22,369 bases of DNA. It comes from a virus (Duplodnaviria; Heunggongvirae; Uroviricota; Caudoviricetes). The stretch lies in the IMG/VR virus record IMGVR_UViG_647533160_000004, positions 1 through 22,369 of that record, one strand, 5' to 3'. Below are positions 1-22,369 of this stretch, one piece after another. The translations under genes and the position numbers were made by a program. The notes under the pieces were generated by a model that was not told where the DNA came from, ran no database searches, and saw only the letters and a program-made list of their open reading frames with translations. How positions within the stretch are numbered: the first letter of the stretch is position 1; each line of letters opens with the position of its first letter.

Positions 1-1143
1 CTATGCTGTTTTGATATCTACGATAATCCAGTCTTTACCACGATCATCATTGTATCGGTCGGTCATTTTTCTGGATTTATGGCCTAACAACTTTTGCGTA
101 TCCAGACCCTGTTCCCGATATAACCGTTCTGACAGAGATCGCTGCTCATGAAATGTGGGCGCAGTTCCTTGCTCCCATTTTATGCCACATTTTTCCCGGG
201 CCTTTTTAAAAGCCGTTGTCAGAGTATTTGCAGAAACCTGGTCTCCTCTGTTTGCTTGAGAGGTAGTGTGACGGTAATGGACCAGATATTTACTAACAAC
301 AGCATCCCTGCACTGAGATATAACTTCACGAAGGGTAATATTCAGAGCATCGCATTTCAGGTTAAGCGGAATAGCAAGTTTTGAACCGGTTTTTTCCTGA
401 GTAATGTGCAACATGTCGTCCCATATATCAGAGAATTTCAAATTGCAGATTTCGCCTAAACGTTGTCCAGTAACAAGAGCAAGTAGCATGCCGCATTTTA
501 AATAGGGCTGCCGTCTGCTTACGCTTTCAAATATTGCCTGCCATTCGGGCAGTGACAATCTTTGGCGGTTTACTCGATTTCGCGGTTGTTTTGTTGCCTG
601 CGCTGGGTTAAATCCTGGCGGAACATGTCCTGCGTGTTGTGCTTCTTTGAAGACGTCGATCAACACCATTCTCACGACTTGCGCCATCCTGTTATGACCT
701 TCAGCCTTTACAGCATCAATTATTTCGGCAATATCAAGTGCGGTAATATCCTTGAGGTGTTGCATTCCACAATGCTCACGGAAAAGACGAATGGGTTTGC
801 CTTTTTGCCGATAGGAGTTGGGTCTTAGTTCATTATGTTGCAGCCTGTCCTCCTGGATAGAAATATATTTATCAAGCCATTCTGTCACCGTAATGTCTGA
901 GCGCCTGCCTTTCATTCTTTCCAGACGCTCATTGACGCTTAATATTTGTCGGGTACGTTGTTCAGCAATAATGGTATTTGCTTCAGTAGCAACTTGTTTT
1001 GCTTCATTCTCATCAGTTCCTAAGCTATGAAAACGACCGGATAGTGGATGTTTGTATTGCAAATATACCTTTCCGGTTCGCTTATCTAATTTGCAATATA
1101 AATTGGGTAAAGAGATTTTGTGAGATCGGGGTCTAGCAGCCAT
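1..1143 (-). CDS. int: Tyrosine integrase, lambda Int family (380 aa); window begins at its stop codon
   Basis: Full-length ORF. C-terminal region resembles the lambda Int catalytic region (compare ...HELRSLSARLY... and ...LLGHKS...RY.DDRG..W in lambda Int, from memory); N-terminal Arg/Lys-rich arm-binding-like segment. Lies at the prophage end next to xis. Confidence 0.9.
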   Translation of the reverse strand: MAARPRSHKISLPNLYCKLDKRTGKVYLQYKHPLSGRFHSLGTDENEAKQVATEANTIIAEQRTRQILSVNERLERMKGRRSDITVTEWLDKYISIQEDRLQHNELRPNSYRQKGKPIRLFREHCGMQHLKDITALDIAEIIDAVKAEGHNRMAQVVRMVLIDVFKEAQHAGHVPPGFNPAQATKQPRNRVNRQRLSLPEWQAIFESVSRRQPYLKCGMLLALVTGQRLGEICNLKFSDIWDDMLHITQEKTGSKLAIPLNLKCDALNITLREVISQCRDAVVSKYLVHYRHTTSQANRGDQVSANTLTTAFKKAREKCGIKWEQGTAPTFHEQRSLSERLYREQGLDTQKLLGHKSRKMTDRYNDDRGKDWIIVDIKTA

Positions 1144-1369
1144 CAGCGATTATCCGTTGGAGTTTTGGGTTTGCGTTTATTGGGAGTTGCGGTTCTGCAA
1201 GCGTTCCTACAAAACGGGAATTTCGGTCAATCATCCAGTAGCGACCAACTTTTATAGCGGGTGGGGCCATCATTTTCCCTTGCGCGTATTTTTTCAGAAC
1301 TCGCTCACTTGGTGCTAAGTCCCCAAATTCTTCTTTAGCCCAGTCCTGTAAAGTGATTAGTCGAGACAT
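1133..1369 (-). CDS. xis: Excisionase-like protein (78 aa)
   Basis: Small ORF immediately upstream of int, overlapping it by 11 nt, same strand; basic, with some resemblance to lambda Xis. Position and size are typical of xis. Confidence 0.65.
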   Translation of the reverse strand: MSRLITLQDWAKEEFGDLAPSERVLKKYAQGKMMAPPAIKVGRYWMIDRNSRFVGTLAEPQLPINANPKLQRIIADGC

Positions 1370-1508
1370 TTGTCCTCCTCTTAGCTGCTGAGGGAGTTTG
1401 TGACCGATATATCTGACATGATATTAAGCTCATGGCAGGTACATCTCTTGACTGGTCATAGAGATAAATTTAATGCTGAGAAATGCAGTATTGAATTTAT
1501 CAATTTTT

Positions 1509-1748
1509 CTATTTCCTGCGTATGGCACGTAACTTCTTAATGTGTTCTGCCGTTTCGATCTCTTCTGCTATCCGATCTGCATCAGCTTTATTCACAGGTT
1601 CAAAGTCATGATTAAAGCGGAACATGCTGGCGATACATGTTCTGCCTTTTCGGATGTAGTGAACTTTGTTGTGGGTAGAACGCAGGATTTTGCAGGGAGT
1701 GCCGTGGTGGTCGACGTACCAGGTGTTAGGAAAAATGATTCTGAACAT
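1509..1748 (-). CDS. Hypothetical early-left operon protein (79 aa)
   Basis: ORF co-oriented with the int-xis-exo operon; no recognisable motif. The overlapping plus-strand ORF 1542..1775 is judged less likely. Confidence 0.35.
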   Translation of the reverse strand: MFRIIFPNTWYVDHHGTPCKILRSTHNKVHYIRKGRTCIASMFRFNHDFEPVNKADADRIAEEIETAEHIKKLRAIRRK

Positions 1749-1795
1749 TTTTACACCTCAGTTGGACGATGTTGAAATTTGCTGCTTTGAGGCCA

Positions 1796-2014
1796 TCACA
1801 GTCCCCATTGTTTGTTCTTAAGTTCGATCTCCTCCTGGCAACTTGCACAAGTCCGACAACCCTGAACGGCCAGGCGTCTTCGTTCATCTATCGGATCGCC
1901 ACACTCACAACAATGAGTGGCAGATATAGCCTGGTGGTTCAGGCGGCGCATTTTTATTGCTGTGTTGCGCTGTAATTCTTCAATTTCTGATGCTGAATCA
2001 ATGATGTCTGCCAT
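1796..2014 (-). CDS. TraR/DksA-family C4 zinc-finger protein (72 aa)
   Basis: Two Cys pairs, CCECGDPI...(20 aa)...CRTCASC, matching the CxxC-(17-20)-CxxC spacing of TraR/DksA-type zinc fingers common in phage early regions. Confidence 0.6.
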   Translation of the reverse strand: MADIIDSASEIEELQRNTAIKMRRLNHQAISATHCCECGDPIDERRRLAVQGCRTCASCQEEIELKNKQWGL

Positions 2015-2065
2015 CTTTCATTAATCCCTGAATTGTTGGTTAATACGCTTGAGGGTGAATGCGAA

Positions 2066-2091
2066 TAATAAAAAAGGAGCCTGTAGCTCCA
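2066..2091 (-). terminator. Possible intrinsic terminator inside the leftward operon (tL-like)
   Basis: On the minus strand: GGAGC-tacag-GCTCC hairpin followed by TTTTTTATTATT (plus-strand ggagcctgtagctcc preceded by aataataaaaaa). The stem is only 5 bp. Confidence 0.35.
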
Positions 2092-2112
2092 TGATGATTT
2101 TGTTTTTCATGT

Positions 2113-2328
2113 TCACCGTTCCTTAAAGACGCCGTTTAACATGCCGATCGCCAGGCTTAAATGAGTCGGTGTGAATCCCATCAGCGTTACCGTTTCGCGG
2201 TGCTTCTTCAGTACGCTACGGCAAATGTCATCGACGTTTTTATCCGGAAACTGCTGTCTGGCTTTTTTGATTTCATAATTAGCCTGACGGGCAATACTGC
2301 GAAGGGCGTTTTCTTGCTGAGGTGTCAT
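2113..2328 (-). CDS. Lambda orf61-like small protein (72 aa from the MTPQQ start; track ORF extends to 2394)
   Basis: Protein MTPQQENALRSIARQANYEIKK... co-oriented in the xis-exo interval where lambda carries orf61/orf63/orf60a. Start choice between ATG at 2328 and the upstream start at 2394 is unresolved. Confidence 0.5.
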   Translation of the reverse strand: MTPQQENALRSIARQANYEIKKARQQFPDKNVDDICRSVLKKHRETVTLMGFTPTHLSLAIGMLNGVFKER

Positions 2329-2404
2329 TGAACAAGTCCCATGTCGGCAAGCATAAGCACACAGAATATGAAGCCCGCTGCCAGAAAAATGCATTCAGTG
2401 GTTG

Positions 2405-2596
2405 TCATACCTGGTCTCTCTCATCTGCTTCTGCTTTCGCCACCATCATTTCCAGCTTTTGTGAAAGGGATGTGGCTAACGTATGAAATTCTTCGTCTGT
2501 TTCTACTGGTATTGGCACAAACCTGACTCCAATTTGAGCGAGGCTATGTGCCATCTCGATACTCGTTCTTAACTCAACGGGAGATGCTTTGTGCAT
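2405..2596 (-). CDS. Lambda orf63-like protein (63 aa)
   Basis: Sequence [23 protein letters not shown]... agrees in length and, as I recall it, in sequence with lambda Orf63; sits just upstream of exo. Confidence 0.6.
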   Translation of the reverse strand: MHKASPVELRTSIEMAHSLAQIGVRFVPIPVETDEEFHTLATSLSQKLEMMVAKAEADERDQV

Positions 2597-2757
2597 ACAG
2601 CCCCTCGTTTATTATTTATCTCCTCAGCCAGCCGCTGGGCTTTCAGTGGATTTTGGATAACAGAAAGGCCGGGAAATACCCAGCCTCGCTTTGTAACGGA
2701 GTAGACGAAAGTGATCGCGCCTACCCGGATATTATCGTGAGGATGCGTCATCGCCAT
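2569..2757 (-). CDS. Lambda orf60a-like protein (62 aa)
   Basis: Sequence [26 protein letters not shown]... immediately downstream of exo on the same strand, matching the lambda orf60a position. Confidence 0.55.
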
Positions 2758-3428
2758 TGCTCCCCAAATACAAAACCAATTTCAGCCAGTGCCTCGTCCA
2801 TTTTTTCGATGAACTCCGGCACCATCTCGTCAAAACTCGCCATGTACTTTTCATCCCGCTCAACCACGACATAATGCAGTCCTTCACGCTTCATACGCGG
2901 GTCATAGTTGGCAAAGTACCAGGCATCTTTTCGCGTCACCCACATGCTGTACTGCACCTGGGCCATGTAAGCCGACTTTATGGCCTCGAAACCACCGAGC
3001 CGGAACTTCATGAAATCCCGGGAGGTAAACGGGCATTTCAGCTCAAGGCCATTGCCGTCACTGCATAAACCATCGGGAGAGCAGGCGGTGCGCATACTTT
3101 CGTCGCGATAGATGATCGGGGATTCAGTAACATTCACGCCGGAAGTGAATTCAAACAGGGTTCTGGCGTCGTTCTCGTACTGTTTTCCCCAGGCCAGCGC
3201 CTTAGCATTAACTTCCGGAGCCACACCGGTGCAAACCTCAGCCAGCAGGGTGTGGAAGTAGGACATTTTCATGTCAGGCCACTTCTTTCCTGAGCGGGGC
3301 TTTGCTATCACGTTGTGAACTTCTGAAGCGGTGATGACGCCGAGCCGTAATTTGTGCCATGCATCATCCCCCTGTTCGACAGCTCTCACGTCGATCCCGG
3401 TACGCTGCAGGATAATGTCCGGTGTCAT
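2748..3428 (-). CDS. exo: Lambda-type 5'-3' exonuclease (Red alpha), 226 aa
   Basis: Translation [40 protein letters not shown]... matches lambda Exo as I remember it in length and sequence; overlaps bet by 4 nt. Confidence 0.95.
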
Positions 3429-4210
3429 GCTGCCACCTTCTGCTCAGTGGCTTTCTGTTTCAGGAATCCAAGAGCTTTCACTGCTTCGGCTTGTGTCAGT
3501 TCTGACGATGCGCGAATGTCGCGGCGAAATATCTGGGAACAGAGCGGCAATAAGTCGTCATCCCATGTTTTATCCAGGGCGATCAGCAGAGTGTTAATCT
3601 CCTGCATGGTTTCATCGTTAACCGGAGTGATGTCGCGTTCTGGCTGACGTTCTGCAGTGTATGCAGTATTTTCGACAATGCGCTCGGCTTCATCCTTGTC
3701 ATAGATACCAGCAAATCCGAAGGCCAGACGGGCACACTGAATCATGGCTTTATGCCGTAACATCCGTTTGGGATGCGACTGCCACGGCCCCGTAATTTCT
3801 CTGCCTTCGCGGGTTTTGAATGGTTCGCGGCGGCATTCATCCATCCACTCGGTAACGCAGATCGGATGATTACGGTCCTTGCGGTAAATCCGGCATGTAC
3901 AGGATTCATTGTCCTGCTCAAAGTCCATGCCATCAAACTGCTGGTTTTCATTGATGATGCGGGACCAGCCATCAACGCCCACCACCGGAACGATGCCATT
4001 CTGCTTATCAGGAAAGGCGTAAATTTCTTTCGTCCACGGATTAAGGCCGTACTGGTTGGCAACGATCAACAATGCGATGAACTGCGCATCGCTGGCATCA
4101 CCTTTAAATGCCGTCTGGCGAAGAGTGGTGATCAGTTCCTGTGGGTCGACAGAATCCATGCCGACACGTTCAGCCAGCTTCCCTGCCAGCGTTGCGAGTG
4201 CTGTACTCAT
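3425..4210 (-). CDS. bet: Lambda-type single-strand annealing protein (Red beta), 261 aa
   Basis: Translation [66 protein letters not shown]... matches lambda Bet in length and sequence; gam-bet-exo order is conserved. Confidence 0.95.
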
Positions 4211-4215
4211 CCGTT

Positions 4216-4512
4216 TTATACCTCTGAATCAATATCAACCTGGTGGTGAGCAATTGTTTCAACCATGTACCGGATGTGTTCTGCCATGCGCTCCTGAAAC
4301 TCAACATCGTCATCAAACGCACGGGTAATGGCTTTTTTGCTGGCCCCGTGGCGTTGCAAATGATCGATGCAGAGTGATTCAAACAGGTGCTGAGGAAGAC
4401 CTTTTTCCATGTCGTCTGCCAGTTCTGCCTCTTTCTCTTCACGGGCGATCTGCTGGTAGTGACGCGCCCAGCTCTGAGCCTCAAGACGATCCTGAATGTA
4501 ATAAGCGTTCAT
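4216..4512 (-). CDS. gam: Gam, RecBCD inhibitor (98-aa form)
   Basis: Translation [60 protein letters not shown]... matches the short form of lambda Gam; directly upstream of bet. Confidence 0.9.
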
Positions 4513-4588
4513 GGCTGAACTCCTGATAATGGCTGTGAAAATAGCGCCCGCGAAATGCCAGGCTGATTAGGAAAACAGGAAAGGGGGG

Positions 4589-4795
4589 TTAGTGATTCAG
4601 GCCGTTACCGCGTCCGTCGAGAAAAACTTCTACGAGCAAATCACGGGTATAAGTGCGCTCGATGCCGCGATGCAGATAAAGCCGTCCGCGTAAATTAGCT
4701 GATGCAGTCCAGGTACCATCTTTGTGTTTGACCAGCATTCCTGGCATGACCGCGCCGCGATTAACGGTCTGCGTTCCGTAATGTTGATGAACCAT
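4589..4795 (-). CDS. Hypothetical protein in the kil position (68 aa from internal ATG; track ORF extends to 4879)
   Basis: ATG at 4795 is preceded on the minus strand by AGGAG with a 5-nt spacer; it is the first gene of the leftward operon, directly upstream of gam. The Kil assignment is positional only. Confidence 0.35.
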   Translation of the reverse strand: MVHQHYGTQTVNRGAVMPGMLVKHKDGTWTASANLRGRLYLHRGIERTYTRDLLVEVFLDGRGNGLNH

Positions 4796-5069
4796 AAAAA
4801 CTCCTGCCCGTAAGCTGGGCTGCTGAACATATAGAGACTTCTGCGCGTATTCAGGCGGTGGATGGCCGCCGGTTGCCATAACTAAGCCGCCTCGTTGAAG
4901 CGACTAAGGTATGAAATGTTGAGTTGATTTCAGCTGGTCACACCGACGTTCACGCGTCCGTTTCACCCCTCGCACTCCCCGAAGCCTGCTGAAATTCAAA
5001 CTGCGGATCTAAGCGGTCATCGCAACGGTGAATCAGGTAGTTGCCGTATCGTTGTGTTGTTGCGACATG

Positions 5070-5190
5070 GTGATAATAGCTATTGCTATTGGCTGCATCA
5101 ATACTTGTTGCTATTGATTGATGTGTTTTGATATTAACTGTTTGATAGCAAAAAGAATTAATTTTGTGACTTGCATCGCATAGCGATAAC
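5070..5190. promoter_or_regulatory. Left operator/promoter region (oL/pL-like) with repeated TTGCTAT half-sites
   Basis: Perfect 10-bp palindrome AATAGCTATT (5075..5084), TTGCTATTG copies at 5083..5091 and 5108..5116, inverted ATAGCAA at 5145..5151, and ATCGC-ata-GCGAT inverted repeat at 5175..5187. The same TTGCTATT motif recurs in the cI-cro intergenic region. Confidence 0.45.
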
Positions 5191-5240
5191 TGAAGGGAGG
5201 ATGTGGTGGTTTTTCGAACGGTTTGTGTGATGAGGGGACA

Positions 5241-5266
5241 AAAGAAAACCCGGCACGGTGGCCGGG
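5241..5266 (-). terminator. Rho-independent terminator ending the cI-cargo transcription unit
   Basis: Minus strand CCCGGC-caccgt-GCCGGG hairpin followed by TTTTCTTTTG, starting 5 nt after the stop codon (5271..5273) of the ASCH gene. Confidence 0.6.
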
Positions 5267-5270
5267 ATTC

Positions 5271-5648
5271 TTACGCAGGTAGGTAAAGATATGATTGTGG
5301 TGGCTTAATATTACTACCTAGAGCAGAGATAGGAATTGGTTCTTTATATCTTTCCACTTCACCAATTTTTATTGCGTAGGCCTTTTCTCTACCTGAATAA
5401 TATGAGTCATAAAATTGCTTAGAAATACCTGCGTGTTTTTCCGTCTTTTTCCAAAGAGATTCCGGTTCGTCACTTAGTATTGATTCAATACGGAATTGAC
5501 CAACAACTTTACCTAATGGCATCGTGGCATAAATAACAACGGTGCTAATTTGCGGATTTTTGAATATACCTTTACGAAACTCGAACCGCTTTGTTCCGTT
5601 CAATATTTTTTCTGCAAACTCAGGCTTAATGGATAATAAAACTTTCAT
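5271..5648 (-). CDS. ASCH-domain protein (PUA-like fold), 125 aa
   Basis: N-terminal MKVLLSIKPEFAEKILNGTKRFEFRKG carries the ASCH signature G-x-K-x-x-E-x-R. AT-rich; overlaps the upstream gene by 23 nt, suggesting translational coupling. Confidence 0.7.
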   Translation of the reverse strand: MKVLLSIKPEFAEKILNGTKRFEFRKGIFKNPQISTVVIYATMPLGKVVGQFRIESILSDEPESLWKKTEKHAGISKQFYDSYYSGREKAYAIKIGEVERYKEPIPISALGSNIKPPQSYLYLPA

Positions 5649-6699
5649 TTATCTTGCCTAACTCGATGATCTTTAAGAACTGCTCATTTGTGAGTTTAAA
5701 GTGACTCCATCGGAATGCACGCGAACCATTTAGCCCCACATGATCTATTAAAATAGCACGATTGGGTCTCTTTGGCAAAGACAGATTGTATGTGAATCTT
5801 ATAATGAAAGGGTATCGACGTTCTTTATAGATTTTTCTGAGTTCATCTTCAGAAAATACGCTAAAACGAATACAATAGTCTACAAAACTATCTTCGCTTA
5901 AAAATTCAGAAATATTTTTTACGCTCTCAACTACACATAATGTACTGGCTACAGAACGATAGCGAGCTGGCCCTTTTTTGTCTCCGGTTCTATAGATGAC
6001 AATGATATCTCCTCTTTTCATTCCCATCACAGAACGCATTCCACATATGTAAATTTTATGAATGCTGTTAGCATGGGATATATCTTTGACAATATCTGGT
6101 GATTCATTTACAAGTTTTGAATCAGGGAATAGTCTAGTGTGATATTCGGGATAAATCGCCAGTAAATATTTGTTGGCCCTTGATGTCATTATTCGAGGGT
6201 AATCTAATAAAATATCACCATAAGGCTCATGCAAAGACCTCGCATATACAAACTCTTTCCCGTTATGTGTTTCTTTTTCACCATGAATGTAAAATCCGTA
6301 CGTTTGGAAAAGTTTTATTAGATGGACGTGTTTGTCGAAAACAGTAACATAAATATCATCAGATTTTGATGAAAATGCATGGTCAAACGCTTTTTTTAGA
6401 AATCGTTGTCCGCGAAGGGTGCCTTTAGATTCAAATTTGAATGTTCCTATCTTTAGATGACGTCCTGGTGGGAGCGCTGGATTAATGTCATTTGCATCAT
6501 CATTTTCTTTTAGATACATAAAACCTTCGATTTTATGCTTGTCATCATAGAGCACATAAGCTGATTCTCCTTCTCTGGCTTTTTTTTCTAACCAAAGAGG
6601 AAACTCTTTATAATCTTTTTTTAAAGAGTCAAAAAATGGGTCATTGTGATCAAAATCAGAGAATTTCTCATATTTTAAAGTATCCATTAAGTTCTCCAT
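5626..6699 (-). CDS. Two-domain cargo protein: N-terminal GNAT-like acetyltransferase region plus C-terminal possible PUA-like region (357 aa; alternative start at 6687)
   Basis: AT-rich ORF directly downstream of cI on the same strand. Residues ~40-160 (...AYVLYDD...KIGTFKFESKGTLRGQRFLKKAFDHAFS...IYVTVFDKHVHLIKLFQTYGFY...) resemble a GNAT fold; domain calls are by eye and unverified. The second ATG has a GGAG Shine-Dalgarno 6 nt upstream. Confidence 0.55.
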   Translation of the reverse strand: MENLMDTLKYEKFSDFDHNDPFFDSLKKDYKEFPLWLEKKAREGESAYVLYDDKHKIEGFMYLKENDDANDINPALPPGRHLKIGTFKFESKGTLRGQRFLKKAFDHAFSSKSDDIYVTVFDKHVHLIKLFQTYGFYIHGEKETHNGKEFVYARSLHEPYGDILLDYPRIMTSRANKYLLAIYPEYHTRLFPDSKLVNESPDIVKDISHANSIHKIYICGMRSVMGMKRGDIIVIYRTGDKKGPARYRSVASTLCVVESVKNISEFLSEDSFVDYCIRFSVFSEDELRKIYKERRYPFIIRFTYNLSLPKRPNRAILIDHVGLNGSRAFRWSHFKLTNEQFLKIIELGKINESFIIH

Positions 6700-6767
6700 T
6701 CTAAAATGAATAATTAAGTTGTTTTACTGAATGAGCACAATGCCCGGTTGATAATTTTTAATTGGTA

Positions 6768-7460
6768 CTATCCATGCTTCCTATACGTCTGCGGCATGCT
6801 CCCAATAACTTTCCCGAAGATAAATACCCGGTTCATCTCATCTTTCTCGATCGGGTCCCACGGTGAGTAGCTTTTGTTATCAGAGATAACCAGCAGCTTA
6901 TCCTTCATCATTTGCAGGCGCTTTACATGGGCTGTGTCGTCGTACAGAAACGCATAGATACCATCACCGTCGAAAGATTTAACCGTGATATCAACGAATA
7001 GAAGATCACCAGGTTCAATCGTTCCTGACATGCTGTCACCGCGTACGTTAATGATGCGGATATTTTCTGCCTTCCTACCATCGAACATGTGACGAGCATC
7101 GTCAAACGAGTACTCAACCGAGCGTAGAACTTCTACAAACTCACGGTTGATGACTCCCGGCCCGGCACTCACTTCTATATCAAGAACGTCAATCTTGAAG
7201 TATTTGGGATGGTTGGCAGTAGGCTTCCCTAATTGTTGACCGTCATTTCTCATCGGGCCTATGCCTGATGAGAGCCACTCTGTTCGAACACCCAATGCAT
7301 TAGCTATTTCAACAATTTTTGTTGAGCCGCGCGCGTTGCCGCTTGTCAGTCTCCAGATTGTGGGTTGAGCTACGCCAGACGCCTTTGCAAGAGCGCCTTG
7401 AGACATTCCAGATTGTTCCATCGCTAGGTTTAAGCGATCAGCAAGAGTTTCTTTTTTCAT
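6768..7460 (-). CDS. cI: CI-like prophage repressor, N-terminal HTH plus C-terminal S24 (LexA-like) autopeptidase domain (231 aa from first ATG; track ORF to 7496 starts at TTG)
   Basis: HTH region ...MSQGALAKASGVAQPTIWRLTSG... and C-terminal ...VRGDSMSGTIEPGDLLFVD...HVKRL... (Ser nucleophile in GDSM, downstream Lys) typical of cleavable lambdoid repressors. Divergent from cro; the TTG extension would overlap the operator palindrome, so the ATG at 7460 is preferred (possibly leaderless). Confidence 0.85.
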   Translation of the reverse strand: MKKETLADRLNLAMEQSGMSQGALAKASGVAQPTIWRLTSGNARGSTKIVEIANALGVRTEWLSSGIGPMRNDGQQLGKPTANHPKYFKIDVLDIEVSAGPGVINREFVEVLRSVEYSFDDARHMFDGRKAENIRIINVRGDSMSGTIEPGDLLFVDITVKSFDGDGIYAFLYDDTAHVKRLQMMKDKLLVISDNKSYSPWDPIEKDEMNRVFIFGKVIGSMPQTYRKHG

Positions 7461-7570
7461 AAGTTTTAATTTATACGCTTGCGTATTGATGGTCAAAACA
7501 CGTTTTGCTATTGTTATGGTTAATACGCATTGCTATTATTTATTCATTGTAATACCAATAGGAATTAATA
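7461..7570. promoter_or_regulatory. Right operator/promoter region (oR, pR/pRM-like) between cI and cro
   Basis: Perfect inverted repeat ATACGC-tt-GCGTAT (7473..7486), related TAATACGCATTGCTATTA (7521..7538), and TTGCTATTG (7504..7515) in the 110-bp divergent intergenic region. Confidence 0.5.
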
Positions 7571-7798
7571 ATGACAAATCAAACCATTCAACTCGCAATC
7601 AGTATTACAGGTAGTCAAAAACGACTGGCAGATCTATGCGGTGTAGCCCAGCCCACTGTTTGGCGTTGGCTACACGGTGGCGGAATTGATGCCCGCTATG
7701 TAATGAAAATTGTCTCAGCCACTGGTGGAAAGATTAAACCAGCAGATATTCGTCCCGACCTCGCACCATTGTTTAACGCGAGTAATTCTGCCGCCTAA
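7571..7798 (+). CDS. cro: Cro-like HTH regulator (75 aa)
   Basis: Small ORF divergent from cI; HTH-like segment ...QKRLADLCGVAQPTVWRWLHGG...; AGGA about 8 nt upstream of the ATG. Confidence 0.75.
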   Translation: MTNQTIQLAISITGSQKRLADLCGVAQPTVWRWLHGGGIDARYVMKIVSATGGKIKPADIRPDLAPLFNASNSAA

Positions 7799-7822
7799 TC
7801 TGCGGCGTTAACTGATAAGGCA

Positions 7823-8368
7823 ATGACTATGCAACCACTTACATACCAACAGACTAGCGGATTTAGCCCGACTGCGGTGATAAATCGTTCTCAAACAAAA
7901 CAGGCGCCAGGCCACGAAAAAATCCGTGATGCCGTTCGCGCCTGGTCGGCTGCAGATAATCAGGATGTTGTTGCCGCACTCATTGTGAATGAGTATCGGG
8001 AGCAGGGCGGCGGCACCATCGATTTCCCTGATGATGTCAGCCGTGCACGCCAGAAGCTGTTCCGCTTCCTCGATAACAAATTCGATTCTGAAAAATACCG
8101 AAATAACGTGCGTGAACTGACCCCGGCAATTCTGGCGGTACTACCGCTGGAATATCGCGGCCACCTGGTTGAGCAGGATAGCTTCATGGCTCGGCTGGCT
8201 GAAATGGAAAAGGAACTCAGTGAGGCAAAACAGGCTGTCATTCTCAACGCACCACGCCACCAGAAACTGAAGGAGATGAGTGAAGGCATTGTGTCGATGT
8301 TTCGTGTGGACCCGGATCTGGCTGGTCCACTGATGGCGATGGTCACCACCATGCTGGGGGCAATATGA
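7823..8368 (+). CDS. Hypothetical early-right protein in the cII position (181 aa)
   Basis: ORF between cro and O on the same strand; no recognised catalytic motif. Functional role inferred from position only. Confidence 0.5.
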   Translation: MTMQPLTYQQTSGFSPTAVINRSQTKQAPGHEKIRDAVRAWSAADNQDVVAALIVNEYREQGGGTIDFPDDVSRARQKLFRFLDNKFDSEKYRNNVRELTPAILAVLPLEYRGHLVEQDSFMARLAEMEKELSEAKQAVILNAPRHQKLKEMSEGIVSMFRVDPDLAGPLMAMVTTMLGAI

Positions 8369-8454
8369 CAGGTTCGGAAATGGCGAAAGCCGGTCTGCGC
8401 GAACAGAACCGACTTTCAGGTGCAAATCGTAACACACTCATTGCGGGAGGAATT

Positions 8455-9384
8455 ATGGCAAACACTGCTGAGATATTCAATTTTCCAGTGCCGGATGTGG
8501 CACAAAAGGAGCCGCGCGTGGCAGATCTCGATGATGGTTATACGCGCATTGCAAATGAGTTGCTGGAAGCTGTGATGCTGGCCGGATTAACACAGCACCA
8601 GCTTCTGGTCTTCCTGGCTGTCATGCGCAAAACATATGGCTTTAATAAAAAACTGGATTGGGTGAGCAACGAGCAACTTTCCGAGTTGACCGGGATATTG
8701 CCGCACAAGTGTTCTGCTGCAAAAAGCGTTCTGGTAAAGCGTGGGATTCTTATTCAGAGCGGGCGAAATATCGGCATTAATAATGTGGTCAGTGAATGGT
8801 CAACATTACCCGAATCAGGTAAGAAAAATAAAGTTTACCTGAAAGAGGTAAATTTACCTGAATCAGGTAAGAAAAGTTTACCCAAATCAGGTAAAGGCGT
8901 TTACCCGAATCAGGTAAACACAAAAGACAAACTAACAAAAGACAATATAAAACCTTTTTCGTCCGAGAATTCTGGCGAATCCTCTGACCAACCAGAAAAC
9001 GATCTTCCTGTGGTGAAACCGGATGCTGCAATTCAGAGCGGCAGCAGGTGGGGGACAGCAGAAGACCTGACCGCCGCAGAGTGGATGTTTGACATGGTGA
9101 AGACCATCGCGCCATCAGCCAGAAAACCGAATTTTGCAGGGTGGGCTAACGATATCCGCCTGATGCGTGAACGTGACGGACGTAACCACCGCGACATGTG
9201 CGTGCTGTTCCGCTGGGCATGCCAGGACAACTTCTGGTCCGGTAACGTGCTAAGTCCGGCCAAACTTCGCGACAAGTGGACCCAACTCGAAATCAACCGT
9301 AACAAGCAACAGGCTGGCGTGACAGCCGGAAAATCAAAACTCGACCTGACAAACACTGACTGGATTTATGGGGTGGATTTGTGA
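8455..9384 (+). CDS. O: Replication initiator O-like protein with embedded ori iterons (309 aa from ATG at 8455; track ORF begins at 8365)
   Basis: GGAGG 4 nt upstream of ATG 8455; the iteron array followed by an AT-rich tract lies inside the coding region as in lambda O; immediately followed by P. The coding sequence across the iterons is a repeated ...LPESGKK... segment. Confidence 0.85.
   Translation: MANTAEIFNFPVPDVAQKEPRVADLDDGYTRIANELLEAVMLAGLTQHQLLVFLAVMRKTYGFNKKLDWVSNEQLSELTGILPHKCSAAKSVLVKRGILIQSGRNIGINNVVSEWSTLPESGKKNKVYLKEVNLPESGKKSLPKSGKGVYPNQVNTKDKLTKDNIKPFSSENSGESSDQPENDLPVVKPDAAIQSGSRWGTAEDLTAAEWMFDMVKTIAPSARKPNFAGWANDIRLMRERDGRNHRDMCVLFRWACQDNFWSGNVLSPAKLRDKWTQLEINRNKQQAGVTAGKSKLDLTNTDWIYGVDL
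8806..8917. repeat. Origin of replication iterons: five copies of an about 17-bp palindromic TTACCYGAATCAGGTAA unit
   Basis: Copies at 8806..8822, 8835..8851 (degenerate), 8854..8870, 8878..8894 and 8901..8917, followed by the AT-rich stretch acacaaaagacaaactaacaaaagacaatataaaacc. Confidence 0.85.
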
Positions 9385-10082
9385 AAAACATCGCCGCACA
9401 GATGGTTAACTTTGACCGTGAGCAGATGCGTCGGATCGCCAACAACATGCCGGAACAGTACGACGAAAAGCCGCAGGTACAGCAGGTAGCGCAGATCATC
9501 AACGGTGTGTTCAGCCAGTTACTGGCAACTTTCCCGGCGAGCCTGGCTAACCGGGACCAGAACGAACTGAACGAAATCCGCCGCCAGTGGGTGCTGGCTT
9601 TCCGGGAAAATGGGATCACCACAATGGAACAGGTTAACGCAGGAATGCGCGTAGCCCGTCGGCAGAATCGACCATTCCTGCCATCTCCCGGGCAGTTTGT
9701 TGCCTGGTGCCGGGAAGAAACATCCGTTACCGCCGGGCTGCCAAACGCCAGCGAGCTGGTTGATATGGTTTACGAGTATTGCCGGAAGCGTGGCCTGTAT
9801 CCGGACGCAGAGTCTTATCCATGGAAATCAAACGCGCACTACTGGTTGGTTACCAACCTGTACCAGAACATGCGGGCCAATGCGTTGACTGACGCGGAAT
9901 TACGGCGCAAGGCTGCCGATGAACTGGCCTGTATGACCGCGCGAATTAACCGTGGTGAGGCTATACCTGAACCAGTAAAACAACTTCCTGTCATGGGCGG
10001 TAGACCTCTAAATCGTGCACAGGCTCTGGCGAAGATCGCAGAAATCAAAGCTAAGTTCGGACTGAAAGGAGCAACTGTATGA
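9381..10082 (+). CDS. P: Replication protein P (DnaB helicase loader), 233 aa
   Basis: Translation MKNIAAQMVNFDREQMRRIANNMPEQYDEKPQVQQVAQIINGVFSQLLATFPASLANRDQNE... is near-identical to lambda P as I recall it; GTG start overlapping the O stop. Confidence 0.95.
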   Translation: MKNIAAQMVNFDREQMRRIANNMPEQYDEKPQVQQVAQIINGVFSQLLATFPASLANRDQNELNEIRRQWVLAFRENGITTMEQVNAGMRVARRQNRPFLPSPGQFVAWCREETSVTAGLPNASELVDMVYEYCRKRGLYPDAESYPWKSNAHYWLVTNLYQNMRANALTDAELRRKAADELACMTARINRGEAIPEPVKQLPVMGGRPLNRAQALAKIAEIKAKFGLKGATV

Positions 10083-10366
10083 CGGGCAAAGAGGCAATTA
10101 TTCATTACCTGGGGATGCATAAGAGCTTCTGTGCGCAGGACGTTGCTGCGGTAACAGGCGCAACAGTAACCAGCATAAATCAGACTGCGGCTAAAATGGC
10201 GCGGGCAGGAATCTTAGTCATTGATGGTAAGGTCTGGCGAACGGTGTATTACCGGTTCACTACCAGAGAAGAACGGGAAGGAAAGGTGAGCACGAATCTG
10301 ATTTTCAAGGAGTGTCGCCAGAGTGCCGCGATGAAGCGGGTGTTGGCTTTATATGGAAGAGAGTAG
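10079..10366 (+). CDS. ren: Ren protein (95 aa)
   Basis: Translation MTGKEAIIHYLGMHKSFCAQDVAAVTGATVTSINQTAAKMARAG... closely matches lambda Ren as I recall it; overlaps the P stop by 4 nt. Confidence 0.9.
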   Translation: MTGKEAIIHYLGMHKSFCAQDVAAVTGATVTSINQTAAKMARAGILVIDGKVWRTVYYRFTTREEREGKVSTNLIFKECRQSAAMKRVLALYGRE

Positions 10367-10430
10367 GTATGAGCAATTATTGTTACTAATTTTAGTTTTA
10401 CGACATTCGTGATAACTAAATAATTGATGT

Positions 10431-10697
10431 GTGGAACTGAATTATAAAGGGGATGATGTTTTGGGAAATAAAGAAAATATCGATTGTCAGCATACAAGAA
10501 GCTCATGCTATAAAAATAAGCAGATTAGGGTAAGTATGAAAGATGTTATTTATATTACATTGCCTAAACTCACTGAAGAAGAAGTAGAGATTTTTAAGGG
10601 ACCAATGCATAAAGCATTGCTTGTAGGGATAAATGTTACAAAAAAGGCAGTTTCTGATGCCCTGCTAAACAAAGGGATAAAAGTTGAATTTAAATAG
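10431..10697 (+). CDS. Small hypothetical protein in AT-rich cargo (88 aa from GTG; alternative ATG at 10536 gives 53 aa)
   Basis: ORF convergent with the 472-aa gene, in an AT-rich segment after ren; no recognisable motif. Coding status is uncertain. Confidence 0.3.
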   Translation: MELNYKGDDVLGNKENIDCQHTRSSCYKNKQIRVSMKDVIYITLPKLTEEEVEIFKGPMHKALLVGINVTKKAVSDALLNKGIKVEFK

Positions 10698-10713
10698 AGT
10701 AATTCAGTGGCAA

Positions 10714-10741
10714 CAATAGCACTCATTTGTGAGTGCTATTG
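10714..10741. terminator. Perfect 12-bp stem hairpin between convergent genes (putative bidirectional terminator)
   Basis: CAATAGCACTCA-tttg-TGAGTGCTATTG lies between the stop at 10695..10697 (+) and the stop at 10749..10751 (-). Flanking T-tracts are weak. Confidence 0.45.
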
Positions 10742-10748
10742 AAATTTA

Positions 10749-12167
10749 TTAGAAAATAATGTTTGCTATATCCGAGATAGCATTTAAAGAACCTCTGTGG
10801 TCACTTCCTGTTTTAGGTAAAATATAGGAATATCGAGGGTCTTCATTATATGTTAACTTCCAGTGTTTTCCATCGCTTGACGCACTAAAACCTAAGTCCT
10901 TTAAACTTCTTTGTGTTGCGCTATCCATGCTTCTGTACCCTGTTAAAGTCCTTTTAAGTAATTGGCGGCGACTCTCGGTTTCTTTATTGTATTTATTATT
11001 GGCAATTAGGGATGATAAGATATGATAGCTTCTACCAAATTCATTTTTGTTTTTTATGGCAGTTTTTAGTGCGTCAATAATTATATTTTTGATTTCTCCA
11101 TCAAAAAAGTCAGTCTCTTCACCTGCATTAAGCACAATGCTTCCTTGGGCTGAAGCTTGTGATTGAAGAGTGCGTACTCTGTGCTCTAAAGCGGAGATCT
11201 TATGCTTAAGATCTTCTATTTGGTCATCTTTCGCAACATTATCGGCTTCGTAAAGCGCCATCAGTTCGCGTGTGTATTCTCCTCTTTCTTTGAGTGAGTT
11301 AATAGAATCTTTCGTTTTTCTGGTTTGTATCTCACTCCATCCACTATCTGAGACAGGAGCCATTGTAGTCGTAGCTCTTACAACATCATCAAATAACTCA
11401 TCTTCAAATTCTTTTGCGGTTTTCTCACCACGGCGATAAAAACTGATATTTTGACCTCGTGGCCAATAGATACCAACAGCACCAGCATAGGCATTTTTAG
11501 CATTTGTCTCATTTTTTAGCTTAATAGAAAATAGTCTATTGCTAGGCTCAATTAATACATGTGCTAATCCGCATACCTTTCTTGCAAGGCGTTCTGGGAT
11601 GATATTGTGAGCATGTTCATTGAAAAAATACTTGGAGCTAACGTATATTATTGGTAGTCTGTTGTCAGTTTCACCATTTATAACTTTAGCTGCTATATTT
11701 AAATGTTCATCAGTATCATCTAAGGAATGAGGTTCGACTGACACCTTGAAAATATCATCAAGACCACCAGAAAATTTATCAATCAATCTCATAACAACCA
11801 ATGGTTTCTTGGGTTGTGGGGCTAGATAAGCTGCATCTTGGCTTACAACGCTAGATTCCACCTGAATCCACATGGTATCAGTTTTGAGATTTTTATTAAT
11901 TGAAATATCTGTTACCCATTTGTGTGGCTCAGATATTTTCGAATACCTAAAACAGCCTAAACTAGTATCTTTGTTTTTATAAGTTATTATATCAATTCTT
12001 TCATTTTTAGACTCTATGAAGTGCTCCTCGCTTTTATAATCACATACTAATTGTGCTGGAATAAAAGTTGTATGTGGTGAGTCGTTTACCCAAGAAAAAC
12101 ATTCATTAAAGATCTCAGCTAGAGATGTGGAATTTGAAACATAAAAACCAGTTGAGAAATATTTCAT
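10749..12167 (-). CDS. Orphan 472-aa cargo protein, predicted cytoplasmic, with a C-terminal coiled-coil-like region; function unknown
   Basis: Long uninterrupted AT-rich ORF; AAGGA Shine-Dalgarno 6 nt upstream of the ATG at 12165..12167. No Walker or obvious nuclease motifs by eye. Heptad-like charged region ...EDLKHKISALEHRVRTLQSQ... Inserted between ren and the NinB-like ORF. Confidence 0.7.
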   Translation of the reverse strand: MKYFSTGFYVSNSTSLAEIFNECFSWVNDSPHTTFIPAQLVCDYKSEEHFIESKNERIDIITYKNKDTSLGCFRYSKISEPHKWVTDISINKNLKTDTMWIQVESSVVSQDAAYLAPQPKKPLVVMRLIDKFSGGLDDIFKVSVEPHSLDDTDEHLNIAAKVINGETDNRLPIIYVSSKYFFNEHAHNIIPERLARKVCGLAHVLIEPSNRLFSIKLKNETNAKNAYAGAVGIYWPRGQNISFYRRGEKTAKEFEDELFDDVVRATTTMAPVSDSGWSEIQTRKTKDSINSLKERGEYTRELMALYEADNVAKDDQIEDLKHKISALEHRVRTLQSQASAQGSIVLNAGEETDFFDGEIKNIIIDALKTAIKNKNEFGRSYHILSSLIANNKYNKETESRRQLLKRTLTGYRSMDSATQRSLKDLGFSASSDGKHWKLTYNEDPRYSYILPKTGSDHRGSLNAISDIANIIF

Positions 12168-12184
12168 GAAATTTCCTTATTGAT

Positions 12185-12202
12185 AATGAGATTAATCTCA
12201 TT
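12185..12202. promoter_or_regulatory. Perfect 18-bp palindrome AATGAGATTAATCTCATT upstream of the 472-aa gene (candidate operator or 5' UTR hairpin)
   Basis: Perfect 9+9 inverted repeat beginning 18 nt upstream of the start codon, directly 5' of the ribosome-binding site. Confidence 0.45.
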
Positions 12203-12441
12203 GGGTATGATAATTGTTACCCTCCTTTGGATCTAGTGTTCATTTGACATAAAAACCAATTGATTCATCATAATCAACCCGCCATAATCATGTCATCGGA
12301 GCCTGAACAACTCCGGTGACTTCTGCGCTAAACGGGGACGTTTATGCGCACACACAATCCAAACTCTCTTCTCCCTCCACAGATGCAGAAATGCACCTGC
12401 GATTTTTTGCATCCAGCGTTTGGCCTCTGCGGAGGTGAATC

Positions 12442-12795
<354 letters not shown>

Positions 12796-12871
12796 AGAGG
12801 GAAAAGAAACAACTTACGTATATTCTACGTATTCTTCAGGCGCACCACGCTTACAGGTTTCCAAATCTGGT

Positions 12872-14269
12872 TTGTGGGGTTGTCATAATGGCACTGGCTG
12901 GTTGCCATTAGCTGTTGGGCAAGGAGGTACAGGTGCGACAACAGTAGAAGATGCGCGAAACAACTTAAGTCTTGGCGAAAGTAGCGCAGTTAAATTTAAA
13001 AACCTTACTTTAACCGAAGCGCTCGACGTGACATTAGGACTGCTTACAAAAACAGGACGAGACTGGAACACGCAGCATACTGATAACATTAATAAATTTA
13101 TACCAATTGCAGGCAGTACAAACGGCCCGGCAGGTTCTATGGTTCTTGGCGGCATTCATGTTCAATTTAGTAAAAATTATGCTGTGCAGTTCGGAGGCCG
13201 CAATTCCGGTTTTTGGGGAAGAACAATTGAAAATGGAACGACGCAGGAATGGAAGAAATTACTAACAGTAGACGATCTCAATTCATCTACCGATCTTGCT
13301 GTCAGGTCATTAACCACATCTAACCCGGTAAAATCTGGCGGAGGGCGAATTGATGTCCTTGGAAGCACGTCAGACTATAGCAAAATGGATTGCTTTGTAC
13401 GTGGGTTTGATAGCACCGGTAATTCTCTCGTGTGGGCGTTGGGTTCATCAGTCGGCGTAAGTAAGATGCTATCGCTAAAAAATTTCTTTAGCGGAGCTGA
13501 GATACTGTTAAATGGTAATGACGGCGCGGTTCAACTCAAAACAGGTGCTGTTAACGGGGCTACAGCGCAGACGCTCACTATCAACAAGAATGAGGTTAAC
13601 TCAACCGTTGATTTAACCCTTACAAAGCAATCAGGGACTGGTAATCGTTTTGTTTTACAGAACTCAGGTAATGCAGAACTACCGTTTTCTGTCAGGGGGT
13701 GGGGTTCCAGTACTCGACAAAACGTTTTTGAGGTTGGAACGTCTGCTGCGTATCTGTTTTATGCGCAAAAAACGTCAGCAGGCCAGTTGTTTGATGTAAA
13801 TGGCGCTATTAATTGCACAACGCTGAATCAGTCATCAGACCGCGACCTTAAAGACGATATTCTCGTTATCAGCGACGCGACGAAAGCAATCCGTAAAATG
13901 AACGGATACACCTACACGCTCAAGGAAAACGGGATGCCTTATGCTGGCGTTATTGCACAGGAAGTAATGGAGGCGATACCAGAAGCTGTGGGATCGTTTA
14001 CTCATTATGGTGAAGAGTTGCAAGGTCCGACCGTTGACGGCAACGAGCTACGCGAAGAAACTCGCTATCTTAATGTTGACTACTCCGCCGTGACGGGTTT
14101 ACTTGTTCAGGTCGCCCGTGAAACAGATGATCGCGTTACCGCGCTGGAAGAGGAAAACACAACGCTACGTCAAAATCTGGCAACAGCAGGCACCCGGATC
14201 AGCACTCTGGAAAATCAGGTAAGCGAACTGGTTGCACTTGTCCGGCAGTTAACAGGAAGCGAACATTGA
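12872..14269 (+). CDS. stf: Side tail fibre protein, C-terminal portion with a self-cleaving intramolecular chaperone domain (465 aa; N-terminus lost, TTG start in track)
   Basis: Gly/Thr/Ser/Asn-rich fibre-like sequence (...GQGGTGATTVEDARNNLSLG...). C-terminal domain from 13832 has the chaperone-of-endosialidase pattern SDRDLKDD...GYTYTLKENGMPYAGVIAQEVMEAIPEAV...YLNVDYSAVTGLLVQVARE..., recognised from memory of that family. The frame is open upstream without an ATG. Confidence 0.8.
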   Translation: MWGCHNGTGWLPLAVGQGGTGATTVEDARNNLSLGESSAVKFKNLTLTEALDVTLGLLTKTGRDWNTQHTDNINKFIPIAGSTNGPAGSMVLGGIHVQFSKNYAVQFGGRNSGFWGRTIENGTTQEWKKLLTVDDLNSSTDLAVRSLTTSNPVKSGGGRIDVLGSTSDYSKMDCFVRGFDSTGNSLVWALGSSVGVSKMLSLKNFFSGAEILLNGNDGAVQLKTGAVNGATAQTLTINKNEVNSTVDLTLTKQSGTGNRFVLQNSGNAELPFSVRGWGSSTRQNVFEVGTSAAYLFYAQKTSAGQLFDVNGAINCTTLNQSSDRDLKDDILVISDATKAIRKMNGYTYTLKENGMPYAGVIAQEVMEAIPEAVGSFTHYGEELQGPTVDGNELREETRYLNVDYSAVTGLLVQVARETDDRVTALEEENTTLRQNLATAGTRISTLENQVSELVALVRQLTGSEH

Positions 14270-14308
14270 TATCCTTCAAGCCCTGAAGGAGGCTGTTCCT
14301 GGTACGTT

Positions 14309-14440
14309 CAGACTGTTGCTGAGCTGGAGATCGCAACGGAGGAAGAGAAAGCGTTTCTGGCCGCATGGAAAACATATCGGGTATTGCTGAACCGTGTTGA
14401 TACAGTAAACCCCGTCTGGCCTCCACCTTCGAAGCGATAG
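14309..14440 (+). pseudogene. tfa: Remnant of the 3' end of a tail fibre assembly gene (tfa)
   Basis: Translation ...[40 protein letters not shown]... resembles the lambda Tfa C-terminal motif (...[30 protein letters not shown]...). No start codon or N-terminal part is present. Confidence 0.6.
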
Positions 14441-14744
14441 CCCAGCAACTCCTAAATAGCTGCGCATAATACCGCTACACCTGCCGTTTTACTGACATTT
14501 GGAATATTGCGTGAGGGCAACATATCGAGGGGCAGATATAGCTCGGTCAAATAGAAAAACAGCCCCACTATTTACCATGCAATAGCTGGTCAAAAGGAGA
14601 GCACTATTCCGCTCCGCGTAGTATTTTGTGTTTATAGTGATAACTTAGGTAATGCTTAGTCACTAAGATACTTTGCTATTGGAGAGCGATTTATAATGTG
14701 GGCGCAACAGATTTTTACTATTGCGCCACTTGCTCTTGTGAGTA

Positions 14745-15833
14745 CTATTCGCTATAAGTTAATGTTGGTTTTGAAAGTCTTTTGGATATTGTTTTTCCGA
14801 TATTAATGAATGGAGTTTCAATATATTTATAAATAAAGAATGATAAGAACAAGCTAAGAGCAATAATGAATGAAAACTTAGAGAACCCAGGTTTTTCATA
14901 AAGCGGAATGAAATCCTTAAAATTAATTAAAAATAGCATTACTATCGCATGGGATAAATACAGAGAGTAAGAGATATCACCTAGCTTACTGAGTATTTTA
15001 TTTTCCCTTAATCCGAAGTTAACTTCATAAAGTAAAACTCCCGTAATTATGGAGGCTGCCCACAATCCGAAGTTTAAAGGGCCATGACCAAATCTGAATT
15101 GATAAAAATATGAGCAAACACCAAATGAAACCAAAAGGAATGATATCGCCTTTGCGTTTTTTATATATTTAAATTTTCTGTGTATTATATACAGAAACAT
15201 CCCATAAACGAATTCTAACAGCATGGGTGATGACATTAAGTTTAGAAAGCCAATATGCCAATGACCTGTATCACCAATCGTAAACTTACTTGATAGAGAA
15301 AGGCTGTTGGAAAATTTCAACTGTATGAGAAGTAGCGGGACTATCAATGCAATAACTGATATTAATAATCTGTTTTTATGGCTCAGCGATATTGCAAGCA
15401 TAAAAATGAAATAAAAATAGACTTCAAAGGTTAATGTCCATGCTGGATAAAGCACGTTGTATCCGAAGAATGGCGCTTCTGAATAATAGTCCAGGTGAAG
15501 CAGAAACAATGAACGCAATAATTCACTTTCGGTGAAGACTGGGTTCAATAAAAAGAATAAGATTGTGCAAATGAAAAATACAGGGTAAATCCTGAAAAAA
15601 CGCCTGGTCATAAAGTTAATAGGGGAATTTGTTTCTTTTTTTTGACTCGATAACATTATTATAAATCCACTTATAATAAAAAACAGATCAACCCCAAAAC
15701 CACCACTAATAAACAATAAATCACCTAGATCTTTTTGTGCGTAAACTTCATTTAGGTATTGTTTATTGTGATATGCAACAACGAGTAATGCTGCTACACC
15801 TCGCAAATAGTGAATTGATTTTACCTTCTTCAT
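14745..15833 (-). CDS. Acyltransferase-3 family integral membrane protein (OafA/Oac-like), putative O-antigen/LPS acetyltransferase (362 aa)
   Basis: Very AT-rich, highly hydrophobic ORF with about 10 predicted transmembrane segments and N-terminal ...YLRGVAALLVVAYH...GVDLFFIISGFII... typical of acyltransferase family 3. Confidence 0.8.
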   Translation of the reverse strand: MKKVKSIHYLRGVAALLVVAYHNKQYLNEVYAQKDLGDLLFISGGFGVDLFFIISGFIIMLSSQKKETNSPINFMTRRFFRIYPVFFICTILFFLLNPVFTESELLRSLFLLHLDYYSEAPFFGYNVLYPAWTLTFEVYFYFIFMLAISLSHKNRLLISVIALIVPLLLIQLKFSNSLSLSSKFTIGDTGHWHIGFLNLMSSPMLLEFVYGMFLYIIHRKFKYIKNAKAISFLLVSFGVCSYFYQFRFGHGPLNFGLWAASIITGVLLYEVNFGLRENKILSKLGDISYSLYLSHAIVMLFLINFKDFIPLYEKPGFSKFSFIIALSLFLSFFIYKYIETPFINIGKTISKRLSKPTLTYSE

Positions 15834-16048
15834 TTTTATATAATCACTGTTCCAATTTTTTTTATTTTACAAACAATTCTATCTAGCTCATTAGTACTCA
15901 AAGTCAGATTGGTAGCAACAAAAAAACAAGATATGTGATGACATGGCGCGGGGCTCAGAACCACTCGTGTATTTTCGCCACTGGCTATGACTGGCTGCAC
16001 CTGCAAGATCTGCCATTTGTGTGCCAGTATACCCAAGCTCTGACTTTA

Positions 16049-16548
16049 TGTTTACCAGATCCTCTGGAGTGCCGGGGAGTATAATCGTTGATTAATCGAA
16101 TCTGCAACTATTTCAGAACGACCTAGGTTAAAGTGCGCTCTGCAGTCTCTTATATAAGGTGATACTTTAATTGTCTGGAAACTGGACAGGTTAGGAAGGA
16201 GCAGGAAACATCTTATTATACTTACCGAGTAGCTGCGGGTAAGGGGGGGATTTCCGTAGCCTGACAGGTAACATTGACACGTCAACATCGATGGTTTTTT
16301 TTATTTTTCCATGTGATGGAGCCCTGGTTGAAATGAAGCGTGAACTGATTGATGACTGAACAAAAGTTGGACTGGAAGATGCTCGCGCACAGGGAGGAAT
16401 TGGTGGACGTCGTCCTAAACTTACATCAGAACAATGGGCGCAGGCCGGGCGATTAATTGCATCAAAAGTCCCGCGTCAGAAGGTGGCGATCATCTATGAT
16501 ATTGGTGTATCGACTTTATATAAGAGGTTTCCAGCCAGGATTATATAA
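16049..16548 (+). pseudogene. pin: Decayed serine DNA invertase gene (Pin/Gin/Hin family) with frameshifts and in-frame stops
   Basis: Fragments in shifting frames: ...VWKLDRLGRS..., ...ALVEMKRELIDD(stop)TKVGLEDARAQGGIGGRRPKLTSEQWAQAGRLIASKVPRQKVAIIYDIGVSTLYKRFPA... The C-terminal HTH is intact; the catalytic N-terminal half is disrupted. Confidence 0.7.
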
Positions 16549-16658
16549 AACTGCAGACACGCCGTATGCAAGACGTGCTGCGGTTGGCTGATGCACTTTC
16601 GAGAGTGTATGTATTGAATAATTTCCAACCGTCATTAATTTTATTTATTTTTTGCATG

Positions 16659-16678
16659 AGAGGATTTGAACCTCCGAG
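16659..16678 (-). other. tRNA T-arm-like fragment (GGAGG-TTCAAAT-CCTCT) without acceptor stem or CCA
   Basis: Minus-strand ctcggaGGTTCAAATCCtct matches the T-stem/loop consensus. No complete cloverleaf could be built from the flanking sequence. Confidence 0.25.
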
Positions 16679-16871
16679 CCTCGACACCTTATGACAACGC
16701 GATATTCCCTTGATGACCGCTATGCGCCAAAATAACCAATTGATAAATAAGTTGATTTTAATTAGTTGGAAGCAAGTCAGGTCAAATTCAGCATGCCGCT
16801 CTCTGTATCGGGTAGTTAAATTTTTCTATAACTGATAGTAATATGTTAAAACTCACACAGATAAATTATCA

Positions 16872-18854
16872 TTGCTCAACAAGTATAATGGAGTTCCCGT
16901 GGATACAGCAGAACATGATGGCAAATTTGCTTGGGCTAGTTTTTATGAGGCTTTTGCCAACGCGTTACTGACTTGGCGAAATCGTAGAGATGAATTAGTC
17001 AAAGGTATTCATCTAATTGCCTCAGGTGTGGAAGGAATGTCCCATCTGCAGGACAAATCTATTATGGGAGAGATCTTTCCCTTAAAAGACATTTGTCCGT
17101 TTACTACTATGGGCTTGTTCAATCGTAACTTGACCGATAGCAATCGCAAAATTATTGCTGCCAAGCTAGCGAATTTGTTGGGCGTGAACGAACCGATTCC
17201 TGACTCCTTTGCCGGAATCCCGCTGTTGAATAACCAAAAATCTTGGTTCTTTGGTTATGAAAAGTCACGCGACCCTAATGACATTGAATGCTTGTGGGAA
17301 ATGTTCTCGCAGGCAATGACCTTTGCGGATAACCAGAATACTAACTCTGCAGACTTCACTGCCGCATATGACATTGCTTCTACAGTAATGAATGTCGGTT
17401 GGAATCTCACCATGGGGTTGTACTGGACCCGTCCTTGGTTCTACCCTACTTTAGATAGCCAGTCGCAGTATTACATTCAGACAGTGTTAAACATTAAGAT
17501 CATTAAAAACGGGGCAAAAGGTCGCTGTAGTGGACAAAGTTACCTGAGTCTTATGCGGGCGCTGAACGAGGTCTTTACCCAACCAAACTATCCGGTTCAT
17601 TCTTTCCCAGAACTTTCTTTATCAGCGTGGAATACAGATCTTAGCCAGTCTAAAGATGAGGTGGCAAATAGAACGTGGAAAGCCTCTTTACTGAATAAAA
17701 TTAAGGCGTTATGCCTGAAAAAAAATGGCCCTTATTTCACTGCTTCGGAGTTGGAAGAAAACTACTTGGACGTATTCAAGGTAGAGCATCCTGAGAGCAA
17801 AACAGTTACAAGCTCAATCTACTTTTATCTACAGAAACTATGCAATGATGATGAGTTAAAGTCCCTTGAGTCCGGAAATTATGAATACCTGAATTTTGAG
17901 AAAAACGAATCCCAGACGATAACTGAGGAAACTGTCGAAGAGAGTGCGCCGTTGCCAAAACTCACTCACGTTCCTTATGACATCAGTCATCTGGTGCAGG
18001 ATGGCTGTTTCTTGGAAGAGGCTAAGATCCAACTCACACTTCAGCGCCTGATCGACAAGAAAAACCTGATATTACAAGGACCACCCGGAACTGGAAAAAC
18101 CTGGTTAGCGCGACGTCTGGCGTACTGCTTGATGGGAGAAAAAGCACCTGAGCGTATTAGCGCGGTGCAATTTCACCCGAACCTCTCTTACGAAGACTTT
18201 ATTCGCGGCTGGCGTCCAGGTAAAGAAGGGCAATTGACGCTAATTGATGGACCTTTTGTAAATGCAATCAAAACTGCAGTCAATAATCCTACCTCGAAAT
18301 ATGTGGTGATAATTGAAGAGATTAATCGTGGCAATCCGGCGCAAATCTTCGGTGAAACACTCACGTTGATGGAAGCAGATAAACGCACGCCGACTGAGGC
18401 ATTATCTCTTTCCTATCCTAAAAATGATGATGAAAAAATATACATTCCTGAGAATCTATATATCATCGGTACGATGAATATTGCAGACCGCTCACTCGCA
18501 CTACTTGACCTAGCGCTGCGCCGTCGTTTCGCGTTTATCGATCTAAAGCCAGCTTTTAATGACGCGTGGAGAAACTGGGTAAATTATAATTACGCAATTG
18601 ATTTTGACATGTTAGCATTCATCAAATCTCGACTGACGGTACTTAACGATATGCTGGCAAAAGATGTTACCTTAGGACCACAGTTTTGTATCGGTCACAG
18701 CTATGTCACCCCAGCTATCGGCCAAAAAATCAACGATGCCCAGGCTTGGTATGAACAAGTCGTTGATACAGAGATCTGCCCTTTGCTCGCCGAATATTGG
18801 TTCGATGCTCCAAATAAAGTCGATGAAGCCAGAAAAGTGTTATTAGCAAAATGA
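16872..18854 (+). CDS. McrB-like AAA+ GTPase with a long (~390 aa) unassigned N-terminal region (660 aa; alternative GTG start at 16899)
   Basis: C-terminal module has Walker A LQGPPGTGKTW, Walker B VVIIEEINRG and the McrB-type motif IGTMNIADRS. The N-terminal ~390 aa show no motif I can assign. GGAG lies 5 nt upstream of the GTG at 16899. Confidence 0.85.
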   Translation: MLNKYNGVPVDTAEHDGKFAWASFYEAFANALLTWRNRRDELVKGIHLIASGVEGMSHLQDKSIMGEIFPLKDICPFTTMGLFNRNLTDSNRKIIAAKLANLLGVNEPIPDSFAGIPLLNNQKSWFFGYEKSRDPNDIECLWEMFSQAMTFADNQNTNSADFTAAYDIASTVMNVGWNLTMGLYWTRPWFYPTLDSQSQYYIQTVLNIKIIKNGAKGRCSGQSYLSLMRALNEVFTQPNYPVHSFPELSLSAWNTDLSQSKDEVANRTWKASLLNKIKALCLKKNGPYFTASELEENYLDVFKVEHPESKTVTSSIYFYLQKLCNDDELKSLESGNYEYLNFEKNESQTITEETVEESAPLPKLTHVPYDISHLVQDGCFLEEAKIQLTLQRLIDKKNLILQGPPGTGKTWLARRLAYCLMGEKAPERISAVQFHPNLSYEDFIRGWRPGKEGQLTLIDGPFVNAIKTAVNNPTSKYVVIIEEINRGNPAQIFGETLTLMEADKRTPTEALSLSYPKNDDEKIYIPENLYIIGTMNIADRSLALLDLALRRRFAFIDLKPAFNDAWRNWVNYNYAIDFDMLAFIKSRLTVLNDMLAKDVTLGPQFCIGHSYVTPAIGQKINDAQAWYEQVVDTEICPLLAEYWFDAPNKVDEARKVLLAK

Positions 18855-19972
18855 CGACAATAACCGGGAGTGAGCAACATACAGCATCACGTATTCCCAT
18901 GCGAAATATCTGGATGCTGATGCTGTACGCTTCAGATCTGTTTCGTCAGTTAGGGCGCAATCAGATCGCAGTAGAAGATAACCCAGCAGAAATCCCCGAC
19001 CTGGTGGCGACAATCCTCCTTCATGAGATTACGCTGCGCCGACGTCGCAATTTAAATATGGGATACCAAACTTGTCATGCGGCCCTGAACCGGGTGAGAG
19101 GGCGCATTGACATACTGTATACTGCCAGTCATCAACTACTGGAACGGGGACAGGTTGCCTGCCATTTTCAAGACATAACCCTCAACACCCCCCGAAATCG
19201 CTATGTTCGCTGTGCGTTAGAACGTCTGGCCTCAATCATAGTGAAACCGTCTTTGGCGGCAGATTGCCATTTTATGGCAATATCACTTCGCCGTGAGGGG
19301 ATAAATGGAGGATATCCTGCCCCCCACGAATTACCCTCAGTGTGGCGTTTTGGACGCCATGATGCCGCAGATAAACCGATGGTCGATGCCGCACGATTAG
19401 CTTTTGAACTGCTGATGCCGACCGAAGATCAAGGCCAATATCTTTTACCTGCGCCCTCAAATAACCTTTACTGGATGAGAAGACTATTTGAAAAAGGTAT
19501 CGCTGGCTTATATCGTGTACACCTTGCCAAAACAACTTGGCAGGTCTCTGCAGGGAAAGAGCTGAAATGGGCGTTGAGCGATCAAAGTGCAGGTAGTGCA
19601 GAGATTTTCCCGACAATGAAGTCAGACATTATTCTGGAACACAAGACTGCCCAGCGGCGTATTATTATCGATACCAAATTTAATTCGATTCTGACAAAGG
19701 GTTGGCATCGGGAGCAATCACTACGTAATGGCTATATTTATCAGCTATATACCTACCTTAGAACACAGGAGAACAAGACGGATCCGCTTTCGCTCAATGC
19801 CGCTGGTCTTCTACTTCATCCAGCTGTTGGCTATATGCTTAATGAGTATGTTGTCACTCAGGGACATAAGATCCATTTTGCTACAGTAGATATGACGGTA
19901 GATGCTAAAGCAATTAAAAAACAATTGCTGGCAATAGCCCATGATTGTGCAGGAGTCGCGGTTGATGACTAA
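18851..19972 (+). CDS. McrC-like endonuclease subunit (PD-(D/E)xK), 373 aa
   Basis: Start overlaps the McrB-like stop (ATGA, 18851..18854). C-terminal ...KSDIILEHK...RRIIIDTKF... fits a PD-(D/E)xK nuclease core; size and pairing are as in McrBC systems. Confidence 0.8.
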   Translation: MTTITGSEQHTASRIPMRNIWMLMLYASDLFRQLGRNQIAVEDNPAEIPDLVATILLHEITLRRRRNLNMGYQTCHAALNRVRGRIDILYTASHQLLERGQVACHFQDITLNTPRNRYVRCALERLASIIVKPSLAADCHFMAISLRREGINGGYPAPHELPSVWRFGRHDAADKPMVDAARLAFELLMPTEDQGQYLLPAPSNNLYWMRRLFEKGIAGLYRVHLAKTTWQVSAGKELKWALSDQSAGSAEIFPTMKSDIILEHKTAQRRIIIDTKFNSILTKGWHREQSLRNGYIYQLYTYLRTQENKTDPLSLNAAGLLLHPAVGYMLNEYVVTQGHKIHFATVDMTVDAKAIKKQLLAIAHDCAGVAVDD

Positions 19973-20451
19973 CCATCCTATAAGGCACTGGCTGTAATAT
20001 AATCAATAGTTTCAATTAAGTAGCTGTTATCCGTGCTTAGTCATCATATGACGCACCACGGTCTAATTTTCCTGCTCATACATTGATATATCCTTGTCAA
20101 GTCCGAAAAGTCGCAGTCCACTATTAGGTATACCGATTGCCAGCACCAAAAGCTTCTTTGTGATTATTATATCGGGGAATGCCTATTTTTTAGTGACAAT
20201 ATCAGATAGCAATTAATAAGCGGTGCCGGTAATGGATGTTATGTTTAATGTATAGACACAGCCATCATAAACTAAACGTCTGTTGTTCGCTCATAACCGA
20301 CATTTATCTCAGTTATGGAAGATAATTATGTATGCAGATAATGGGGCAGACAGTCGTGGAGTAAACAAGGTTTTGCACTGCTTGGCGGCATCGTTATCTT
20401 ATTTTTAATTATGTGCCTCTTAACATAAGTTGGGACAAAACAGAGACACAT

Positions 20452-20482
20452 AAGGTCTCACAAAGGTCTGCAAGGCCTCACA
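20452..20482. repeat. Three tandem about 10-bp direct repeats (AAGGTCTCACA / AAGGTCTGCA / AAGGCCTCACA), candidate integrase arm-type sites
   Basis: Contiguous direct repeats in the AT-rich non-coding stretch about 200 bp inside the prophage from the icd-fragment junction. Confidence 0.3.
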
Positions 20483-20674
20483 TGTATTGAGATGTTAATA
20501 AAATGTAGACTTGTAATTTGGATATAAATGGTAGAGAAAACCTTTCCCCAAAATAAAAACGAACGTCAATGAAATCAAACGGTTGAATAAAGTTGATTTT
20601 GGCTAATAAAAAAACAATAAAATAATTTTTATCATTAAATATCAATGACTTGAACTTAATGTTTTTATATACTG

Positions 20675-20836
20675 TTACGCCATATGGGCTGGACTGAAGC
20701 CGCAGACTTGATTGTTAAAGGTATGGAAGGCGCAATCAATGCGAAGACCGTAACCTATGACTTCGAACGTCTGATGGAAGGTGCTAAACTGCTGAAATGC
20801 AGCGAGTTTGGTGATGCGATCATCAAGAACATGTAA
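20675..20836 (+). pseudogene. icdC: Displaced 3' fragment of isocitrate dehydrogenase gene (icd', last about 53 codons), marking the right prophage junction
   Basis: In-frame translation ...[53 protein letters not shown](stop) matches the Icd C-terminus as I recall it. No start codon; the frame has a stop just upstream at 20657..20659. Confidence 0.85.
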
Positions 20837-20859
20837 TCTCTACATGTGTTAAATATTGA

Positions 20860-20891
20860 AACGGGCGTATAACACGCCCGTTGTTTTATTT
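20860..20891 (+). terminator. Rho-independent terminator following the icd fragment
   Basis: AACGGGCGT-ataac-ACGCCCGTT hairpin (9-bp stem) followed by GTTTTATTT, 24 nt after the icd stop codon. Confidence 0.8.
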
Positions 20892-20938
20892 ATGTGGATA
20901 TTATTAATAGCATGTCGAGCATATTTATATGAAGCCCA

Positions 20939-21262
20939 TTACTTGAGTCCATATAGGCATATTTTTATAATGCAACTATTATGCAAACATTTATTTGTTA
21001 TTTCGCTTTCTCCTGGAGGACACTCTTGACTGCTTTTGAGTAAAATCCATAAATCCTTGTTGAATGGTGTGATGTTATAAATAGTAATAGGGTATTCTTT
21101 ATCCTTAAGGATAATACCAGACTTAACCGGTGTAAATATACTTCCAGGAGGGAGAAATATAGTAGATTGATACCAGATGATCATTTTCATATCACCCCAT
21201 ATGGCTGAAAAAGATATGCCGCATGTAGGTTGAATTACCGTGTCAATTACTATCCACTTCAT
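20939..21262 (-). CDS. iraM: Anti-adaptor protein IraM (RpoS stabiliser), 107 aa
   Basis: Translation [43 protein letters not shown]... matches IraM in length and, as I recall it, in sequence; AT-rich gene with a long AT-rich upstream region. Confidence 0.8.
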
Positions 21263-21726
21263 TTGTTATGTCTTATCCCACGGTGTTTAATATAGTTCAT
21301 TTGGATGTTCATTTCTTGATTTTGCATATGTGTATATTACTCCCCAAAAAATAAATTAATTAAAAATTAATGTCATTACCTATATAAAACAAAATTTAAA
21401 GCAAGGAATCTCAATAGAGATTAAACAAAATGAGATTTAGTGAAAGCATTAAATTATTCACTTCGTTTTAGATTTGTTTAGCTAAAATGTTATACATTCA
21501 AATGACTGAACATTCTGTAATTAAAACATAGCCTTTATGCTATTTTGTGCCAATTTGCAAAACATTATGGTTGGCCTTTTAATATAACGATAATGATGAA
21601 TATAAGCATGACCTGAGAATAAGGTTTCAATTTTTGAGTTATATAGGAATGGTTAAACCTGTTCCTGACTAAAATATATATAATCAGATGATGACTAAAC
21701 CAAAACACATGTGCGTTAAGTATTGA

Positions 21727-21757
21727 AACGGGCGTATGGCACGCCCGTTGGTTTTAT
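21727..21757. terminator. Second copy of the icd-terminator-like hairpin (AACGGGCGT-atggc-ACGCCCGTT + GGTTTTAT)
   Basis: Near-duplicate of the hairpin at 20860..20891 including about 20 nt of shared upstream flank (acatgtg..ttaa.tattgaa); lies between iraM and ycgX. Confidence 0.5.
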
Positions 21758-21964
21758 AAATTTGTTAACCGTTATAAAATAACGTATAGAAAGTCAAGTG
21801 ATCACATTTCAAATATCAATTTGATAGTATTGGCCTGGTGATTATTTATGGGTGGCAATAAAAAGATAGTATTTATCATCCATAGGGATAGTCTCTGCAC
21901 TTTTATTTCCATTATGCTAATGTCTTACTGAATTATGAAGCATTTCTTAAGCTTCCAACTCTAG

Positions 21965-22369
21965 CTAGATTAATGGTTTATTGTTTTCTACATCTTCAAT
22001 ATATAAAAGCGTATTATCAATGGCGTAGTAACTGCGTTTGTTATGATTAACATCAGTAACCCACCGGAAAACGCCCGCGCCTGCCAGTGTTGAACAGTAT
22101 TCCCGAAATGTTGATTTTCCGCAAATATGAAGCAATGCGGCCTCTTTTATTTTAGCAGGGTTCTTGGTCGTACTAACTTTTAACAGGTTCCTGGTTCCTC
22201 TTAATAACAAAACCGTGTCATCGTGAGTAATAATTCTGATGTTATCCGTAGCCAGATAATAAATGTAATGTGCAATACGGTGATGTTTTAATTCTGAATA
22301 AAACCAGGAGAAGTTTTGCTCTTTTCTCACTTGCTCAAACATCTTTTGAAAAACAACAACCTGATCCAT
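21965..22369 (-). CDS. ycgX: Hypothetical protein, likely YcgX homolog (134 aa); start codon at the window edge
   Basis: Complete ORF ending the window (ATG at 22367..22369). Its size and position after iraM match my memory of the K-12 gene order; the sequence itself was not compared. Confidence 0.5.
   Translation of the reverse strand: MDQVVVFQKMFEQVRKEQNFSWFYSELKHHRIAHYIYYLATDNIRIITHDDTVLLLRGTRNLLKVSTTKNPAKIKEAALLHICGKSTFREYCSTLAGAGVFRWVTDVNHNKRSYYAIDNTLLYIEDVENNKPLI

Follow-up and report, generated by a model that had tools for sequence, protein, structure and literature searches.

The DNA analyzed here (the window, 22,369 nucleotides) holds an ordinary lambda-family prophage, partly deleted, in the classic icd site of the Escherichia coli chromosome. 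Integration, recombination, immunity, and replication genes are retained together with several defence-type cargo genes, and the particle-making genes are gone (Table 1). Very probably, this is a defective lambdoid prophage of the Bievrevirus (4A7/4C10) lineage that sits in the icd 3′ end and has undergone one internal deletion, from ybcN to stf. What an earlier note had observed in the window was confirmed, and its interpretation is supported after the corrections given below.

Table 1. Features of the element in window coordinates
Feature	Position	Strand	Basis or remark
int, tyrosine integrase, 380 aa	1-1143	-	Pfam Arm-DNA-bind_1 + Phage_integrase
xis, excisionase	1133-1369	-	Pfam Exc
Small early-left genes: DUF4222, TraR/DksA zinc-finger protein, orf61-like	1509-2328	-	PGAP, Pfam
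Lambda-type Red module: orf63 and orf60a homologues, exo, bet, gam	2405-4512	-	Lambda alignment
exo	2748-3428	-	226 aa, full length, 98.7% protein identity to lambda
bet	3425-4210	-	261 aa, full length, 99.6% protein identity to lambda
gam	4216-4512	-	98 aa, full length, 98.0% protein identity to lambda
Kil-type cell-division inhibitor	4589-4795	-	PHROG 294 at 1e-37
Putative oL/pL: two operator-like repeats and promoter-like site	5073-5116	-	Repeat search
PDC-M11B/ASCH	5271-5648	-	PADLOC 7e-52; Pfam ASCH
PDC-M11A	5626-6687	-	PADLOC 2e-133
cI-like prophage repressor	6768-7460	-	Pfam HTH_3 + Peptidase_S24 (HTH and autocleavage domain)
Putative oR operators, divergent pRM-like and pR-like promoters	7497-7537	.	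Repeat and promoter-like sites
Cro-like regulator (YdaS family)	7571-7798	+	Pfam YdaS_toxin 1e-14
cII-like regulator (YdaT family)	7829-8368	+	Pfam YdaT_toxin 8e-30; PHROG 163 "CII-like transcriptional activator"
O, hybrid replication initiator	8365-9384	+	67% overall identity to lambda O
ori: five 17-18 bp palindromic iterons, then A-rich tract	8806-8950	+	Iterons 8806-8918, inside O
P	9381-10082	+	Lambda-type; 97% protein, 94.7% nt identity
ren	10079-10366	+	Lambda-type; 88% protein, 90.3% nt identity
Low-GC nin-slot cargo: 88-aa ORF (+) and 472-aa protein	10431-12167	.	472-aa protein at 10749-12167 (-)
Truncated ybcN, first 96/151 codons, left deletion edge	12442-12726	+	PGAP pseudogene; tblastn with E94 YbcN
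50-nt filler at deletion joint	12726-12775	.	Matches nothing in E94, 4A7, lambda, K-12
Side tail fibre (stf) remnant, C-terminal 497/1101 codons, S74 chaperone domain	12776-14269	+	PGAP pseudogene; Pfam Peptidase_S74
tfa (tail-fibre-assembly) fragment	about 14306-14440	+	PGAP pseudogene; 79.6% nt to lambda tfa at 14307-14404
Acyl_transf_3 family membrane acyltransferase (moron)	14745-15833	-	Pfam 2.6e-34
Pin-type serine invertase pseudogene	16101-16548	+	PGAP: frameshifted and truncated; 75% nt to e14 pinE
McrBC-type restriction pair	16899-19972	+	Pfam AAA_5 + McrBC; McrC at 18899-19972
attR	20418-20889	+	Phage P arm 20418-20672 and 217-bp icd-homology repeat 20673-20889
icd′ 3′ fragment	20669-20836	+	PGAP icd pseudogene, inside attR repeat

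Source genome and attachment at icd

The window corresponds to positions 2737302-2759670 of E. coli VCSW5 (NZ_CP082355.1; listed at 100.0%, 3 mismatches) and matches chromosomal DNA of both VCSW5 and VCSW7. Intact icd and attL lie directly left of the window, outside it, and the left end of the element is ~277 nt before position 1. Counted as for e14, its right end is at 20672, with the att repeat extending to 20889. This repeat, of 217 bp in direct orientation, is found in attL (L001 11724-11940) and attR with 4 mismatches. The duplicated core thus stands at both prophage ends, and a tyrosine integrase and an excisionase lie beside att. The P arm at attR contains a single arm-type-like repeat (TTCCCCAAAA at 20544). 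Downstream of the icd′ pseudogene come iraM, ymgL, and ycgX, the genes that also follow the e14 site in K-12. Integration at the icd 3′ end and the int-xis pair at the left, both claimed in the earlier note, were therefore borne out. [quoted passage not shown]

The integrase has the lambda-Int architecture with an arm-binding domain and is of the icd-site (phage 21/e14 site) type. Its identity is 98.9% with the 4A7 enzyme, 59.7% with e14 IntE, and 34.5% with lambda Int, and Xis is 100% identical to 4A7 Xis and 36% to e14 Xis. Among 5426 complete E. coli genomes, 1611-1679 carry the pair. Both proteins and both att sites of the element are intact. The lambda-type integrase would have inserted the phage into the icd 3′ end, the phage 21/e14 attachment site; at attL the phage would have supplied a replacement icd 3′ end, and the bacterial original would have been moved to attR as icd′.

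Recombination, immunity, and replication modules

Homology to lambda starts at position 1819, within the early-left genes, and lambda 30418-33193 aligns with window 1819-4595 at 97.6% nt identity. The exo, bet, and gam genes are in the operon order expected for the lambda Red system, and all three are complete, as the earlier note had suggested. The lambda identity stops at 4595. Assignment of the Kil-type gene as lambda kil or cIII was rejected, as BLASTP gave no match to lambda Kil or CIII. A promoter-like site at 5101-5073(-) is the putative pL. Downstream of it, no N-like ORF was found (no ORF >32 aa lies between 4880 and 5270), lambda N had no tblastn match in the element, and Rfam returned no known RNA element. 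The same N gap downstream of pL is present in the viable phage 4A7.

As previously proposed, the immunity region differs from that of lambda. The cI-like repressor is 24% identical to lambda cI, the Cro-like protein is 26% identical to lambda Cro, and the cII-like protein has no match to lambda cII. In the repressor translation, S24 hallmarks are visible: Ala-Gly in EVSAGPG, the serine of GDSMSG, and the lysine of VKRL. With its LexA-type repressor and YdaS/YdaT-like cro/cII, the region is unrelated to that of lambda. Copies of AATAnnnnTTGCTATTG were located at 5075, 5100, 7497, and 7521; these operator-like repeats are predicted to be common to the putative oL and oR.

Nucleotide homology to lambda in O begins at 8918, and from there the C-terminal half of O, P, and ren (8918-10357) align without gaps at 93.5% nt identity. 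Residues 197-339 of O are almost identical to lambda O. The N-terminal half and the iterons show no nucleotide similarity to lambda, and the iterons are TTACCYGAATCAGGTAA here versus ATCCCTCAAAACGAGGGA in lambda. O is a hybrid of a non-lambda origin-binding N-terminal half and a lambda-type P-interacting C-terminal half, and the iterons and N-terminal half are of non-lambda specificity. The earlier description of O, iterons, P, and ren as lambda-like is thus correct for 8918-10357 and incorrect for the N-terminal half of O and the iterons. That note had named two outcomes that would count against it, a flank other than icd and a Red/O/P region unlike lambda in nucleotide sequence. Both tests were run: the flank is icd, and Red and the O C-terminus/P/ren segment are lambda-like at the identities given above.

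The mosaic itself had been taken as a sign of recent modular exchange. This view did not survive comparison with the complete phage 4A7: because the int-ren arm, with the same lambda joints, is already 98.8% identical there, the mosaic is inherited and a trait of the lineage.

From intact ORFs and sites only, we infer excision, replication, repression, and Red activity. The LexA-type repressor would hold pL and pR off. After SOS damage, the repressor would be cleaved, Int and Xis would excise the element, the O/P origin would drive theta replication, and Red and Kil would be expressed; neither particles nor lysis would be expected after induction. When repressed, the element would serve mainly to carry cargo and defence genes expressed in the lysogen.

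Deletion joint, right arm, and cargo

Homology to 4A7 and to a sister defective prophage in E. coli E94 stops at 12725. At the joint that follows, ybcN, cut short, is fused with the last 497 codons of the fibre gene; this joint was found only in VCSW5 and VCSW7 (2/5426 genomes). The fibre remnant is 99.6% identical to residues 605-1101 of the E94 fibre. Searches by tblastn with lambda and DLP12-type late proteins retrieved no Q, lysis, terminase, head, or tail-shaft genes, and lambda cosN was not found in the element. The prophage is therefore defective. The earlier claim that late genes are absent holds for Q, lysis, head, and tail-shaft genes and has to be qualified for the stf′ and tfa′ fragments, the only late remnants retrieved.

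The ybcN′, stf′, and tfa′ fragments mark a single internal deletion joint. A single deletion from inside ybcN to inside stf would have removed the rest of nin, Q, lysis, cos/terminase, head, and tail. It would have left attL-int-xis, lambda-type Red, the kil-like gene, pL, PDC-M11AB, the cI-like and cro-/cII-like genes, O/ori, P, and ren in the left part and the nin-slot cargo, joint, stf′, tfa′, acyltransferase, pin′, McrBC, and attR in the right part. The 50-nt filler means that a simple homologous deletion does not account for the loss, which could have taken several steps.

The filler would also fit an inter-element fusion at 12726-12775, with a 4A7-like prophage in tandem or recombined with an older icd-site remnant. 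Tandem lysogeny is possible, as the att repeat regenerates the integration target. Among the sequenced phages of the collection, none has a near-identical counterpart of the right arm (12776-20417). This arm is 99.1% identical to that of E94, yet the left arms of the two prophages differ (88-96% identity, other cargo). However, the order lom-stf-tfa-cargo-attP left arm is colinear with lambda and 4A7, the P arm at attR is 4A7-like, and the window contains neither a third att copy nor a second integrase. Mosaic left arms with a common right arm are, moreover, normal among lambdoid phages. We consider such a composite, in which the older remnant would consist of stf′-tfa′-acyltransferase-pin′-McrBC-attR, improbable. 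From its colinearity with lambda, 4A7, and E94, we infer that the right arm belongs to the same phage genome.

Structural genes are missing, yet int/xis, the repressor, the replication genes, and both att sites have been retained; this combination could also describe a PICI-like phage satellite or another mobilisable element that depends on a helper phage for packaging and holds on to int, immunity, and replication. In contrast to such an element, the genes here are those left from a full-size phage after truncation, with 98.8% identity to 4A7, and a cos site, small terminase, and capsid-redirecting genes were not found. With its truncation joint in two related genomes only, the element is not a propagating lineage, and the pseudogene debris (ybcN′, stf′, tfa′, and pin′) indicates decay. 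A satellite is thus hardly credible, and an internally deleted Bievrevirus-lineage prophage is the preferred reading.

Cargo accounts for ~40% of the element: PDC-M11, the 472-aa protein, the acyltransferase, a dead pin, and a McrBC variant. The 10.3-20.7 kb region consists mostly of cargo and defence genes, a content that the earlier note had missed. The PDC-M11 pair (5271-6687) occupies the slot of rexAB in lambda; its ASCH partner is related to PDB entry 5GUS (8e-16), and a terminator-like site (5266-5249) lies beside it. The 472-aa protein belongs to no Pfam or NCBIfam family, matches PADLOC HEC-07 weakly (1e-9), and occurs in 24/5426 genomes, with homologues present as stand-alone cargo in other islands. 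Its AF2 model (pLDDT 82.7) gave generic, domain-level fold matches only.

Near attR, genes for a McrB AAA+ GTPase and a McrC nuclease lie in tandem. McrC scores above the NCBIfam equivalog cutoff (348.5 versus 338), while the McrB-like protein scores below its cutoff (265.6 versus 637), with only residues 369-645 matching. This 651-aa protein has a novel N-terminal region of ~365 aa, in which the EcoKMcrB-type 5mC-binding domain was not matched (NCBIfam); residues 369-643 match the GTPase domain of McrB (PDB entry 6hz4, 4e-77).

Comparison with known phages and prophages

The closest relatives are Escherichia phages 4A7 and 4C10 (Bievrevirus; NC_049946 and LR595861), with 98.8% nt identity over window 1-10345 (int-ren). 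The Bievrevirus identity refers to this surviving 10.3-kb early arm; assignment to the genus would need the late half, which is deleted, and the cargo is not the same. 4A7 has an attP of the same design, in which the phage itself carries an icd 3′ fragment next to int, and it shares Red, PDC-M11, repressor/cro/cII, hybrid O, and P; the ybcN upstream region is 93.9% identical and the attP left arm 94.5%. Unlike the element, 4A7 and 4C10 are complete phages, with DLP12-type Q/lysis and lambda-type head and tail genes, and they carry an IS and sitABCD as cargo. The nin-slot (472-aa protein) and b-region (acyltransferase, pin′, McrBC) cargo of the element differs from that of 4A7. The 4A7 and 4C10 prophages are experimentally inducible (bioRxiv 10.64898/2026.05.26.727859).

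Lambda (NC_001416) has its gene order in common with the element, and Red, the C-terminal half of O with P and ren, and the tfa fragment are lambda-like at the nucleotide identities given above. In contrast, Int, the att site, the immunity region, and the O N-terminal/iteron specificity differ, and the element lacks the N, cIII, rexAB, nin, and late genes of lambda.

A further possibility is that the element is a variant of e14, the cryptic prophage of K-12. The chromosomal site and the icd/icd′ duplication are the same, with the icd′ duplicate at attR followed by iraM-ycgX. Both elements are defective and have a pin-type invertase, a remnant here, and a type IV restriction gene adjoins attR in each (mcrA in e14, McrBC-like here; e14 features drawn partly from PMC6379469). 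Nucleotide alignment nevertheless refutes e14 membership, as similarity is limited to the pin remnant (75%) and the icd repeat (84%). No early genes are shared: Int and Xis are divergent, the repressor, cro, and cII-like proteins are weakly or not similar, and e14 lacks Red and O/P. Baseplate and tail-fibre genes persist in e14 together with lit and mcrA, and its gene content (intE, ymfH-ymfT, lit, mcrA, and others) was not matched in the element. An e14 variant is therefore very unlikely.

The sister defective prophage of E94 (NZ_CP119740.1) lies at the same site; its int-xis is 99.4% identical, and its right arm matches from stf to attR. E94 retains ybcN-ninE-rusA-Q-ompC-lysis-nohD and a full-length tail fibre and has instead lost terminase through lom. 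Its cargo also differs, comprising repressor-region cargo, a nin-slot PRTase-like gene with NADAR, and a DGQHR gene. As described in the literature, other icd-site lambdoid prophages (at the phage 21 att site; NC-SV of E. coli NC101; 50icd/61icd) occupy the same locus and resemble the element in their lambda-like modular layout; they are intact or inducible phages (PMC12803456; PMC10111431).

Integration at icd

The whole 22,369-bp window matches the reverse strand of the E. coli VCSW5 chromosome at NZ_CP082355.1 2737302-2759670 (megablast; listed at 100.0%, with 3 mismatches), and megablast also matched it in the sister isolate VCSW7. Among 5,426 complete E. coli genomes, none besides these two contained at least 80% of the window. 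The int-xis pair was present in 1,611 to 1,679 of the 5,426 (about 30%). At the VCSW5 locus (L001, the window plus 12 kb of flank), the gene order is rluE, icd, int, xis, the element, the icd pseudogene, iraM, ymgL, ycgX, and bluR, and the flanking gene order places the element at the position that e14 occupies in K-12.

The earlier note had proposed integration at the icd 3' end. This is borne out by the icd flank, with the intact gene stopping 113 nt ahead of the window in L001, by the icd pseudogene, and by a 217-bp direct repeat. The repeat pairs attL (L001 11724-11940) with attR at four mismatches and spans the last ~165 nt of icd and ~53 nt further downstream. At attR, an attP left arm of the 4A7 type sits to the left of the repeat, while at attL phage DNA lies to its right and runs into int. 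Three copies of the decamer TTCCCCAAAA lie in the stretch from the attL repeat to int, and one more is in the P arm of attR (five copies in 46 kb versus 0.15 expected), a pattern that fits candidate arm-type Int sites.

Alignment of attL (which lies outside the window), attR, the 4A7 attP region, and K-12 icdC showed that both VCSW5 repeats have several common variants absent from the 4A7 attP copy and icdC. Their likeness suggests that one repeat converted the other or that the phage had taken its copy from a similar icd allele. Beyond the junction, the flank (20670-22369; icd', iraM, ymgL, and ycgX) is 94.3% identical to K-12. Such a value is below expectation for E. coli core genes; thus, the flank next to attR is itself variable.

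The icd gene has been described as a well-known prophage site (PMC10111431) and as the attachment site of phage 21 (PMC12803456). The K-12 cryptic prophage e14 has the same design, with the icd 3' end replaced by a phage copy and the bacterial end displaced as icd' (PMC6379469). An integrase cluster look-up for phage 21 Int returned generic names alone.

Features of the element, with counterparts and identities
Feature	Window position	Strand	Counterpart	Identity or search
int to ren	1-10345		4A7 (NC_049946) 28778-39121	98.8% nt
Red region	1819-4595		lambda 30418-33193	97.6% nt
oL-position operator-like repeats	5075-5116			two copies
PDC-M11	5271-6687	-		PADLOC
Repressor	6768-7460	-		Pfam
oR-position operator-like repeats	7497-7537			two copies
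O	8365-9384		lambda O	67% protein
Iterons within O	8806-8918			five copies
O C-terminal half, P, ren	8918-10357		lambda 39119-40558	93.5% nt, ungapped
88-aa ORF	10431-10697	+
472-aa ORF	10749-12167	-
ybcN upstream and start	12270-12725		4A7	93.9% nt
ybcN, first 96 of 151 codons	12442-12729			tblastn
Filler	12726-12775			50 nt
Side tail fibre, last 497 of 1,101 codons	12776-14266			tblastn, 99.6%
tfa, 33 residues				tblastn
pin remnant	16157-16560		e14 pinE	75% nt
McrBC pair	16899-19972	+		NCBIfam (McrC)
attP left arm and icd copy	20418-20889		4A7	94.5% nt
attP left arm	20418-20672
icd pseudogene	20669-20836		icd
attR repeat	20673-20889		attL repeat	4 mismatches

Module boundaries, replication, and immunity

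Module boundaries were mapped by blastn of the window against 4A7, lambda, and e14 (see table). Phage 4A7, a complete 49-kb Bievrevirus with its own icd fragment beside int, is colinear with the window without gaps across 10.3 kb; therefore, the joints relative to lambda are common to a circulating viable phage. Modular exchange characterizes the lineage rather than the defective copy, so that the recent exchange envisaged in the earlier note gives way to an inherited mosaic. Induction of 4A7 and 4C10 (a second Bievrevirus phage) lysogens by DNA-damaging bacteriocins has been shown experimentally (bioRxiv 10.64898/2026.05.26.727859). At the protein level, Int is 98.9% identical to that of 4A7, 59.7% to e14 IntE, and 34.5% to lambda Int. 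Kinship with e14 was rejected, as the e14 region of K-12 aligned to the window (blastn) at pin' and the icd repeat and nowhere else.

The comparison with lambda that had been recommended confirmed the Red genes as lambda-like at the nucleotide level and complete, with intact exo, bet, and gam (Exo 98.7%, Bet 99.6%, and Gam, in its 98-aa form, 98.0% protein identity). For the replication module, the proposed likeness to lambda stood for the O C-terminal half, P, and ren (93.4%, 94.7%, and 90.3% nucleotide identity, respectively; 97% and 88% protein identity for P and Ren) and failed for the O N-terminal half and the iterons. Residues 197 to 339 of O are nearly identical to lambda O, and the N-terminal origin-binding part is distantly similar. 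O is a hybrid that is lambda-like in its P-interacting half only. The iterons were correctly placed inside O: five palindromic copies of 17 to 18 bp, TTACCYGAATCAGGTAA, are followed by an A-rich tract, whereas the lambda iterons read ATCCCTCAAAACGAGGGA. Nucleotide homology to lambda starts at the final base of the last iteron. In lambdoid phages, iterons covary with the O N-terminal domain, and the O C-terminal domain matches the P type.

The immunity region differs from that of lambda, as had been claimed. The repressor contains helix-turn-helix and Peptidase_S24 domains (Pfam), and its translation shows an Ala-Gly site plus Ser and Lys motifs; it is 24% identical to lambda cI. Its partners are a YdaS-like Cro and, in the cII position, a YdaT-like protein (Pfam) that PHROG labels "CII-like." An operator-like repeat, AATAnnnnTTGCTATTG, is found at both the oR and oL positions, and promoter-like hexamers at these putative operators have the expected orientations. 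No N-like gene separates the putative pL from the kil-type gene, with 4796-5116 holding no ORF of >32 aa, and cIII is absent from the window. The viable 4A7 has the same layout and likewise carries no N-type antiterminator gene after pL. No credible match to a known RNA family was retrieved from Rfam (gathering threshold over the whole window; E ≤ 1 over 4400-8500). In a search for HK022-like put RNAs, the pL and pR leaders had in common only 7- to 8-nt chance matches.

Loss of the late region

As tblastn queries against the window, 33 lambda proteins were used together with 11 from the DLP12-type late region of the E94 prophage, a sister defective prophage at icd in E. coli E94 (locus L005). 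Exactly three matches were obtained, all truncated (ybcN, side tail fibre, and tfa). No tblastn match in the window was found for N, cIII, nin, Q, holin, endolysin, spanin, terminase, portal, capsid, or tail-shaft proteins, and lambda cosN was not found there. The absence of late genes, as previously described, thus applies to Q, lysis, head, and tail-shaft functions, while debris of stf and tfa remains. A satellite or PICI identity was rejected because cos, terminase, and capsid genes are absent.

The homology edges at 12725 and 12776 lie 50 nt apart, and no source for the intervening filler was found in the window, E94, 4A7, lambda, or K-12. Among the E. coli genomes searched, the ybcN'/stf' joint with its filler occurs in VCSW5 and VCSW7 alone. 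The right arm of the E94 prophage matches that of VCSW5 at 99.1% identity, starting in the tail fibre and continuing past attR. That prophage retains ybcN, ninE, ybcO, rusA, Q (quuD), ompC, lysis genes, nohD, and a terminase stub, followed by a lom stub and a full-length tail fibre, and so carries a different deletion from that of VCSW5. The simplest reading is that one full-length type of ancestor was eroded independently, the VCSW5 copy by a ybcN-to-stf deletion.

Cargo genes and a possible role for the surviving half

The earlier note had overlooked the cargo. In the position of lambda rexAB, between the repressor and oL/pL, lies PDC-M11, a PADLOC candidate system (A at 2e-133, B at 7e-52), followed by a terminator-like hairpin; the pair is probably cotranscribed with the repressor in the lysogen. 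PDC-M11A (353 aa) has an "acetyltransferase"-like N terminus (PHROG), and its only matches among PDB sequences were GNAT proteins at E = 0.15. PDC-M11B has an ASCH domain (Pfam) related to ZmASCH (PDB entry 5GUS). The pairing of acetyltransferase-like and ASCH proteins hints at an RNA-directed mechanism.

Downstream of ren, the nin slot holds a segment of low GC content (36 to 39%) present in only 24 of 5,426 genomes, which contains the 88-aa ORF and, on the other strand, the 472-aa ORF. Its 472-aa protein retrieved no Pfam or NCBIfam family, a single 57-residue match to a PHROGs family of unknown function, and a weak HEC-07 match (PADLOC; 1e-9). Its family consists of hypothetical proteins of ~470 aa from Enterobacterales, Pseudomonas, and Caulobacter. 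Outside this prophage, the gene is found by itself at the margin of P4-like islands (integrase plus DUF927 primase) or among HipA/Fic/BrnA-type toxin-antitoxin genes. An AlphaFold2 model (pLDDT, 82.7) predicts a helix-grip domain at the N terminus and a small domain at the C terminus, along with an alpha/beta domain and a long coiled coil; no whole-protein structural match to the model was found. From genomic context, a defence role is our guess.

The right-arm cargo, complete in 35 genomes, comprises genes for an acyltransferase (Acyl_transf_3) and a dead pin invertase, together with the McrBC pair. The acyltransferase gene (within 14745-16548) lies on the opposite strand, flanked by the tfa stub and dead pin. 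The enzyme is possibly a surface-polysaccharide-modifying moron, and its gene appears to have taken the place of the alternative tail-fibre segment in what was once a Pin-invertible region. McrC is canonical, scoring above the NCBIfam equivalog cutoff. In the McrB-like protein, similarity to E. coli McrB is confined to the GTPase domain (residues 369 to 645), and the N-terminal region of ~365 aa is unrelated to that of E. coli McrB.

The element has lost all virion and lysis genes and keeps int, xis, attL, attR, repressor, cro, the cII-like gene, O, ori, P, exo, bet, and gam intact. In the lysogen, the repressor would keep pL and pR silent until RecA-stimulated autocleavage derepressed the element. 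Excision would then leave icd intact, O and P could drive replication, and Red and a Kil-type division inhibitor would be expressed with no particles formed. Repressor-linked PDC-M11 and the other cargo are probably why the host retains the element. We consider it rather unlikely that the surviving half is more than debris, namely, an SOS-inducible, excisable, self-replicating carrier of anti-phage cargo (PDC-M11AB, the McrBC variant, and above all the 472-aa protein as a new single-gene defence system).

The observation and interpretation of the earlier note hold, with corrections for the hybrid O and its iterons, the tail-fibre debris, the inherited mosaic, and the cargo. While the element matters little for basic biology, three modest uses can be named. 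It offers a cleanly dated case of prophage erosion, with the joint limited to two related soil isolates and an alternative deletion in the sister prophage. It also serves as a reminder that intact Red genes close to those of lambda are frequent in wild E. coli, with possible consequences for recombineering and genome stability. Lastly, the rexAB slot, the nin slot, and the b region are flagged as hotspots with candidate defence genes.

The E94 prophage marks such positions as cargo hotspots, since its cargo there is different (L005 4168-5232 and 12115-14543). Its nin slot contains a phosphoribosyltransferase-like (PRTase-like) gene paired with a NADAR gene, the gene for a protein with a DGQHR domain sits between those for TraR and orf60a, an MT-A70 methyltransferase gene is broken, and further small genes adjoin the repressor. 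The 4A7 cargo in the corresponding slots consists of QacE-like, YbcK, esterase, and sitABCD genes. The McrBC variant adjoins attR where e14 carries mcrA. The kind of element is already well known, combining textbook lambdoid mosaicism with prophage decay at a classical site.

What the first reader, a model, noticed from the sequence alone, without database searches (positions are those of the whole stretch)
5241..6767. AT-rich two-gene cassette (GNAT-like/PUA-like protein + ASCH protein) in the rexAB position downstream of cI
Two translationally coupled genes (23-nt overlap) sit directly downstream of the cI-like repressor on the same strand and end in a clean intrinsic terminator. This is the slot where lambda carries the rexA-rexB abortive-infection pair, expressed in the lysogen with cI. 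The cassette is visibly more AT-rich than the flanking Red and immunity genes, indicating separate acquisition. The small protein has the ASCH signature GxKxxExR; ASCH/PUA-like folds bind modified or acetylated nucleobases. The large protein has a GNAT-like N-terminal region and a possible second PUA-like domain. An acetyltransferase paired with a base-reading or deacetylating module, constitutively expressed from a prophage immunity operon, is a plausible undescribed anti-phage or toxin-antidote system.
Basis: partly seen in the sequence, partly recalled or inferred. Interest (0 to 1): 0.8.

Follow-up and report, generated by a model that had tools for sequence, protein, structure and literature searches.

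The report
GevTA acetyltransferase–ASCH prophage toxin–antitoxin cassette
The two genes downstream of the prophage repressor are real and sit where lambda keeps rexAB, but they are identical to a pair already named GevT toxin / GevA antitoxin, so this is a known module whose chemistry I could not establish.

Summary
Two minus-strand genes overlap by 23 nt: 353/357 aa at 5626-6687/6699 and 125 aa at 5271-5648. They lie between a cI-type repressor and the oL/pL operators and end in a GC-stem/T-run terminator. GC is 0.34-0.37 against about 0.50-0.53 in the flanks.

Structure prediction shows the large protein is a GNAT acetyltransferase fused to a PUA-like barrel. The small protein is an ASCH protein with an invariant GxKxxExR motif.

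The "undescribed" claim fails.
- Both proteins are 100% identical to the CDSs annotated "GevT toxin" and "GevA antitoxin" in phage PhiR47_2 (PV340567.1).
- They match the PADLOC candidate system PDC-M11 (E 2e-133 and 7e-52).
- GNAT-EVE + ASCH operons in prophages were predicted to be toxin-antitoxin systems in 2013 and 2020.

The pair is obligate: 164 of 169 surveyed loci have the ASCH gene overlapping downstream. It occurs in 275 of 5426 complete E. coli genomes, and it recurs after phage repressors and beside known defence genes.

GevA's closest solved relative is the Zymomonas ssRNA-binding RNase ZmASCH, not the ac4C deacetylase YqfB, and the YqfB nucleophile Thr is Glu in GevA.

Verdict: an already known system. 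Its target and its neutralisation mechanism remain unresolved here.

The parts
5239..5266 (-). Intrinsic terminator ending the cI-gevT-gevA transcription unit (6-bp all-GC stem, 6-nt loop, T-run). It is the functional equivalent of lambda's terminator after rexB.
   Evidence: The stem starts 4 nt after the gevA stop codon.
5271..5648 (-). gevA: a 125-aa ASCH-domain protein, annotated as an antitoxin.
   Evidence: Pfam ASCH 2.5e-8. PADLOC PDC-M11B 6.8e-52. 100% identical to GevA of PhiR47_2. AF2 pLDDT 96.2. Foldseek TM 0.90 to ZmASCH.
5626..5648 (-). 23-nt overlap between the end of gevT and the start of gevA. Translational coupling is inferred from it.
   Evidence: Exactly the same 23-nt overlap occurs in 105 of 169 related loci, and some overlap occurs in 164.
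5626..6687 (-). gevT: a 353-aa protein with an N-terminal GNAT acetyltransferase fold (about residues 5-160 of the 357-aa ORF) and a C-terminal PUA-like/ASCH-like barrel (about residues 170-357). It is annotated as a toxin. An alternative upstream ATG lies at 6699.
6688..6767 (-). cI-gevT spacer. No terminator-like and no promoter-like site was detected in it, which is consistent with read-through from cI.
   Evidence: Co-transcription is an inference.
6768..7460 (-). cI-type repressor (HTH + Peptidase_S24), the first gene of the presumed operon.
   Evidence: RefSeq start. The C-terminal half is identical to PhiR47_2 cI, but the DNA-binding N-terminus differs.
5073..5162 (.). oL/pL-like region: three operator-like copies sharing TTGCTATTG and a promoter-like site (TTGATG-17-TATTAT) reading leftward toward kil.
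7467..7542 (.). oR-like region with the same operator motif, lying between cI and the YdaS-type cro.

Best explanation
This is the GevTA module. It is a horizontally mobile two-gene cassette carried as a lysogen-expressed accessory gene set (a "moron") in the rexAB-equivalent slot of a lambdoid prophage. Here the prophage is cryptic and integrated at icd.

Shown here:
- GevT is a GNAT-fold acetyltransferase fused to a PUA-like barrel.
- GevA is a free-standing ZmASCH-type ASCH protein.
- The two genes are essentially never separated, and they overlap.
- The cassette lies between cI and oL/pL with a terminator only after gevA.
- The same pair recurs behind two unrelated repressor families and next to known defence systems.

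Inferred:
- cI, gevT and gevA are co-transcribed from the maintenance promoter, so the lysogen makes both proteins constantly.
- GevT is a growth-arresting toxin. Its PUA-like domain docks it on a nucleic acid, most likely RNA or tRNA, and its GNAT domain acetylates an amine there. By analogy with tRNA-acetylating GNAT toxins, the target would be an aminoacyl-tRNA or a base.
- GevA holds GevT in check. Because GevA is a structural paralogue of GevT's own targeting domain, and its nucleic-acid cleft residues are invariant, I favour neutralisation by competing for or occupying the same ligand, or by pairing with that domain. I do not favour a labile type II-style antitoxin.
- Infection by another, probably temperate, phage upsets this balance and aborts the infection.
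For: Identity and naming:
- 100% protein identity to the CDSs annotated GevT toxin / GevA antitoxin.
- The record belongs to a phage panel cited to Brenes & Laub 2025.
- PADLOC PDC-M11A/B match.

Folds:
-.
- Profile match of GevA to ZmASCH at 5e-18 over its full length. ZmASCH residues Y47 and S128 correspond to the invariant Y40 and S119.

Obligate pairing:
- The same 275 E. coli genomes hold both genes.
- 164 of 169 loci have an overlapping downstream ASCH gene. Three more have it nearby in convergent orientation, and one is cut by a contig end.

Toxin-like asymmetry:
- The only two IS-disrupted E. coli copies seen are both hit in gevT.

Context:
- The pair lies behind S24 cI (6 loci) or 186-type CI (4 loci) in 80 species-level loci, and is followed by an N gene in Pantoea.
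- It lies beside CRISPR I-F, a SNIPE-domain protein and SIR2 in V. cholerae.
- Neighbours elsewhere include RM, Gabija, Thoeris and DRT genes.

Operon layout.

Prior prediction as a toxin-antitoxin system.
Against: - No experiment on this pair could be read. The paper behind the GevT/GevA names is not in the library. Toxicity, antitoxicity and any anti-phage phenotype therefore rest on an annotation line.
- PADLOC's PDC systems are explicitly untested candidates.
- The acetyl-CoA motif is degenerate, and the usual catalytic Tyr position is Phe131.
- The gene order is toxin first, and the antitoxin is very well folded and slowly evolving. Both are unlike classical type II GNAT/RHH systems.
- Two IS insertions are too few to carry weight.
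- Most of the 80 species-level loci have no recognisable phage or defence neighbour within two genes.
Confidence: 0.62

Rival explanations
1. Nucleic-acid base-modification system. GevT acetylates a base in DNA or RNA (for example an exocyclic amine, ac4C-like) as a mark. GevA reads or removes that mark. The pair would then protect the prophage's or host's nucleic acid, or tag invading DNA, rather than act as a toxin-antitoxin.
For: - Iyer et al. 2013 proposed base acetylation for this architecture, as reported.
- Both proteins carry PUA/ASCH-type modified-base-reader folds.
- An ASCH protein, YqfB, does hydrolyse N4-acetylcytidine.
- PIN-bearing relatives sit inside type I RM operons.
Against: - GevA has Glu23 where YqfB needs its nucleophile Thr24. 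It matches YqfB only at TM 0.58 and 13% identity.
- No acetylated base is known in E. coli DNA (my own knowledge).
- The depositors call the large protein a toxin.
Confidence: 0.12
2. Pure addiction or stabilisation module. GevTA is a selfish toxin-antitoxin that keeps the immunity region, and hence the cryptic prophage, from being lost. It has no role against other phages.
For: - The cassette is intact and at least 99% identical in 275 E. coli genomes.
- One of these is this heavily deleted cryptic prophage at icd.
- The pair is very widely spread across phyla at 45-50% identity, which suggests selfish mobility.
Against: - The pair repeatedly sits in slots that hold defence cargo: behind the repressor and in the V. 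cholerae defence island.
- It was found by guilt-by-embedding in RM/BREX/DISARM loci.
- It is annotated in a phage set assembled for a study of prophage-encoded defence.
Confidence: 0.15
3. Small-molecule acetyltransferase moron. GevT acetylates a polyamine, antibiotic or metabolite for the benefit of the lysogen, and the ASCH protein is an accessory or regulator.
For: The best sequence and Foldseek matches of the GNAT domain are PaiA, a spermidine/spermine acetyltransferase, and SpeG-like enzymes.
Against: - The enzyme is fused to a nucleic-acid-binding-type barrel with many invariant basic and aromatic residues.
- It is obligatorily coupled to an RNA-binding-type ASCH partner.
- It is annotated as a toxin.
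Confidence: 0.05

Closest known systems
GevT/GevA of Escherichia phage PhiR47_2 (GenBank PV340567.1; phage panel of Brenes & Laub, Cell Host Microbe 2025)
   Same: Both proteins are 100% identical. The position is the same: between cI and kil/pL. The DNA is 99.5% identical over the cassette.
   Different: The adjacent cI has a different DNA-binding N-terminal domain (82% identity overall). The window copy sits in a cryptic prophage rather than an inducible one.
PADLOC phage-defence candidate PDC-M11 (Payne et al. 2024 preprint, guilt-by-embedding)
   Same: Both genes match the A and B models almost end to end: 2.1e-133 over 347 of 357 profile positions, and 6.8e-52.
   Different: PDC systems are untested candidates. 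Other PDC-M11A sub-models are longer (444-501 positions), consistent with N-terminal extensions such as PIN, which this protein lacks.
(PIN)-GNAT-EVE + ASCH operons (Iyer et al. 2013; Bell, Wolf & Koonin 2020)
   Same: The architecture is the same: GNAT fused to a C-terminal PUA-superfamily domain, an ASCH gene alongside, and an optional AAA_17 ATPase. The PIN-less form is typical of prophages of gamma-proteobacteria.
ZmASCH (PDB 5GUQ/5GUS), Zymomonas mobilis ASCH protein with weak Mg-dependent ssRNA RNase activity
   Same: GevA aligns over its full length (E 5e-18, 33-34% identity, TM 0.90). GxKxxExR, Y47 and S128 are conserved.
   Different: K53 of ZmASCH aligns to the invariant Gly46 of GevA, with a Lys one position later. 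No RNase activity has been tested for GevA. I could not check ZmASCH's genomic partner.
GNAT/RHH toxin-antitoxins that acetylate aminoacyl-tRNA (TacT, AtaT, KacT, ItaT)
   Different: - No specific sequence relationship.
- The antitoxin is ASCH, not RHH/DUF1778.
- The gene order is reversed.
- GevT carries an extra PUA-like domain.
- The substrate is unknown.
Lambda rexA-rexB
   Same: Same genomic slot and presumed expression logic: downstream of cI, upstream of oL/pL, terminator after the second gene, and a two-gene lysogen-expressed cassette.
   Different: No homology. RexAB works through a membrane ion channel (my own knowledge), whereas GevTA proteins are soluble enzyme-like folds.

Membership tests
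GevTA / PADLOC PDC-M11 | Protein A matches the PDC-M11A model, and protein B matches PDC-M11B. | tested here: met
   E 2.1e-133 and 6.8e-52, near full length. 100% identity to the annotated GevT and GevA.
GevTA / PADLOC PDC-M11 | The two genes are adjacent, on the same strand, and co-inherited. | tested here: met
   23-nt overlap in the window. 164 of 169 related loci overlap. Identical sets of 275 E. coli genomes hold both genes.
GevTA as a toxin-antitoxin system | The large protein is toxic alone and is neutralised by the small one. | not testable with these tools
   Only the GenBank product names and two IS insertions, both in gevT, bear on this.
Anti-phage defence system | Reduces plaquing or burst of some phage when present. 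| not testable with these tools
   The context is suggestive. PDC entries are untested. The naming paper could not be read.
GNAT acetyltransferase superfamily | GNAT alpha/beta fold. | tested here: met
GNAT acetyltransferase superfamily | Acetyl-CoA pyrophosphate-binding motif Q/R-x-x-G-x-G/A. | tested here: inconclusive
   The motif aligns to K92-G-T-L-R-G97. Only the last Gly is canonical, and it is invariant. No ligand docking was possible.
ASCH domain (PF04266) | Pfam model above the gathering score, and the GxKxxExR motif. | tested here: met
   35 bits versus a cutoff of 21.2. G18, K20, E23 and R25 are invariant.
YqfB-type N4-acetylcytidine amidohydrolase | Thr-Lys-Glu catalytic triad with Thr24 as the nucleophile. 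| tested here: not met
   The position K+3 is Glu23 in GevA, invariant in 50 homologues. The T24A mutant of YqfB is inactive. The structural match is only TM 0.58. The register rests on the identical K-x-x-[T/E]-x-R spacing, and I take YqfB's sequence from memory.
EVE domain (PF01878) in GevT | Match to the EVE profile or to EVE structures. | tested here: not met
Lambda RexAB | Homology to RexA or RexB. | tested here: not met
   No such family appears among the Pfam, PHROG, PADLOC or NCBIfam hits. Only the genomic position is shared.

The most novel reading that the evidence does not exclude
GevA is a free-standing paralogue of the toxin's own targeting domain. It neutralises GevT as a decoy: it occupies the same RNA or modified-base ligand, or it forms a pseudo-dimer with the GevT barrel. 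GevT kills by acetylating a nucleic-acid target rather than a protein or small molecule. An antitoxin that mimics the toxin's substrate-recognition module would, as far as I know, be a new neutralisation principle, and nucleic-acid acetylation would be a new immune effector chemistry.
Probability: 0.15. Interest if true: 0.65.

Novelty: already known. Interest (0 to 1): 0.27.

Why it matters
About 5% of complete E. coli genomes carry this exact cassette, including O157:H7, UPEC 536 and SE15. Relatives at 45-50% identity span many phyla, yet no biochemical mechanism could be found in the literature available here. The useful outputs are these.
- The finding should not be counted as a discovery.
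- The ASCH partner is ZmASCH-like, not a YqfB-like deacetylase.
- The toxin's C-terminal domain is a structural paralogue of its own antitoxin.
- An unannotated protein family of about 340 aa is a frequent third neighbour.

These points sharpen the experiments that would resolve how an acetyltransferase-based prophage module works.

Tried and rejected
- Literature on the name. Searches for GevT/GevA/GevTA/GevAT returned only unrelated papers. The paper behind the names, Brenes & Laub 2025, is not held. The five citing papers I opened say nothing about Gev.
- PDC-M11. It appears only as a list item in one preprint. The PADLOC source preprint does not discuss it individually.
- Rfam. A scan of 4300-8000 gave only sub-threshold eukaryotic snoRNA and miRNA noise.
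- A put-like antitermination RNA in the N-less pL leader. Folding 4890-5070 gave z = +0.99, no better than shuffles, so I rejected this.
- Sequence homology between GevA and the GevT C-terminal domain. hhalign found only a 29-column match at 25% probability. The relationship rests on structure.
- YqfB-type deacetylase reading of GevA. Rejected on the nucleophile residue and the weak structural match.
- The Aeromonas 250-aa and Vibrio 506-aa upstream genes as conserved third components. They are lineage-restricted.

Full report
**1. What is in the sequence**

The finding's coordinates hold two minus-strand ORFs, 5626..6699 (357 aa) and 5271..5648 (125 aa). They overlap by 23 nt.

The large gene more probably starts at the second ATG, at 6687, giving 353 aa.
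- That codon has a GGAG six nt upstream, and the first ATG has none.
- Most homologues are about 353 aa.
- RefSeq annotates 353 aa.

Directly upstream on the same strand is an HTH + Peptidase_S24 repressor at 6768..7460.

Four nt after the small gene's stop codon lies a stem-loop with six G-C pairs followed by TTTTCTTTTG. The scan finds no excess of terminator-like sites over shuffles. The argument therefore rests on its position, and on the absence of any terminator-like or promoter-like site in the 80-nt cI-gevT spacer.

GC content falls to 0.34-0.37 across the cassette. It is 0.50-0.53 in the Red genes and 0.46-0.50 in cI.

Operator-like repeats sharing TTGCTATTG occur on both sides of the cI-cassette block.
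- One set lies at 5075-5162, next to a leftward promoter-like site.
- The other lies at 7467-7542, between cI and a YdaS-type cro.

The cassette therefore lies inside the immunity region between cI and oL/pL, which is where lambda carries rexA-rexB. Every descriptive element of the finding is confirmed.

**2. What the proteins are**

*Small protein.*
- It passes Pfam's ASCH threshold.
- G18, K20, E23 and R25 form GxKxxExR, and all four are invariant in 50 homologues.
- Its AlphaFold2 model is very confident (pLDDT 96.2).
- It superposes on the Zymomonas mobilis ASCH protein at TM 0.90 and 33-34% identity.
- The sequence profile matches the same protein over its full length at E 5e-18.

ZmASCH binds nucleic acids and shows weak Mg-dependent ssRNA cleavage. 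Y47, K53 and S128 contribute to that activity. Y47 and S128 correspond to the invariant Y40 and S119 here. K53 falls on the invariant G46, with a Lys one position later.

*Large protein.*
- It has no Pfam hit, but its model is good (pLDDT 87.7).
- Foldseek agrees, with PaiA as the best GNAT match.
- A profile search also reaches PaiA at 1.4e-5.

The acetyl-CoA loop aligns as KGTLRG against the canonical Q/RxxGxG/A. It is recognisable but degenerate.

**3. It is already named and catalogued**

- PADLOC's library matches the two proteins to PDC-M11A (2.1e-133) and PDC-M11B (6.8e-52).
- Megablast finds the cassette at 99.5-100% identity in eight phage records (seven phages). In Escherichia phage PhiR47_2 the CDSs are annotated "GevT toxin" and "GevA antitoxin". 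Both proteins are 100% identical to the window's.
[quoted passage not shown] That paper is not in the library, so I could not see what was measured.
- Bell, Wolf and Koonin (2020) described a distinct cluster of EVE proteins fused to GNAT, almost always with an ASCH gene and often with an AAA_17 ATPase. The PIN-less form is common in prophages of beta- and gamma-proteobacteria. They predicted these operons to be toxin-antitoxin systems and credit Iyer et al. 2013 with the first description.
- PADLOC's PDC entries are 145 untested candidates, found because they are embedded in BREX, DISARM or type I RM loci.

"Undescribed" is therefore wrong. "Gev" plausibly stands for GNAT-EVE, but that is my guess.

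**4. Distribution and linkage**

In 5426 complete E. coli genomes, 275 carry gevA and 275 carry gevT. These are the same number of genomes, always chromosomal, at 99% identity or more in all but one case. Only two disrupted copies were seen, one with IS1 and one with IS5. Both insertions are in gevT. That is the direction expected for a toxin, but n = 2.

Homologues number more than 1600 clusters for GevT and more than 2400 for GevA. They reach Bacteroidota, Firmicutes, Verrucomicrobia and others at 45-50% identity.

I surveyed 169 loci: 80 species-level genomes, 79 viral contigs and 10 loci fetched earlier.
- An ASCH ORF lies directly downstream, on the same strand and overlapping, in 164.
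- The overlap is exactly 23 nt in 105 of them.
- One more (L112) has it downstream on the same strand after a 148-nt gap.
- Three Vibrio/Photobacterium loci have it nearby in convergent orientation.
- One locus is cut by the contig end.

**5. Context elsewhere**

- In Klebsiella the pair sits between a 186-type CI repressor and the integrase of a P2/186-like prophage.
- In Aeromonas it sits between an S24 cI and the integrase.
- In a Pantoea prophage it is followed by an N antiterminator gene, the exact lambda layout.
- In Vibrio cholerae it is joined by an AAA_17 ATPase, in an island with type I-F CRISPR genes, a SNIPE-domain protein and a SIR2 protein.

Among the two genes on either side in 80 species-level loci:
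- S24 repressors occur 6 times.
- 186-type CI repressors occur 4 times.
- Integrases occur 5 times.
- An AAA_17-like ORF lies within 2.5 kb of gevT in 13 of the 80 loci.
- PADLOC recognises type I and type III RM, Gabija GajB, Thoeris ThsA, DRT, RmrA, SoFic and mads components.

Most loci, however, have no recognisable phage or defence neighbour at that distance. The association is real but not overwhelming.

**6. Mechanism**

*Shown here:* the folds, the obligate overlapping pairing, the operon-like layout, and the recurrent cargo-slot position.

*Inferred:*
- The genes are co-transcribed with cI, giving constitutive expression in the lysogen.
- GevT is a toxin. Its PUA-like barrel docks on a nucleic acid, most likely RNA or tRNA, because PUA/ASCH folds and ZmASCH bind RNA. 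Its GNAT domain acetylates an amine there.
- GevA neutralises GevT.

GevA is a rigid, slowly evolving domain. Its cleft residues are invariant, and it resembles GevT's own targeting domain. I therefore favour competition for the same ligand, or pairing with the barrel, over a labile type II-style antitoxin.

YqfB's nucleophile Thr24 is essential. The equivalent position in GevA is an invariant Glu. The structural match to YqfB is poor.

*Rivals:*
- A base-acetylation marking system, as proposed by Iyer et al. 2013.
- A purely selfish addiction module.
- A small-molecule acetyltransferase, as suggested by the PaiA similarity.

None of these is excluded without experiments.

**7. Verdict**

What remains open, as far as I could determine, is its substrate, its trigger and the way GevA neutralises GevT.

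Interest is low to moderate. Novelty: already known.

Noticed in passing
window 1-22369 (= E. coli VCSW5 NZ_CP082355.1 2737302-2759670): The window is a cryptic lambdoid prophage at the icd attachment site. It runs int, xis, exo, bet, gam, kil, gevA, gevT, cI, cro, cII-like, O, P, and then truncated ybcN and tail-fibre pseudogenes. There are no head, tail or lysis genes. An icd pseudogene fragment marks the far end.
   Followed up: partly
window 4880-5270: There is no N-like (or Nun-like) ORF between the oL/pL region and kil; the longest ORFs there are 21-32 aa. The roughly 180-nt leader does not fold better than shuffles (z +0.99). How the left operon is antiterminated, if at all, is unexplained. 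The same N-less leader occurs in phages 4A7, D2, 1W, PhiR68_2, PhiR70_1 and others.
   Followed up: partly
window 16872-19972 (+): An McrBC-like pair: a 660-aa AAA_5 ATPase with an uncharacterised N-terminal region of about 380 aa, plus a 373-aa McrC-family protein. This is a second defence-type locus at the distal end of the same cryptic prophage.
   Followed up: partly
window 10749-12167 (-): An AT-rich (GC about 0.33-0.38) 472-aa ORF just after the replication genes. It has no Pfam family and only a weak PADLOC match to HEC-07 (1.2e-9). It is a possible further accessory or defence gene.
   Followed up: no
window 14745-15833 (-): An AT-rich Acyl_transf_3 family acyltransferase (2.6e-34), of the type used by prophages to O-acetylate surface polysaccharide. 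It lies next to a tail-fibre fragment and a degraded recombinase gene.
   Followed up: no
window 7571-8368 (+): The cro and cII positions are occupied by YdaS-type (9.6e-15) and YdaT-type (7.6e-30) proteins, not by lambda Cro and CII homologues.
   Followed up: no
window 6768-7460 vs L001 6571-7260: The repressor is a mosaic. Its C-terminal roughly 135 residues, together with the downstream gevTA cassette, are identical to PhiR47_2. Its DNA-binding N-terminal domain is different, which implies a recombination breakpoint inside cI. The cassette therefore travels with the cI C-terminal half across immunity types.
   Followed up: partly
L005 4909-5976, L008 4987-5991 and 11 of 80 species-level loci (e.g. 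L017, L019, L021, L029, L050, L069, L076, L080, L083, L084): An uncharacterised protein family of about 335-355 aa lies directly upstream of gevT in 16 loci, from Enterobacterales to Bacteroidales and Sinorhizobium. It has no Pfam or PADLOC match, and the Klebsiella and Haemophilus members are 28% identical. It may be an optional third component or a habitual neighbour. It is absent from the window.
   Followed up: partly
L022, L026, L031 (Vibrio / Photobacterium): A variant layout: the ASCH gene (with an AAA_17 ATPase gene in L022) is encoded convergently downstream of gevT instead of overlapping it. A 506-523-aa protein with weak ZorA-like similarity lies immediately upstream in L022 and L031.
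   Followed up: partly
downstream neighbours in two of the 80 species-level loci (alignment A4): A second, longer PDC-M11A-type gene (model PDLC04421, E 6e-122) lies within two genes of the GNAT-PUA gene. Two subtypes of the family can therefore sit side by side.
   Followed up: no

What the first reader, a model, noticed from the sequence alone, without database searches (positions are those of the whole stretch)
10431..12330. Orphan 472-aa AT-rich cargo gene with a perfect 18-bp palindrome at its 5' end, inserted between ren and the nin region
The ren/nin boundary of lambdoid phages often carries accessory genes. Here a long AT-rich ORF with no motif I can recognise (no P-loop, no obvious nuclease signature, C-terminal coiled-coil-like segment) is inserted in the opposite orientation to the replication genes. 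A perfect palindrome AATGAGATTAATCTCATT sits just upstream of its ribosome-binding site, and a perfect 12-bp stem hairpin separates it from a small convergent ORF. This looks like an autonomously regulated module, a candidate single-gene abortive-infection or defence protein.
Basis: partly seen in the sequence, partly recalled or inferred. Interest (0 to 1): 0.75.

Follow-up and report, generated by a model that had tools for sequence, protein, structure and literature searches.

The report
Prophage copy of defence gene DS-10

Summary
All the sequence features are real. There is a 472-aa ORF at 10749-12167(-), a perfect 18-bp palindrome at 12185-12202, and a 12-bp-stem hairpin at 10714-10741. 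They lie in an AT-rich cassette (~10350-12259) between ren and the nin region of a defective prophage at icd.

The gene is not an orphan. A profile search finds 3,432 protein clusters of the same ~470-aa design.

The protein is 98% identical (392/399 aa available) to DS-10 (WP_087897267.1). The DefensePredictor study (Science 2026, PMC13092281) cloned DS-10 as a single gene with its native promoter. It cut Bas1 plating 10^5-fold and gave small plaques with Bas3 and lambda.

Structure prediction gives five parts:
- an AdoMetDC-like N-terminal domain;
- a thioredoxin-like domain without CxxC;
- a coiled coil;
- a helical linker;
- a C-terminal HicA-like domain with one invariant histidine (H435).

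The N-terminal half is distantly homologous to the validated HEC-07 defence protein, which ends in a RelE-like RNase instead. I did not find this link in the DS-10 paper.

The palindrome is a conserved 7-bp-stem hairpin at the predicted 5' end of the mRNA.

Best mechanism (inferred): a self-inhibited sensor fused to an RNase. Verdict: interpretation supported, already known, modest interest.

The parts
10749..12167 (-). 472-aa defence gene, an allele of DS-10 (98% identical over the 399 residues available)
   Evidence: ORF. Identity to WP_087897267.1/DS-10. dN/dS 0.085 against the MB20 copy. Family of 3,432 clusters.
11832..12167 (-). aa 1-112: N-terminal beta-rich domain, AdoMetDC-like (spermine synthase N-domain-like)
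11358..11810 (-). aa 120-270: thioredoxin-like alpha/beta domain without CxxC. Carries the invariant GxAHVxxEP (H203, E207) and YxGAxGIYWP motifs.
11157..11339 (-). aa 277-337: long helices, coiled-coil segment
   Evidence: Helices 277-294 and 300-337. Only coiled-coil noise in Pfam and PDB sequence searches.
10944..11096 (-). aa 358-408: three-helix linker region with invariant E351/E358/R379 nearby
10758..10922 (-). aa 416-470: HicA-like (dsRBD-type alpha-beta-beta-beta-alpha) putative RNase domain; H435 is invariant
   Evidence: - Topology.
- Foldseek: 8 of the top 14 hits are HicA.
- Pfam: HicA_toxin is the commonest family among C-terminal segments, 22 of 78.
- PADLOC: HicA-like in 5 of 41 members.
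- PDB profile search: best hit is E. coli HicA, with H435 aligned on HicA H23.
- Independent: HHpred HicA at 416-471, prob 0.91, in PMC13092281 Table S8.
12185..12202 (-). Inverted repeat AATGAGA-TTAA-TCTCATT. Predicted 7-bp stem with 4-nt loop at the 5' end of the mRNA, or an operator.
   Evidence: Conserved as AATGAGA-N4-TCTCATT at the same distance from the ribosome-binding site in 9 relatives' sequences. 60 of 60 cells are paired, with 5 G.U and 1 double change, and the loop varies. RNA fold -5.0 kcal/mol, z -4.15. No Rfam match.
12207..12235 (-). Promoter-like site inside the cassette: TAGATC (12230-12235), 17 nt spacer, TATCAT (12207-12212). It ends 4 nt before the hairpin.
   Evidence: Read from the sequence. 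ACTAGAT(C/T)-17-TAT(C/T)AT or TACCAT is conserved in register in L019 and L120. The -35 is a poor consensus match (3 of 6). Not mapped experimentally.
10714..10741 (.). 12-bp perfect stem, TTTG loop. Terminator-like hairpin between the two convergent genes.
   Evidence: The T-run is weak on both strands, so intrinsic termination is inferred only.
10431..10697 (+). 88-aa convergent ORF. Accessory gene found only beside this family in three enterobacterial lineages.
   Evidence: Homologues with 46% identity in the C-terminal ~50 aa lie convergent and immediately downstream of the family gene in L123 (100 aa) and L019 (166 aa). There are no other relatives in 5.8 billion proteins. It is absent from other close relatives. 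No family assigned.
10350..12259 (.). Variable cargo cassette within the ren to ylcH/ybcN slot
   Evidence: Homology to prophages with other cargo stops at 10345/10353 and resumes at 12260. Only 24 of 5,426 complete E. coli genomes carry this cassette.

Best explanation
The gene is a prophage-borne allele of DS-10, a single-protein anti-phage defence system.

The polypeptide has two halves. The N-terminal half is a regulatory or sensing scaffold: an AdoMetDC-like domain, a thioredoxin-like domain without CxxC, and a coiled coil. This half is homologous to the validated defence protein HEC-07. The C-terminal end is a small HicA-like domain.

Proposed working:
- In uninfected cells the N-terminal scaffold and coiled coil (probably a dimer) hold the HicA-like RNase inactive in cis, so no separate antitoxin is needed.
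- A cue from certain phages (Bas1; more weakly Bas3 and lambda) releases the domain.
- The domain then cuts RNA using the invariant His435. This stops gene expression in the infected cell and blocks phage production.

The gene comes with its own weak promoter. A conserved 5'-terminal stem-loop most likely sets mRNA stability or the expression level. A terminator-like hairpin insulates the prophage's rightward operon from antisense transcription.

Shown: the defence phenotype of a 98%-identical protein (literature), the domain folds, the homologies, the mobility, and the lack of a conserved partner.

Inferred: RNase activity, cis-inhibition, the trigger, abortive outcome, and the role of the hairpin.
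For: - Identity to DS-10: 392 of 399 residues, with the same length.
- DS-10 phenotype: cloned as a one-gene unit with its native promoter on a low-copy plasmid in MG1655. Bas1 fell from 3e6 to 30 PFU; Bas3 and lambda gave small plaques.
- HicA-like C-terminus with invariant H435 aligned on HicA H23.
- No conserved neighbouring gene in 80 genome loci, and the full-length architecture is kept across 3,432 clusters.
- Purifying selection: dN/dS 0.085.
- Cargo positions: lambdoid ren/nin slot; P2-like gpA-gpQ hotspot; islands beside an integrase; an ICE; 31 IMG/VR viral contigs.
- Hairpin and promoter conservation.
Against: - No experiment on DS-10 addresses mechanism. 'DS-10' does not occur in the paper's main text.
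- The HicA fold is also a plain dsRNA-binding fold, so the domain could bind rather than cut RNA.
- The immediate neighbours of distant relatives are mostly housekeeping or unrelated genes. Only a few are defence genes.
- No deposited phage genome carries the gene.
- The shuffle control for hairpin covariation is not significant (229 of 500).
Confidence: 0.6

Rival explanations
1. The C-terminal HicA-fold domain is an RNA-binding sensor rather than the effector. It would recognise a phage double-stranded or structured RNA. The toxic or enzymatic activity would then lie in the thioredoxin-like domain, with its invariant His203/Glu207/Asp137.
For: - The HicA fold is a dsRBD-type fold, and the match to HicA is weak in sequence.
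- The most conserved motifs of the whole family (GxAHVxxEP, YGGAVGIYWP) lie in the thioredoxin-like domain. The His is also kept in HEC-07 (GVAHV).
Against: - HEC-07 keeps the same N-terminal scaffold but swaps the C-terminus for a different RNase fold (RelE-like, with its catalytic His). That is the pattern expected if the C-terminus is the exchangeable effector.
- H435 is the single invariant residue of the C-terminal domain in 78 diverse sequences. It aligns with the catalytic His of HicA.
Confidence: 0.15
2. The gene is mainly a fused toxin-antitoxin or addiction module. It would stabilise the mobile elements that carry it, and phage defence on a plasmid would be a side effect.
For: - It is carried on prophages, integrase islands and an ICE.
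- Some relatives lie among Fic/YhfG, HipA-like and BrnA toxin-antitoxin genes.
- Fused HicA-containing proteins have been discussed as single-gene toxin-antitoxin units (PMC10865869).
Against: - Strong, phage-specific restriction from the native promoter: 10^5-fold for Bas1, no EOP change for Bas3.
- It occupies a known defence hotspot in a P2-like phage.
- A single polypeptide has no obvious way to give post-segregational killing.
Confidence: 0.1
3. The 18-bp palindrome is a DNA operator for a dimeric repressor that shuts the gene off. The repressor could be the small convergent ORF product or a prophage regulator. On this view it is not an RNA hairpin.
For: - It is a perfect palindrome overlapping the predicted transcription start.
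- The half-sites AATGAGA/TCTCATT are conserved with a variable 4-bp centre, as expected for two half-sites.
- A conserved ACTAGAT motif upstream goes beyond what a -35 would need.
Against: - In 5 of 9 relatives' sequences the changes are G.U-compatible on the sense strand but break the DNA symmetry, and one pair changed on both sides.
- The small ORF has no recognisable DNA-binding domain. It is absent from relatives that keep the hairpin: L020, L107, L120 and L122.
- DS-10 works in MG1655 without the prophage.
Confidence: 0.3

Closest known systems
DS-10 ('ZAPB', WP_087897267.1) of the DefensePredictor study (Science 2026, PMC13092281)
   Same: Same length (472 aa). 392 of 399 available residues are identical. 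HicA-like domain at 416-471. Single-gene unit from E. coli.
   Different: Seven substitutions in the part that could be compared; the last 73 residues of DS-10 were not available as text. The genomic context of the DS-10 source strain was not examined here. That paper classed it as a novel defence gene. As far as I could find, it did not link it to HEC-07 or study its mechanism.
HEC-07 (P. aeruginosa WP_039244286.1; Payne et al., bioRxiv 10.1101/2024.01.29.577857; PADLOC PDLC04158-04161)
   Same: Single-protein validated defence. AdoMetDC-like N-domain, thioredoxin-like domain lacking CxxC, then a coiled coil. Sequence homology over ~230 columns (hhalign prob 95.8%, E 8e-9). Shared GxAHV and LYExDN motifs.
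   Different: About 19-25% identity. HEC-07 is ~549 aa and ends in a RelE-like RNase (H543), whereas this protein ends in a HicA-like domain. HEC-07 was found embedded in Hma systems, and this gene is prophage cargo.
HicA toxins of HicAB type II toxin-antitoxin systems (Pfam PF07927; PDB 6hpb, 5yrz, 6g26, 4p78, 1whz)
   Same: Alpha-beta-beta-beta-alpha fold. The invariant His lies where HicA has its catalytic His.
   Different: The domain is fused to a 410-aa N-terminal region, and there is no HicB gene or conserved partner. The window sequence is below Pfam thresholds. It has extra conserved residues (K437, D443, R445, Y446, S455, D456, R458, N462) that are not part of the HicA signature.
Fused HicA proteins, Gerdes classes 11-14 (mBio 2024, PMC10865869)
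   Same: Monocistronic proteins with a C-terminal HicA domain, proposed to act in phage defence.
   Different: Class 13 is 340-440 aa with a predominantly alpha-helical N-terminal region. Class 14 is SMC-like. This family is ~470 aa with two alpha/beta domains. Its accessions were not found in the parts of the supplement that are held.
CapRel(SJ46)-type fused toxin-antitoxin defence (analogy only, as cited in PMC10865869)
   Same: The concept of one polypeptide in which one region inhibits the toxic domain and senses the phage.
   Different: No sequence or fold relationship. The toxin chemistry and the domain order differ. Nothing of this mechanism has been tested for DS-10.

Membership tests
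DS-10 (DefensePredictor discovered system 10) | Near-identity to the tested protein WP_087897267.1 (472 aa) | tested here: met
   BLASTP gives 392/399 identical with no gaps. Only the first 399 residues are held in the supplement text.
DS-10 (DefensePredictor discovered system 10) | Single-gene transcription unit with its own promoter | tested here: met
   No co-directional neighbour. The flanking genes are convergent or divergent. No conserved partner in 80 loci. Promoter-like site within the cassette.
DS-10 (DefensePredictor discovered system 10) | Protects E. coli against phage (Bas1 and others) | not testable with these tools
   Taken from PMC13092281 Table S7 for the 98%-identical protein. 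Not measured for this allele.
HEC-07 | AdoMetDC-like N-terminal domain | tested here: met
HEC-07 | Thioredoxin-like second domain lacking the CxxC site | tested here: met
HEC-07 | Match to the PADLOC HEC-07 profile over the whole protein | tested here: inconclusive
   E 1.2e-9, but only model positions 107-363 of 553. All 41 relatives match in the same partial way.
HEC-07 | C-terminal RelE-family RNase domain with catalytic His (H543) | tested here: not met
   The C-terminus is alpha-beta-beta-beta-alpha and HicA-like. No RelE/ParE hit in Pfam or PADLOC.
HicA toxin (PF07927) | dsRBD-like alpha-beta-beta-beta-alpha fold | tested here: met
HicA toxin (PF07927) | Conserved catalytic histidine near the first beta-strand | tested here: met
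   H435 is invariant in 78 sequences. It aligns to H23 of E. coli HicA (6hpb) and to the GSH His of a plasmid HicA.
HicA toxin (PF07927) | Sequence match above the Pfam gathering score | tested here: not met
   No hit for the window protein or its C-terminal segment even at E<=10. 22 of 78 relatives' segments hit at E<=1, best 7.6e-4.
HicA toxin (PF07927) | Adjacent HicB antitoxin gene | tested here: not met
   No conserved neighbour. Neighbour Pfam scan shows no recurrent partner.
HicA toxin (PF07927) | Translation-independent mRNA cleavage | not testable with these tools
   Needs biochemistry.

The most novel reading that the evidence does not exclude
DS-10 and HEC-07 would be two branches of one widespread superfamily of single-chain immune proteins. 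A shared AdoMetDC-like plus thioredoxin-like plus coiled-coil module would be a new kind of phage sensor or cis-inhibitor, carrying interchangeable RNase warheads (HicA-like or RelE-like). In one enterobacterial sub-clade the unit would have gained extra control layers: a 5'-terminal mRNA hairpin and a small convergent partner protein found nowhere else.
Probability: 0.45. Interest if true: 0.5.

Novelty: already known. Interest (0 to 1): 0.3.

Why it matters
The main question, whether this is a defence gene, was already answered by experiment in 2026. This work adds context that could guide mechanistic study.
- It ties DS-10 to HEC-07 through a shared N-terminal scaffold with a swapped RNase domain. 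That points to which half senses and which half kills.
- It names candidate catalytic residues: H435, K437, R445, Y446, D456 and R458.
- It shows that the family is large (thousands of clusters across many phyla) and moves between the cargo slots of lambdoid and P2-like prophages, integrase islands and an ICE.
- It identifies a conserved expression module (promoter, 5' hairpin) and a lineage-restricted small partner ORF.

None of this is surprising to a specialist in phage defence.

Tried and rejected
- Whole-protein scans with Pfam, NCBIfam and PHROGs gave only coiled-coil noise. The one exception was a C-terminal match to the unannotated phrog_2053.
- A PDB sequence search with the family profile gave only coiled-coil hits.
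- tblastn against 50,697 deposited phage genomes found no match.
- The afdb50 fold library was not available.
- Rfam scan of 10300-12500 found nothing at E<=1.
- The RefSeq label 'phospholipase D-like domain-containing protein' on the small ORF in strain MB20 has no Pfam support. I reject it.
- The idea that the small ORF is a chance ORF is rejected, because diverged homologues sit in the same place in two other genera. The idea that it is a required partner is also rejected: it is absent from close relatives, and DS-10 was cloned as a one-gene unit.
- Conserved-partner search: the largest neighbour family is shared by only 4 of 80 loci.
- Test for enrichment of defence genes next to distant relatives: neighbours are heterogeneous, with a few CBASS, methyltransferase, PDC-S19, mad2 and DUF3644 genes, and there is no baseline. 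This is not used as strong evidence.
- Gerdes class 13 'large HicB-HicA fusion' was considered and not adopted, because its size and N-terminal fold differ.
- The sigma-70-like site at 12296-12267(-) lies in the shared phage backbone outside the cassette. It is not taken as the gene's own promoter.
- The new P4-hotspot systems (Bandua, Aernus, Toga, Reve, Hailong) do not match this architecture.
Full report
**1. What is in the sequence**

The ORF at 10749-12167 on the minus strand encodes 472 aa. It starts at an ATG preceded by AAGGA at 12174-12178. GC is 0.34-0.39 across 10501-12000, against 0.44-0.56 in the O/P/ren genes.

The perfect palindrome AATGAGATTAATCTCATT lies at 12185-12202. It is the only 9+9 perfect palindrome in the window. 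About 11% of block shuffles of the window contain one somewhere.

The hairpin CAATAGCACTCA-TTTG-TGAGTGCTATTG lies at 10714-10741 and is perfect. It separates the gene from a convergent 88-aa ORF at 10431-10697.

The window is 100% identical over 10300-12450 to E. coli VCSW7 and VCSW5. In VCSW7 the element is a defective lambda-like prophage at icd. Its order is int, xis, exo/bet/gam, a cI-like repressor, O, P, ren, the cassette, a ylcH-like ORF, then a truncated ybcN joined to a tail-fibre fragment.

**2. A variable slot**

Only 24 of 5,426 complete E. coli genomes hold this cassette, whereas thousands share the flanks. Prophages with the same ren and ylcH/ybcN flanks carry unrelated small genes there. 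Homology to them stops at 10345/10353 and resumes at 12260. The cassette is therefore about 10350-12259 and includes the small ORF.

**3. Not an orphan**

The word-indexed search found 74 clusters, all about 470 aa, from Enterobacterales through Pseudomonas to Caulobacter. A profile search of 1.84 billion representatives found 3,432 clusters at E<=1e-3 and 1,038 at E<=1e-30. Nearly all of the best 150 match full-length. A genome scan found relatives in many phyla.

Against the 97%-identical MB20 copy there are 12 synonymous and 4 non-synonymous differences, giving dN/dS 0.085.

**4. Already validated**

A literature search for HicA in defence led to the DefensePredictor paper (Science 2026, PMC13092281). 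Its supplement lists unit 'ZAPB' = DS-10 = WP_087897267.1, a 472-aa 'hypothetical protein' of E. coli. HHpred places a HicA domain at residues 416-471.

The 399 residues held in the text are 98% identical to the window protein, with no gaps. [quoted passage not shown] Only validated units received DS numbers.

Table S7 gives, for ZAPB:

| Phage | Empty vector (PFU) | With ZAPB (PFU) | Plaques |
|---|---|---|---|
| Bas1 | 3e6 | 30 | - |
| Bas3 | 1e8 | 1e8 | small |
| Lambda | 6e7 | 1.1e7 | small |

The string 'DS-10' does not occur in the main text, so I found no mechanistic work on it.

**5. Architecture**

An AlphaFold2 model built on 41 sequences has mean pLDDT 83.7.

- There is no CxxC motif in the sequence.
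- Helices 277-337 form the coiled-coil segment, and 358-408 is a helical linker.
- Residues 416-470 fold as alpha-beta-beta-beta-alpha.

A separate model of the last 62 residues (pLDDT 84.6) has HicA structures as its best matches.

- Foldseek: 8 of the top 14 hits are HicA.

Sequence evidence agrees but is weak.

- Pfam HicA_toxin is the commonest family among 78 C-terminal segments (22 hits, best 7.6e-4).
- PADLOC 'HicA-like' hits 5 of 41 members.
- The best PDB hit of the C-terminal profile is E. coli HicA, E 0.77.

In that last alignment H435 falls on HicA H23, and H435 is the only invariant residue in the 78 C-terminal sequences. That H23 is the catalytic residue of E. coli HicA is from my own knowledge.

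**6. Relation to HEC-07**

The window protein matches PADLOC HEC-07 (PDLC04161) at E 1.2e-9 over model positions 107-363 of 553. All 41 aligned relatives match it.

I took the sequence of the tested HEC-07 from that paper's Table S2. The family profile aligns to it with hhalign probability 95.8% and E 8e-9, over window residues 82-321. BLASTP gives 25% identity over 151 residues, including the GxAHV and LYExDN motifs.

HEC-07 ends in a RelE-like RNase, while this family ends in a HicA-like domain. The two validated systems thus share a scaffold and differ in the C-terminal RNase-type domain. The DS-10 paper classed the gene as 'Predicted novel defense gene'.

**7. Genomic contexts of relatives**

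No neighbouring gene is conserved: the largest neighbour family is shared by 4 of 80 loci.

- The 77%-identical clade is the last gene beside an integrase in an island that sits at two different chromosomal sites.
- A 49%-identical Morganella protein lies between gpA and the portal gene gpQ of a P2-like prophage. This is the old/tin defence hotspot described by Rousset et al. (PMC9122126).
- A Dickeya copy is inside an ICE beside IS110 and an Mrr-like gene.
- Pseudomonas copies lie beside a prophage integrase or among toxin-antitoxin genes. They are preceded by a HipA_C-like gene and a ~247-aa gene.
- A distant copy lies among radical SAM, HSP70, AAA+-protease and Schlafen-like genes.
- 31 IMG/VR viral contigs encode members, but no deposited phage genome does.
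- The nearest neighbours of 45 distant loci are heterogeneous, with only a few known defence genes.

**8. The palindrome**

In the closest sub-clade (window, L099/L100, Siccibacter, Pantoea, L107, L120, L122) the element recurs as AATGAGA-N4-TCTCATT at the same distance from the ribosome-binding site. The loops differ: TTAA, AAAC, ATAG, ATAT, ATAA, AACA.

All 60 scorable cells pair. The variation consists of five G.U cells and one double change. These keep an RNA stem on the sense strand but break the DNA symmetry. The shuffle control is not significant (229 of 500) because the columns vary little. Slid controls pair 37-65% of cells.

A conserved TAGATC-17-TATCAT promoter-like site at 12207-12235 ends 4 nt before the stem. 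This puts the hairpin at the start of the mRNA. The stem is weak (-5 kcal/mol).

I favour a 5'-terminal RNA stem-loop that sets mRNA stability or expression level. That such 5' stem-loops stabilise E. coli mRNAs is general knowledge. An operator is not excluded. The 77% clade has a different upstream region.

**9. The small ORF**

The first search found only near-identical E. coli copies. tblastn against the fetched loci then found diverged homologues, 46% identical in the C-terminal ~50 aa. They lie convergent and immediately downstream of the family gene in Siccibacter (166 aa) and in a Scandinavium-type viral contig (100 aa).

A profile search found nothing else in 5.8 billion proteins. Other close relatives lack it. 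It has no family assignment. Between E. coli copies it differs by an in-frame 12-bp indel and five substitutions.

It is a real accessory gene restricted to a few lineages, and its role is unknown. DS-10 is listed as a one-gene unit, which suggests the ORF is not needed for Bas1 defence. I could not check the exact cloned fragment.

**10. Verdict**

The mechanism I commit to is a cis-inhibited HicA-like RNase on a HEC-07-type sensing scaffold. It is an inference with about 0.6 confidence. The identity as a defence gene is far more secure.

Noticed in passing
window 5271-6687 (-): Two overlapping genes next to the cI-like repressor (the slot where lambda has rexAB) match the PADLOC candidate defence system PDC-M11. 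The 353-aa protein matches PDC-M11A at E 2.9e-133. The 125-aa ASCH-domain protein matches PDC-M11B at E 6.8e-52.
   Followed up: partly
window 16899-19972 (+): An AAA-family ATPase (651 aa) followed by a gene annotated McrC. This is a McrBC-like restriction pair near the icd-proximal end of the element. PADLOC hits are weak.
   Followed up: partly
window 12442-14440: ybcN is cut at 12726 and followed by tail-fibre and tail-fibre-assembly fragments. The prophage has lost Q, lysis and morphogenesis genes and is defective. The element lies between int (2-1144) and a duplicated icd fragment (20669-20836).
   Followed up: no
window 21099-21114: A second perfect palindrome, TTATCCTTAAGGATAA (8+8), lies in the AT-rich host region near iraM/ymgL.
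   Followed up: no
L008 6126-9410 and L143 5094-8413: In Pseudomonas the family gene is preceded, in the same orientation, by a HipA_C-like kinase gene and a ~247-aa gene (weak HIRAN hit). This may be a three-gene unit in that clade.
   Followed up: no
L003 about 7766-7785: The 77%-identical clade lacks the 5' hairpin. It has a different perfect 20-bp palindrome, ATTAATGATTAATCATTAAT, roughly 215 nt upstream of its start codon.
   Followed up: no
L002 3132-3386 (= window 10431-10697): RefSeq calls the small ORF in strain MB20 a 'phospholipase D-like domain-containing protein'. Pfam gives no PLD match at E<=1.
   Followed up: yes
window 14745-15833 (-): An acyltransferase-family gene lies in an AT-rich stretch (GC ~0.35) after the tail-fibre fragments. 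It may be a lysogenic-conversion gene. It has no PADLOC match.
   Followed up: no
L141 7001-8425: A 49%-identical family member occupies the gpA-gpQ hotspot of a P2-like prophage of Morganella morganii. The same defence gene family is thus shuttled between lambdoid and P2-like phage cargo slots.
   Followed up: partly

What the first reader, a model, noticed from the sequence alone, without database searches (positions are those of the whole stretch)
14441..16048. Acyltransferase-3 membrane protein inserted between the tail-fibre genes and a dead pin invertase
A very AT-rich gene for a polytopic acyltransferase-3 protein lies on the opposite strand inside what was an invertible fibre segment. 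This family includes phage-encoded O-antigen acetyltransferases that change serotype and block superinfection. This would be a lysogenic-conversion or receptor-masking function maintained in a prophage that can no longer make virions.
Basis: partly seen in the sequence, partly recalled or inferred. Interest (0 to 1): 0.5.

Follow-up and report, generated by a model that had tools for sequence, protein, structure and literature searches.

The report
Prophage surface-sugar acetyltransferase beside tail fibre
A decayed E. coli prophage carries an intact gene for a membrane acetyltransferase of the kind phages use to alter the host's surface sugars; this is an ordinary type of phage cargo, but here it tracks strains that make the O8 mannose surface polymer.

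Summary
Window 14745-15833 (- strand) is an intact 362-aa acyltransferase-3 (AT3) gene of 32% GC. It lies between a truncated side-tail-fibre gene plus a tfa remnant and a dead pin invertase, in a lambdoid prophage at icd that has no virion genes.

It is an AT3-only protein with 10 transmembrane helices and all family motifs. Relatives at 40-54% identity sit beside phage tailspike or tail-fibre genes, next to gtrABC, or inside an O-antigen cluster. The best explanation is a lysogenic-conversion O-acetyltransferase of a surface polysaccharide, analogous to Sf6 Oac but not orthologous to it.

- The gene arrived as a roughly 1.7-kb cassette with a now frameshifted small upstream gene. The cassette replaced pin's first 35 codons.
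- No invertible-segment hallmarks remain.
- "Maintained" holds only in part. Forty-two of 5,426 complete E. coli genomes carry the gene, 16 of the 40 carrier copies assessed are broken, and about 200 related prophages have lost it.
- Carriers are 27-fold enriched for the O8 polymannan cluster. Copies are mostly intact in O8 hosts (19/24) and mostly broken elsewhere (5/16).

Verdict: a new member of a known kind, of moderate-to-low interest, with a testable O8 lead.

The parts
12872..14269 (+). N-terminally truncated side tail fibre gene (C-terminal 465 aa, with a Peptidase_S74 intramolecular-chaperone domain). It is convergent with the AT3 gene.
   Evidence: Pfam PF13884 E=6.5e-13. PHROG 6578 tail fibre, profile positions 795-1210 of 1210. 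PGAP annotates it as 'missing N-terminus'. It is full length (1,091 aa) in the near-complete prophage of CV839-06. It is 86% identical to the Stf of lambdoid phage mEp460.
14270..14440 (+). 3' remnant of a tail-fibre-assembly (tfa) gene. Homology to other tfa genes stops at about 14410, which is the left junction of the cassette.
   Evidence: Positions 14270-14404 match tfa genes in more than 2,000 E. coli genomes at 82-94% identity. PGAP annotates it as 'tail fiber assembly protein, missing N-terminus'. The same remnant follows the same stf type in another prophage that carries different cargo.
14411..14744 (-). 3' flank of the cassette. It contains a stable hairpin (14698-14729) 16 nt after the AT3 stop codon, which may act as a terminator or stabiliser but has no U-tract. 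It also contains a 165-nt stretch (14448-14612) that is 74% similar to DNA beside an ISEc1/Rhs locus.
   Evidence: At 99% identity or more it is found only in AT3 carriers. The hairpin has dG -20.6 kcal/mol and z = -4.0 against shuffles. The consensus scan found no terminator.
14745..15833 (-). Intact AT3-only acyltransferase gene (362 aa, 10 transmembrane helices). It is the putative O-acetyltransferase of a surface polysaccharide.
   Evidence: The motifs R11-X10-H22, F51-F52-x-I54-S55-G56 and R78-x-x-R81, and residues W132, E137, S288, Y292 and E339, are all retained.
15842..16101 (-). Pseudogene of a small (87-aa) gene that precedes and overlaps the AT3 gene in the closest Serratia prophage relatives (PHROG 20491, weak Xre-like HTH). 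Here the start codon is lost and there are two frameshifts.
   Evidence: tblastn of the L007/L005 87-aa proteins: residues 1-9 at 16101-16075 (frame -3), residues 9-64 at 16076-15909 (frame -1; 73% identity, E=4.5e-29), residues 45-86 at 15982-15842 (frame -2).
16101..16548 (+). pin (Din-family serine invertase) pseudogene. It lacks codons 1-35 and has three internal stops and a frameshift. Its truncation point coincides with the right end of the cassette.
   Evidence: tblastn against K-12 PinE. PGAP annotates it as 'frameshifted; internal stop; missing N-terminus'. It is 75% DNA identity to K-12 pinE.

Best explanation
The gene encodes an AT3-only transmembrane acyltransferase. By analogy with characterised family members, it would take an acetyl group from cytoplasmic acetyl-CoA through its 10-helix pore and place it on a surface polysaccharide at the periplasmic face. 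It is phage cargo (a moron). It entered a lambdoid phage that integrates at icd as a roughly 1.7-kb, low-GC cassette (small HTH-like gene + AT3), immediately downstream of and convergent with the side-tail-fibre gene. The insertion replaced the end of tfa, whatever lay between tfa and pin, and the first 35 codons of pin.

Its most likely role is lysogenic conversion. Acetylating the host glycan would stop phages with a similar receptor-binding fibre from adsorbing, and it would alter antigenicity. The most likely acceptor is an O-antigen, and in these hosts probably the O8 polymannan.

Shown: family membership, intact motifs, cassette boundaries, position, distribution, decay pattern and the O8 association. 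Inferred: the donor, the acceptor, expression and the phage-exclusion phenotype.
For: Family and integrity. Pfam, PHROG and motif evidence, plus a high-confidence 10-helix model whose only PDB neighbours are the acetyl-CoA-dependent transmembrane acetyltransferase HGSNAT. The motif definitions come from PMC7448272 and PMC9558356.

Context of relatives:
- Serratia and metagenome relatives at 52-54% identity sit beside Gp53-like fibre and baseplate genes in prophages.
- An E. coli relative at 48% identity sits beside a 735-aa neighbouring gene (tailspike-sized, no Pfam hit, not tested) and lysis genes.
- An E. coli relative at 42% identity sits between a P22-type tailspike and integrase, the same slot as Sf6 oac.
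- A Salmonella relative lies inside an O-antigen cluster.
- An Erwinia relative lies next to gtrA-gtrB-gtrC.

Viral contigs. The IMG/VR scan found 430 relatives. In 51 contigs of 30 kb or more, 80% of the genes lie within 5 kb of a contig end, against 24% expected. In 16 of 20 loci a 620-860-aa ORF lies directly adjacent, and 10 of 10 tested are PHROG tail spike or fibre proteins. Low GC is a family trait: in 16 of 16 loci the gene is 5-22 points below its surroundings.

The same right end (stf - tfa' - AT3 - pin' - mcrBC-like) is present in a near-complete prophage, so the cassette predates the big deletion.

Selection. Intact alleles carry 7 synonymous and 7 non-synonymous unique changes, pN/pS 0.27, binomial p=0.017.

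O8 link. Twenty-four of 40 carriers hold O8 wzt against 280 of 5,386 non-carriers (OR 27, p=1e-20). The gene is intact in 19 of 24 O8 hosts against 5 of 16 non-O8 hosts (p=0.004; p=0.02 with obvious clones collapsed).
Against: - No biochemical or phenotypic data exist.
- AT3 proteins acylate many different glycans, so the family alone does not name the acceptor (PMC9558356).
- Similarity to the characterised phage enzyme Sf6 Oac is low: 29% over the N-terminal half. The best hit in 50,697 phage genomes is 36%.
- As far as I know, the O8 polymannan has not been reported to be O-acetylated. It is made by the ABC-transporter route, for which AT3 modification in E. coli is undocumented.
- The upstream partner gene is a pseudogene and the native promoter region is missing. 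Promoter-like sites are no more frequent than in shuffles.
- Sixteen of the 40 assessed copies are broken, and about 200 related prophages have lost the gene while keeping the McrBC-like genes.
- The O8 association may reflect shared ancestry. The AT3-less relatives also appear to be O8, and intactness of 8 copies rests on annotation only.
Confidence: 0.65

Rival explanations
1. The enzyme is active but acylates a different envelope glycan: the Wzy-dependent polysaccharide encoded at galF-gnd (a group-4 K antigen in O8 strains), colanic acid, ECA, LPS core or periplasmic glucans. The O8 link would then be indirect.
For: AT3 acceptors are very diverse (PMC9558356). All three O8 carriers inspected also have a second, Wzy-type cluster at galF-gnd (O155-, O133- and O104-family) plus colanic acid genes. 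One neighbouring tailspike of a relative matches a 'colanic acid degradation' family (protein 3). One relative lies in a non-phage island with a GDSL lipase.
Against: The second clusters differ between carriers while O8 is the shared feature. Only 2 of the 40 carriers have the O155-family wzy. Most contexts of relatives point to O-antigen modification modules (gtrABC, an O-antigen cluster, tailspikes).
Confidence: 0.18
2. The gene is a silent or neutral passenger. It is an intact-looking relic that is no longer expressed or useful, is decaying along with the prophage, and was carried to its present frequency by linkage to the retained McrBC-like defence genes and by clonal descent in O8 lineages.
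For: The upstream cassette gene is frameshifted and the native promoter region is absent. There is no significant promoter signal. At least 7 independent inactivating lesions are seen: IS1, IS3 and IS5 insertions, a 1-bp deletion, two frameshift blocks and several 3' truncations. About 200 genomes keep pin'-mcrBC but lost the AT3 gene through an IS1-bounded deletion ending 34 nt upstream of its ATG. Allele J31 changes the invariant E339 and allele ET745 changes the near-invariant G12.
Against: The window copy keeps every invariant residue. pN/pS is 0.27 among intact alleles. Disruptions are concentrated in non-O8 hosts, which fits conditional selection better than uniform neutrality.
Confidence: 0.15
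3. The AT3 protein acts on a non-carbohydrate or non-surface substrate, for example a small molecule or lipid. It would then have nothing to do with phage receptors.
For: Some AT3 family members acylate antibiotics or other small molecules (family knowledge; PMC9833829 abstract).
Against: Every informative context of relatives involves a surface polysaccharide or a phage receptor-binding protein. No biosynthetic cluster lies nearby.
Confidence: 0.02

Closest known systems
Oac (OacA) of Shigella phage Sf6, the serotype-converting O-antigen O-acetyltransferase
   Same: It is an AT3-only protein of about 330-360 aa with the R-X10-H, FFxISG and RXXR motifs. Its gene lies immediately downstream of and convergent with the receptor-binding protein gene, near the prophage end, with its own hairpin after the stop codon. 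The expected logic is the same: acetylate the glycan the phage binds, and so block superinfection (PMC9558356).
   Different: Identity is only 29% over the N-terminal 186 residues and the C-terminal half does not align. The host phage is a lambdoid siphovirus with a side tail fibre, not a P22-like podovirus with an endorhamnosidase tailspike. The neighbour on the other side is a dead pin invertase plus McrBC-like genes, not an integrase. The acceptor is unknown.
Uncharacterised prophage AT3 genes of Serratia (P0003, P0005) and a metagenome contig (P0002)
   Same: These are the closest sequences outside E. coli (52-54% identity, same length). They lie beside tail-fibre and baseplate genes on the opposite strand and are low in GC. 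P0002 and P0005 have the same small upstream gene overlapping the AT3 start.
   Different: They sit in Mu-like or myovirus-type tail modules. Their upstream gene is intact. Nothing is known about their function either.
WbaK-type AT3-only acetyltransferases at the end of Salmonella O-antigen clusters
   Same: They have AT3-only architecture. A 44%-identical Salmonella relative (P0086) sits at the gnd-proximal end of an O-antigen cluster next to an IS element. WbaK is described as an AT3-only O-antigen acetyltransferase inserted at the end of its cluster (PMC9558356).
   Different: They lie in the chromosomal O-antigen locus, not in a prophage. I did not compare with WbaK itself.
OafA/OafB (Salmonella) and OatA: AT3-SGNH fused acetyltransferases
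   Same: They share the AT3 domain motifs and the presumed acetyl-CoA relay across the membrane. OafB is also phage-associated and protects against phage BTP1.
   Different: The window protein has no 11th helix and no SGNH domain. It ends 20 residues after helix 10.
Pin/Gin/Cin invertible tail-fibre segments (e14 P segment, Mu G segment)
   Same: A pin homologue lies downstream of stf and tfa, as in K-12 e14.
   Different: Here pin is dead and 5'-truncated. No crossover sites, no inverted repeats and no second inverted fibre/tfa set remain. Apart from pin (75% DNA identity) and the attachment region, this prophage shares nothing with K-12 e14.

Membership tests
Acyltransferase-3 (AT3, PF01757) transmembrane acyltransferases | Full-length match to the family profile above the curated threshold | tested here: met
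   PF01757 E=2.6e-34, 119.2 bits against a cutoff of 31, profile positions 2-325 of 326. PHROG 3333 E=2e-71.
Acyltransferase-3 (AT3, PF01757) transmembrane acyltransferases | Ten transmembrane helices | tested here: met
   Hydropathy peaks. The AF2 model has pLDDT 94.3, with helices at 5-22, 36-62, 71-96, 129-150, 155-175, 203-218, 227-244, 255-273, 288-304 and 317-354.
Acyltransferase-3 (AT3, PF01757) transmembrane acyltransferases | R/K-X10-H motif in helix 1 (catalytic His), FFxISG in helix 2, and RXXR in the 2-3 loop | tested here: met
   R11...H22, F51-F52-I53-I54-S55-G56 and R78-F-F-R81 are present. F51, F52, I54, S55, G56, R78 and R81 are invariant across both the 22- and the 114-sequence alignments; R11 and H22 are invariant in the 22-sequence alignment and at least 90% conserved in the 114-sequence one. 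Motif definitions are from PMC7448272.
Acyltransferase-3 (AT3, PF01757) transmembrane acyltransferases | TmAT fold shared with HGSNAT | tested here: inconclusive
   The best PDB hits are human HGSNAT (8vlu, 8jkv, 8vkj): Foldseek probability 0.98-1.0, but E about 0.02-0.03 and TM 0.35-0.44. No AT3 structure has been solved. The relationship is described in PMC12423673.
Acyltransferase-3 (AT3, PF01757) transmembrane acyltransferases | Acyl-CoA-dependent acylation of an extracytoplasmic acceptor | not testable with these tools
   This needs biochemistry or genetics.
AT3-SGNH fused O-acetyltransferases (OafA, OafB, OatA) | An 11th helix plus a C-terminal periplasmic SGNH domain | tested here: not met
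   The protein is 362 aa, has no second Pfam domain, and ends shortly after helix 10.
Phage serotype-converting AT3-only O-antigen acetyltransferases (Sf6 Oac type) | AT3-only gene carried by a temperate phage next to its receptor-binding protein gene | tested here: met
   The gene is convergent with stf in the prophage at icd. The arrangement matches Sf6 tailspike-oac and 10 of 10 tested viral-contig relatives.
Phage serotype-converting AT3-only O-antigen acetyltransferases (Sf6 Oac type) | Orthology to a characterised Oac | tested here: not met
   Identity to Sf6 Oac is 29% over 186 residues, E=7e-10, N-terminal half only. No phage-genome hit exceeds 36%.
Phage serotype-converting AT3-only O-antigen acetyltransferases (Sf6 Oac type) | Gene-dependent O-acetylation of the host O-antigen and exclusion of the cognate phage | not testable with these tools
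   There is only indirect support: the O8 enrichment and the O8-linked intactness.
Din-family (Pin/Gin) invertible tail-fibre segment | Functional serine invertase | tested here: not met
   Residues 1-35 are missing, and there are three stops and one frameshift.
Din-family (Pin/Gin) invertible tail-fibre segment | Pair of inverted crossover sites (AAACCnnGGTTT core) flanking the segment | tested here: not met
   There is one 1-mismatch hit, inside the AT3 gene, against 1.1 expected by chance. No credible inverted repeat spans the region.
Din-family (Pin/Gin) invertible tail-fibre segment | Two oppositely oriented alternative fibre-tip/tfa gene sets | tested here: not met
   Only one tfa 3' remnant is present, in the + orientation. 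Nothing fibre-like is found on the - strand between 14411 and 16101.

The most novel reading that the evidence does not exclude
The AT3 enzyme O-acetylates the E. coli O8 polymannan, an O-antigen made by the ABC-transporter route and, as far as I know, not reported to be acetylated. The ancestral icd phage used its S74-type side fibre to bind that polymannan, as the T5 L-shaped fibre does. The cassette would then be a previously unrecognised serotype-conversion and superinfection-exclusion module specific to O8 strains. It would be kept where O8 is made and would decay where it is not.
Probability: 0.25. Interest if true: 0.55.

Novelty: new member of a known kind. Interest (0 to 1): 0.35.

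Why it matters
Phage-borne AT3 acetyltransferases change serotype, vaccine epitopes and phage susceptibility in Shigella and Salmonella. Comparable E. coli examples are few (phiV10 on O157). If this gene acetylates the O8 polymannan or its companion K antigen, it would explain antigenic and phage-typing heterogeneity within O8 strains, which include livestock ETEC isolates among the carriers listed here. It would also matter for choosing therapeutic phages that depend on O8. The locus further shows how a degraded prophage is whittled down unevenly: the McrBC-like defence genes persist, while the receptor-modifying gene survives mainly where its presumed substrate exists.

Tried and rejected
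- Invertible-segment relics. The search for crossover-site cores and inverted repeats found nothing beyond chance. I therefore do not endorse 'inside an invertible segment' as shown.
- K-12 e14 as a template. Only pin (75% identity) and the att region are shared, so this is a different icd prophage.
- My first reading by eye of 15990-16100 as the pin N-terminus was wrong. tblastn shows this stretch is the - strand relic of the cassette's small upstream gene.
- PDB by sequence gave no hit. PDB by fold gave only weak HGSNAT matches. BFVD gave one unnamed hit.
- NCBIfam and PADLOC gave no informative hit for the AT3 protein.
- The promoter and terminator scan was no better than shuffles.
- O155-family wzy as the linked antigen was rejected. 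Only 5 genomes have it, and 2 of them are carriers.
- The first estimate of within-species dN/dS, from 7 alleles, was uninformative. It was resolved only after adding 8 more alleles.
- The literature searches found no paper on this icd prophage variant or its AT3 gene. The search for ST410 with O8:H9 returned nothing, so my recollection that the AT3-less lineage is ST410 stays unverified.
Full report
**1. What is there**

The window is E. coli DNA. Positions 14200-16400 are 100% identical to strain VCSW7. The annotated record shows a lambdoid prophage inserted in icd, in this order: int, xis, exo-bet-gam, kil, repressor/cro, replication genes. A deletion scar then joins a truncated ybcN to the last third of a side-tail-fibre gene. 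After that come a tfa fragment, the acyltransferase on the opposite strand, a pin pseudogene, an McrB-like/McrC pair and the icd' duplication. There are no head, tail-shaft or lysis genes, so this copy cannot form virions.

The ORF 14745-15833 (-) encodes 362 aa. The evidence that it is an AT3 protein:
- It matches Pfam Acyl_transf_3 end to end (E=2.6e-34) and PHROG 3333 'O-acetyltransferase' (E=2e-71).
- Its GC content is 32.3% against 43% for the window.
- Hydropathy and an AlphaFold2 model (pLDDT 94.3, pTM 0.92) give ten membrane helices and no extra domain.
- No solved structure matches by sequence. By fold the only meaningful PDB neighbours are human HGSNAT, a transmembrane acetyl-CoA-dependent acetyltransferase, at weak scores. 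This fits the published TmAT superfamily idea (PMC12423673).

In alignments of 22 and 114 relatives the window protein keeps every invariant position. These include the R11-X10-H22, FFxISG (51-56) and R78-x-x-R81 motifs, which mutagenesis of Oac, OafA and OafB showed to be essential (PMC7448272 and PMC9558356).

**2. Anatomy of the insertion**

Left junction. DNA similarity to tfa genes of other E. coli prophages runs from 14270 to about 14410 and then stops.

Right junction. Similarity to PinE begins at 16101, at PinE residue 36. It continues to the end of the gene with three in-frame stops and one frameshift.

Between these points:
- The stretch 15842-16101 on the - strand is not pin. It is a relic of an 87-aa gene (PHROG 20491, unknown function, weak Xre-like HTH). 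In the closest relatives (Serratia fonticola and a metagenome contig) this gene lies directly upstream of the AT3 gene and overlaps its start.
- In the window the relic has lost its start codon and carries two frameshifts. Its middle part is still 73% identical at the protein level (E=4.5e-29).
- The foreign block is therefore a two-gene cassette of about 1.7 kb (14411-16101). Its arrival removed the last few tfa codons, everything between tfa and pin, and the first 35 pin codons, which include the catalytic serine.
- A strong hairpin follows the AT3 stop codon (dG -20.6 kcal/mol, z -4.0).
- The intergenic region that lies upstream of the small gene in Serratia is not present here. Promoter-like sites are no more frequent than in shuffled sequence. 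Expression is therefore an open question.

I found no crossover-site core and no flanking inverted repeats. No inverted second fibre/tfa set is present either. That the cassette sits 'inside a former invertible segment' is a reasonable guess from tfa' and pin', but it is not demonstrated.

The same S74-type stf plus the same short tfa remnant occur in another prophage followed by an AraC-type gene. The related Stf of the viable lambdoid phage mEp460 is followed by dinI and int. The position downstream of stf is thus a general cargo slot.

**3. What relatives say about function**

The large protein database holds one cluster identical to the window protein (364 member sequences). After that, nothing closer than 54% identity appears. 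Among 50,697 phage genomes the best match is 36%, and Sf6 Oac aligns at 29% over the N-terminal half only.

Contexts of eight relatives at 42-54% identity:
- Three are in prophages beside Gp53-like fibre and baseplate genes.
- One E. coli prophage copy sits beside a 735-aa gene (tailspike-sized, no Pfam hit, not tested) and the lysis genes.
- One E. coli P22-like prophage copy sits between tailspike and integrase, exactly the Sf6 oac slot.
- One Salmonella copy sits at the gnd end of an O-antigen cluster.
- One Erwinia copy sits next to gtrA-gtrB-gtrC.
- One sits in a non-phage island with a GDSL lipase and a second AT3 gene.

A scan of IMG/VR found 430 viral-contig relatives. In the 51 contigs of 30 kb or more, 80% of the genes lie within 5 kb of a contig end, against 24% expected for random placement. 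In 16 of 20 loci inspected a 620-860-aa ORF lies directly next to the AT3 gene. All 10 that I tested are PHROG tail-spike or tail-fibre proteins.

Low GC is a trait of the family. In 16 of 16 loci the gene is 5-22 points below its neighbourhood.

This pattern is that of the known phage serotype-conversion acetyltransferases (PMC9558356). I therefore read the gene as a lysogenic-conversion O-acetyltransferase of a surface polysaccharide. The chemistry and the phenotype are inferred, not shown.

**4. Is it maintained?**

The gene occurs in 42 of 5,426 complete E. coli genomes, always on the chromosome and always at 95% identity or more (99% or more in 40 of the 42). A near-complete prophage in strain CV839-06 has the same stf - tfa' - AT3 - pin' - mcrBC-like right end. 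The cassette and the dead pin therefore predate the large deletion seen in the window.

Among 13 sequenced intact alleles there are 7 synonymous and 7 non-synonymous unique changes. This gives pN/pS 0.27, with binomial p=0.017 against neutrality.

Against that, 16 of the 40 carrier copies assessed (the 40 carriers listed) are broken. The lesions include IS1, IS3 and IS5 insertions, a 1-bp deletion, two frameshift blocks and several 3' truncations, and they represent at least seven independent events. About 200 further genomes carry the same pin'-mcrBC-like remnant but lack the gene. In these, an IS1-bounded deletion ends 34 nt upstream of the AT3 start codon. They may be one heavily sampled clone.

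**5. An unexpected association with O8**

The host of the window has two O-polysaccharide loci: an O155-family Wzx/Wzy cluster at galF-gnd, and an O8-family polymannan wzm/wzt cluster between wzz and his. Carriers A23 and MRE162 have the same layout with different first clusters, O133- and O104-family respectively.

- O8 wzm-wzt is present in 308 of 5,426 genomes.
- A chimeric query (AT3 cassette + 700 nt of O8 wzt) listed 40 carriers (two of the 42 genomes hold only a 46-nt remnant). Of these, 24 also contain O8 wzt, against 280 of 5,386 non-carriers. The odds ratio is 27 and p=1e-20.
- Reading a second match in a genome as O8 was confirmed wherever I checked it, in seven strains.
- The gene is intact in 19 of 24 O8 hosts but in only 5 of 16 non-O8 hosts. 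Fisher p=0.004, or 0.02 after collapsing obvious clones.

Caveats. Strains are not independent. Members of the AT3-less lineage that I could cross-check are also O8, so the whole prophage lineage is tied to O8 hosts. Eight 'intact' calls rest on annotation alone.

Two readings fit. The first is vertical descent within O8 lineages. The second is a phage whose S74-type fibre binds polymannan, as the T5 L-shaped fibre does (PMC4690869), and whose cargo gene modifies that same receptor. The fibre tip here is 86% identical to mEp460 Stf and about 40% identical to lateral fibres of T5-like and rV5-like phages. That is suggestive, but it says nothing about specificity.

**6. Comparison with what is known, and verdict**

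The protein is a member of the AT3 family, in the AT3-only architecture. It is not an AT3-SGNH fusion and not an orthologue of any characterised Oac. It works like Sf6 Oac in genomic logic. Nothing here is a new kind of system. It is a new, uncharacterised member, carried in an E. coli icd prophage for which I found no published description.

The added value of this analysis lies in four points: the exact cassette structure, the evidence that pin was truncated at the cassette's right junction, the quantified decay, and the O8 lead. Overall interest is moderate to low. The O8-specific serotype-conversion reading is the most novel one not excluded, at about 25% probability.

Noticed in passing
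window 5271-6687 (- strand): Two adjacent genes in a low-GC block match the PADLOC candidate defence system PDC-M11. The 353-aa protein matches M11A (E=2.9e-133). The 125-aa ASCH-domain protein matches M11B (E=6.8e-52).
   Followed up: partly
window 16872-19972 (+ strand): An McrBC-like pair. McrC is canonical (NCBIfam E=2.9e-106). The 660-aa McrB-like protein shares only its AAA_5 GTPase half with K-12 McrB; its N-terminal 343 aa (16872-17900), the part tested, have no Pfam hit, so it may recognise a different DNA modification. The adjacent pin' remnant is kept in about 240 E. coli genomes, including those that lost the AT3 gene, and the pair itself was present in the representatives inspected.
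   Followed up: partly
window 10749-12167 (- strand): A low-GC 472-aa ORF with no Pfam family and only a weak match to the PADLOC candidate HEC-07 (E=1.2e-9). It may be another defence-type cargo gene.
   Followed up: no
window 15842-16101 (- strand); L005 553-816; L007 1980-2243: A small 87-aa gene (PHROG 20491, unknown function, weak Xre-like HTH) precedes and overlaps the AT3 gene in Serratia-type prophages. In the window it is a frameshifted relic without a start codon. Its middle part is more conserved (73% aa) than the AT3 protein itself (52%).
   Followed up: yes
window 14448-14612; L029 6001-6165: A 165-nt stretch downstream of the AT3 gene is 74% similar to DNA beside an ISEc1 (ISAs1-family) element at an Rhs/T6SS locus in 86 E. 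coli genomes. A Salmonella relative of the AT3 gene also has an ISAs1-type transposase next to it. This may be a trace of how the cassette moved.
   Followed up: partly
L112 (VCSW7 1815001-1845000), L114 (A23), L115 (MRE162): The host strains carry two O-polysaccharide loci: a Wzx/Wzy cluster at galF-gnd (O155-, O133- or O104-family) and an O8 polymannan ABC-transporter cluster between wzz and his, plus a colanic acid cluster seen in VCSW7 and A23 (not checked in MRE162). In VCSW7 the O155-family wzx and an acetyltransferase gene lie beyond gnd.
   Followed up: partly
L011 (WCHEC020031) 8293-9001: In about 200 genomes an IS1 joins a truncated replication gene directly to a point 34 nt upstream of the AT3 start codon. 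This deletes the 472-aa gene, stf', tfa' and the AT3 gene but keeps pin' and the McrBC-like genes. It is probably one expanded clone, and the members checked are O8.
   Followed up: partly
L006 5749-7623, L007 1-1862, L002 4079-7938: In the Serratia relatives the AT3 gene lies between the fibre gene and a 621-703-aa protein. In L006/L007 that protein has a faint GDSL/SGNH-esterase signal, and in L002 there is a neighbouring polysaccharide deacetylase. Phages may pair a deacetylating tail protein with an acetylating conversion gene.
   Followed up: no
L110 1728-5180; L116 2670-6278: The S74-type side tail fibre with the same 132-nt tfa relic occurs in another lambdoid prophage at bioA, followed by an AraC-family gene. 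A related Stf occurs in the viable phage mEp460, followed by dinI and int. The site downstream of stf is therefore a recurrent cargo slot.
   Followed up: yes

What the first reader, a model, noticed from the sequence alone, without database searches (positions are those of the whole stretch)
16872..19972. McrBC-like module with an unusual N-terminal domain occupying the slot where K-12 e14 carries mcrA
The McrB-like GTPase (Walker A/B and MNxxDR motifs) is fused to a ~390-aa N-terminal region I cannot assign, and is translationally coupled (ATGA overlap) to a McrC-like PD-(D/E)xK nuclease. The pair lies at the prophage end next to the icd fragment, where K-12 e14 has the HNH restriction gene mcrA as I recall it. 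This implies defence-gene exchange at a fixed prophage position. The N-terminal reader domain is expected to set the specificity for modified DNA, which here is unknown.
Basis: partly seen in the sequence, partly recalled or inferred. Interest (0 to 1): 0.7.

Follow-up and report, generated by a model that had tools for sequence, protein, structure and literature searches.

The report
Prophage McrBC variant with unknown reader
An intact two-gene McrBC-type restriction module sits at the end of a decayed E. coli prophage, where K-12 carries mcrA; its targeting head is a widespread, uncharacterised domain (Pfam DUF8425) plus a DpnI-like winged helix, so what it attacks is unknown.

Summary
Window 16899-18854 (+) encodes a 651-aa McrB-like GTPase; the likely start is GTG 16899, not TTG 16872. 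Window 18851-19972 (+) encodes a 373-aa McrC-like PD-(D/E)xK nuclease joined by an ATGA overlap. All catalytic motifs are intact. The pair lies between a pin pseudogene and the icd' fragment, where K-12 e14 has mcrA.

The unassigned ~370-aa N-terminus resolves into two domains and a linker:
- Residues 1-247 are Pfam DUF8425 (PF28527), found only on McrB GTPases in what I checked, with about 2,450 clusters at 50% identity.
- Residues 248-335 are a DpnI_C-type winged helix.
- Residues 336-368 are an acidic disordered linker.

This NTD-wH-NTPase plus McrC-like architecture was noted but not characterised by Helbrecht et al. 2024. It is not the K-12 DUF3578 reader.

The winged helix keeps only 1 of 5 DpnI methyl-pocket residues, which fits a Dam+ host. 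It is also the fastest-evolving folded domain.

Verdict: a new E. coli member of a known but untested McrBC variant, of moderate interest.

The parts
16101..16548 (+). pin (DNA invertase) pseudogene; left neighbour of the cargo slot
   Evidence: RefSeq annotation of the identical VCSW7 locus: recombinase family protein, frameshifted. 75% nt identity to K-12 pinE.
16676..20284 (.). Cargo cassette, bounded by sequence shared with a sitABCD-carrying icd prophage
   Evidence: blastn of the window against L007: shared flanks at 16573-16675 (84%) and 20285-22369 (94%), nothing in between. No K-12 similarity between 16560 and 20670. GC is 41-49%.
16890..16893 (+). GGAG Shine-Dalgarno, 5 nt before the GTG start
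   Evidence: Read directly from the sequence.
16899..18854 (+). mcrB-like gene, 651 aa (WP_000379042, annotated 'AAA family ATPase')
16899..17639 (+). DUF8425 (PF28527) N-terminal domain, residues 1-247; mostly helical with one beta-hairpin
   Evidence: Homologues at 56-72% identity carry a precomputed PF28527 annotation. The AF2 model has pLDDT 93.5 and pTM 0.91. There is no match in the local Pfam copy or to PDB sequences.
17391..17465 (+). Candidate HhH-plus-Asp motif: NVGWNLTMGLYW...YPTLD(186)SQS
   Evidence: In the model, helix 150-160, hairpin and helix 169-177 are followed by a Pro-rich loop, and D186 sits at the N-terminus of helix 187-196. L185 is invariant and D186 is at least 90% conserved, otherwise E. 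The only hhalign segment against E. coli MutY aligns it to HFPILD138GNVKRV, at E 0.14.
17640..17903 (+). DpnI_C-type winged-helix domain, residues 248-335; recognition helix ESKTVTSSIYFYLQKL
17904..18002 (+). Acidic, predicted-disordered linker, residues 336-368
   Evidence: pLDDT is below 50 over model residues 319-355. pI is 4.35.
18003..18851 (+). McrB GTPase (AAA_5 plus McrB_lid), residues 369-651. Walker A at 18078-18101, Walker B at 18303-18329, NxxD at 18468-18494, RRRF at 18513-18530
18851..19972 (+). mcrC-like gene, 373 aa from the ATG that overlaps the mcrB-like TGA (RefSeq starts at 18899). PD-(D/E)xK residues D259, D274 and K276 lie at 19616-19681
20669..20836 (+). icd' 3' fragment (attR duplication), followed by iraM at 20939-21262 (-)
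   Evidence: RefSeq annotation. 94% identity to K-12 icdC/iraM.

Best explanation
This is a functional McrBC-family type IV restriction module, meaning a GTP-driven nuclease that acts on modified or otherwise non-self DNA. It is carried as cargo at the attR end of a degraded lambdoid prophage in icd.

Shown by homology:
- The C-terminal domain is a GTP-specific AAA+ motor of the McrB type with every catalytic motif intact.
- The partner is an McrC with an intact PD-(D/E)xK site.
- The two genes are translationally coupled.

Inferred from the solved EcoKMcrBC structures: the McrB-like subunit forms a hexamer, McrC inserts into it and stimulates GTP hydrolysis, and DNA is cut after translocation from bound sites.

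Inferred for targeting: the head is composite. DUF8425 is the constant DNA- or base-sensing module of this McrB subfamily. It may be a diverged HhH-GPD-like, base-flipping fold. The DpnI-type winged helix is an add-on, fast-evolving specificity element. Four of the five DpnI methyl-pocket residues are replaced (S305, S306, Y308 and F309 in place of E, K, R and Q), and the host is Dam+. The target is therefore not Gm6ATC. It is most likely a base modification that E. coli does not make itself, in phage or foreign DNA.
For: GTPase and McrC homology with intact motifs.

Operon overlap conserved in Leclercia.

No methyltransferase is annotated in the prophage, as expected for a type IV system.

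Population: 289 full-length copies at 99.3% identity or more, with both genes annotated as intact CDS in the records listed.

DUF8425 was followed by an McrB GTPase in every long homologue checked, and by McrC in the three neighbourhoods read.

Many homologues have DUF8425 as their only N-terminal domain. Others add a winged helix, HTH_24, Mrr_N, TPR or a ~165-aa extension.

Winged helix: homologous to the DpnI winged helix. Pocket residues are from PMC3424567, mapped through the alignments.

Identity to the Leclercia orthologue by domain: GTPase 84%, McrC 77%, DUF8425 67%, winged helix 42%.

The family recurs on 28 IMG/VR viral contigs and 27 plasmids.
Against: No activity, expression or phage-resistance data exist for this module or any DUF8425 McrB; searches for the accessions and the domain name found no paper.

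No convincing promoter was found: predicted sites number no more than in shuffled sequence.

DUF8425 is acidic (pI 5.4; family median 5.75), which is unusual for a DNA-binding head.

The window's winged helix is below Pfam's own threshold, so it could be a decaying or repurposed domain.

PADLOC matches only generic 'REase_II' models through the GTPase.

The host prophage is heavily degraded, and 16 genomes carry only truncated remains.
Confidence: 0.7

Rival explanations
1. DUF8425 is a catalytically active, HhH-GPD-derived DNA glycosylase. The system would then excise a modified base to create abasic sites as well as, or as the trigger for, McrC cleavage.

For: Foldseek independently ranks SsOgg and MjOgg first, followed by OGG1 and MutY.

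The family consensus G-V-G-W-N-L-T-M-G-L-Y-W-I-R-P-W-x-F-P-T-L-D has the helix-hairpin-helix, Pro-rich loop and Asp layout, with a G-to-D spacing of 19. The spacing is 20 in E. coli MutY and Nth (sequences).

The Asp is at least 90% conserved, and the exceptions seen are Glu. The only hhalign segment against MutY pairs it with the catalytic D138.

Against: No PF00730 hit was found for any of 31 or 88 family members. A profile of the domain finds no PDB sequence.

The hhalign segment is 15 columns at E 0.14, and against Nth it picks a different region.

The position of the Schiff-base Lys is Asn, and MutY's Asn140 equivalent is variable. The domain is acidic.
Confidence: 0.12
2. It is a 6mA-dependent system that reads methylated ApT or GATC through the DpnI-like winged helix, as proposed for winged-helix fusion nucleases.
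For: The winged helix is a true DpnI_C homologue. The winged-helix fusions tested by Helbrecht et al. showed Dam-dependent toxicity (PMC11037411).
Against: The host is E. coli, which is Dam+ by established knowledge (not tested here). The module is stably kept in 289 genomes.

Only Q312, equivalent to DpnI Q235, survives of the five pocket and base-contact residues; E228, K229, R231 and Q232 are S, S, Y and F.

Helbrecht et al. state that only about 10% of winged-helix fusions keep the GATC/6mA motif.
Confidence: 0.06
3. It is ordinary mcrBC, meaning the K-12-type 5mC/5hmC reader, merely relocated to a prophage.
For: RefSeq names the second gene mcrC, and NCBIfam's McrC equivalog model is passed. 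The GTPase is 47% identical to K-12 McrB.
Against: There is no DUF3578/ADAM domain. BLASTP to K-12 McrB aligns only residues 371-650. The McrB model scores 265 bits against a 637-bit cut-off. McrC is only 24% identical to K-12 McrC. The target base could still turn out to be a cytosine modification, but it would be read by a different domain.
Confidence: 0.03
4. It is a silent, decaying remnant with no present function, retained by hitch-hiking in a few successful clones.
For: The surrounding prophage is full of pseudogenes, including tail fibre, ybcN and pin. All E. coli copies are 99.3% identical or more, so their persistence may reflect clonal descent and says little about selection. Sixteen genomes have deletions that leave only the mcrC 3' end. 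No promoter is evident.
Against: Two long ORFs (651 and 373 aa) are uninterrupted with all catalytic residues kept. The Leclercia orthologue, in a non-prophage context, keeps the same architecture and gene overlap.
Confidence: 0.09

Closest known systems
EcoKMcrBC (E. coli K-12 mcrB/mcrC; PDB 6hz4, 6ut6)
   Same: The McrB-type GTPase has the same Walker A, Walker B, NxxD and Arg motifs and is 47% identical. The McrC partner has the same D...DxK site. mcrB lies upstream and overlaps mcrC. The expected mechanism is the same: a hexameric GTPase motor plus a nuclease.
   Different: The N-terminal DUF3578/ADAM 5mC-flipping domain is absent. It is replaced by DUF8425, a winged helix and an acidic linker, about 368 aa against about 160. 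McrC is only 24% identical. No internal start equivalent to McrB-S is evident. The module lies at a prophage end, not in the hsd-mrr immigration control region.
'NTD-wH-NTPase' fusions paired with McrC-like subunits (Helbrecht et al. 2024, Front Microbiol, PMC11037411)
   Same: [quoted passage not shown] That class is likewise uncharacterised; the authors' one purification attempt failed.
   Different: Whether the paper's examples carry DUF8425 could not be checked. The E. coli winged helix lacks the 6mA/GATC motif on which the paper's tested enzymes rely, and it lives in a Dam+ host.
EcoKMcrA (HNH type IV enzyme of prophage e14)
   Same: It occupies the same genomic slot, between pin and the icd' fragment at the attR end of an icd-integrated prophage. 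It is also a methyltransferase-less restriction function.
   Different: There is no sequence or fold relationship. McrA is a single NEco-HNH protein that needs no NTP.
R.DpnI C-terminal winged-helix domain (PF17726; PDB 4esj, 4kyw)
   Different: Four of the five residues that form the methyl pockets and contact GATC are substituted. The domain is fused to a GTPase, not to a PD-(D/E)xK domain.
HhH-GPD DNA glycosylases (Ogg2/OGG1/MutY; PF00730)
   Same: This is the best, though weak, structural match for DUF8425 by two programs. A GhG hairpin, a Pro-rich loop and a conserved Asp occur at comparable spacing and comparable secondary-structure positions.
   Different: There is no significant sequence or profile match, TM-scores are below 0.4, there is no Lys nucleophile and the domain is acidic. 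Membership is not established.

Membership tests
McrBC type IV restriction systems | McrB-type AAA+ GTPase domain with Walker A, Walker B and the NxxD signature | tested here: met
   AAA_5 at 3.5e-27. PDB McrB at E 4e-77. 47% identity to K-12. GPPGTGKT, IIEEINR, MNIADRS and LRRRF located.
McrBC type IV restriction systems | Adjacent McrC with an N-terminal McrB-binding region and a PD-(D/E)xK nuclease | tested here: met
   PF10117 at 5.1e-21. NCBIfam McrC equivalog at 355.6 against a cut-off of 338. D259, D274 and K276 align to K-12 D244, D257 and K259.
McrBC type IV restriction systems | mcrB upstream of mcrC in one operon | tested here: met
   ATGA overlap at 18851-18854. The same 4-nt overlap occurs in Leclercia.
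McrBC type IV restriction systems | GTP-dependent cleavage of modified DNA; no cognate methyltransferase | not testable with these tools
   No methyltransferase is annotated in the prophage. Activity needs experiments.
EcoKMcrB orthologues (NCBIfam NF008457 equivalog) | Full-length match including the DUF3578/ADAM 5mC-binding N-terminal domain | tested here: not met
   265.5 bits against a 637-bit cut-off, and only model positions 176-452 matched. No DUF3578 hit. BLASTP aligns only the GTPase.
Pfam DUF8425 (PF28527) | Match to the family model | tested here: met
   The test is indirect, because the local Pfam copy lacks PF28527. Homologues 56-72% identical over residues 1-247 carry the precomputed PF28527 annotation. 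A profile of the domain finds 2,454 clusters.
NTD-wH-NTPase / McrC-like systems (Helbrecht 2024) | DpnI-like winged helix between an unknown N-terminal domain and an McrB-like NTPase, with an McrC-like partner | tested here: met
6mA/GATC-reading winged-helix domains (DpnI type) | Recognition-helix residues E228, K229, R231, Q232 and Q235 of DpnI, or close variants | tested here: not met
   The window has S305, S306, Y308, F309 and Q312, so 1 of 5 is kept. The window's winged helix scores 15.9 bits, below the PF17726 cut-off of 23.
HhH-GPD DNA glycosylase superfamily (PF00730) | Two-lobed helical fold | tested here: inconclusive
HhH-GPD DNA glycosylase superfamily (PF00730) | HhH hairpin, Gly/Pro-rich loop and catalytic Asp | tested here: inconclusive
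   The motif is present at the right secondary-structure positions. hhalign pairs FYPTLD with MutY FPILD138, but over only 15 columns at E 0.14.
HhH-GPD DNA glycosylase superfamily (PF00730) | Match to the family profile | tested here: not met
   No PF00730 hit at E up to 10 for the 31 DUF8425-only sequences. It was also not among the 25 families listed for the 88 full-length sequences. A PDB sequence search with the profile found nothing.
HhH-GPD DNA glycosylase superfamily (PF00730) | N-glycosylase activity | not testable with these tools
   Needs biochemistry.

The most novel reading that the evidence does not exclude
DUF8425 is a diverged HhH-GPD (glycosylase-type) base-flipping module that a large branch of McrB GTPases uses as its constant DNA sensor. 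In some members it may still excise the modified base. McrBC systems would then include a class that reads, or processes, foreign DNA through a DNA-repair glycosylase fold. The E. coli prophage copy would be a genetically tractable model for that class.
Probability: 0.3. Interest if true: 0.7.

Novelty: new member of a known kind. Interest (0 to 1): 0.45.

Why it matters
McrBC systems are among the commonest type IV restriction systems, but only a few of their reader domains have been characterised (DUF3578, YTH, EVE/PUA-like).

DUF8425 marks a large McrB branch, with about 2,000 clusters at E 1e-10 or better across many phyla, plasmids and viral contigs. Its target is unknown.

The copy found here is native to E. 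coli and intact, and it lies in a 3.6-kb cassette with defined borders. That makes the question of what DUF8425/winged-helix McrBC systems recognise directly testable with standard phage and methylated-plasmid assays.

It also poses a specific puzzle: a DpnI-type winged helix kept in a Dam+ host. And it adds a documented case of cargo replacement (mcrA, mcrBC-like, or sitABCD) at one prophage end.

Tried and rejected
1. Sequence-based assignment of residues 1-375. The local Pfam copy, NCBIfam and PADLOC gave nothing beyond a weak DpnI_C hit. PDB phmmer and hmmsearch gave nothing for DUF8425.

2. Bridging DUF8425 to HhH-GPD by profiles.
- hhalign against E. coli MutY and Nth gave only short, non-significant segments.
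- Two attempts to collect a diverse HhH-GPD alignment returned only enterobacterial MutY at 79% identity or more, because only the best hits are listed. These were poor uses of capped searches.
- The representatives search lists only the best 150 hits, so its weak tail could not be inspected for glycosylases.

3. The AFDB fold libraries were not available.

4. A large alignment of the representatives failed, so nine long members were scanned instead.

5. The ~165-aa N-terminal extension seen in many relatives, but not in the window protein, could not be assigned.

6. The promoter and terminator scan, Rfam and the repeat search around the module showed nothing above chance.

7. The 50,697 deposited phage genomes contain no relative.

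8. The 256-aa gene that replaces the cassette in the sitABCD-type prophages has no recognisable family. It cannot be called a defence gene.
Full report
**What is there.** The window is a degraded lambdoid prophage inserted in icd. It is 100% identical to E. coli VCSW7. On the + strand, ORF 16872..18854 and ORF 18851..19972 are annotated in RefSeq as 'AAA family ATPase' (WP_000379042, start 16899) and 'McrC' (WP_001425460, start 18899).

The first gene most likely starts at GTG 16899. A GGAG lies 5 nt upstream, and the closest homologues begin MDA... at that position. The product is then 651 aa.

The second gene most likely starts at ATG 18851, which overlaps the TGA of the first gene as ATGA. 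The Leclercia orthologue has the same 4-nt overlap, and its protein similarity starts at residue 5, upstream of RefSeq's Met17.

**The conserved machinery.**
- Residues 369-651 are an McrB GTPase. Evidence: Pfam AAA_5 at 3.5e-27; NCBIfam McrB model positions 176-452 at 265 bits; PDB EcoKMcrB at E 4e-77; 47% identity to K-12 McrB 178-457.
- Walker A (GPPGTGKT, K400), Walker B (IIEEINR), the NxxD signature (MNIADRS) and LRRRF are all present.
- The partner matches Pfam McrBC and passes NCBIfam's McrC equivalog cut-off (355.6 against 338). It is only 24% identical to K-12 McrC.
- The nuclease triad is intact: D259, D274 and K276 align with K-12 D244, D257 and K259.
- No lesion was found. The module occurs in 305 of 5,426 complete E. 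coli genomes. Of these, 289 are full length at 99.3% identity or more, and 16 are truncated remains. Both genes are annotated as intact CDS in the records listed.

**The N-terminal 368 residues.** They are not the K-12 reader. No DUF3578 hit was found, and BLASTP to K-12 McrB aligns only the GTPase. A homologue search found 277 relatives, all McrB-like, carrying precomputed Pfam families newer than the local copy. One search names these families: PF28527 is DUF8425 and PF28529 is McrB_lid.

An AlphaFold model built on 88 sequences (pLDDT 84.6) resolves three parts:
- a confident, mostly helical domain (residues 1-247);
- a winged helix (about 248-335);
- a disordered acidic linker (pLDDT below 50; pI 4.35).

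**The winged helix.**
- A profile of this region from nine family members hits the DpnI C-terminal domain at E 2.8e-13.
- The window copy alone scores 15.9 bits against PF17726, whose cut-off is 23. Relatives score 36-49 bits.
- Siwek et al. (PMC3424567) name E228, K229, R231, Q232 and Q235 as the residues that wall the two methyl pockets and contact GATC. Through the alignments, these correspond to S305, S306, Y308, F309 and Q312 in the window protein. The reading residues of the 6mA/GATC sensor are therefore largely gone.
- This removes the apparent conflict with a Dam+ host. That E. coli is Dam+ is established knowledge and was not tested here.
- Helbrecht et al. 2024 (PMC11037411) describe this same class of architecture, 'NTD-wH-NTPase' with an McrC-like partner. 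They report one failed purification and no characterisation, and state that only about 10% of winged-helix fusions keep the GATC/6mA motif.
- Against the Leclercia orthologue, the winged helix is the least conserved folded domain at 42%. DUF8425 is 67%, the GTPase 84% and McrC 77%. That fits either a specificity-determining role or relaxed constraint.

**DUF8425.**
- A profile of this domain alone finds 2,454 clusters at 50% identity with E up to 1e-3, and 1,993 with E up to 1e-10. All nine long members scanned end in an McrB-type AAA_5 domain. McrC follows in the three neighbourhoods read.
- Most relatives have DUF8425, a ~70-aa linker and the GTPase. Some have no other N-terminal domain. Others carry a ~165-aa N-terminal extension, HTH_24, Mrr_N or TPR repeats. 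A minority has the winged-helix insertion. DUF8425 is therefore the constant element of this McrB branch, and the other domains are accessories.
- The DUF8425-only model is very confident (pLDDT 93.5, pTM 0.91).
- No sequence method links it to a known fold.
- The family consensus ...G-V-G-W-N-L-T-M-G-L-Y-W-I-R-P-W-x-F-P-T-L-D-x-x-S... falls on helix 150-160, a hairpin and helix 169-177. A Pro-rich loop follows, with D186 at the N-terminus of helix 187-196.
- That is the layout of the HhH-GPD signature. The G-to-D spacing is 19, against 20 in E. coli MutY ([25 protein letters not shown]138G) and Nth (sequences).
- hhalign's single local match between the DUF8425 profile and MutY pairs FYPTLD with HFPILD138, but over only 15 columns at E 0.14. 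Against Nth it picks another region.
- I treat the HhH-GPD relationship as a lead with roughly even odds, not as a finding. The domain is also acidic (pI 5.4), which argues for caution about DNA binding.

**Context.**
- K-12 e14 has pinE-mcrA-icdC-iraM. Here the order is pin pseudogene, mcrB-like, mcrC-like, icd', iraM.
- Only the pin remnant (75%) and the icd'/iraM side (94%) align with K-12. The prophages differ, but the slot is equivalent.
- Other icd prophages (L007-L009) carry sitABCD plus a 256-aa gene of no recognisable family at this end. One of them shares short flanks with the window, at 16573-16675 and from 20285 onward. This brackets a 3.6-kb cassette.
- The slot therefore exchanges cargo, and not only defence cargo.
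- Relatives occur on 28 IMG/VR viral contigs and 27 plasmids, but in none of 50,697 deposited phage genomes.
- The Leclercia orthologue is chromosomal and not in a prophage.

**How it most likely works.** By homology with the solved EcoKMcrBC complexes, the GTPase forms hexamers, McrC binds and stimulates GTP hydrolysis, and DNA is cut after translocation. That step is inferred. Targeting is by the DUF8425 plus winged-helix head, which is also inferred. The target is unknown, and Gm6ATC is unlikely. No methyltransferase accompanies the module, so self/non-self discrimination is most simply explained by dependence on a modification the host lacks. No publication mentions the proteins or DUF8425.

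**Verdict.** The module is a new E. coli, prophage-borne member of a known but experimentally untouched McrBC variant. Interest is moderate (0.45). It comes from the tractability of the E. coli copy, the DpnI-type winged helix in a Dam+ host, and the possible glycosylase ancestry of DUF8425.

Noticed in passing
window 5271-6699 (- strand): Two overlapping genes lie next to the cI-like S24 repressor gene (6768-7496, -). One encodes 357 aa with no Pfam family; the other encodes 125 aa with an ASCH domain. They match the PADLOC candidate system PDC-M11 over their full length: PDC-M11A at 2.1e-133 and PDC-M11B at 6.8e-52. This is a second probable defence cargo, in the rexAB-like position of the prophage.
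   Followed up: partly
window 10749-12167 (- strand): A 472-aa ORF with no Pfam family has a weak PADLOC match to HEC-07 (1.2e-9). It lies between the replication genes and the tail-fibre remnant.
   Followed up: no
window 14745-15833 (- strand): An Acyl_transf_3 family acyltransferase (2.6e-34) sits in a low-GC stretch of 32-37%. It is probably a surface-polysaccharide-modifying gene carried as extra prophage cargo (a moron).
   Followed up: no
L007 1874-6781, L008, L009 (other E. coli icd prophages): At the attR-proximal slot these prophages carry sitABCD (an iron/manganese transporter) and a 256-aa hypothetical gene (WP_000567449) in place of mcrA or the mcrBC-like pair. The 256-aa protein matches nothing in Pfam or PADLOC.
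   Followed up: partly
homologues P0005, P0007, P0010-P0013 and others, residues 1-165: Many DUF8425-McrB proteins carry a conserved ~165-aa N-terminal extension (consensus CWFVGA...GIWE...GDRIAIK...SVMAIKAIG...REWYFYT...VWRV). It matches no Pfam family and no PDB sequence. It may be another unrecognised reader domain.
   Followed up: partly
L010 4948-5703: A stand-alone 251-aa DUF8425 gene lies directly upstream of a DUF8425-McrB/McrC pair, and a NucS_C gene lies downstream.
   Followed up: no
plasmid hits H59-H61 (Bacteroidales) and H62-H65 (Deinococcus radiodurans): In Bacteroidales plasmids, DUF8425-like sequence lies under genes annotated 'FRG domain-containing protein'. In D. radiodurans plasmids it lies under 'McrB family protein'. 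The domain may therefore occur outside McrB fusions.
   Followed up: no
window 18899 versus 18851: RefSeq starts mcrC at Met17 (18899). The ATG at 18851 overlaps the upstream stop codon, and the 12 residues before Met17 are conserved in the Leclercia orthologue. The annotated start is probably 48 nt too far downstream.
   Followed up: yes

What the first reader, a model, noticed from the sequence alone, without database searches (positions are those of the whole stretch)
20843..21757. iraM is bracketed by two copies of an about 45-bp icd-terminator segment
The segment acatgtg-ttaa-tattgaaACGGGCGTat..cACGCCCGTTg-ttttat occurs after the icd fragment (20843..20889) and again at 21707..21757, with a few substitutions and indels. 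Between the copies lies an AT-rich block containing iraM and its long upstream region. A target-site-like duplication of the icd terminator flanking an AT-rich gene suggests iraM was itself inserted at the icd 3' end by an older site-specific event, making this locus a repeated integration hotspot.
Basis: seen in the sequence. Interest (0 to 1): 0.5.

Follow-up and report, generated by a model that had tools for sequence, protein, structure and literature searches.

The report
Fossil phage attachment repeats around iraM
The stress-regulator gene iraM of E. coli sits between two copies of the end of the neighbouring icd gene, a scar most likely left when an ancient phage-like element inserted at a site that phages still use; some strains later lost iraM by deletion between the two copies.

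Summary
The repeat is real. Copy 1 is 20842-20889 (48 nt) and copy 2 is 21707-21757 (51 nt). They share 45 identical positions, with 3 substitutions and 2 indels, in direct orientation 867 bp apart; none is expected by chance. The similarity is not confined to the hairpin.

Copy 1 is the working icd terminator. Its right edge (20889) is exactly where the icd-like segment of phage 21-type phages stops matching the chromosome. Copy 2 is a decaying relic of an earlier icd 3' end. In a rare, deeply diverged haplotype (19 genomes) the orthologous copy still starts with ATCAAGAATATGTTAA, the last four icd codons plus stop. A degraded e14-type phage arm follows it.

IraM and YcgX both belong to phage protein families. 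IraM homologues sit next to stx genes in Stx prophages.

Of 5,426 complete E. coli genomes, 3,843 carry iraM with both copies. 1,036 (including strains 536 and ST131) lack exactly one repeat unit plus iraM and keep one hybrid copy. Flank phylogeny indicates these are secondary deletions, not pre-insertion sites.

This is an att-type duplication, not a transposon target-site duplication. It is an ordinary kind of feature, apparently not described before for iraM.

The parts
1..20668 (.). Defective phage 21/lambda-like prophage integrated in icd. The integrase is at 1-1143 (minus strand) and a McrBC-like pair at 16872-19972. attL lies just outside the window.
   Evidence: Pfam: Arm-DNA-bind_1 plus Phage_integrase, AAA_5, McrBC. 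RefSeq annotation of the source strain VCSW7. attL/attR alignment.
20669..20836 (+). icd' pseudogene: the displaced 3' end of icd at the prophage attR. The att homology with the phage-borne copy runs from about 20672 to 20889.
   Evidence: The homology with phage 21-type phages ends at 20889.
20842..20889 (+). Copy 1: the icd terminator module (stem 20860-20882, loop ATAAC, T tract). It is the terminator of icd in prophage-free strains and lies convergent with iraM.
   Evidence: It is identical in type to the icd terminator of prophage-free E. coli, other Escherichia and Citrobacter.
20890..20938 (.). Left end of the iraM block. It resembles neither of the two P' arm types tested, and the query reaching 20930 matched no phage record beyond 20889.
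20939..21262 (-). iraM (anti-adaptor of RssB), a member of a phage-borne protein family.
   Evidence: NF007393. phrog_4407, E 1e-49. Homologues of 56-72% identity lie in Stx/lambdoid prophage late regions.
21263..21706 (-). AT-rich iraM upstream region (23-29% GC). It includes the 14-codon ymgK-like ORF at 21521-21565.
   Evidence: It is homologous at 72% to the upstream region of the diverged type 2 haplotype.
21707..21757 (+). Copy 2: a relic of an earlier icd 3' end/terminator (stem 21727-21749, loop ATGGC).
   Evidence: The orthologue in AST85 and MFDS1022581 begins with ATCAAGAATATGTTAA. The stem is damaged in K-12 and S. flexneri.
21758..21795 (+). Decayed e14-type P' arm (TGTTAACCGTTATAAAAT...), found at the same distance from the terminator as in e14 attL.
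   Evidence: local alignment p=0.0025 for the iraM-less site and p=0.0175 for this window's copy 2, at the same offset. (74-75 nt at 77-78% to phage-type attL sequences).
21802..21912 (-). ymgL small ORF.
   Evidence: RefSeq annotation mapped.
21965..22369 (-). ycgX (DUF1398), also a phage moron family.
   Evidence: PF07166. phrog_413. A homologue lies between Nu1 and the lysis genes in an E. albertii prophage.

Best explanation
The two copies are successive versions of the icd 3' end/terminator module, which is the segment that icd-integrating lambdoid phages (phage 21, e14 and relatives) carry in their attP and duplicate on integration. I call this the stacked-integration model.

1. An older e14-like element integrated in icd and decayed. 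It left the terminator plus a P' arm fossil in front of ymgL-ycgX.
2. A second phage-like element carrying iraM as cargo then integrated in icd. It supplied a new 3' end and terminator (the line of descent of copy 1). It pushed the resident 3' end and terminator to its far side, where it became copy 2.
3. Deletions then removed everything except iraM and its upstream region. They also removed nearly all of the displaced icd' fragment: 15 nt of coding sequence survive in one haplotype and none in this window.
4. iraM was domesticated.
5. Copy 1 stays conserved because it terminates icd and is repeatedly overwritten by phage copies. Copy 2 drifts.
6. The roughly 50-bp repeats later allowed a precise 867-bp deletion of iraM in the lineage that includes strains 536 and ST131.
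7. The same site is still used. In this window a 21-like prophage has displaced icd' plus copy 1 to its attR.

Shown here: the repeat, its boundaries, the presence/absence polymorphism, the icd codons in the diverged copy 2, and the phage affiliation of IraM and YcgX.

Inferred: the integrase-mediated step, the order of the events, and which copy came from the phage.
For: - The repeat is real and non-random.
- Of 5,426 complete genomes, 3,843 have the full iraM block. 1,036 have a junction that lacks exactly 867 bp and keeps one hybrid copy.
- iraM is present with both copies in a prophage-free strain, so it is not part of e14.
- Phage-chromosome homology ends at 20889, the right edge of copy 1, in 26 of the 28 phage records matched, phage 21 among them. 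It also ends there in strain 105 attL and in this strain's own attL.
- Copy 2' of the diverged haplotype aligns to icd from ATCAAGAATATG through the terminator. The match is 70 nt, includes 12 contiguous exact coding bases in register, and occurs in two genomes.
- It shares the derived G of TTAAGT with this window's copy 2, so the two are orthologous.
- The right flank of copy 2 resembles the e14 P' arm at the same offset.
- IraM homologues lie between Q/stx and nanS-p in Stx and other lambdoid prophages. 45 phage records match only at 60-80% identity; the listed rows, mostly Stx2-converting phages, match the iraM ORF at about 72% nt. IraM matches phrog_4407.
- YcgX homologues lie between Nu1 and the lysis genes.
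- The chromosomal order and strands, icd(+), iraM(-), ycgX(-), are collinear with a lambdoid prophage integrated at icd.
- The type 2 haplotype adds a third layer between icd and iraM: terminator, intact e14 P' arm and trkG.
- The iraM-less flank is 3.8-4.1% from iraM+ flanks but 18-19% from type 2, which also has iraM and copy 2. That implies loss rather than primary absence.
Against: - No integrase, excisionase or other phage gene remnant survives between the copies.
- No icd similarity is left upstream of copy 2 in this window.
- The 49 bp right of copy 1 match no known P' arm.
- In known phages iraM-like genes sit in the late region, far from att. At least two deletions are therefore needed, one of them ending close to the terminator.
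- The iraM upstream region has no phage match.
- The P' arm similarity is short (about 30 nt, p=0.0025).
- The outgroup status of the type 2 haplotype rests on local sequence only, and recombination could blur it.
- The phylogroups of the 1,036 iraM-less genomes were identified only from a few strain names.
Confidence: 0.7

Rival explanations
1. Recent insertion. The iraM-less single-copy arrangement (strains 536, ST131 and others) is the ancestral empty site, and the 867-bp unit was inserted later in the other E. coli lineages.
For: The single copy is of the universal ATAAC type and has the spacing of copy 2 on its right side. It therefore looks like an intact attB. IraM-like proteins returned by the search carry only E. 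coli names.
Against: A haplotype that is 18-28% diverged over iraM, its upstream region and ymgL-ycgX has the same architecture, including an orthologous copy 2. The iraM-less flank groups with the common iraM+ type at 3.8-4.1%. Independent insertions at the same base with the same flanks are implausible. A second iraM-less junction occurs in a different flank background (L004), which fits recurrent loss.
Confidence: 0.1
2. Non-phage origin. The icd terminator region was duplicated locally (by slippage or unequal exchange), or iraM was captured by illegitimate or homology-assisted recombination, with no site-specific integrase involved.
For: No integrase or arm-site remnant lies inside the block. 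The left flank of copy 2 and the right flank of copy 1 have no phage match. An IS3-like fragment abuts copy 2' in the type 2 haplotype, which shows that IS-driven rearrangement occurred here.
Against: The repeat ends exactly where the phage att homology ends. The cargo is a phage family. The locus demonstrably receives icd-targeting prophages again and again. A P' arm fossil follows copy 2.
Confidence: 0.17
3. Copy 2 is simply the native terminator of the ycgX-ymgL transcript and resembles the icd terminator by convergence.
For: Copy 2 lies downstream of ymgL/ycgX on the minus strand, and the hairpin also folds on that strand. In iraM-less genomes the single hairpin sits between the convergent icd and ymgL.
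Against: Identity extends 20 nt 5' and 8 nt 3' of the stem and, in the type 2 haplotype, into icd coding sequence. iraM-less genomes have one copy, not two. The minus-strand tail is not T-rich enough for the terminator scan. The stem is broken in K-12 and S. flexneri.
Confidence: 0.03

Closest known systems
icd / icdC duplication made by e14 and phage 21 integration (Hill, Gray & Brody 1989, as cited in PMC13626634)
   Same: It uses the same target (the 3' end of icd) and duplicates the same module (icd 3' end plus terminator). The right boundary is identical, at ...GTTGTTTTAT. Cargo genes sit next to the att site.
   Different: The modern duplication is about 218 bp long, includes about 165 bp of icd coding sequence, and flanks a recognisable prophage with an integrase. 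Here only 48-51 nt remain (up to about 70 nt in the type 2 haplotype). No recombinase survives and the insert is reduced to one domesticated gene.
Direct repeats of tRNA or tmRNA gene 3' ends flanking degraded genomic islands, and tandem accretion of elements at one attB (cis-mobilizable element remnants)
   Same: An imperfect direct repeat of the 3' end of the target gene bounds a remnant that has lost its integrase. Several elements are stacked at one site. The repeats mediate precise loss.
   Different: The target is a protein-coding gene's 3' end and its terminator, not a tRNA gene. Mobilisation of the remnant by a resident integrase is unlikely. The differences between this strain's attL and attR start about 35 bp into the 218-bp homology, so the crossover probably lies at its far 5' end, a part that copy 2 lacks.
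Phage morons (for example stx, bor, lom and the iraM-like genes of Stx phages)
   Same: iraM is a small, AT-rich, independently transcribed gene. It lies on the strand opposite to the icd gene next to it, as its phage homologues lie opposite the adjacent late genes, and it is bounded by a terminator.
   Different: The chromosomal iraM is fixed in most E. coli. Its integration into host PhoP and H-NS regulation is taken from the literature and was not tested here.

Membership tests
attL/attR repeats of an icd-integrating lambdoid element | Direct repeats derived from the 3' end of the target gene icd | tested here: met
   Both copies match the icd terminator module. The orthologous copy 2' retains the last four icd codons plus the stop codon.
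attL/attR repeats of an icd-integrating lambdoid element | The repeat boundary coincides with the limit of phage-host homology | tested here: met
   The homology ends at 20889 in 26 of the 28 phage records matched and in two attL junctions.
attL/attR repeats of an icd-integrating lambdoid element | Integrase/excisionase genes or arm-type sites between the repeats | tested here: not met
   Only iraM and a 14-codon ORF lie between the copies. The flank of copy 1 matches no P' arm.
attL/attR repeats of an icd-integrating lambdoid element | The distal copy carries the full displaced icd' fragment (about 165 bp) | tested here: not met
   There are 0 nt of icd coding sequence before copy 2 in the window and 15 nt in the type 2 haplotype.
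attL/attR repeats of an icd-integrating lambdoid element | DNA between the repeats is of phage origin | tested here: met
   IraM matches phrog_4407 at 1e-49. Homologues lie in Stx/lambdoid prophages.
attL/attR repeats of an icd-integrating lambdoid element | Integrase-mediated excision or integration at these repeats | not testable with these tools
   Only a natural precise 867-bp loss is seen. That is equally compatible with homologous recombination.
Intrinsic (Rho-independent) terminator | G+C-rich hairpin followed by a T tract | tested here: met
   Both copies are called on the + strand. MFE is -18.4 and -16.8 kcal/mol.
Intrinsic (Rho-independent) terminator | The hairpin is conserved by selection (copy 2) | tested here: not met
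   The K-12 copy 2 has an A.G mismatch and the S. flexneri copy a C.A mismatch in the stem. No + strand gene reads into copy 2.
Transposon target-site duplication | Short exact duplication flanking an element with terminal inverted repeats and a transposase | tested here: not met
   The repeat is 48-51 nt and imperfect. No terminal inverted repeats or transposase were found.

The most novel reading that the evidence does not exclude
The region downstream of icd is a layered record of successive phage integrations. Under this reading not only iraM but also ymgL-ycgX, and possibly the adjoining bluR-bluF-ycgZ-ymgA-ariR stress/biofilm module, entered Escherichia as prophage cargo at this one site. 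They were then domesticated, each layer still marked by a fossil terminator or arm sequence. A general-stress regulator of E. coli would then be a direct by-product of attachment-site reuse.
Probability: 0.3. Interest if true: 0.5.

Novelty: new member of a known kind. Interest (0 to 1): 0.33.

Why it matters
- It corrects how iraM is placed. The literature puts iraM "on the e14 prophage" (PMC4045071). In fact it lies outside e14's attR and is present in prophage-free strains.
- It gives a concrete origin for a well-studied RpoS regulator: a phage cargo gene captured at the icd hotspot.
- It explains the known patchy distribution of iraM by a simple repeat-mediated deletion.
- The repeats predict that iraM can be lost again spontaneously.
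- The kind of feature (fossil att repeats around a degraded element) is familiar, so the wider significance is modest.

Tried and rejected
- Residual icd similarity upstream of copy 2 in the window: none.
- Phage matches for the iraM upstream region, or for the 49 bp right of copy 1: none. Only the iraM ORF and the icd/terminator module match.
- Outgroup state from the genome contigs pattern scan. E. albertii, E. whittamii and two unnamed Escherichia species gave only the icd-proximal terminator followed by phage arm or other DNA, so the far side could not be read.
- YcgX homologues of other species turned out to be paralogous loci. One lies in a prophage late region in E. albertii and one at a flagellar-region locus in Escherichia sp. 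E10V10.
- Placing the window's strain by mnmA-purB identity was not decisive. It is 97.3-98.5% identical to nearly all genomes.
- The autotransporter neighbour gave no usable phylogroup marker.
- The accession for UMN026 is not in the collection.
- The Hill 1989 and Brody 1988 papers and the supplementary strain tables of PMC4045071 are not held.
- The 254-bp spacer before copy 2' in the type 2 haplotype has no phage match and only 80 nt at 76% to an IS3 transposase gene.
- Literature searches found no description of the duplication.
- Pfam at E<=0.001 gave no hit for IraM, although precomputed tables list PF11183/PmrD.

Full report
**Context**

The window is the right-hand part of a defective phage 21/lambda-like prophage integrated in icd of E. 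coli strain VCSW7 (99.9% match; annotation).
- The integrase is at 1-1143 on the minus strand.
- The prophage ends at about 20668.
- Next comes the displaced icd' pseudogene (20669-20836) and its terminator.
- Then come iraM (20939-21262, minus; NF007393), a 444-bp AT-rich upstream region, the second terminator-like segment, ymgL (21802-21912, minus) and ycgX (21965-22369, minus; DUF1398).

- Copy 1 is 20842-20889 (48 nt) and copy 2 is 21707-21757 (51 nt).
- They share 45 identical positions. The differences are three substitutions (TTAAAT>TTAAGT; loop ATAAC>ATGGC) and two indels (CG after ACATGTG; G after CGTTG).
- The 30-nt core is found twice in 22 kb at up to 3 mismatches, with zero hits in 100 shuffles.
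- The identity covers 18-20 nt upstream of the 9-bp stem and 7-8 nt downstream, so it is not a hairpin-only resemblance.
- Both copies are called as + strand intrinsic terminators.
- The block between them has 23-36% GC.

**Presence/absence polymorphism**

I searched 5,426 complete E. coli genomes.
- 3,843 cover at least 80% of 20660-22369, so they have iraM and both copies.
- A second class spans 843 bp instead of 1,710, which is a loss of exactly 867 bp, the repeat spacing.
- A junction query counts 1,036 genomes of that second class. They include strains 536, an O25b:H4-ST131 strain and an APEC O2:K1:H5 strain.
- These genomes carry a single hybrid copy. Its left part is copy 1-like and its right flank is that of copy 2.
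- This holds whether or not a prophage occupies icd.
- A prophage-free strain, MINF_9A, has icd, copy 1, iraM, copy 2 and ycgX. iraM is therefore not part of e14, contrary to the wording in PMC4045071.

**What the repeated module is**

- The icd terminator with its short upstream spacer is conserved in Citrobacter and in other Escherichia species.
- Phage 21 and 27 other lambdoid phage records carry the icd 3' end plus this terminator. In 26 of the 28, the match to the window stops at 20889, the last base of copy 1.
- The same boundary is seen in the attL of strain 105 and in the attL of the window's own strain. There the att homology runs from about 20672 to 20889.
- At this one nucleotide three sequences diverge: phage DNA, the iraM block, and the ymgL-ycgX flank of iraM-less strains.
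- The flank to the right of copy 2, and of the single copy in iraM-less strains, resembles the e14 P' arm. The motif is TG(T/C)TAAC(C/G)GTTAT(C)AAAAT...TATCAAAA, at the same distance from the stem (local alignment p=0.0025 for the iraM-less site, p=0.0175 for this window's copy 2). The e14 attL of K-12 was read.
- The ymgL-ycgX side therefore begins with a fossil attL of an e14-like element.

**The decisive comparison: a diverged haplotype**

- A rare haplotype occurs in 19 complete genomes. I call it type 2 and the common form type 1.
- In AST85 and MFDS1022581 the order is: icd, terminator, well-preserved e14 P' arm, a 455-aa gene, a transposase fragment, trkG, a different terminator, iraM (80% nt identity), a ymgB-like gene, the iraM upstream region (72%), a 254-bp spacer, copy 2', ymgL and ycgX (about 80% nt across the ymgL-ycgX stretch).
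- Copy 2' aligns with icd over 70 nt. The alignment starts with ATCAAGAATATGTTAA, the codons Ile-Lys-Asn-Met plus stop, and 12 contiguous exact bases are in register with the terminator homology.
- Copy 2' shares the derived G of TTAAGT with the window's copy 2, and both of its flanks are homologous. It is therefore the same relic.
- Copy 2 thus descends from an icd 3' end, not merely from a similar hairpin.
- In the window's haplotype the deletion went a few bases further, and nothing of icd remains upstream of copy 2.
- A subtype represented by L096 has lost copy 2' and ymgL altogether.

**Direction of the polymorphism**

- Over ymgL-ycgX the iraM-less flank is 3.8-4.1% from iraM+ type 1 flanks. 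Type 1 flanks differ by 1.5-3.3% among themselves.
- The iraM-less flank is 18-19% from type 2 over the same stretch.
- Types 1 and 2 both have iraM and copy 2, and the iraM block has diverged in step with the flank (20-28%). The architecture therefore predates their split.
- The iraM-less state is best read as a later deletion across the repeats.
- Copy 2' still has the ATAAC loop and a T after CGTTG. At the time of the deletion the two copies probably shared about 30 identical bases.
- A further iraM-less junction, carrying two IS200C copies, sits in a different flank background (L004). This hints at recurrent loss.
- The 5' 1,080 nt of AST85's icd is 3.1-4.0% from other E. coli, as far as the named cryptic Escherichia species are. 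Over bluR-bluF the type 2 genomes are only 2.4-4.7% away. The outgroup argument is therefore local to this segment.

**Origin of the cargo**

- IraM matches phrog_4407 over its full length (1e-49).
- Homologues of 56-72% identity lie in lambdoid prophage late regions, on the strand opposite the late genes. They sit between Q or stx2AB and nanS-p.
- 45 phage records match only at 60-80% identity. The listed rows, mostly Stx2-converting phages, match the iraM ORF at about 72% nt, and some records annotate the gene as iraM.
- Another homologue sits in an IS21-containing island.
- YcgX matches phrog_413. A 70% homologue lies between Nu1 and the lysis genes of an E. albertii prophage.
- The chromosomal order and strands, icd(+), iraM(-), ycgX(-), match those expected for a lambdoid prophage integrated at icd.

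**Present function of the copies**

- Copy 1 is the icd terminator and faces the 3' end of iraM.
- It is nearly invariant between strains. K-12 differs at one base.
- Copy 2 lies between ymgL/ycgX and the iraM upstream region, all of which are read on the minus strand. It could limit read-through into iraM.
- However, its minus-strand tail is weak.
- Its stem carries an A.G mismatch in K-12 and a C.A mismatch in S. flexneri.
- I therefore regard copy 2 as a decaying relic.

**Conclusion**

- It is a fossil attachment-site duplication at a known phage hotspot.
- It bounds a one-gene remnant of phage cargo, and it is old.
- The repeats have since mediated loss of iraM in about a fifth of sequenced strains.
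- I found no paper that describes it.
- The kind of structure is well known.
- The integrase-mediated step and the order of the layers are inferences.

Noticed in passing
window 16872-19972: The prophage carries a McrBC-like pair next to its attR: a 660-aa AAA_5 ATPase and a 373-aa McrC-family protein. This is the position that mcrA occupies in K-12 e14. A different defence or cargo gene sits at the same att-proximal slot in different icd prophages.
   Followed up: partly
L004 (NZ_CP195459.1) 4540-4600 and 5990-6010: Strain 22AR0747 lacks iraM. It has two IS200C copies inserted right after the terminator T tract. Its terminator loop is flipped (GTTAT instead of ATAAC) while the stem is unchanged.
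   Followed up: partly
L085/L037 (K-12-type) copy 2; L010 (S. flexneri) copy 2: In K-12 both partners of one stem base pair of copy 2 have changed (G-C to A.G), which is not compensatory. S. flexneri has a C.A mismatch. Copy 1 is intact in the same genomes.
   Followed up: yes
L097 (AST85) and L098 (MFDS1022581), between icd and ycgX: A rare haplotype in 19 genomes has trkG and a 455-aa gene of unknown family behind an intact e14-type P' arm. It also has an extra YmgB/AriR-family gene between iraM and its upstream region. ycgX-to-iraM is 14-28% diverged, while the neighbouring bluR-bluF is only 2.4-4.7% diverged. That suggests an introgressed or very old allele.
   Followed up: partly
L079-L082 (Stx prophage contigs) about 3200-3540; phage records LC567834 and others: An IraM homologue of 68% identity lies immediately next to stx2AB in Stx2 prophages, on the opposite strand. 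Whether it stabilises RpoS in STEC was not examined.
   Followed up: no
L097 reverse strand 13063-13260 (spacer before copy 2'): The 254-bp spacer that abuts the truncated icd remnant has 80 nt at 76% identity to an IS3-family transposase gene. An IS-mediated deletion may have removed the rest of the displaced icd' fragment.
   Followed up: partly
L066 (E. whittamii) and L051 (Escherichia sp. E1V33), downstream of icd: In these species the icd terminator is followed by a different short arm-like sequence (...TTAGCACGTCAATAGTTATCAAAAC...). YebC-like and YkgJ-like genes come next, and ycgX or iraM is absent from the roughly 2 kb of downstream sequence held for each. The icd downstream region differs between Escherichia species.
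   Followed up: no
window 20667-20698 and 21186-21217: A 32-nt inverted repeat with 72% complementarity links the att core region (CCATATGGGCTGGACTGAA) and the inside of iraM. I judged it a chance match in AT-rich sequence.
   Followed up: no
Pfam hmmscan at E<=0.001 gave no family for IraM. The precomputed tables list PF11183 (PmrD) for all IraM homologues. A distant IraM-PmrD relationship may exist but was not tested.
   Followed up: no
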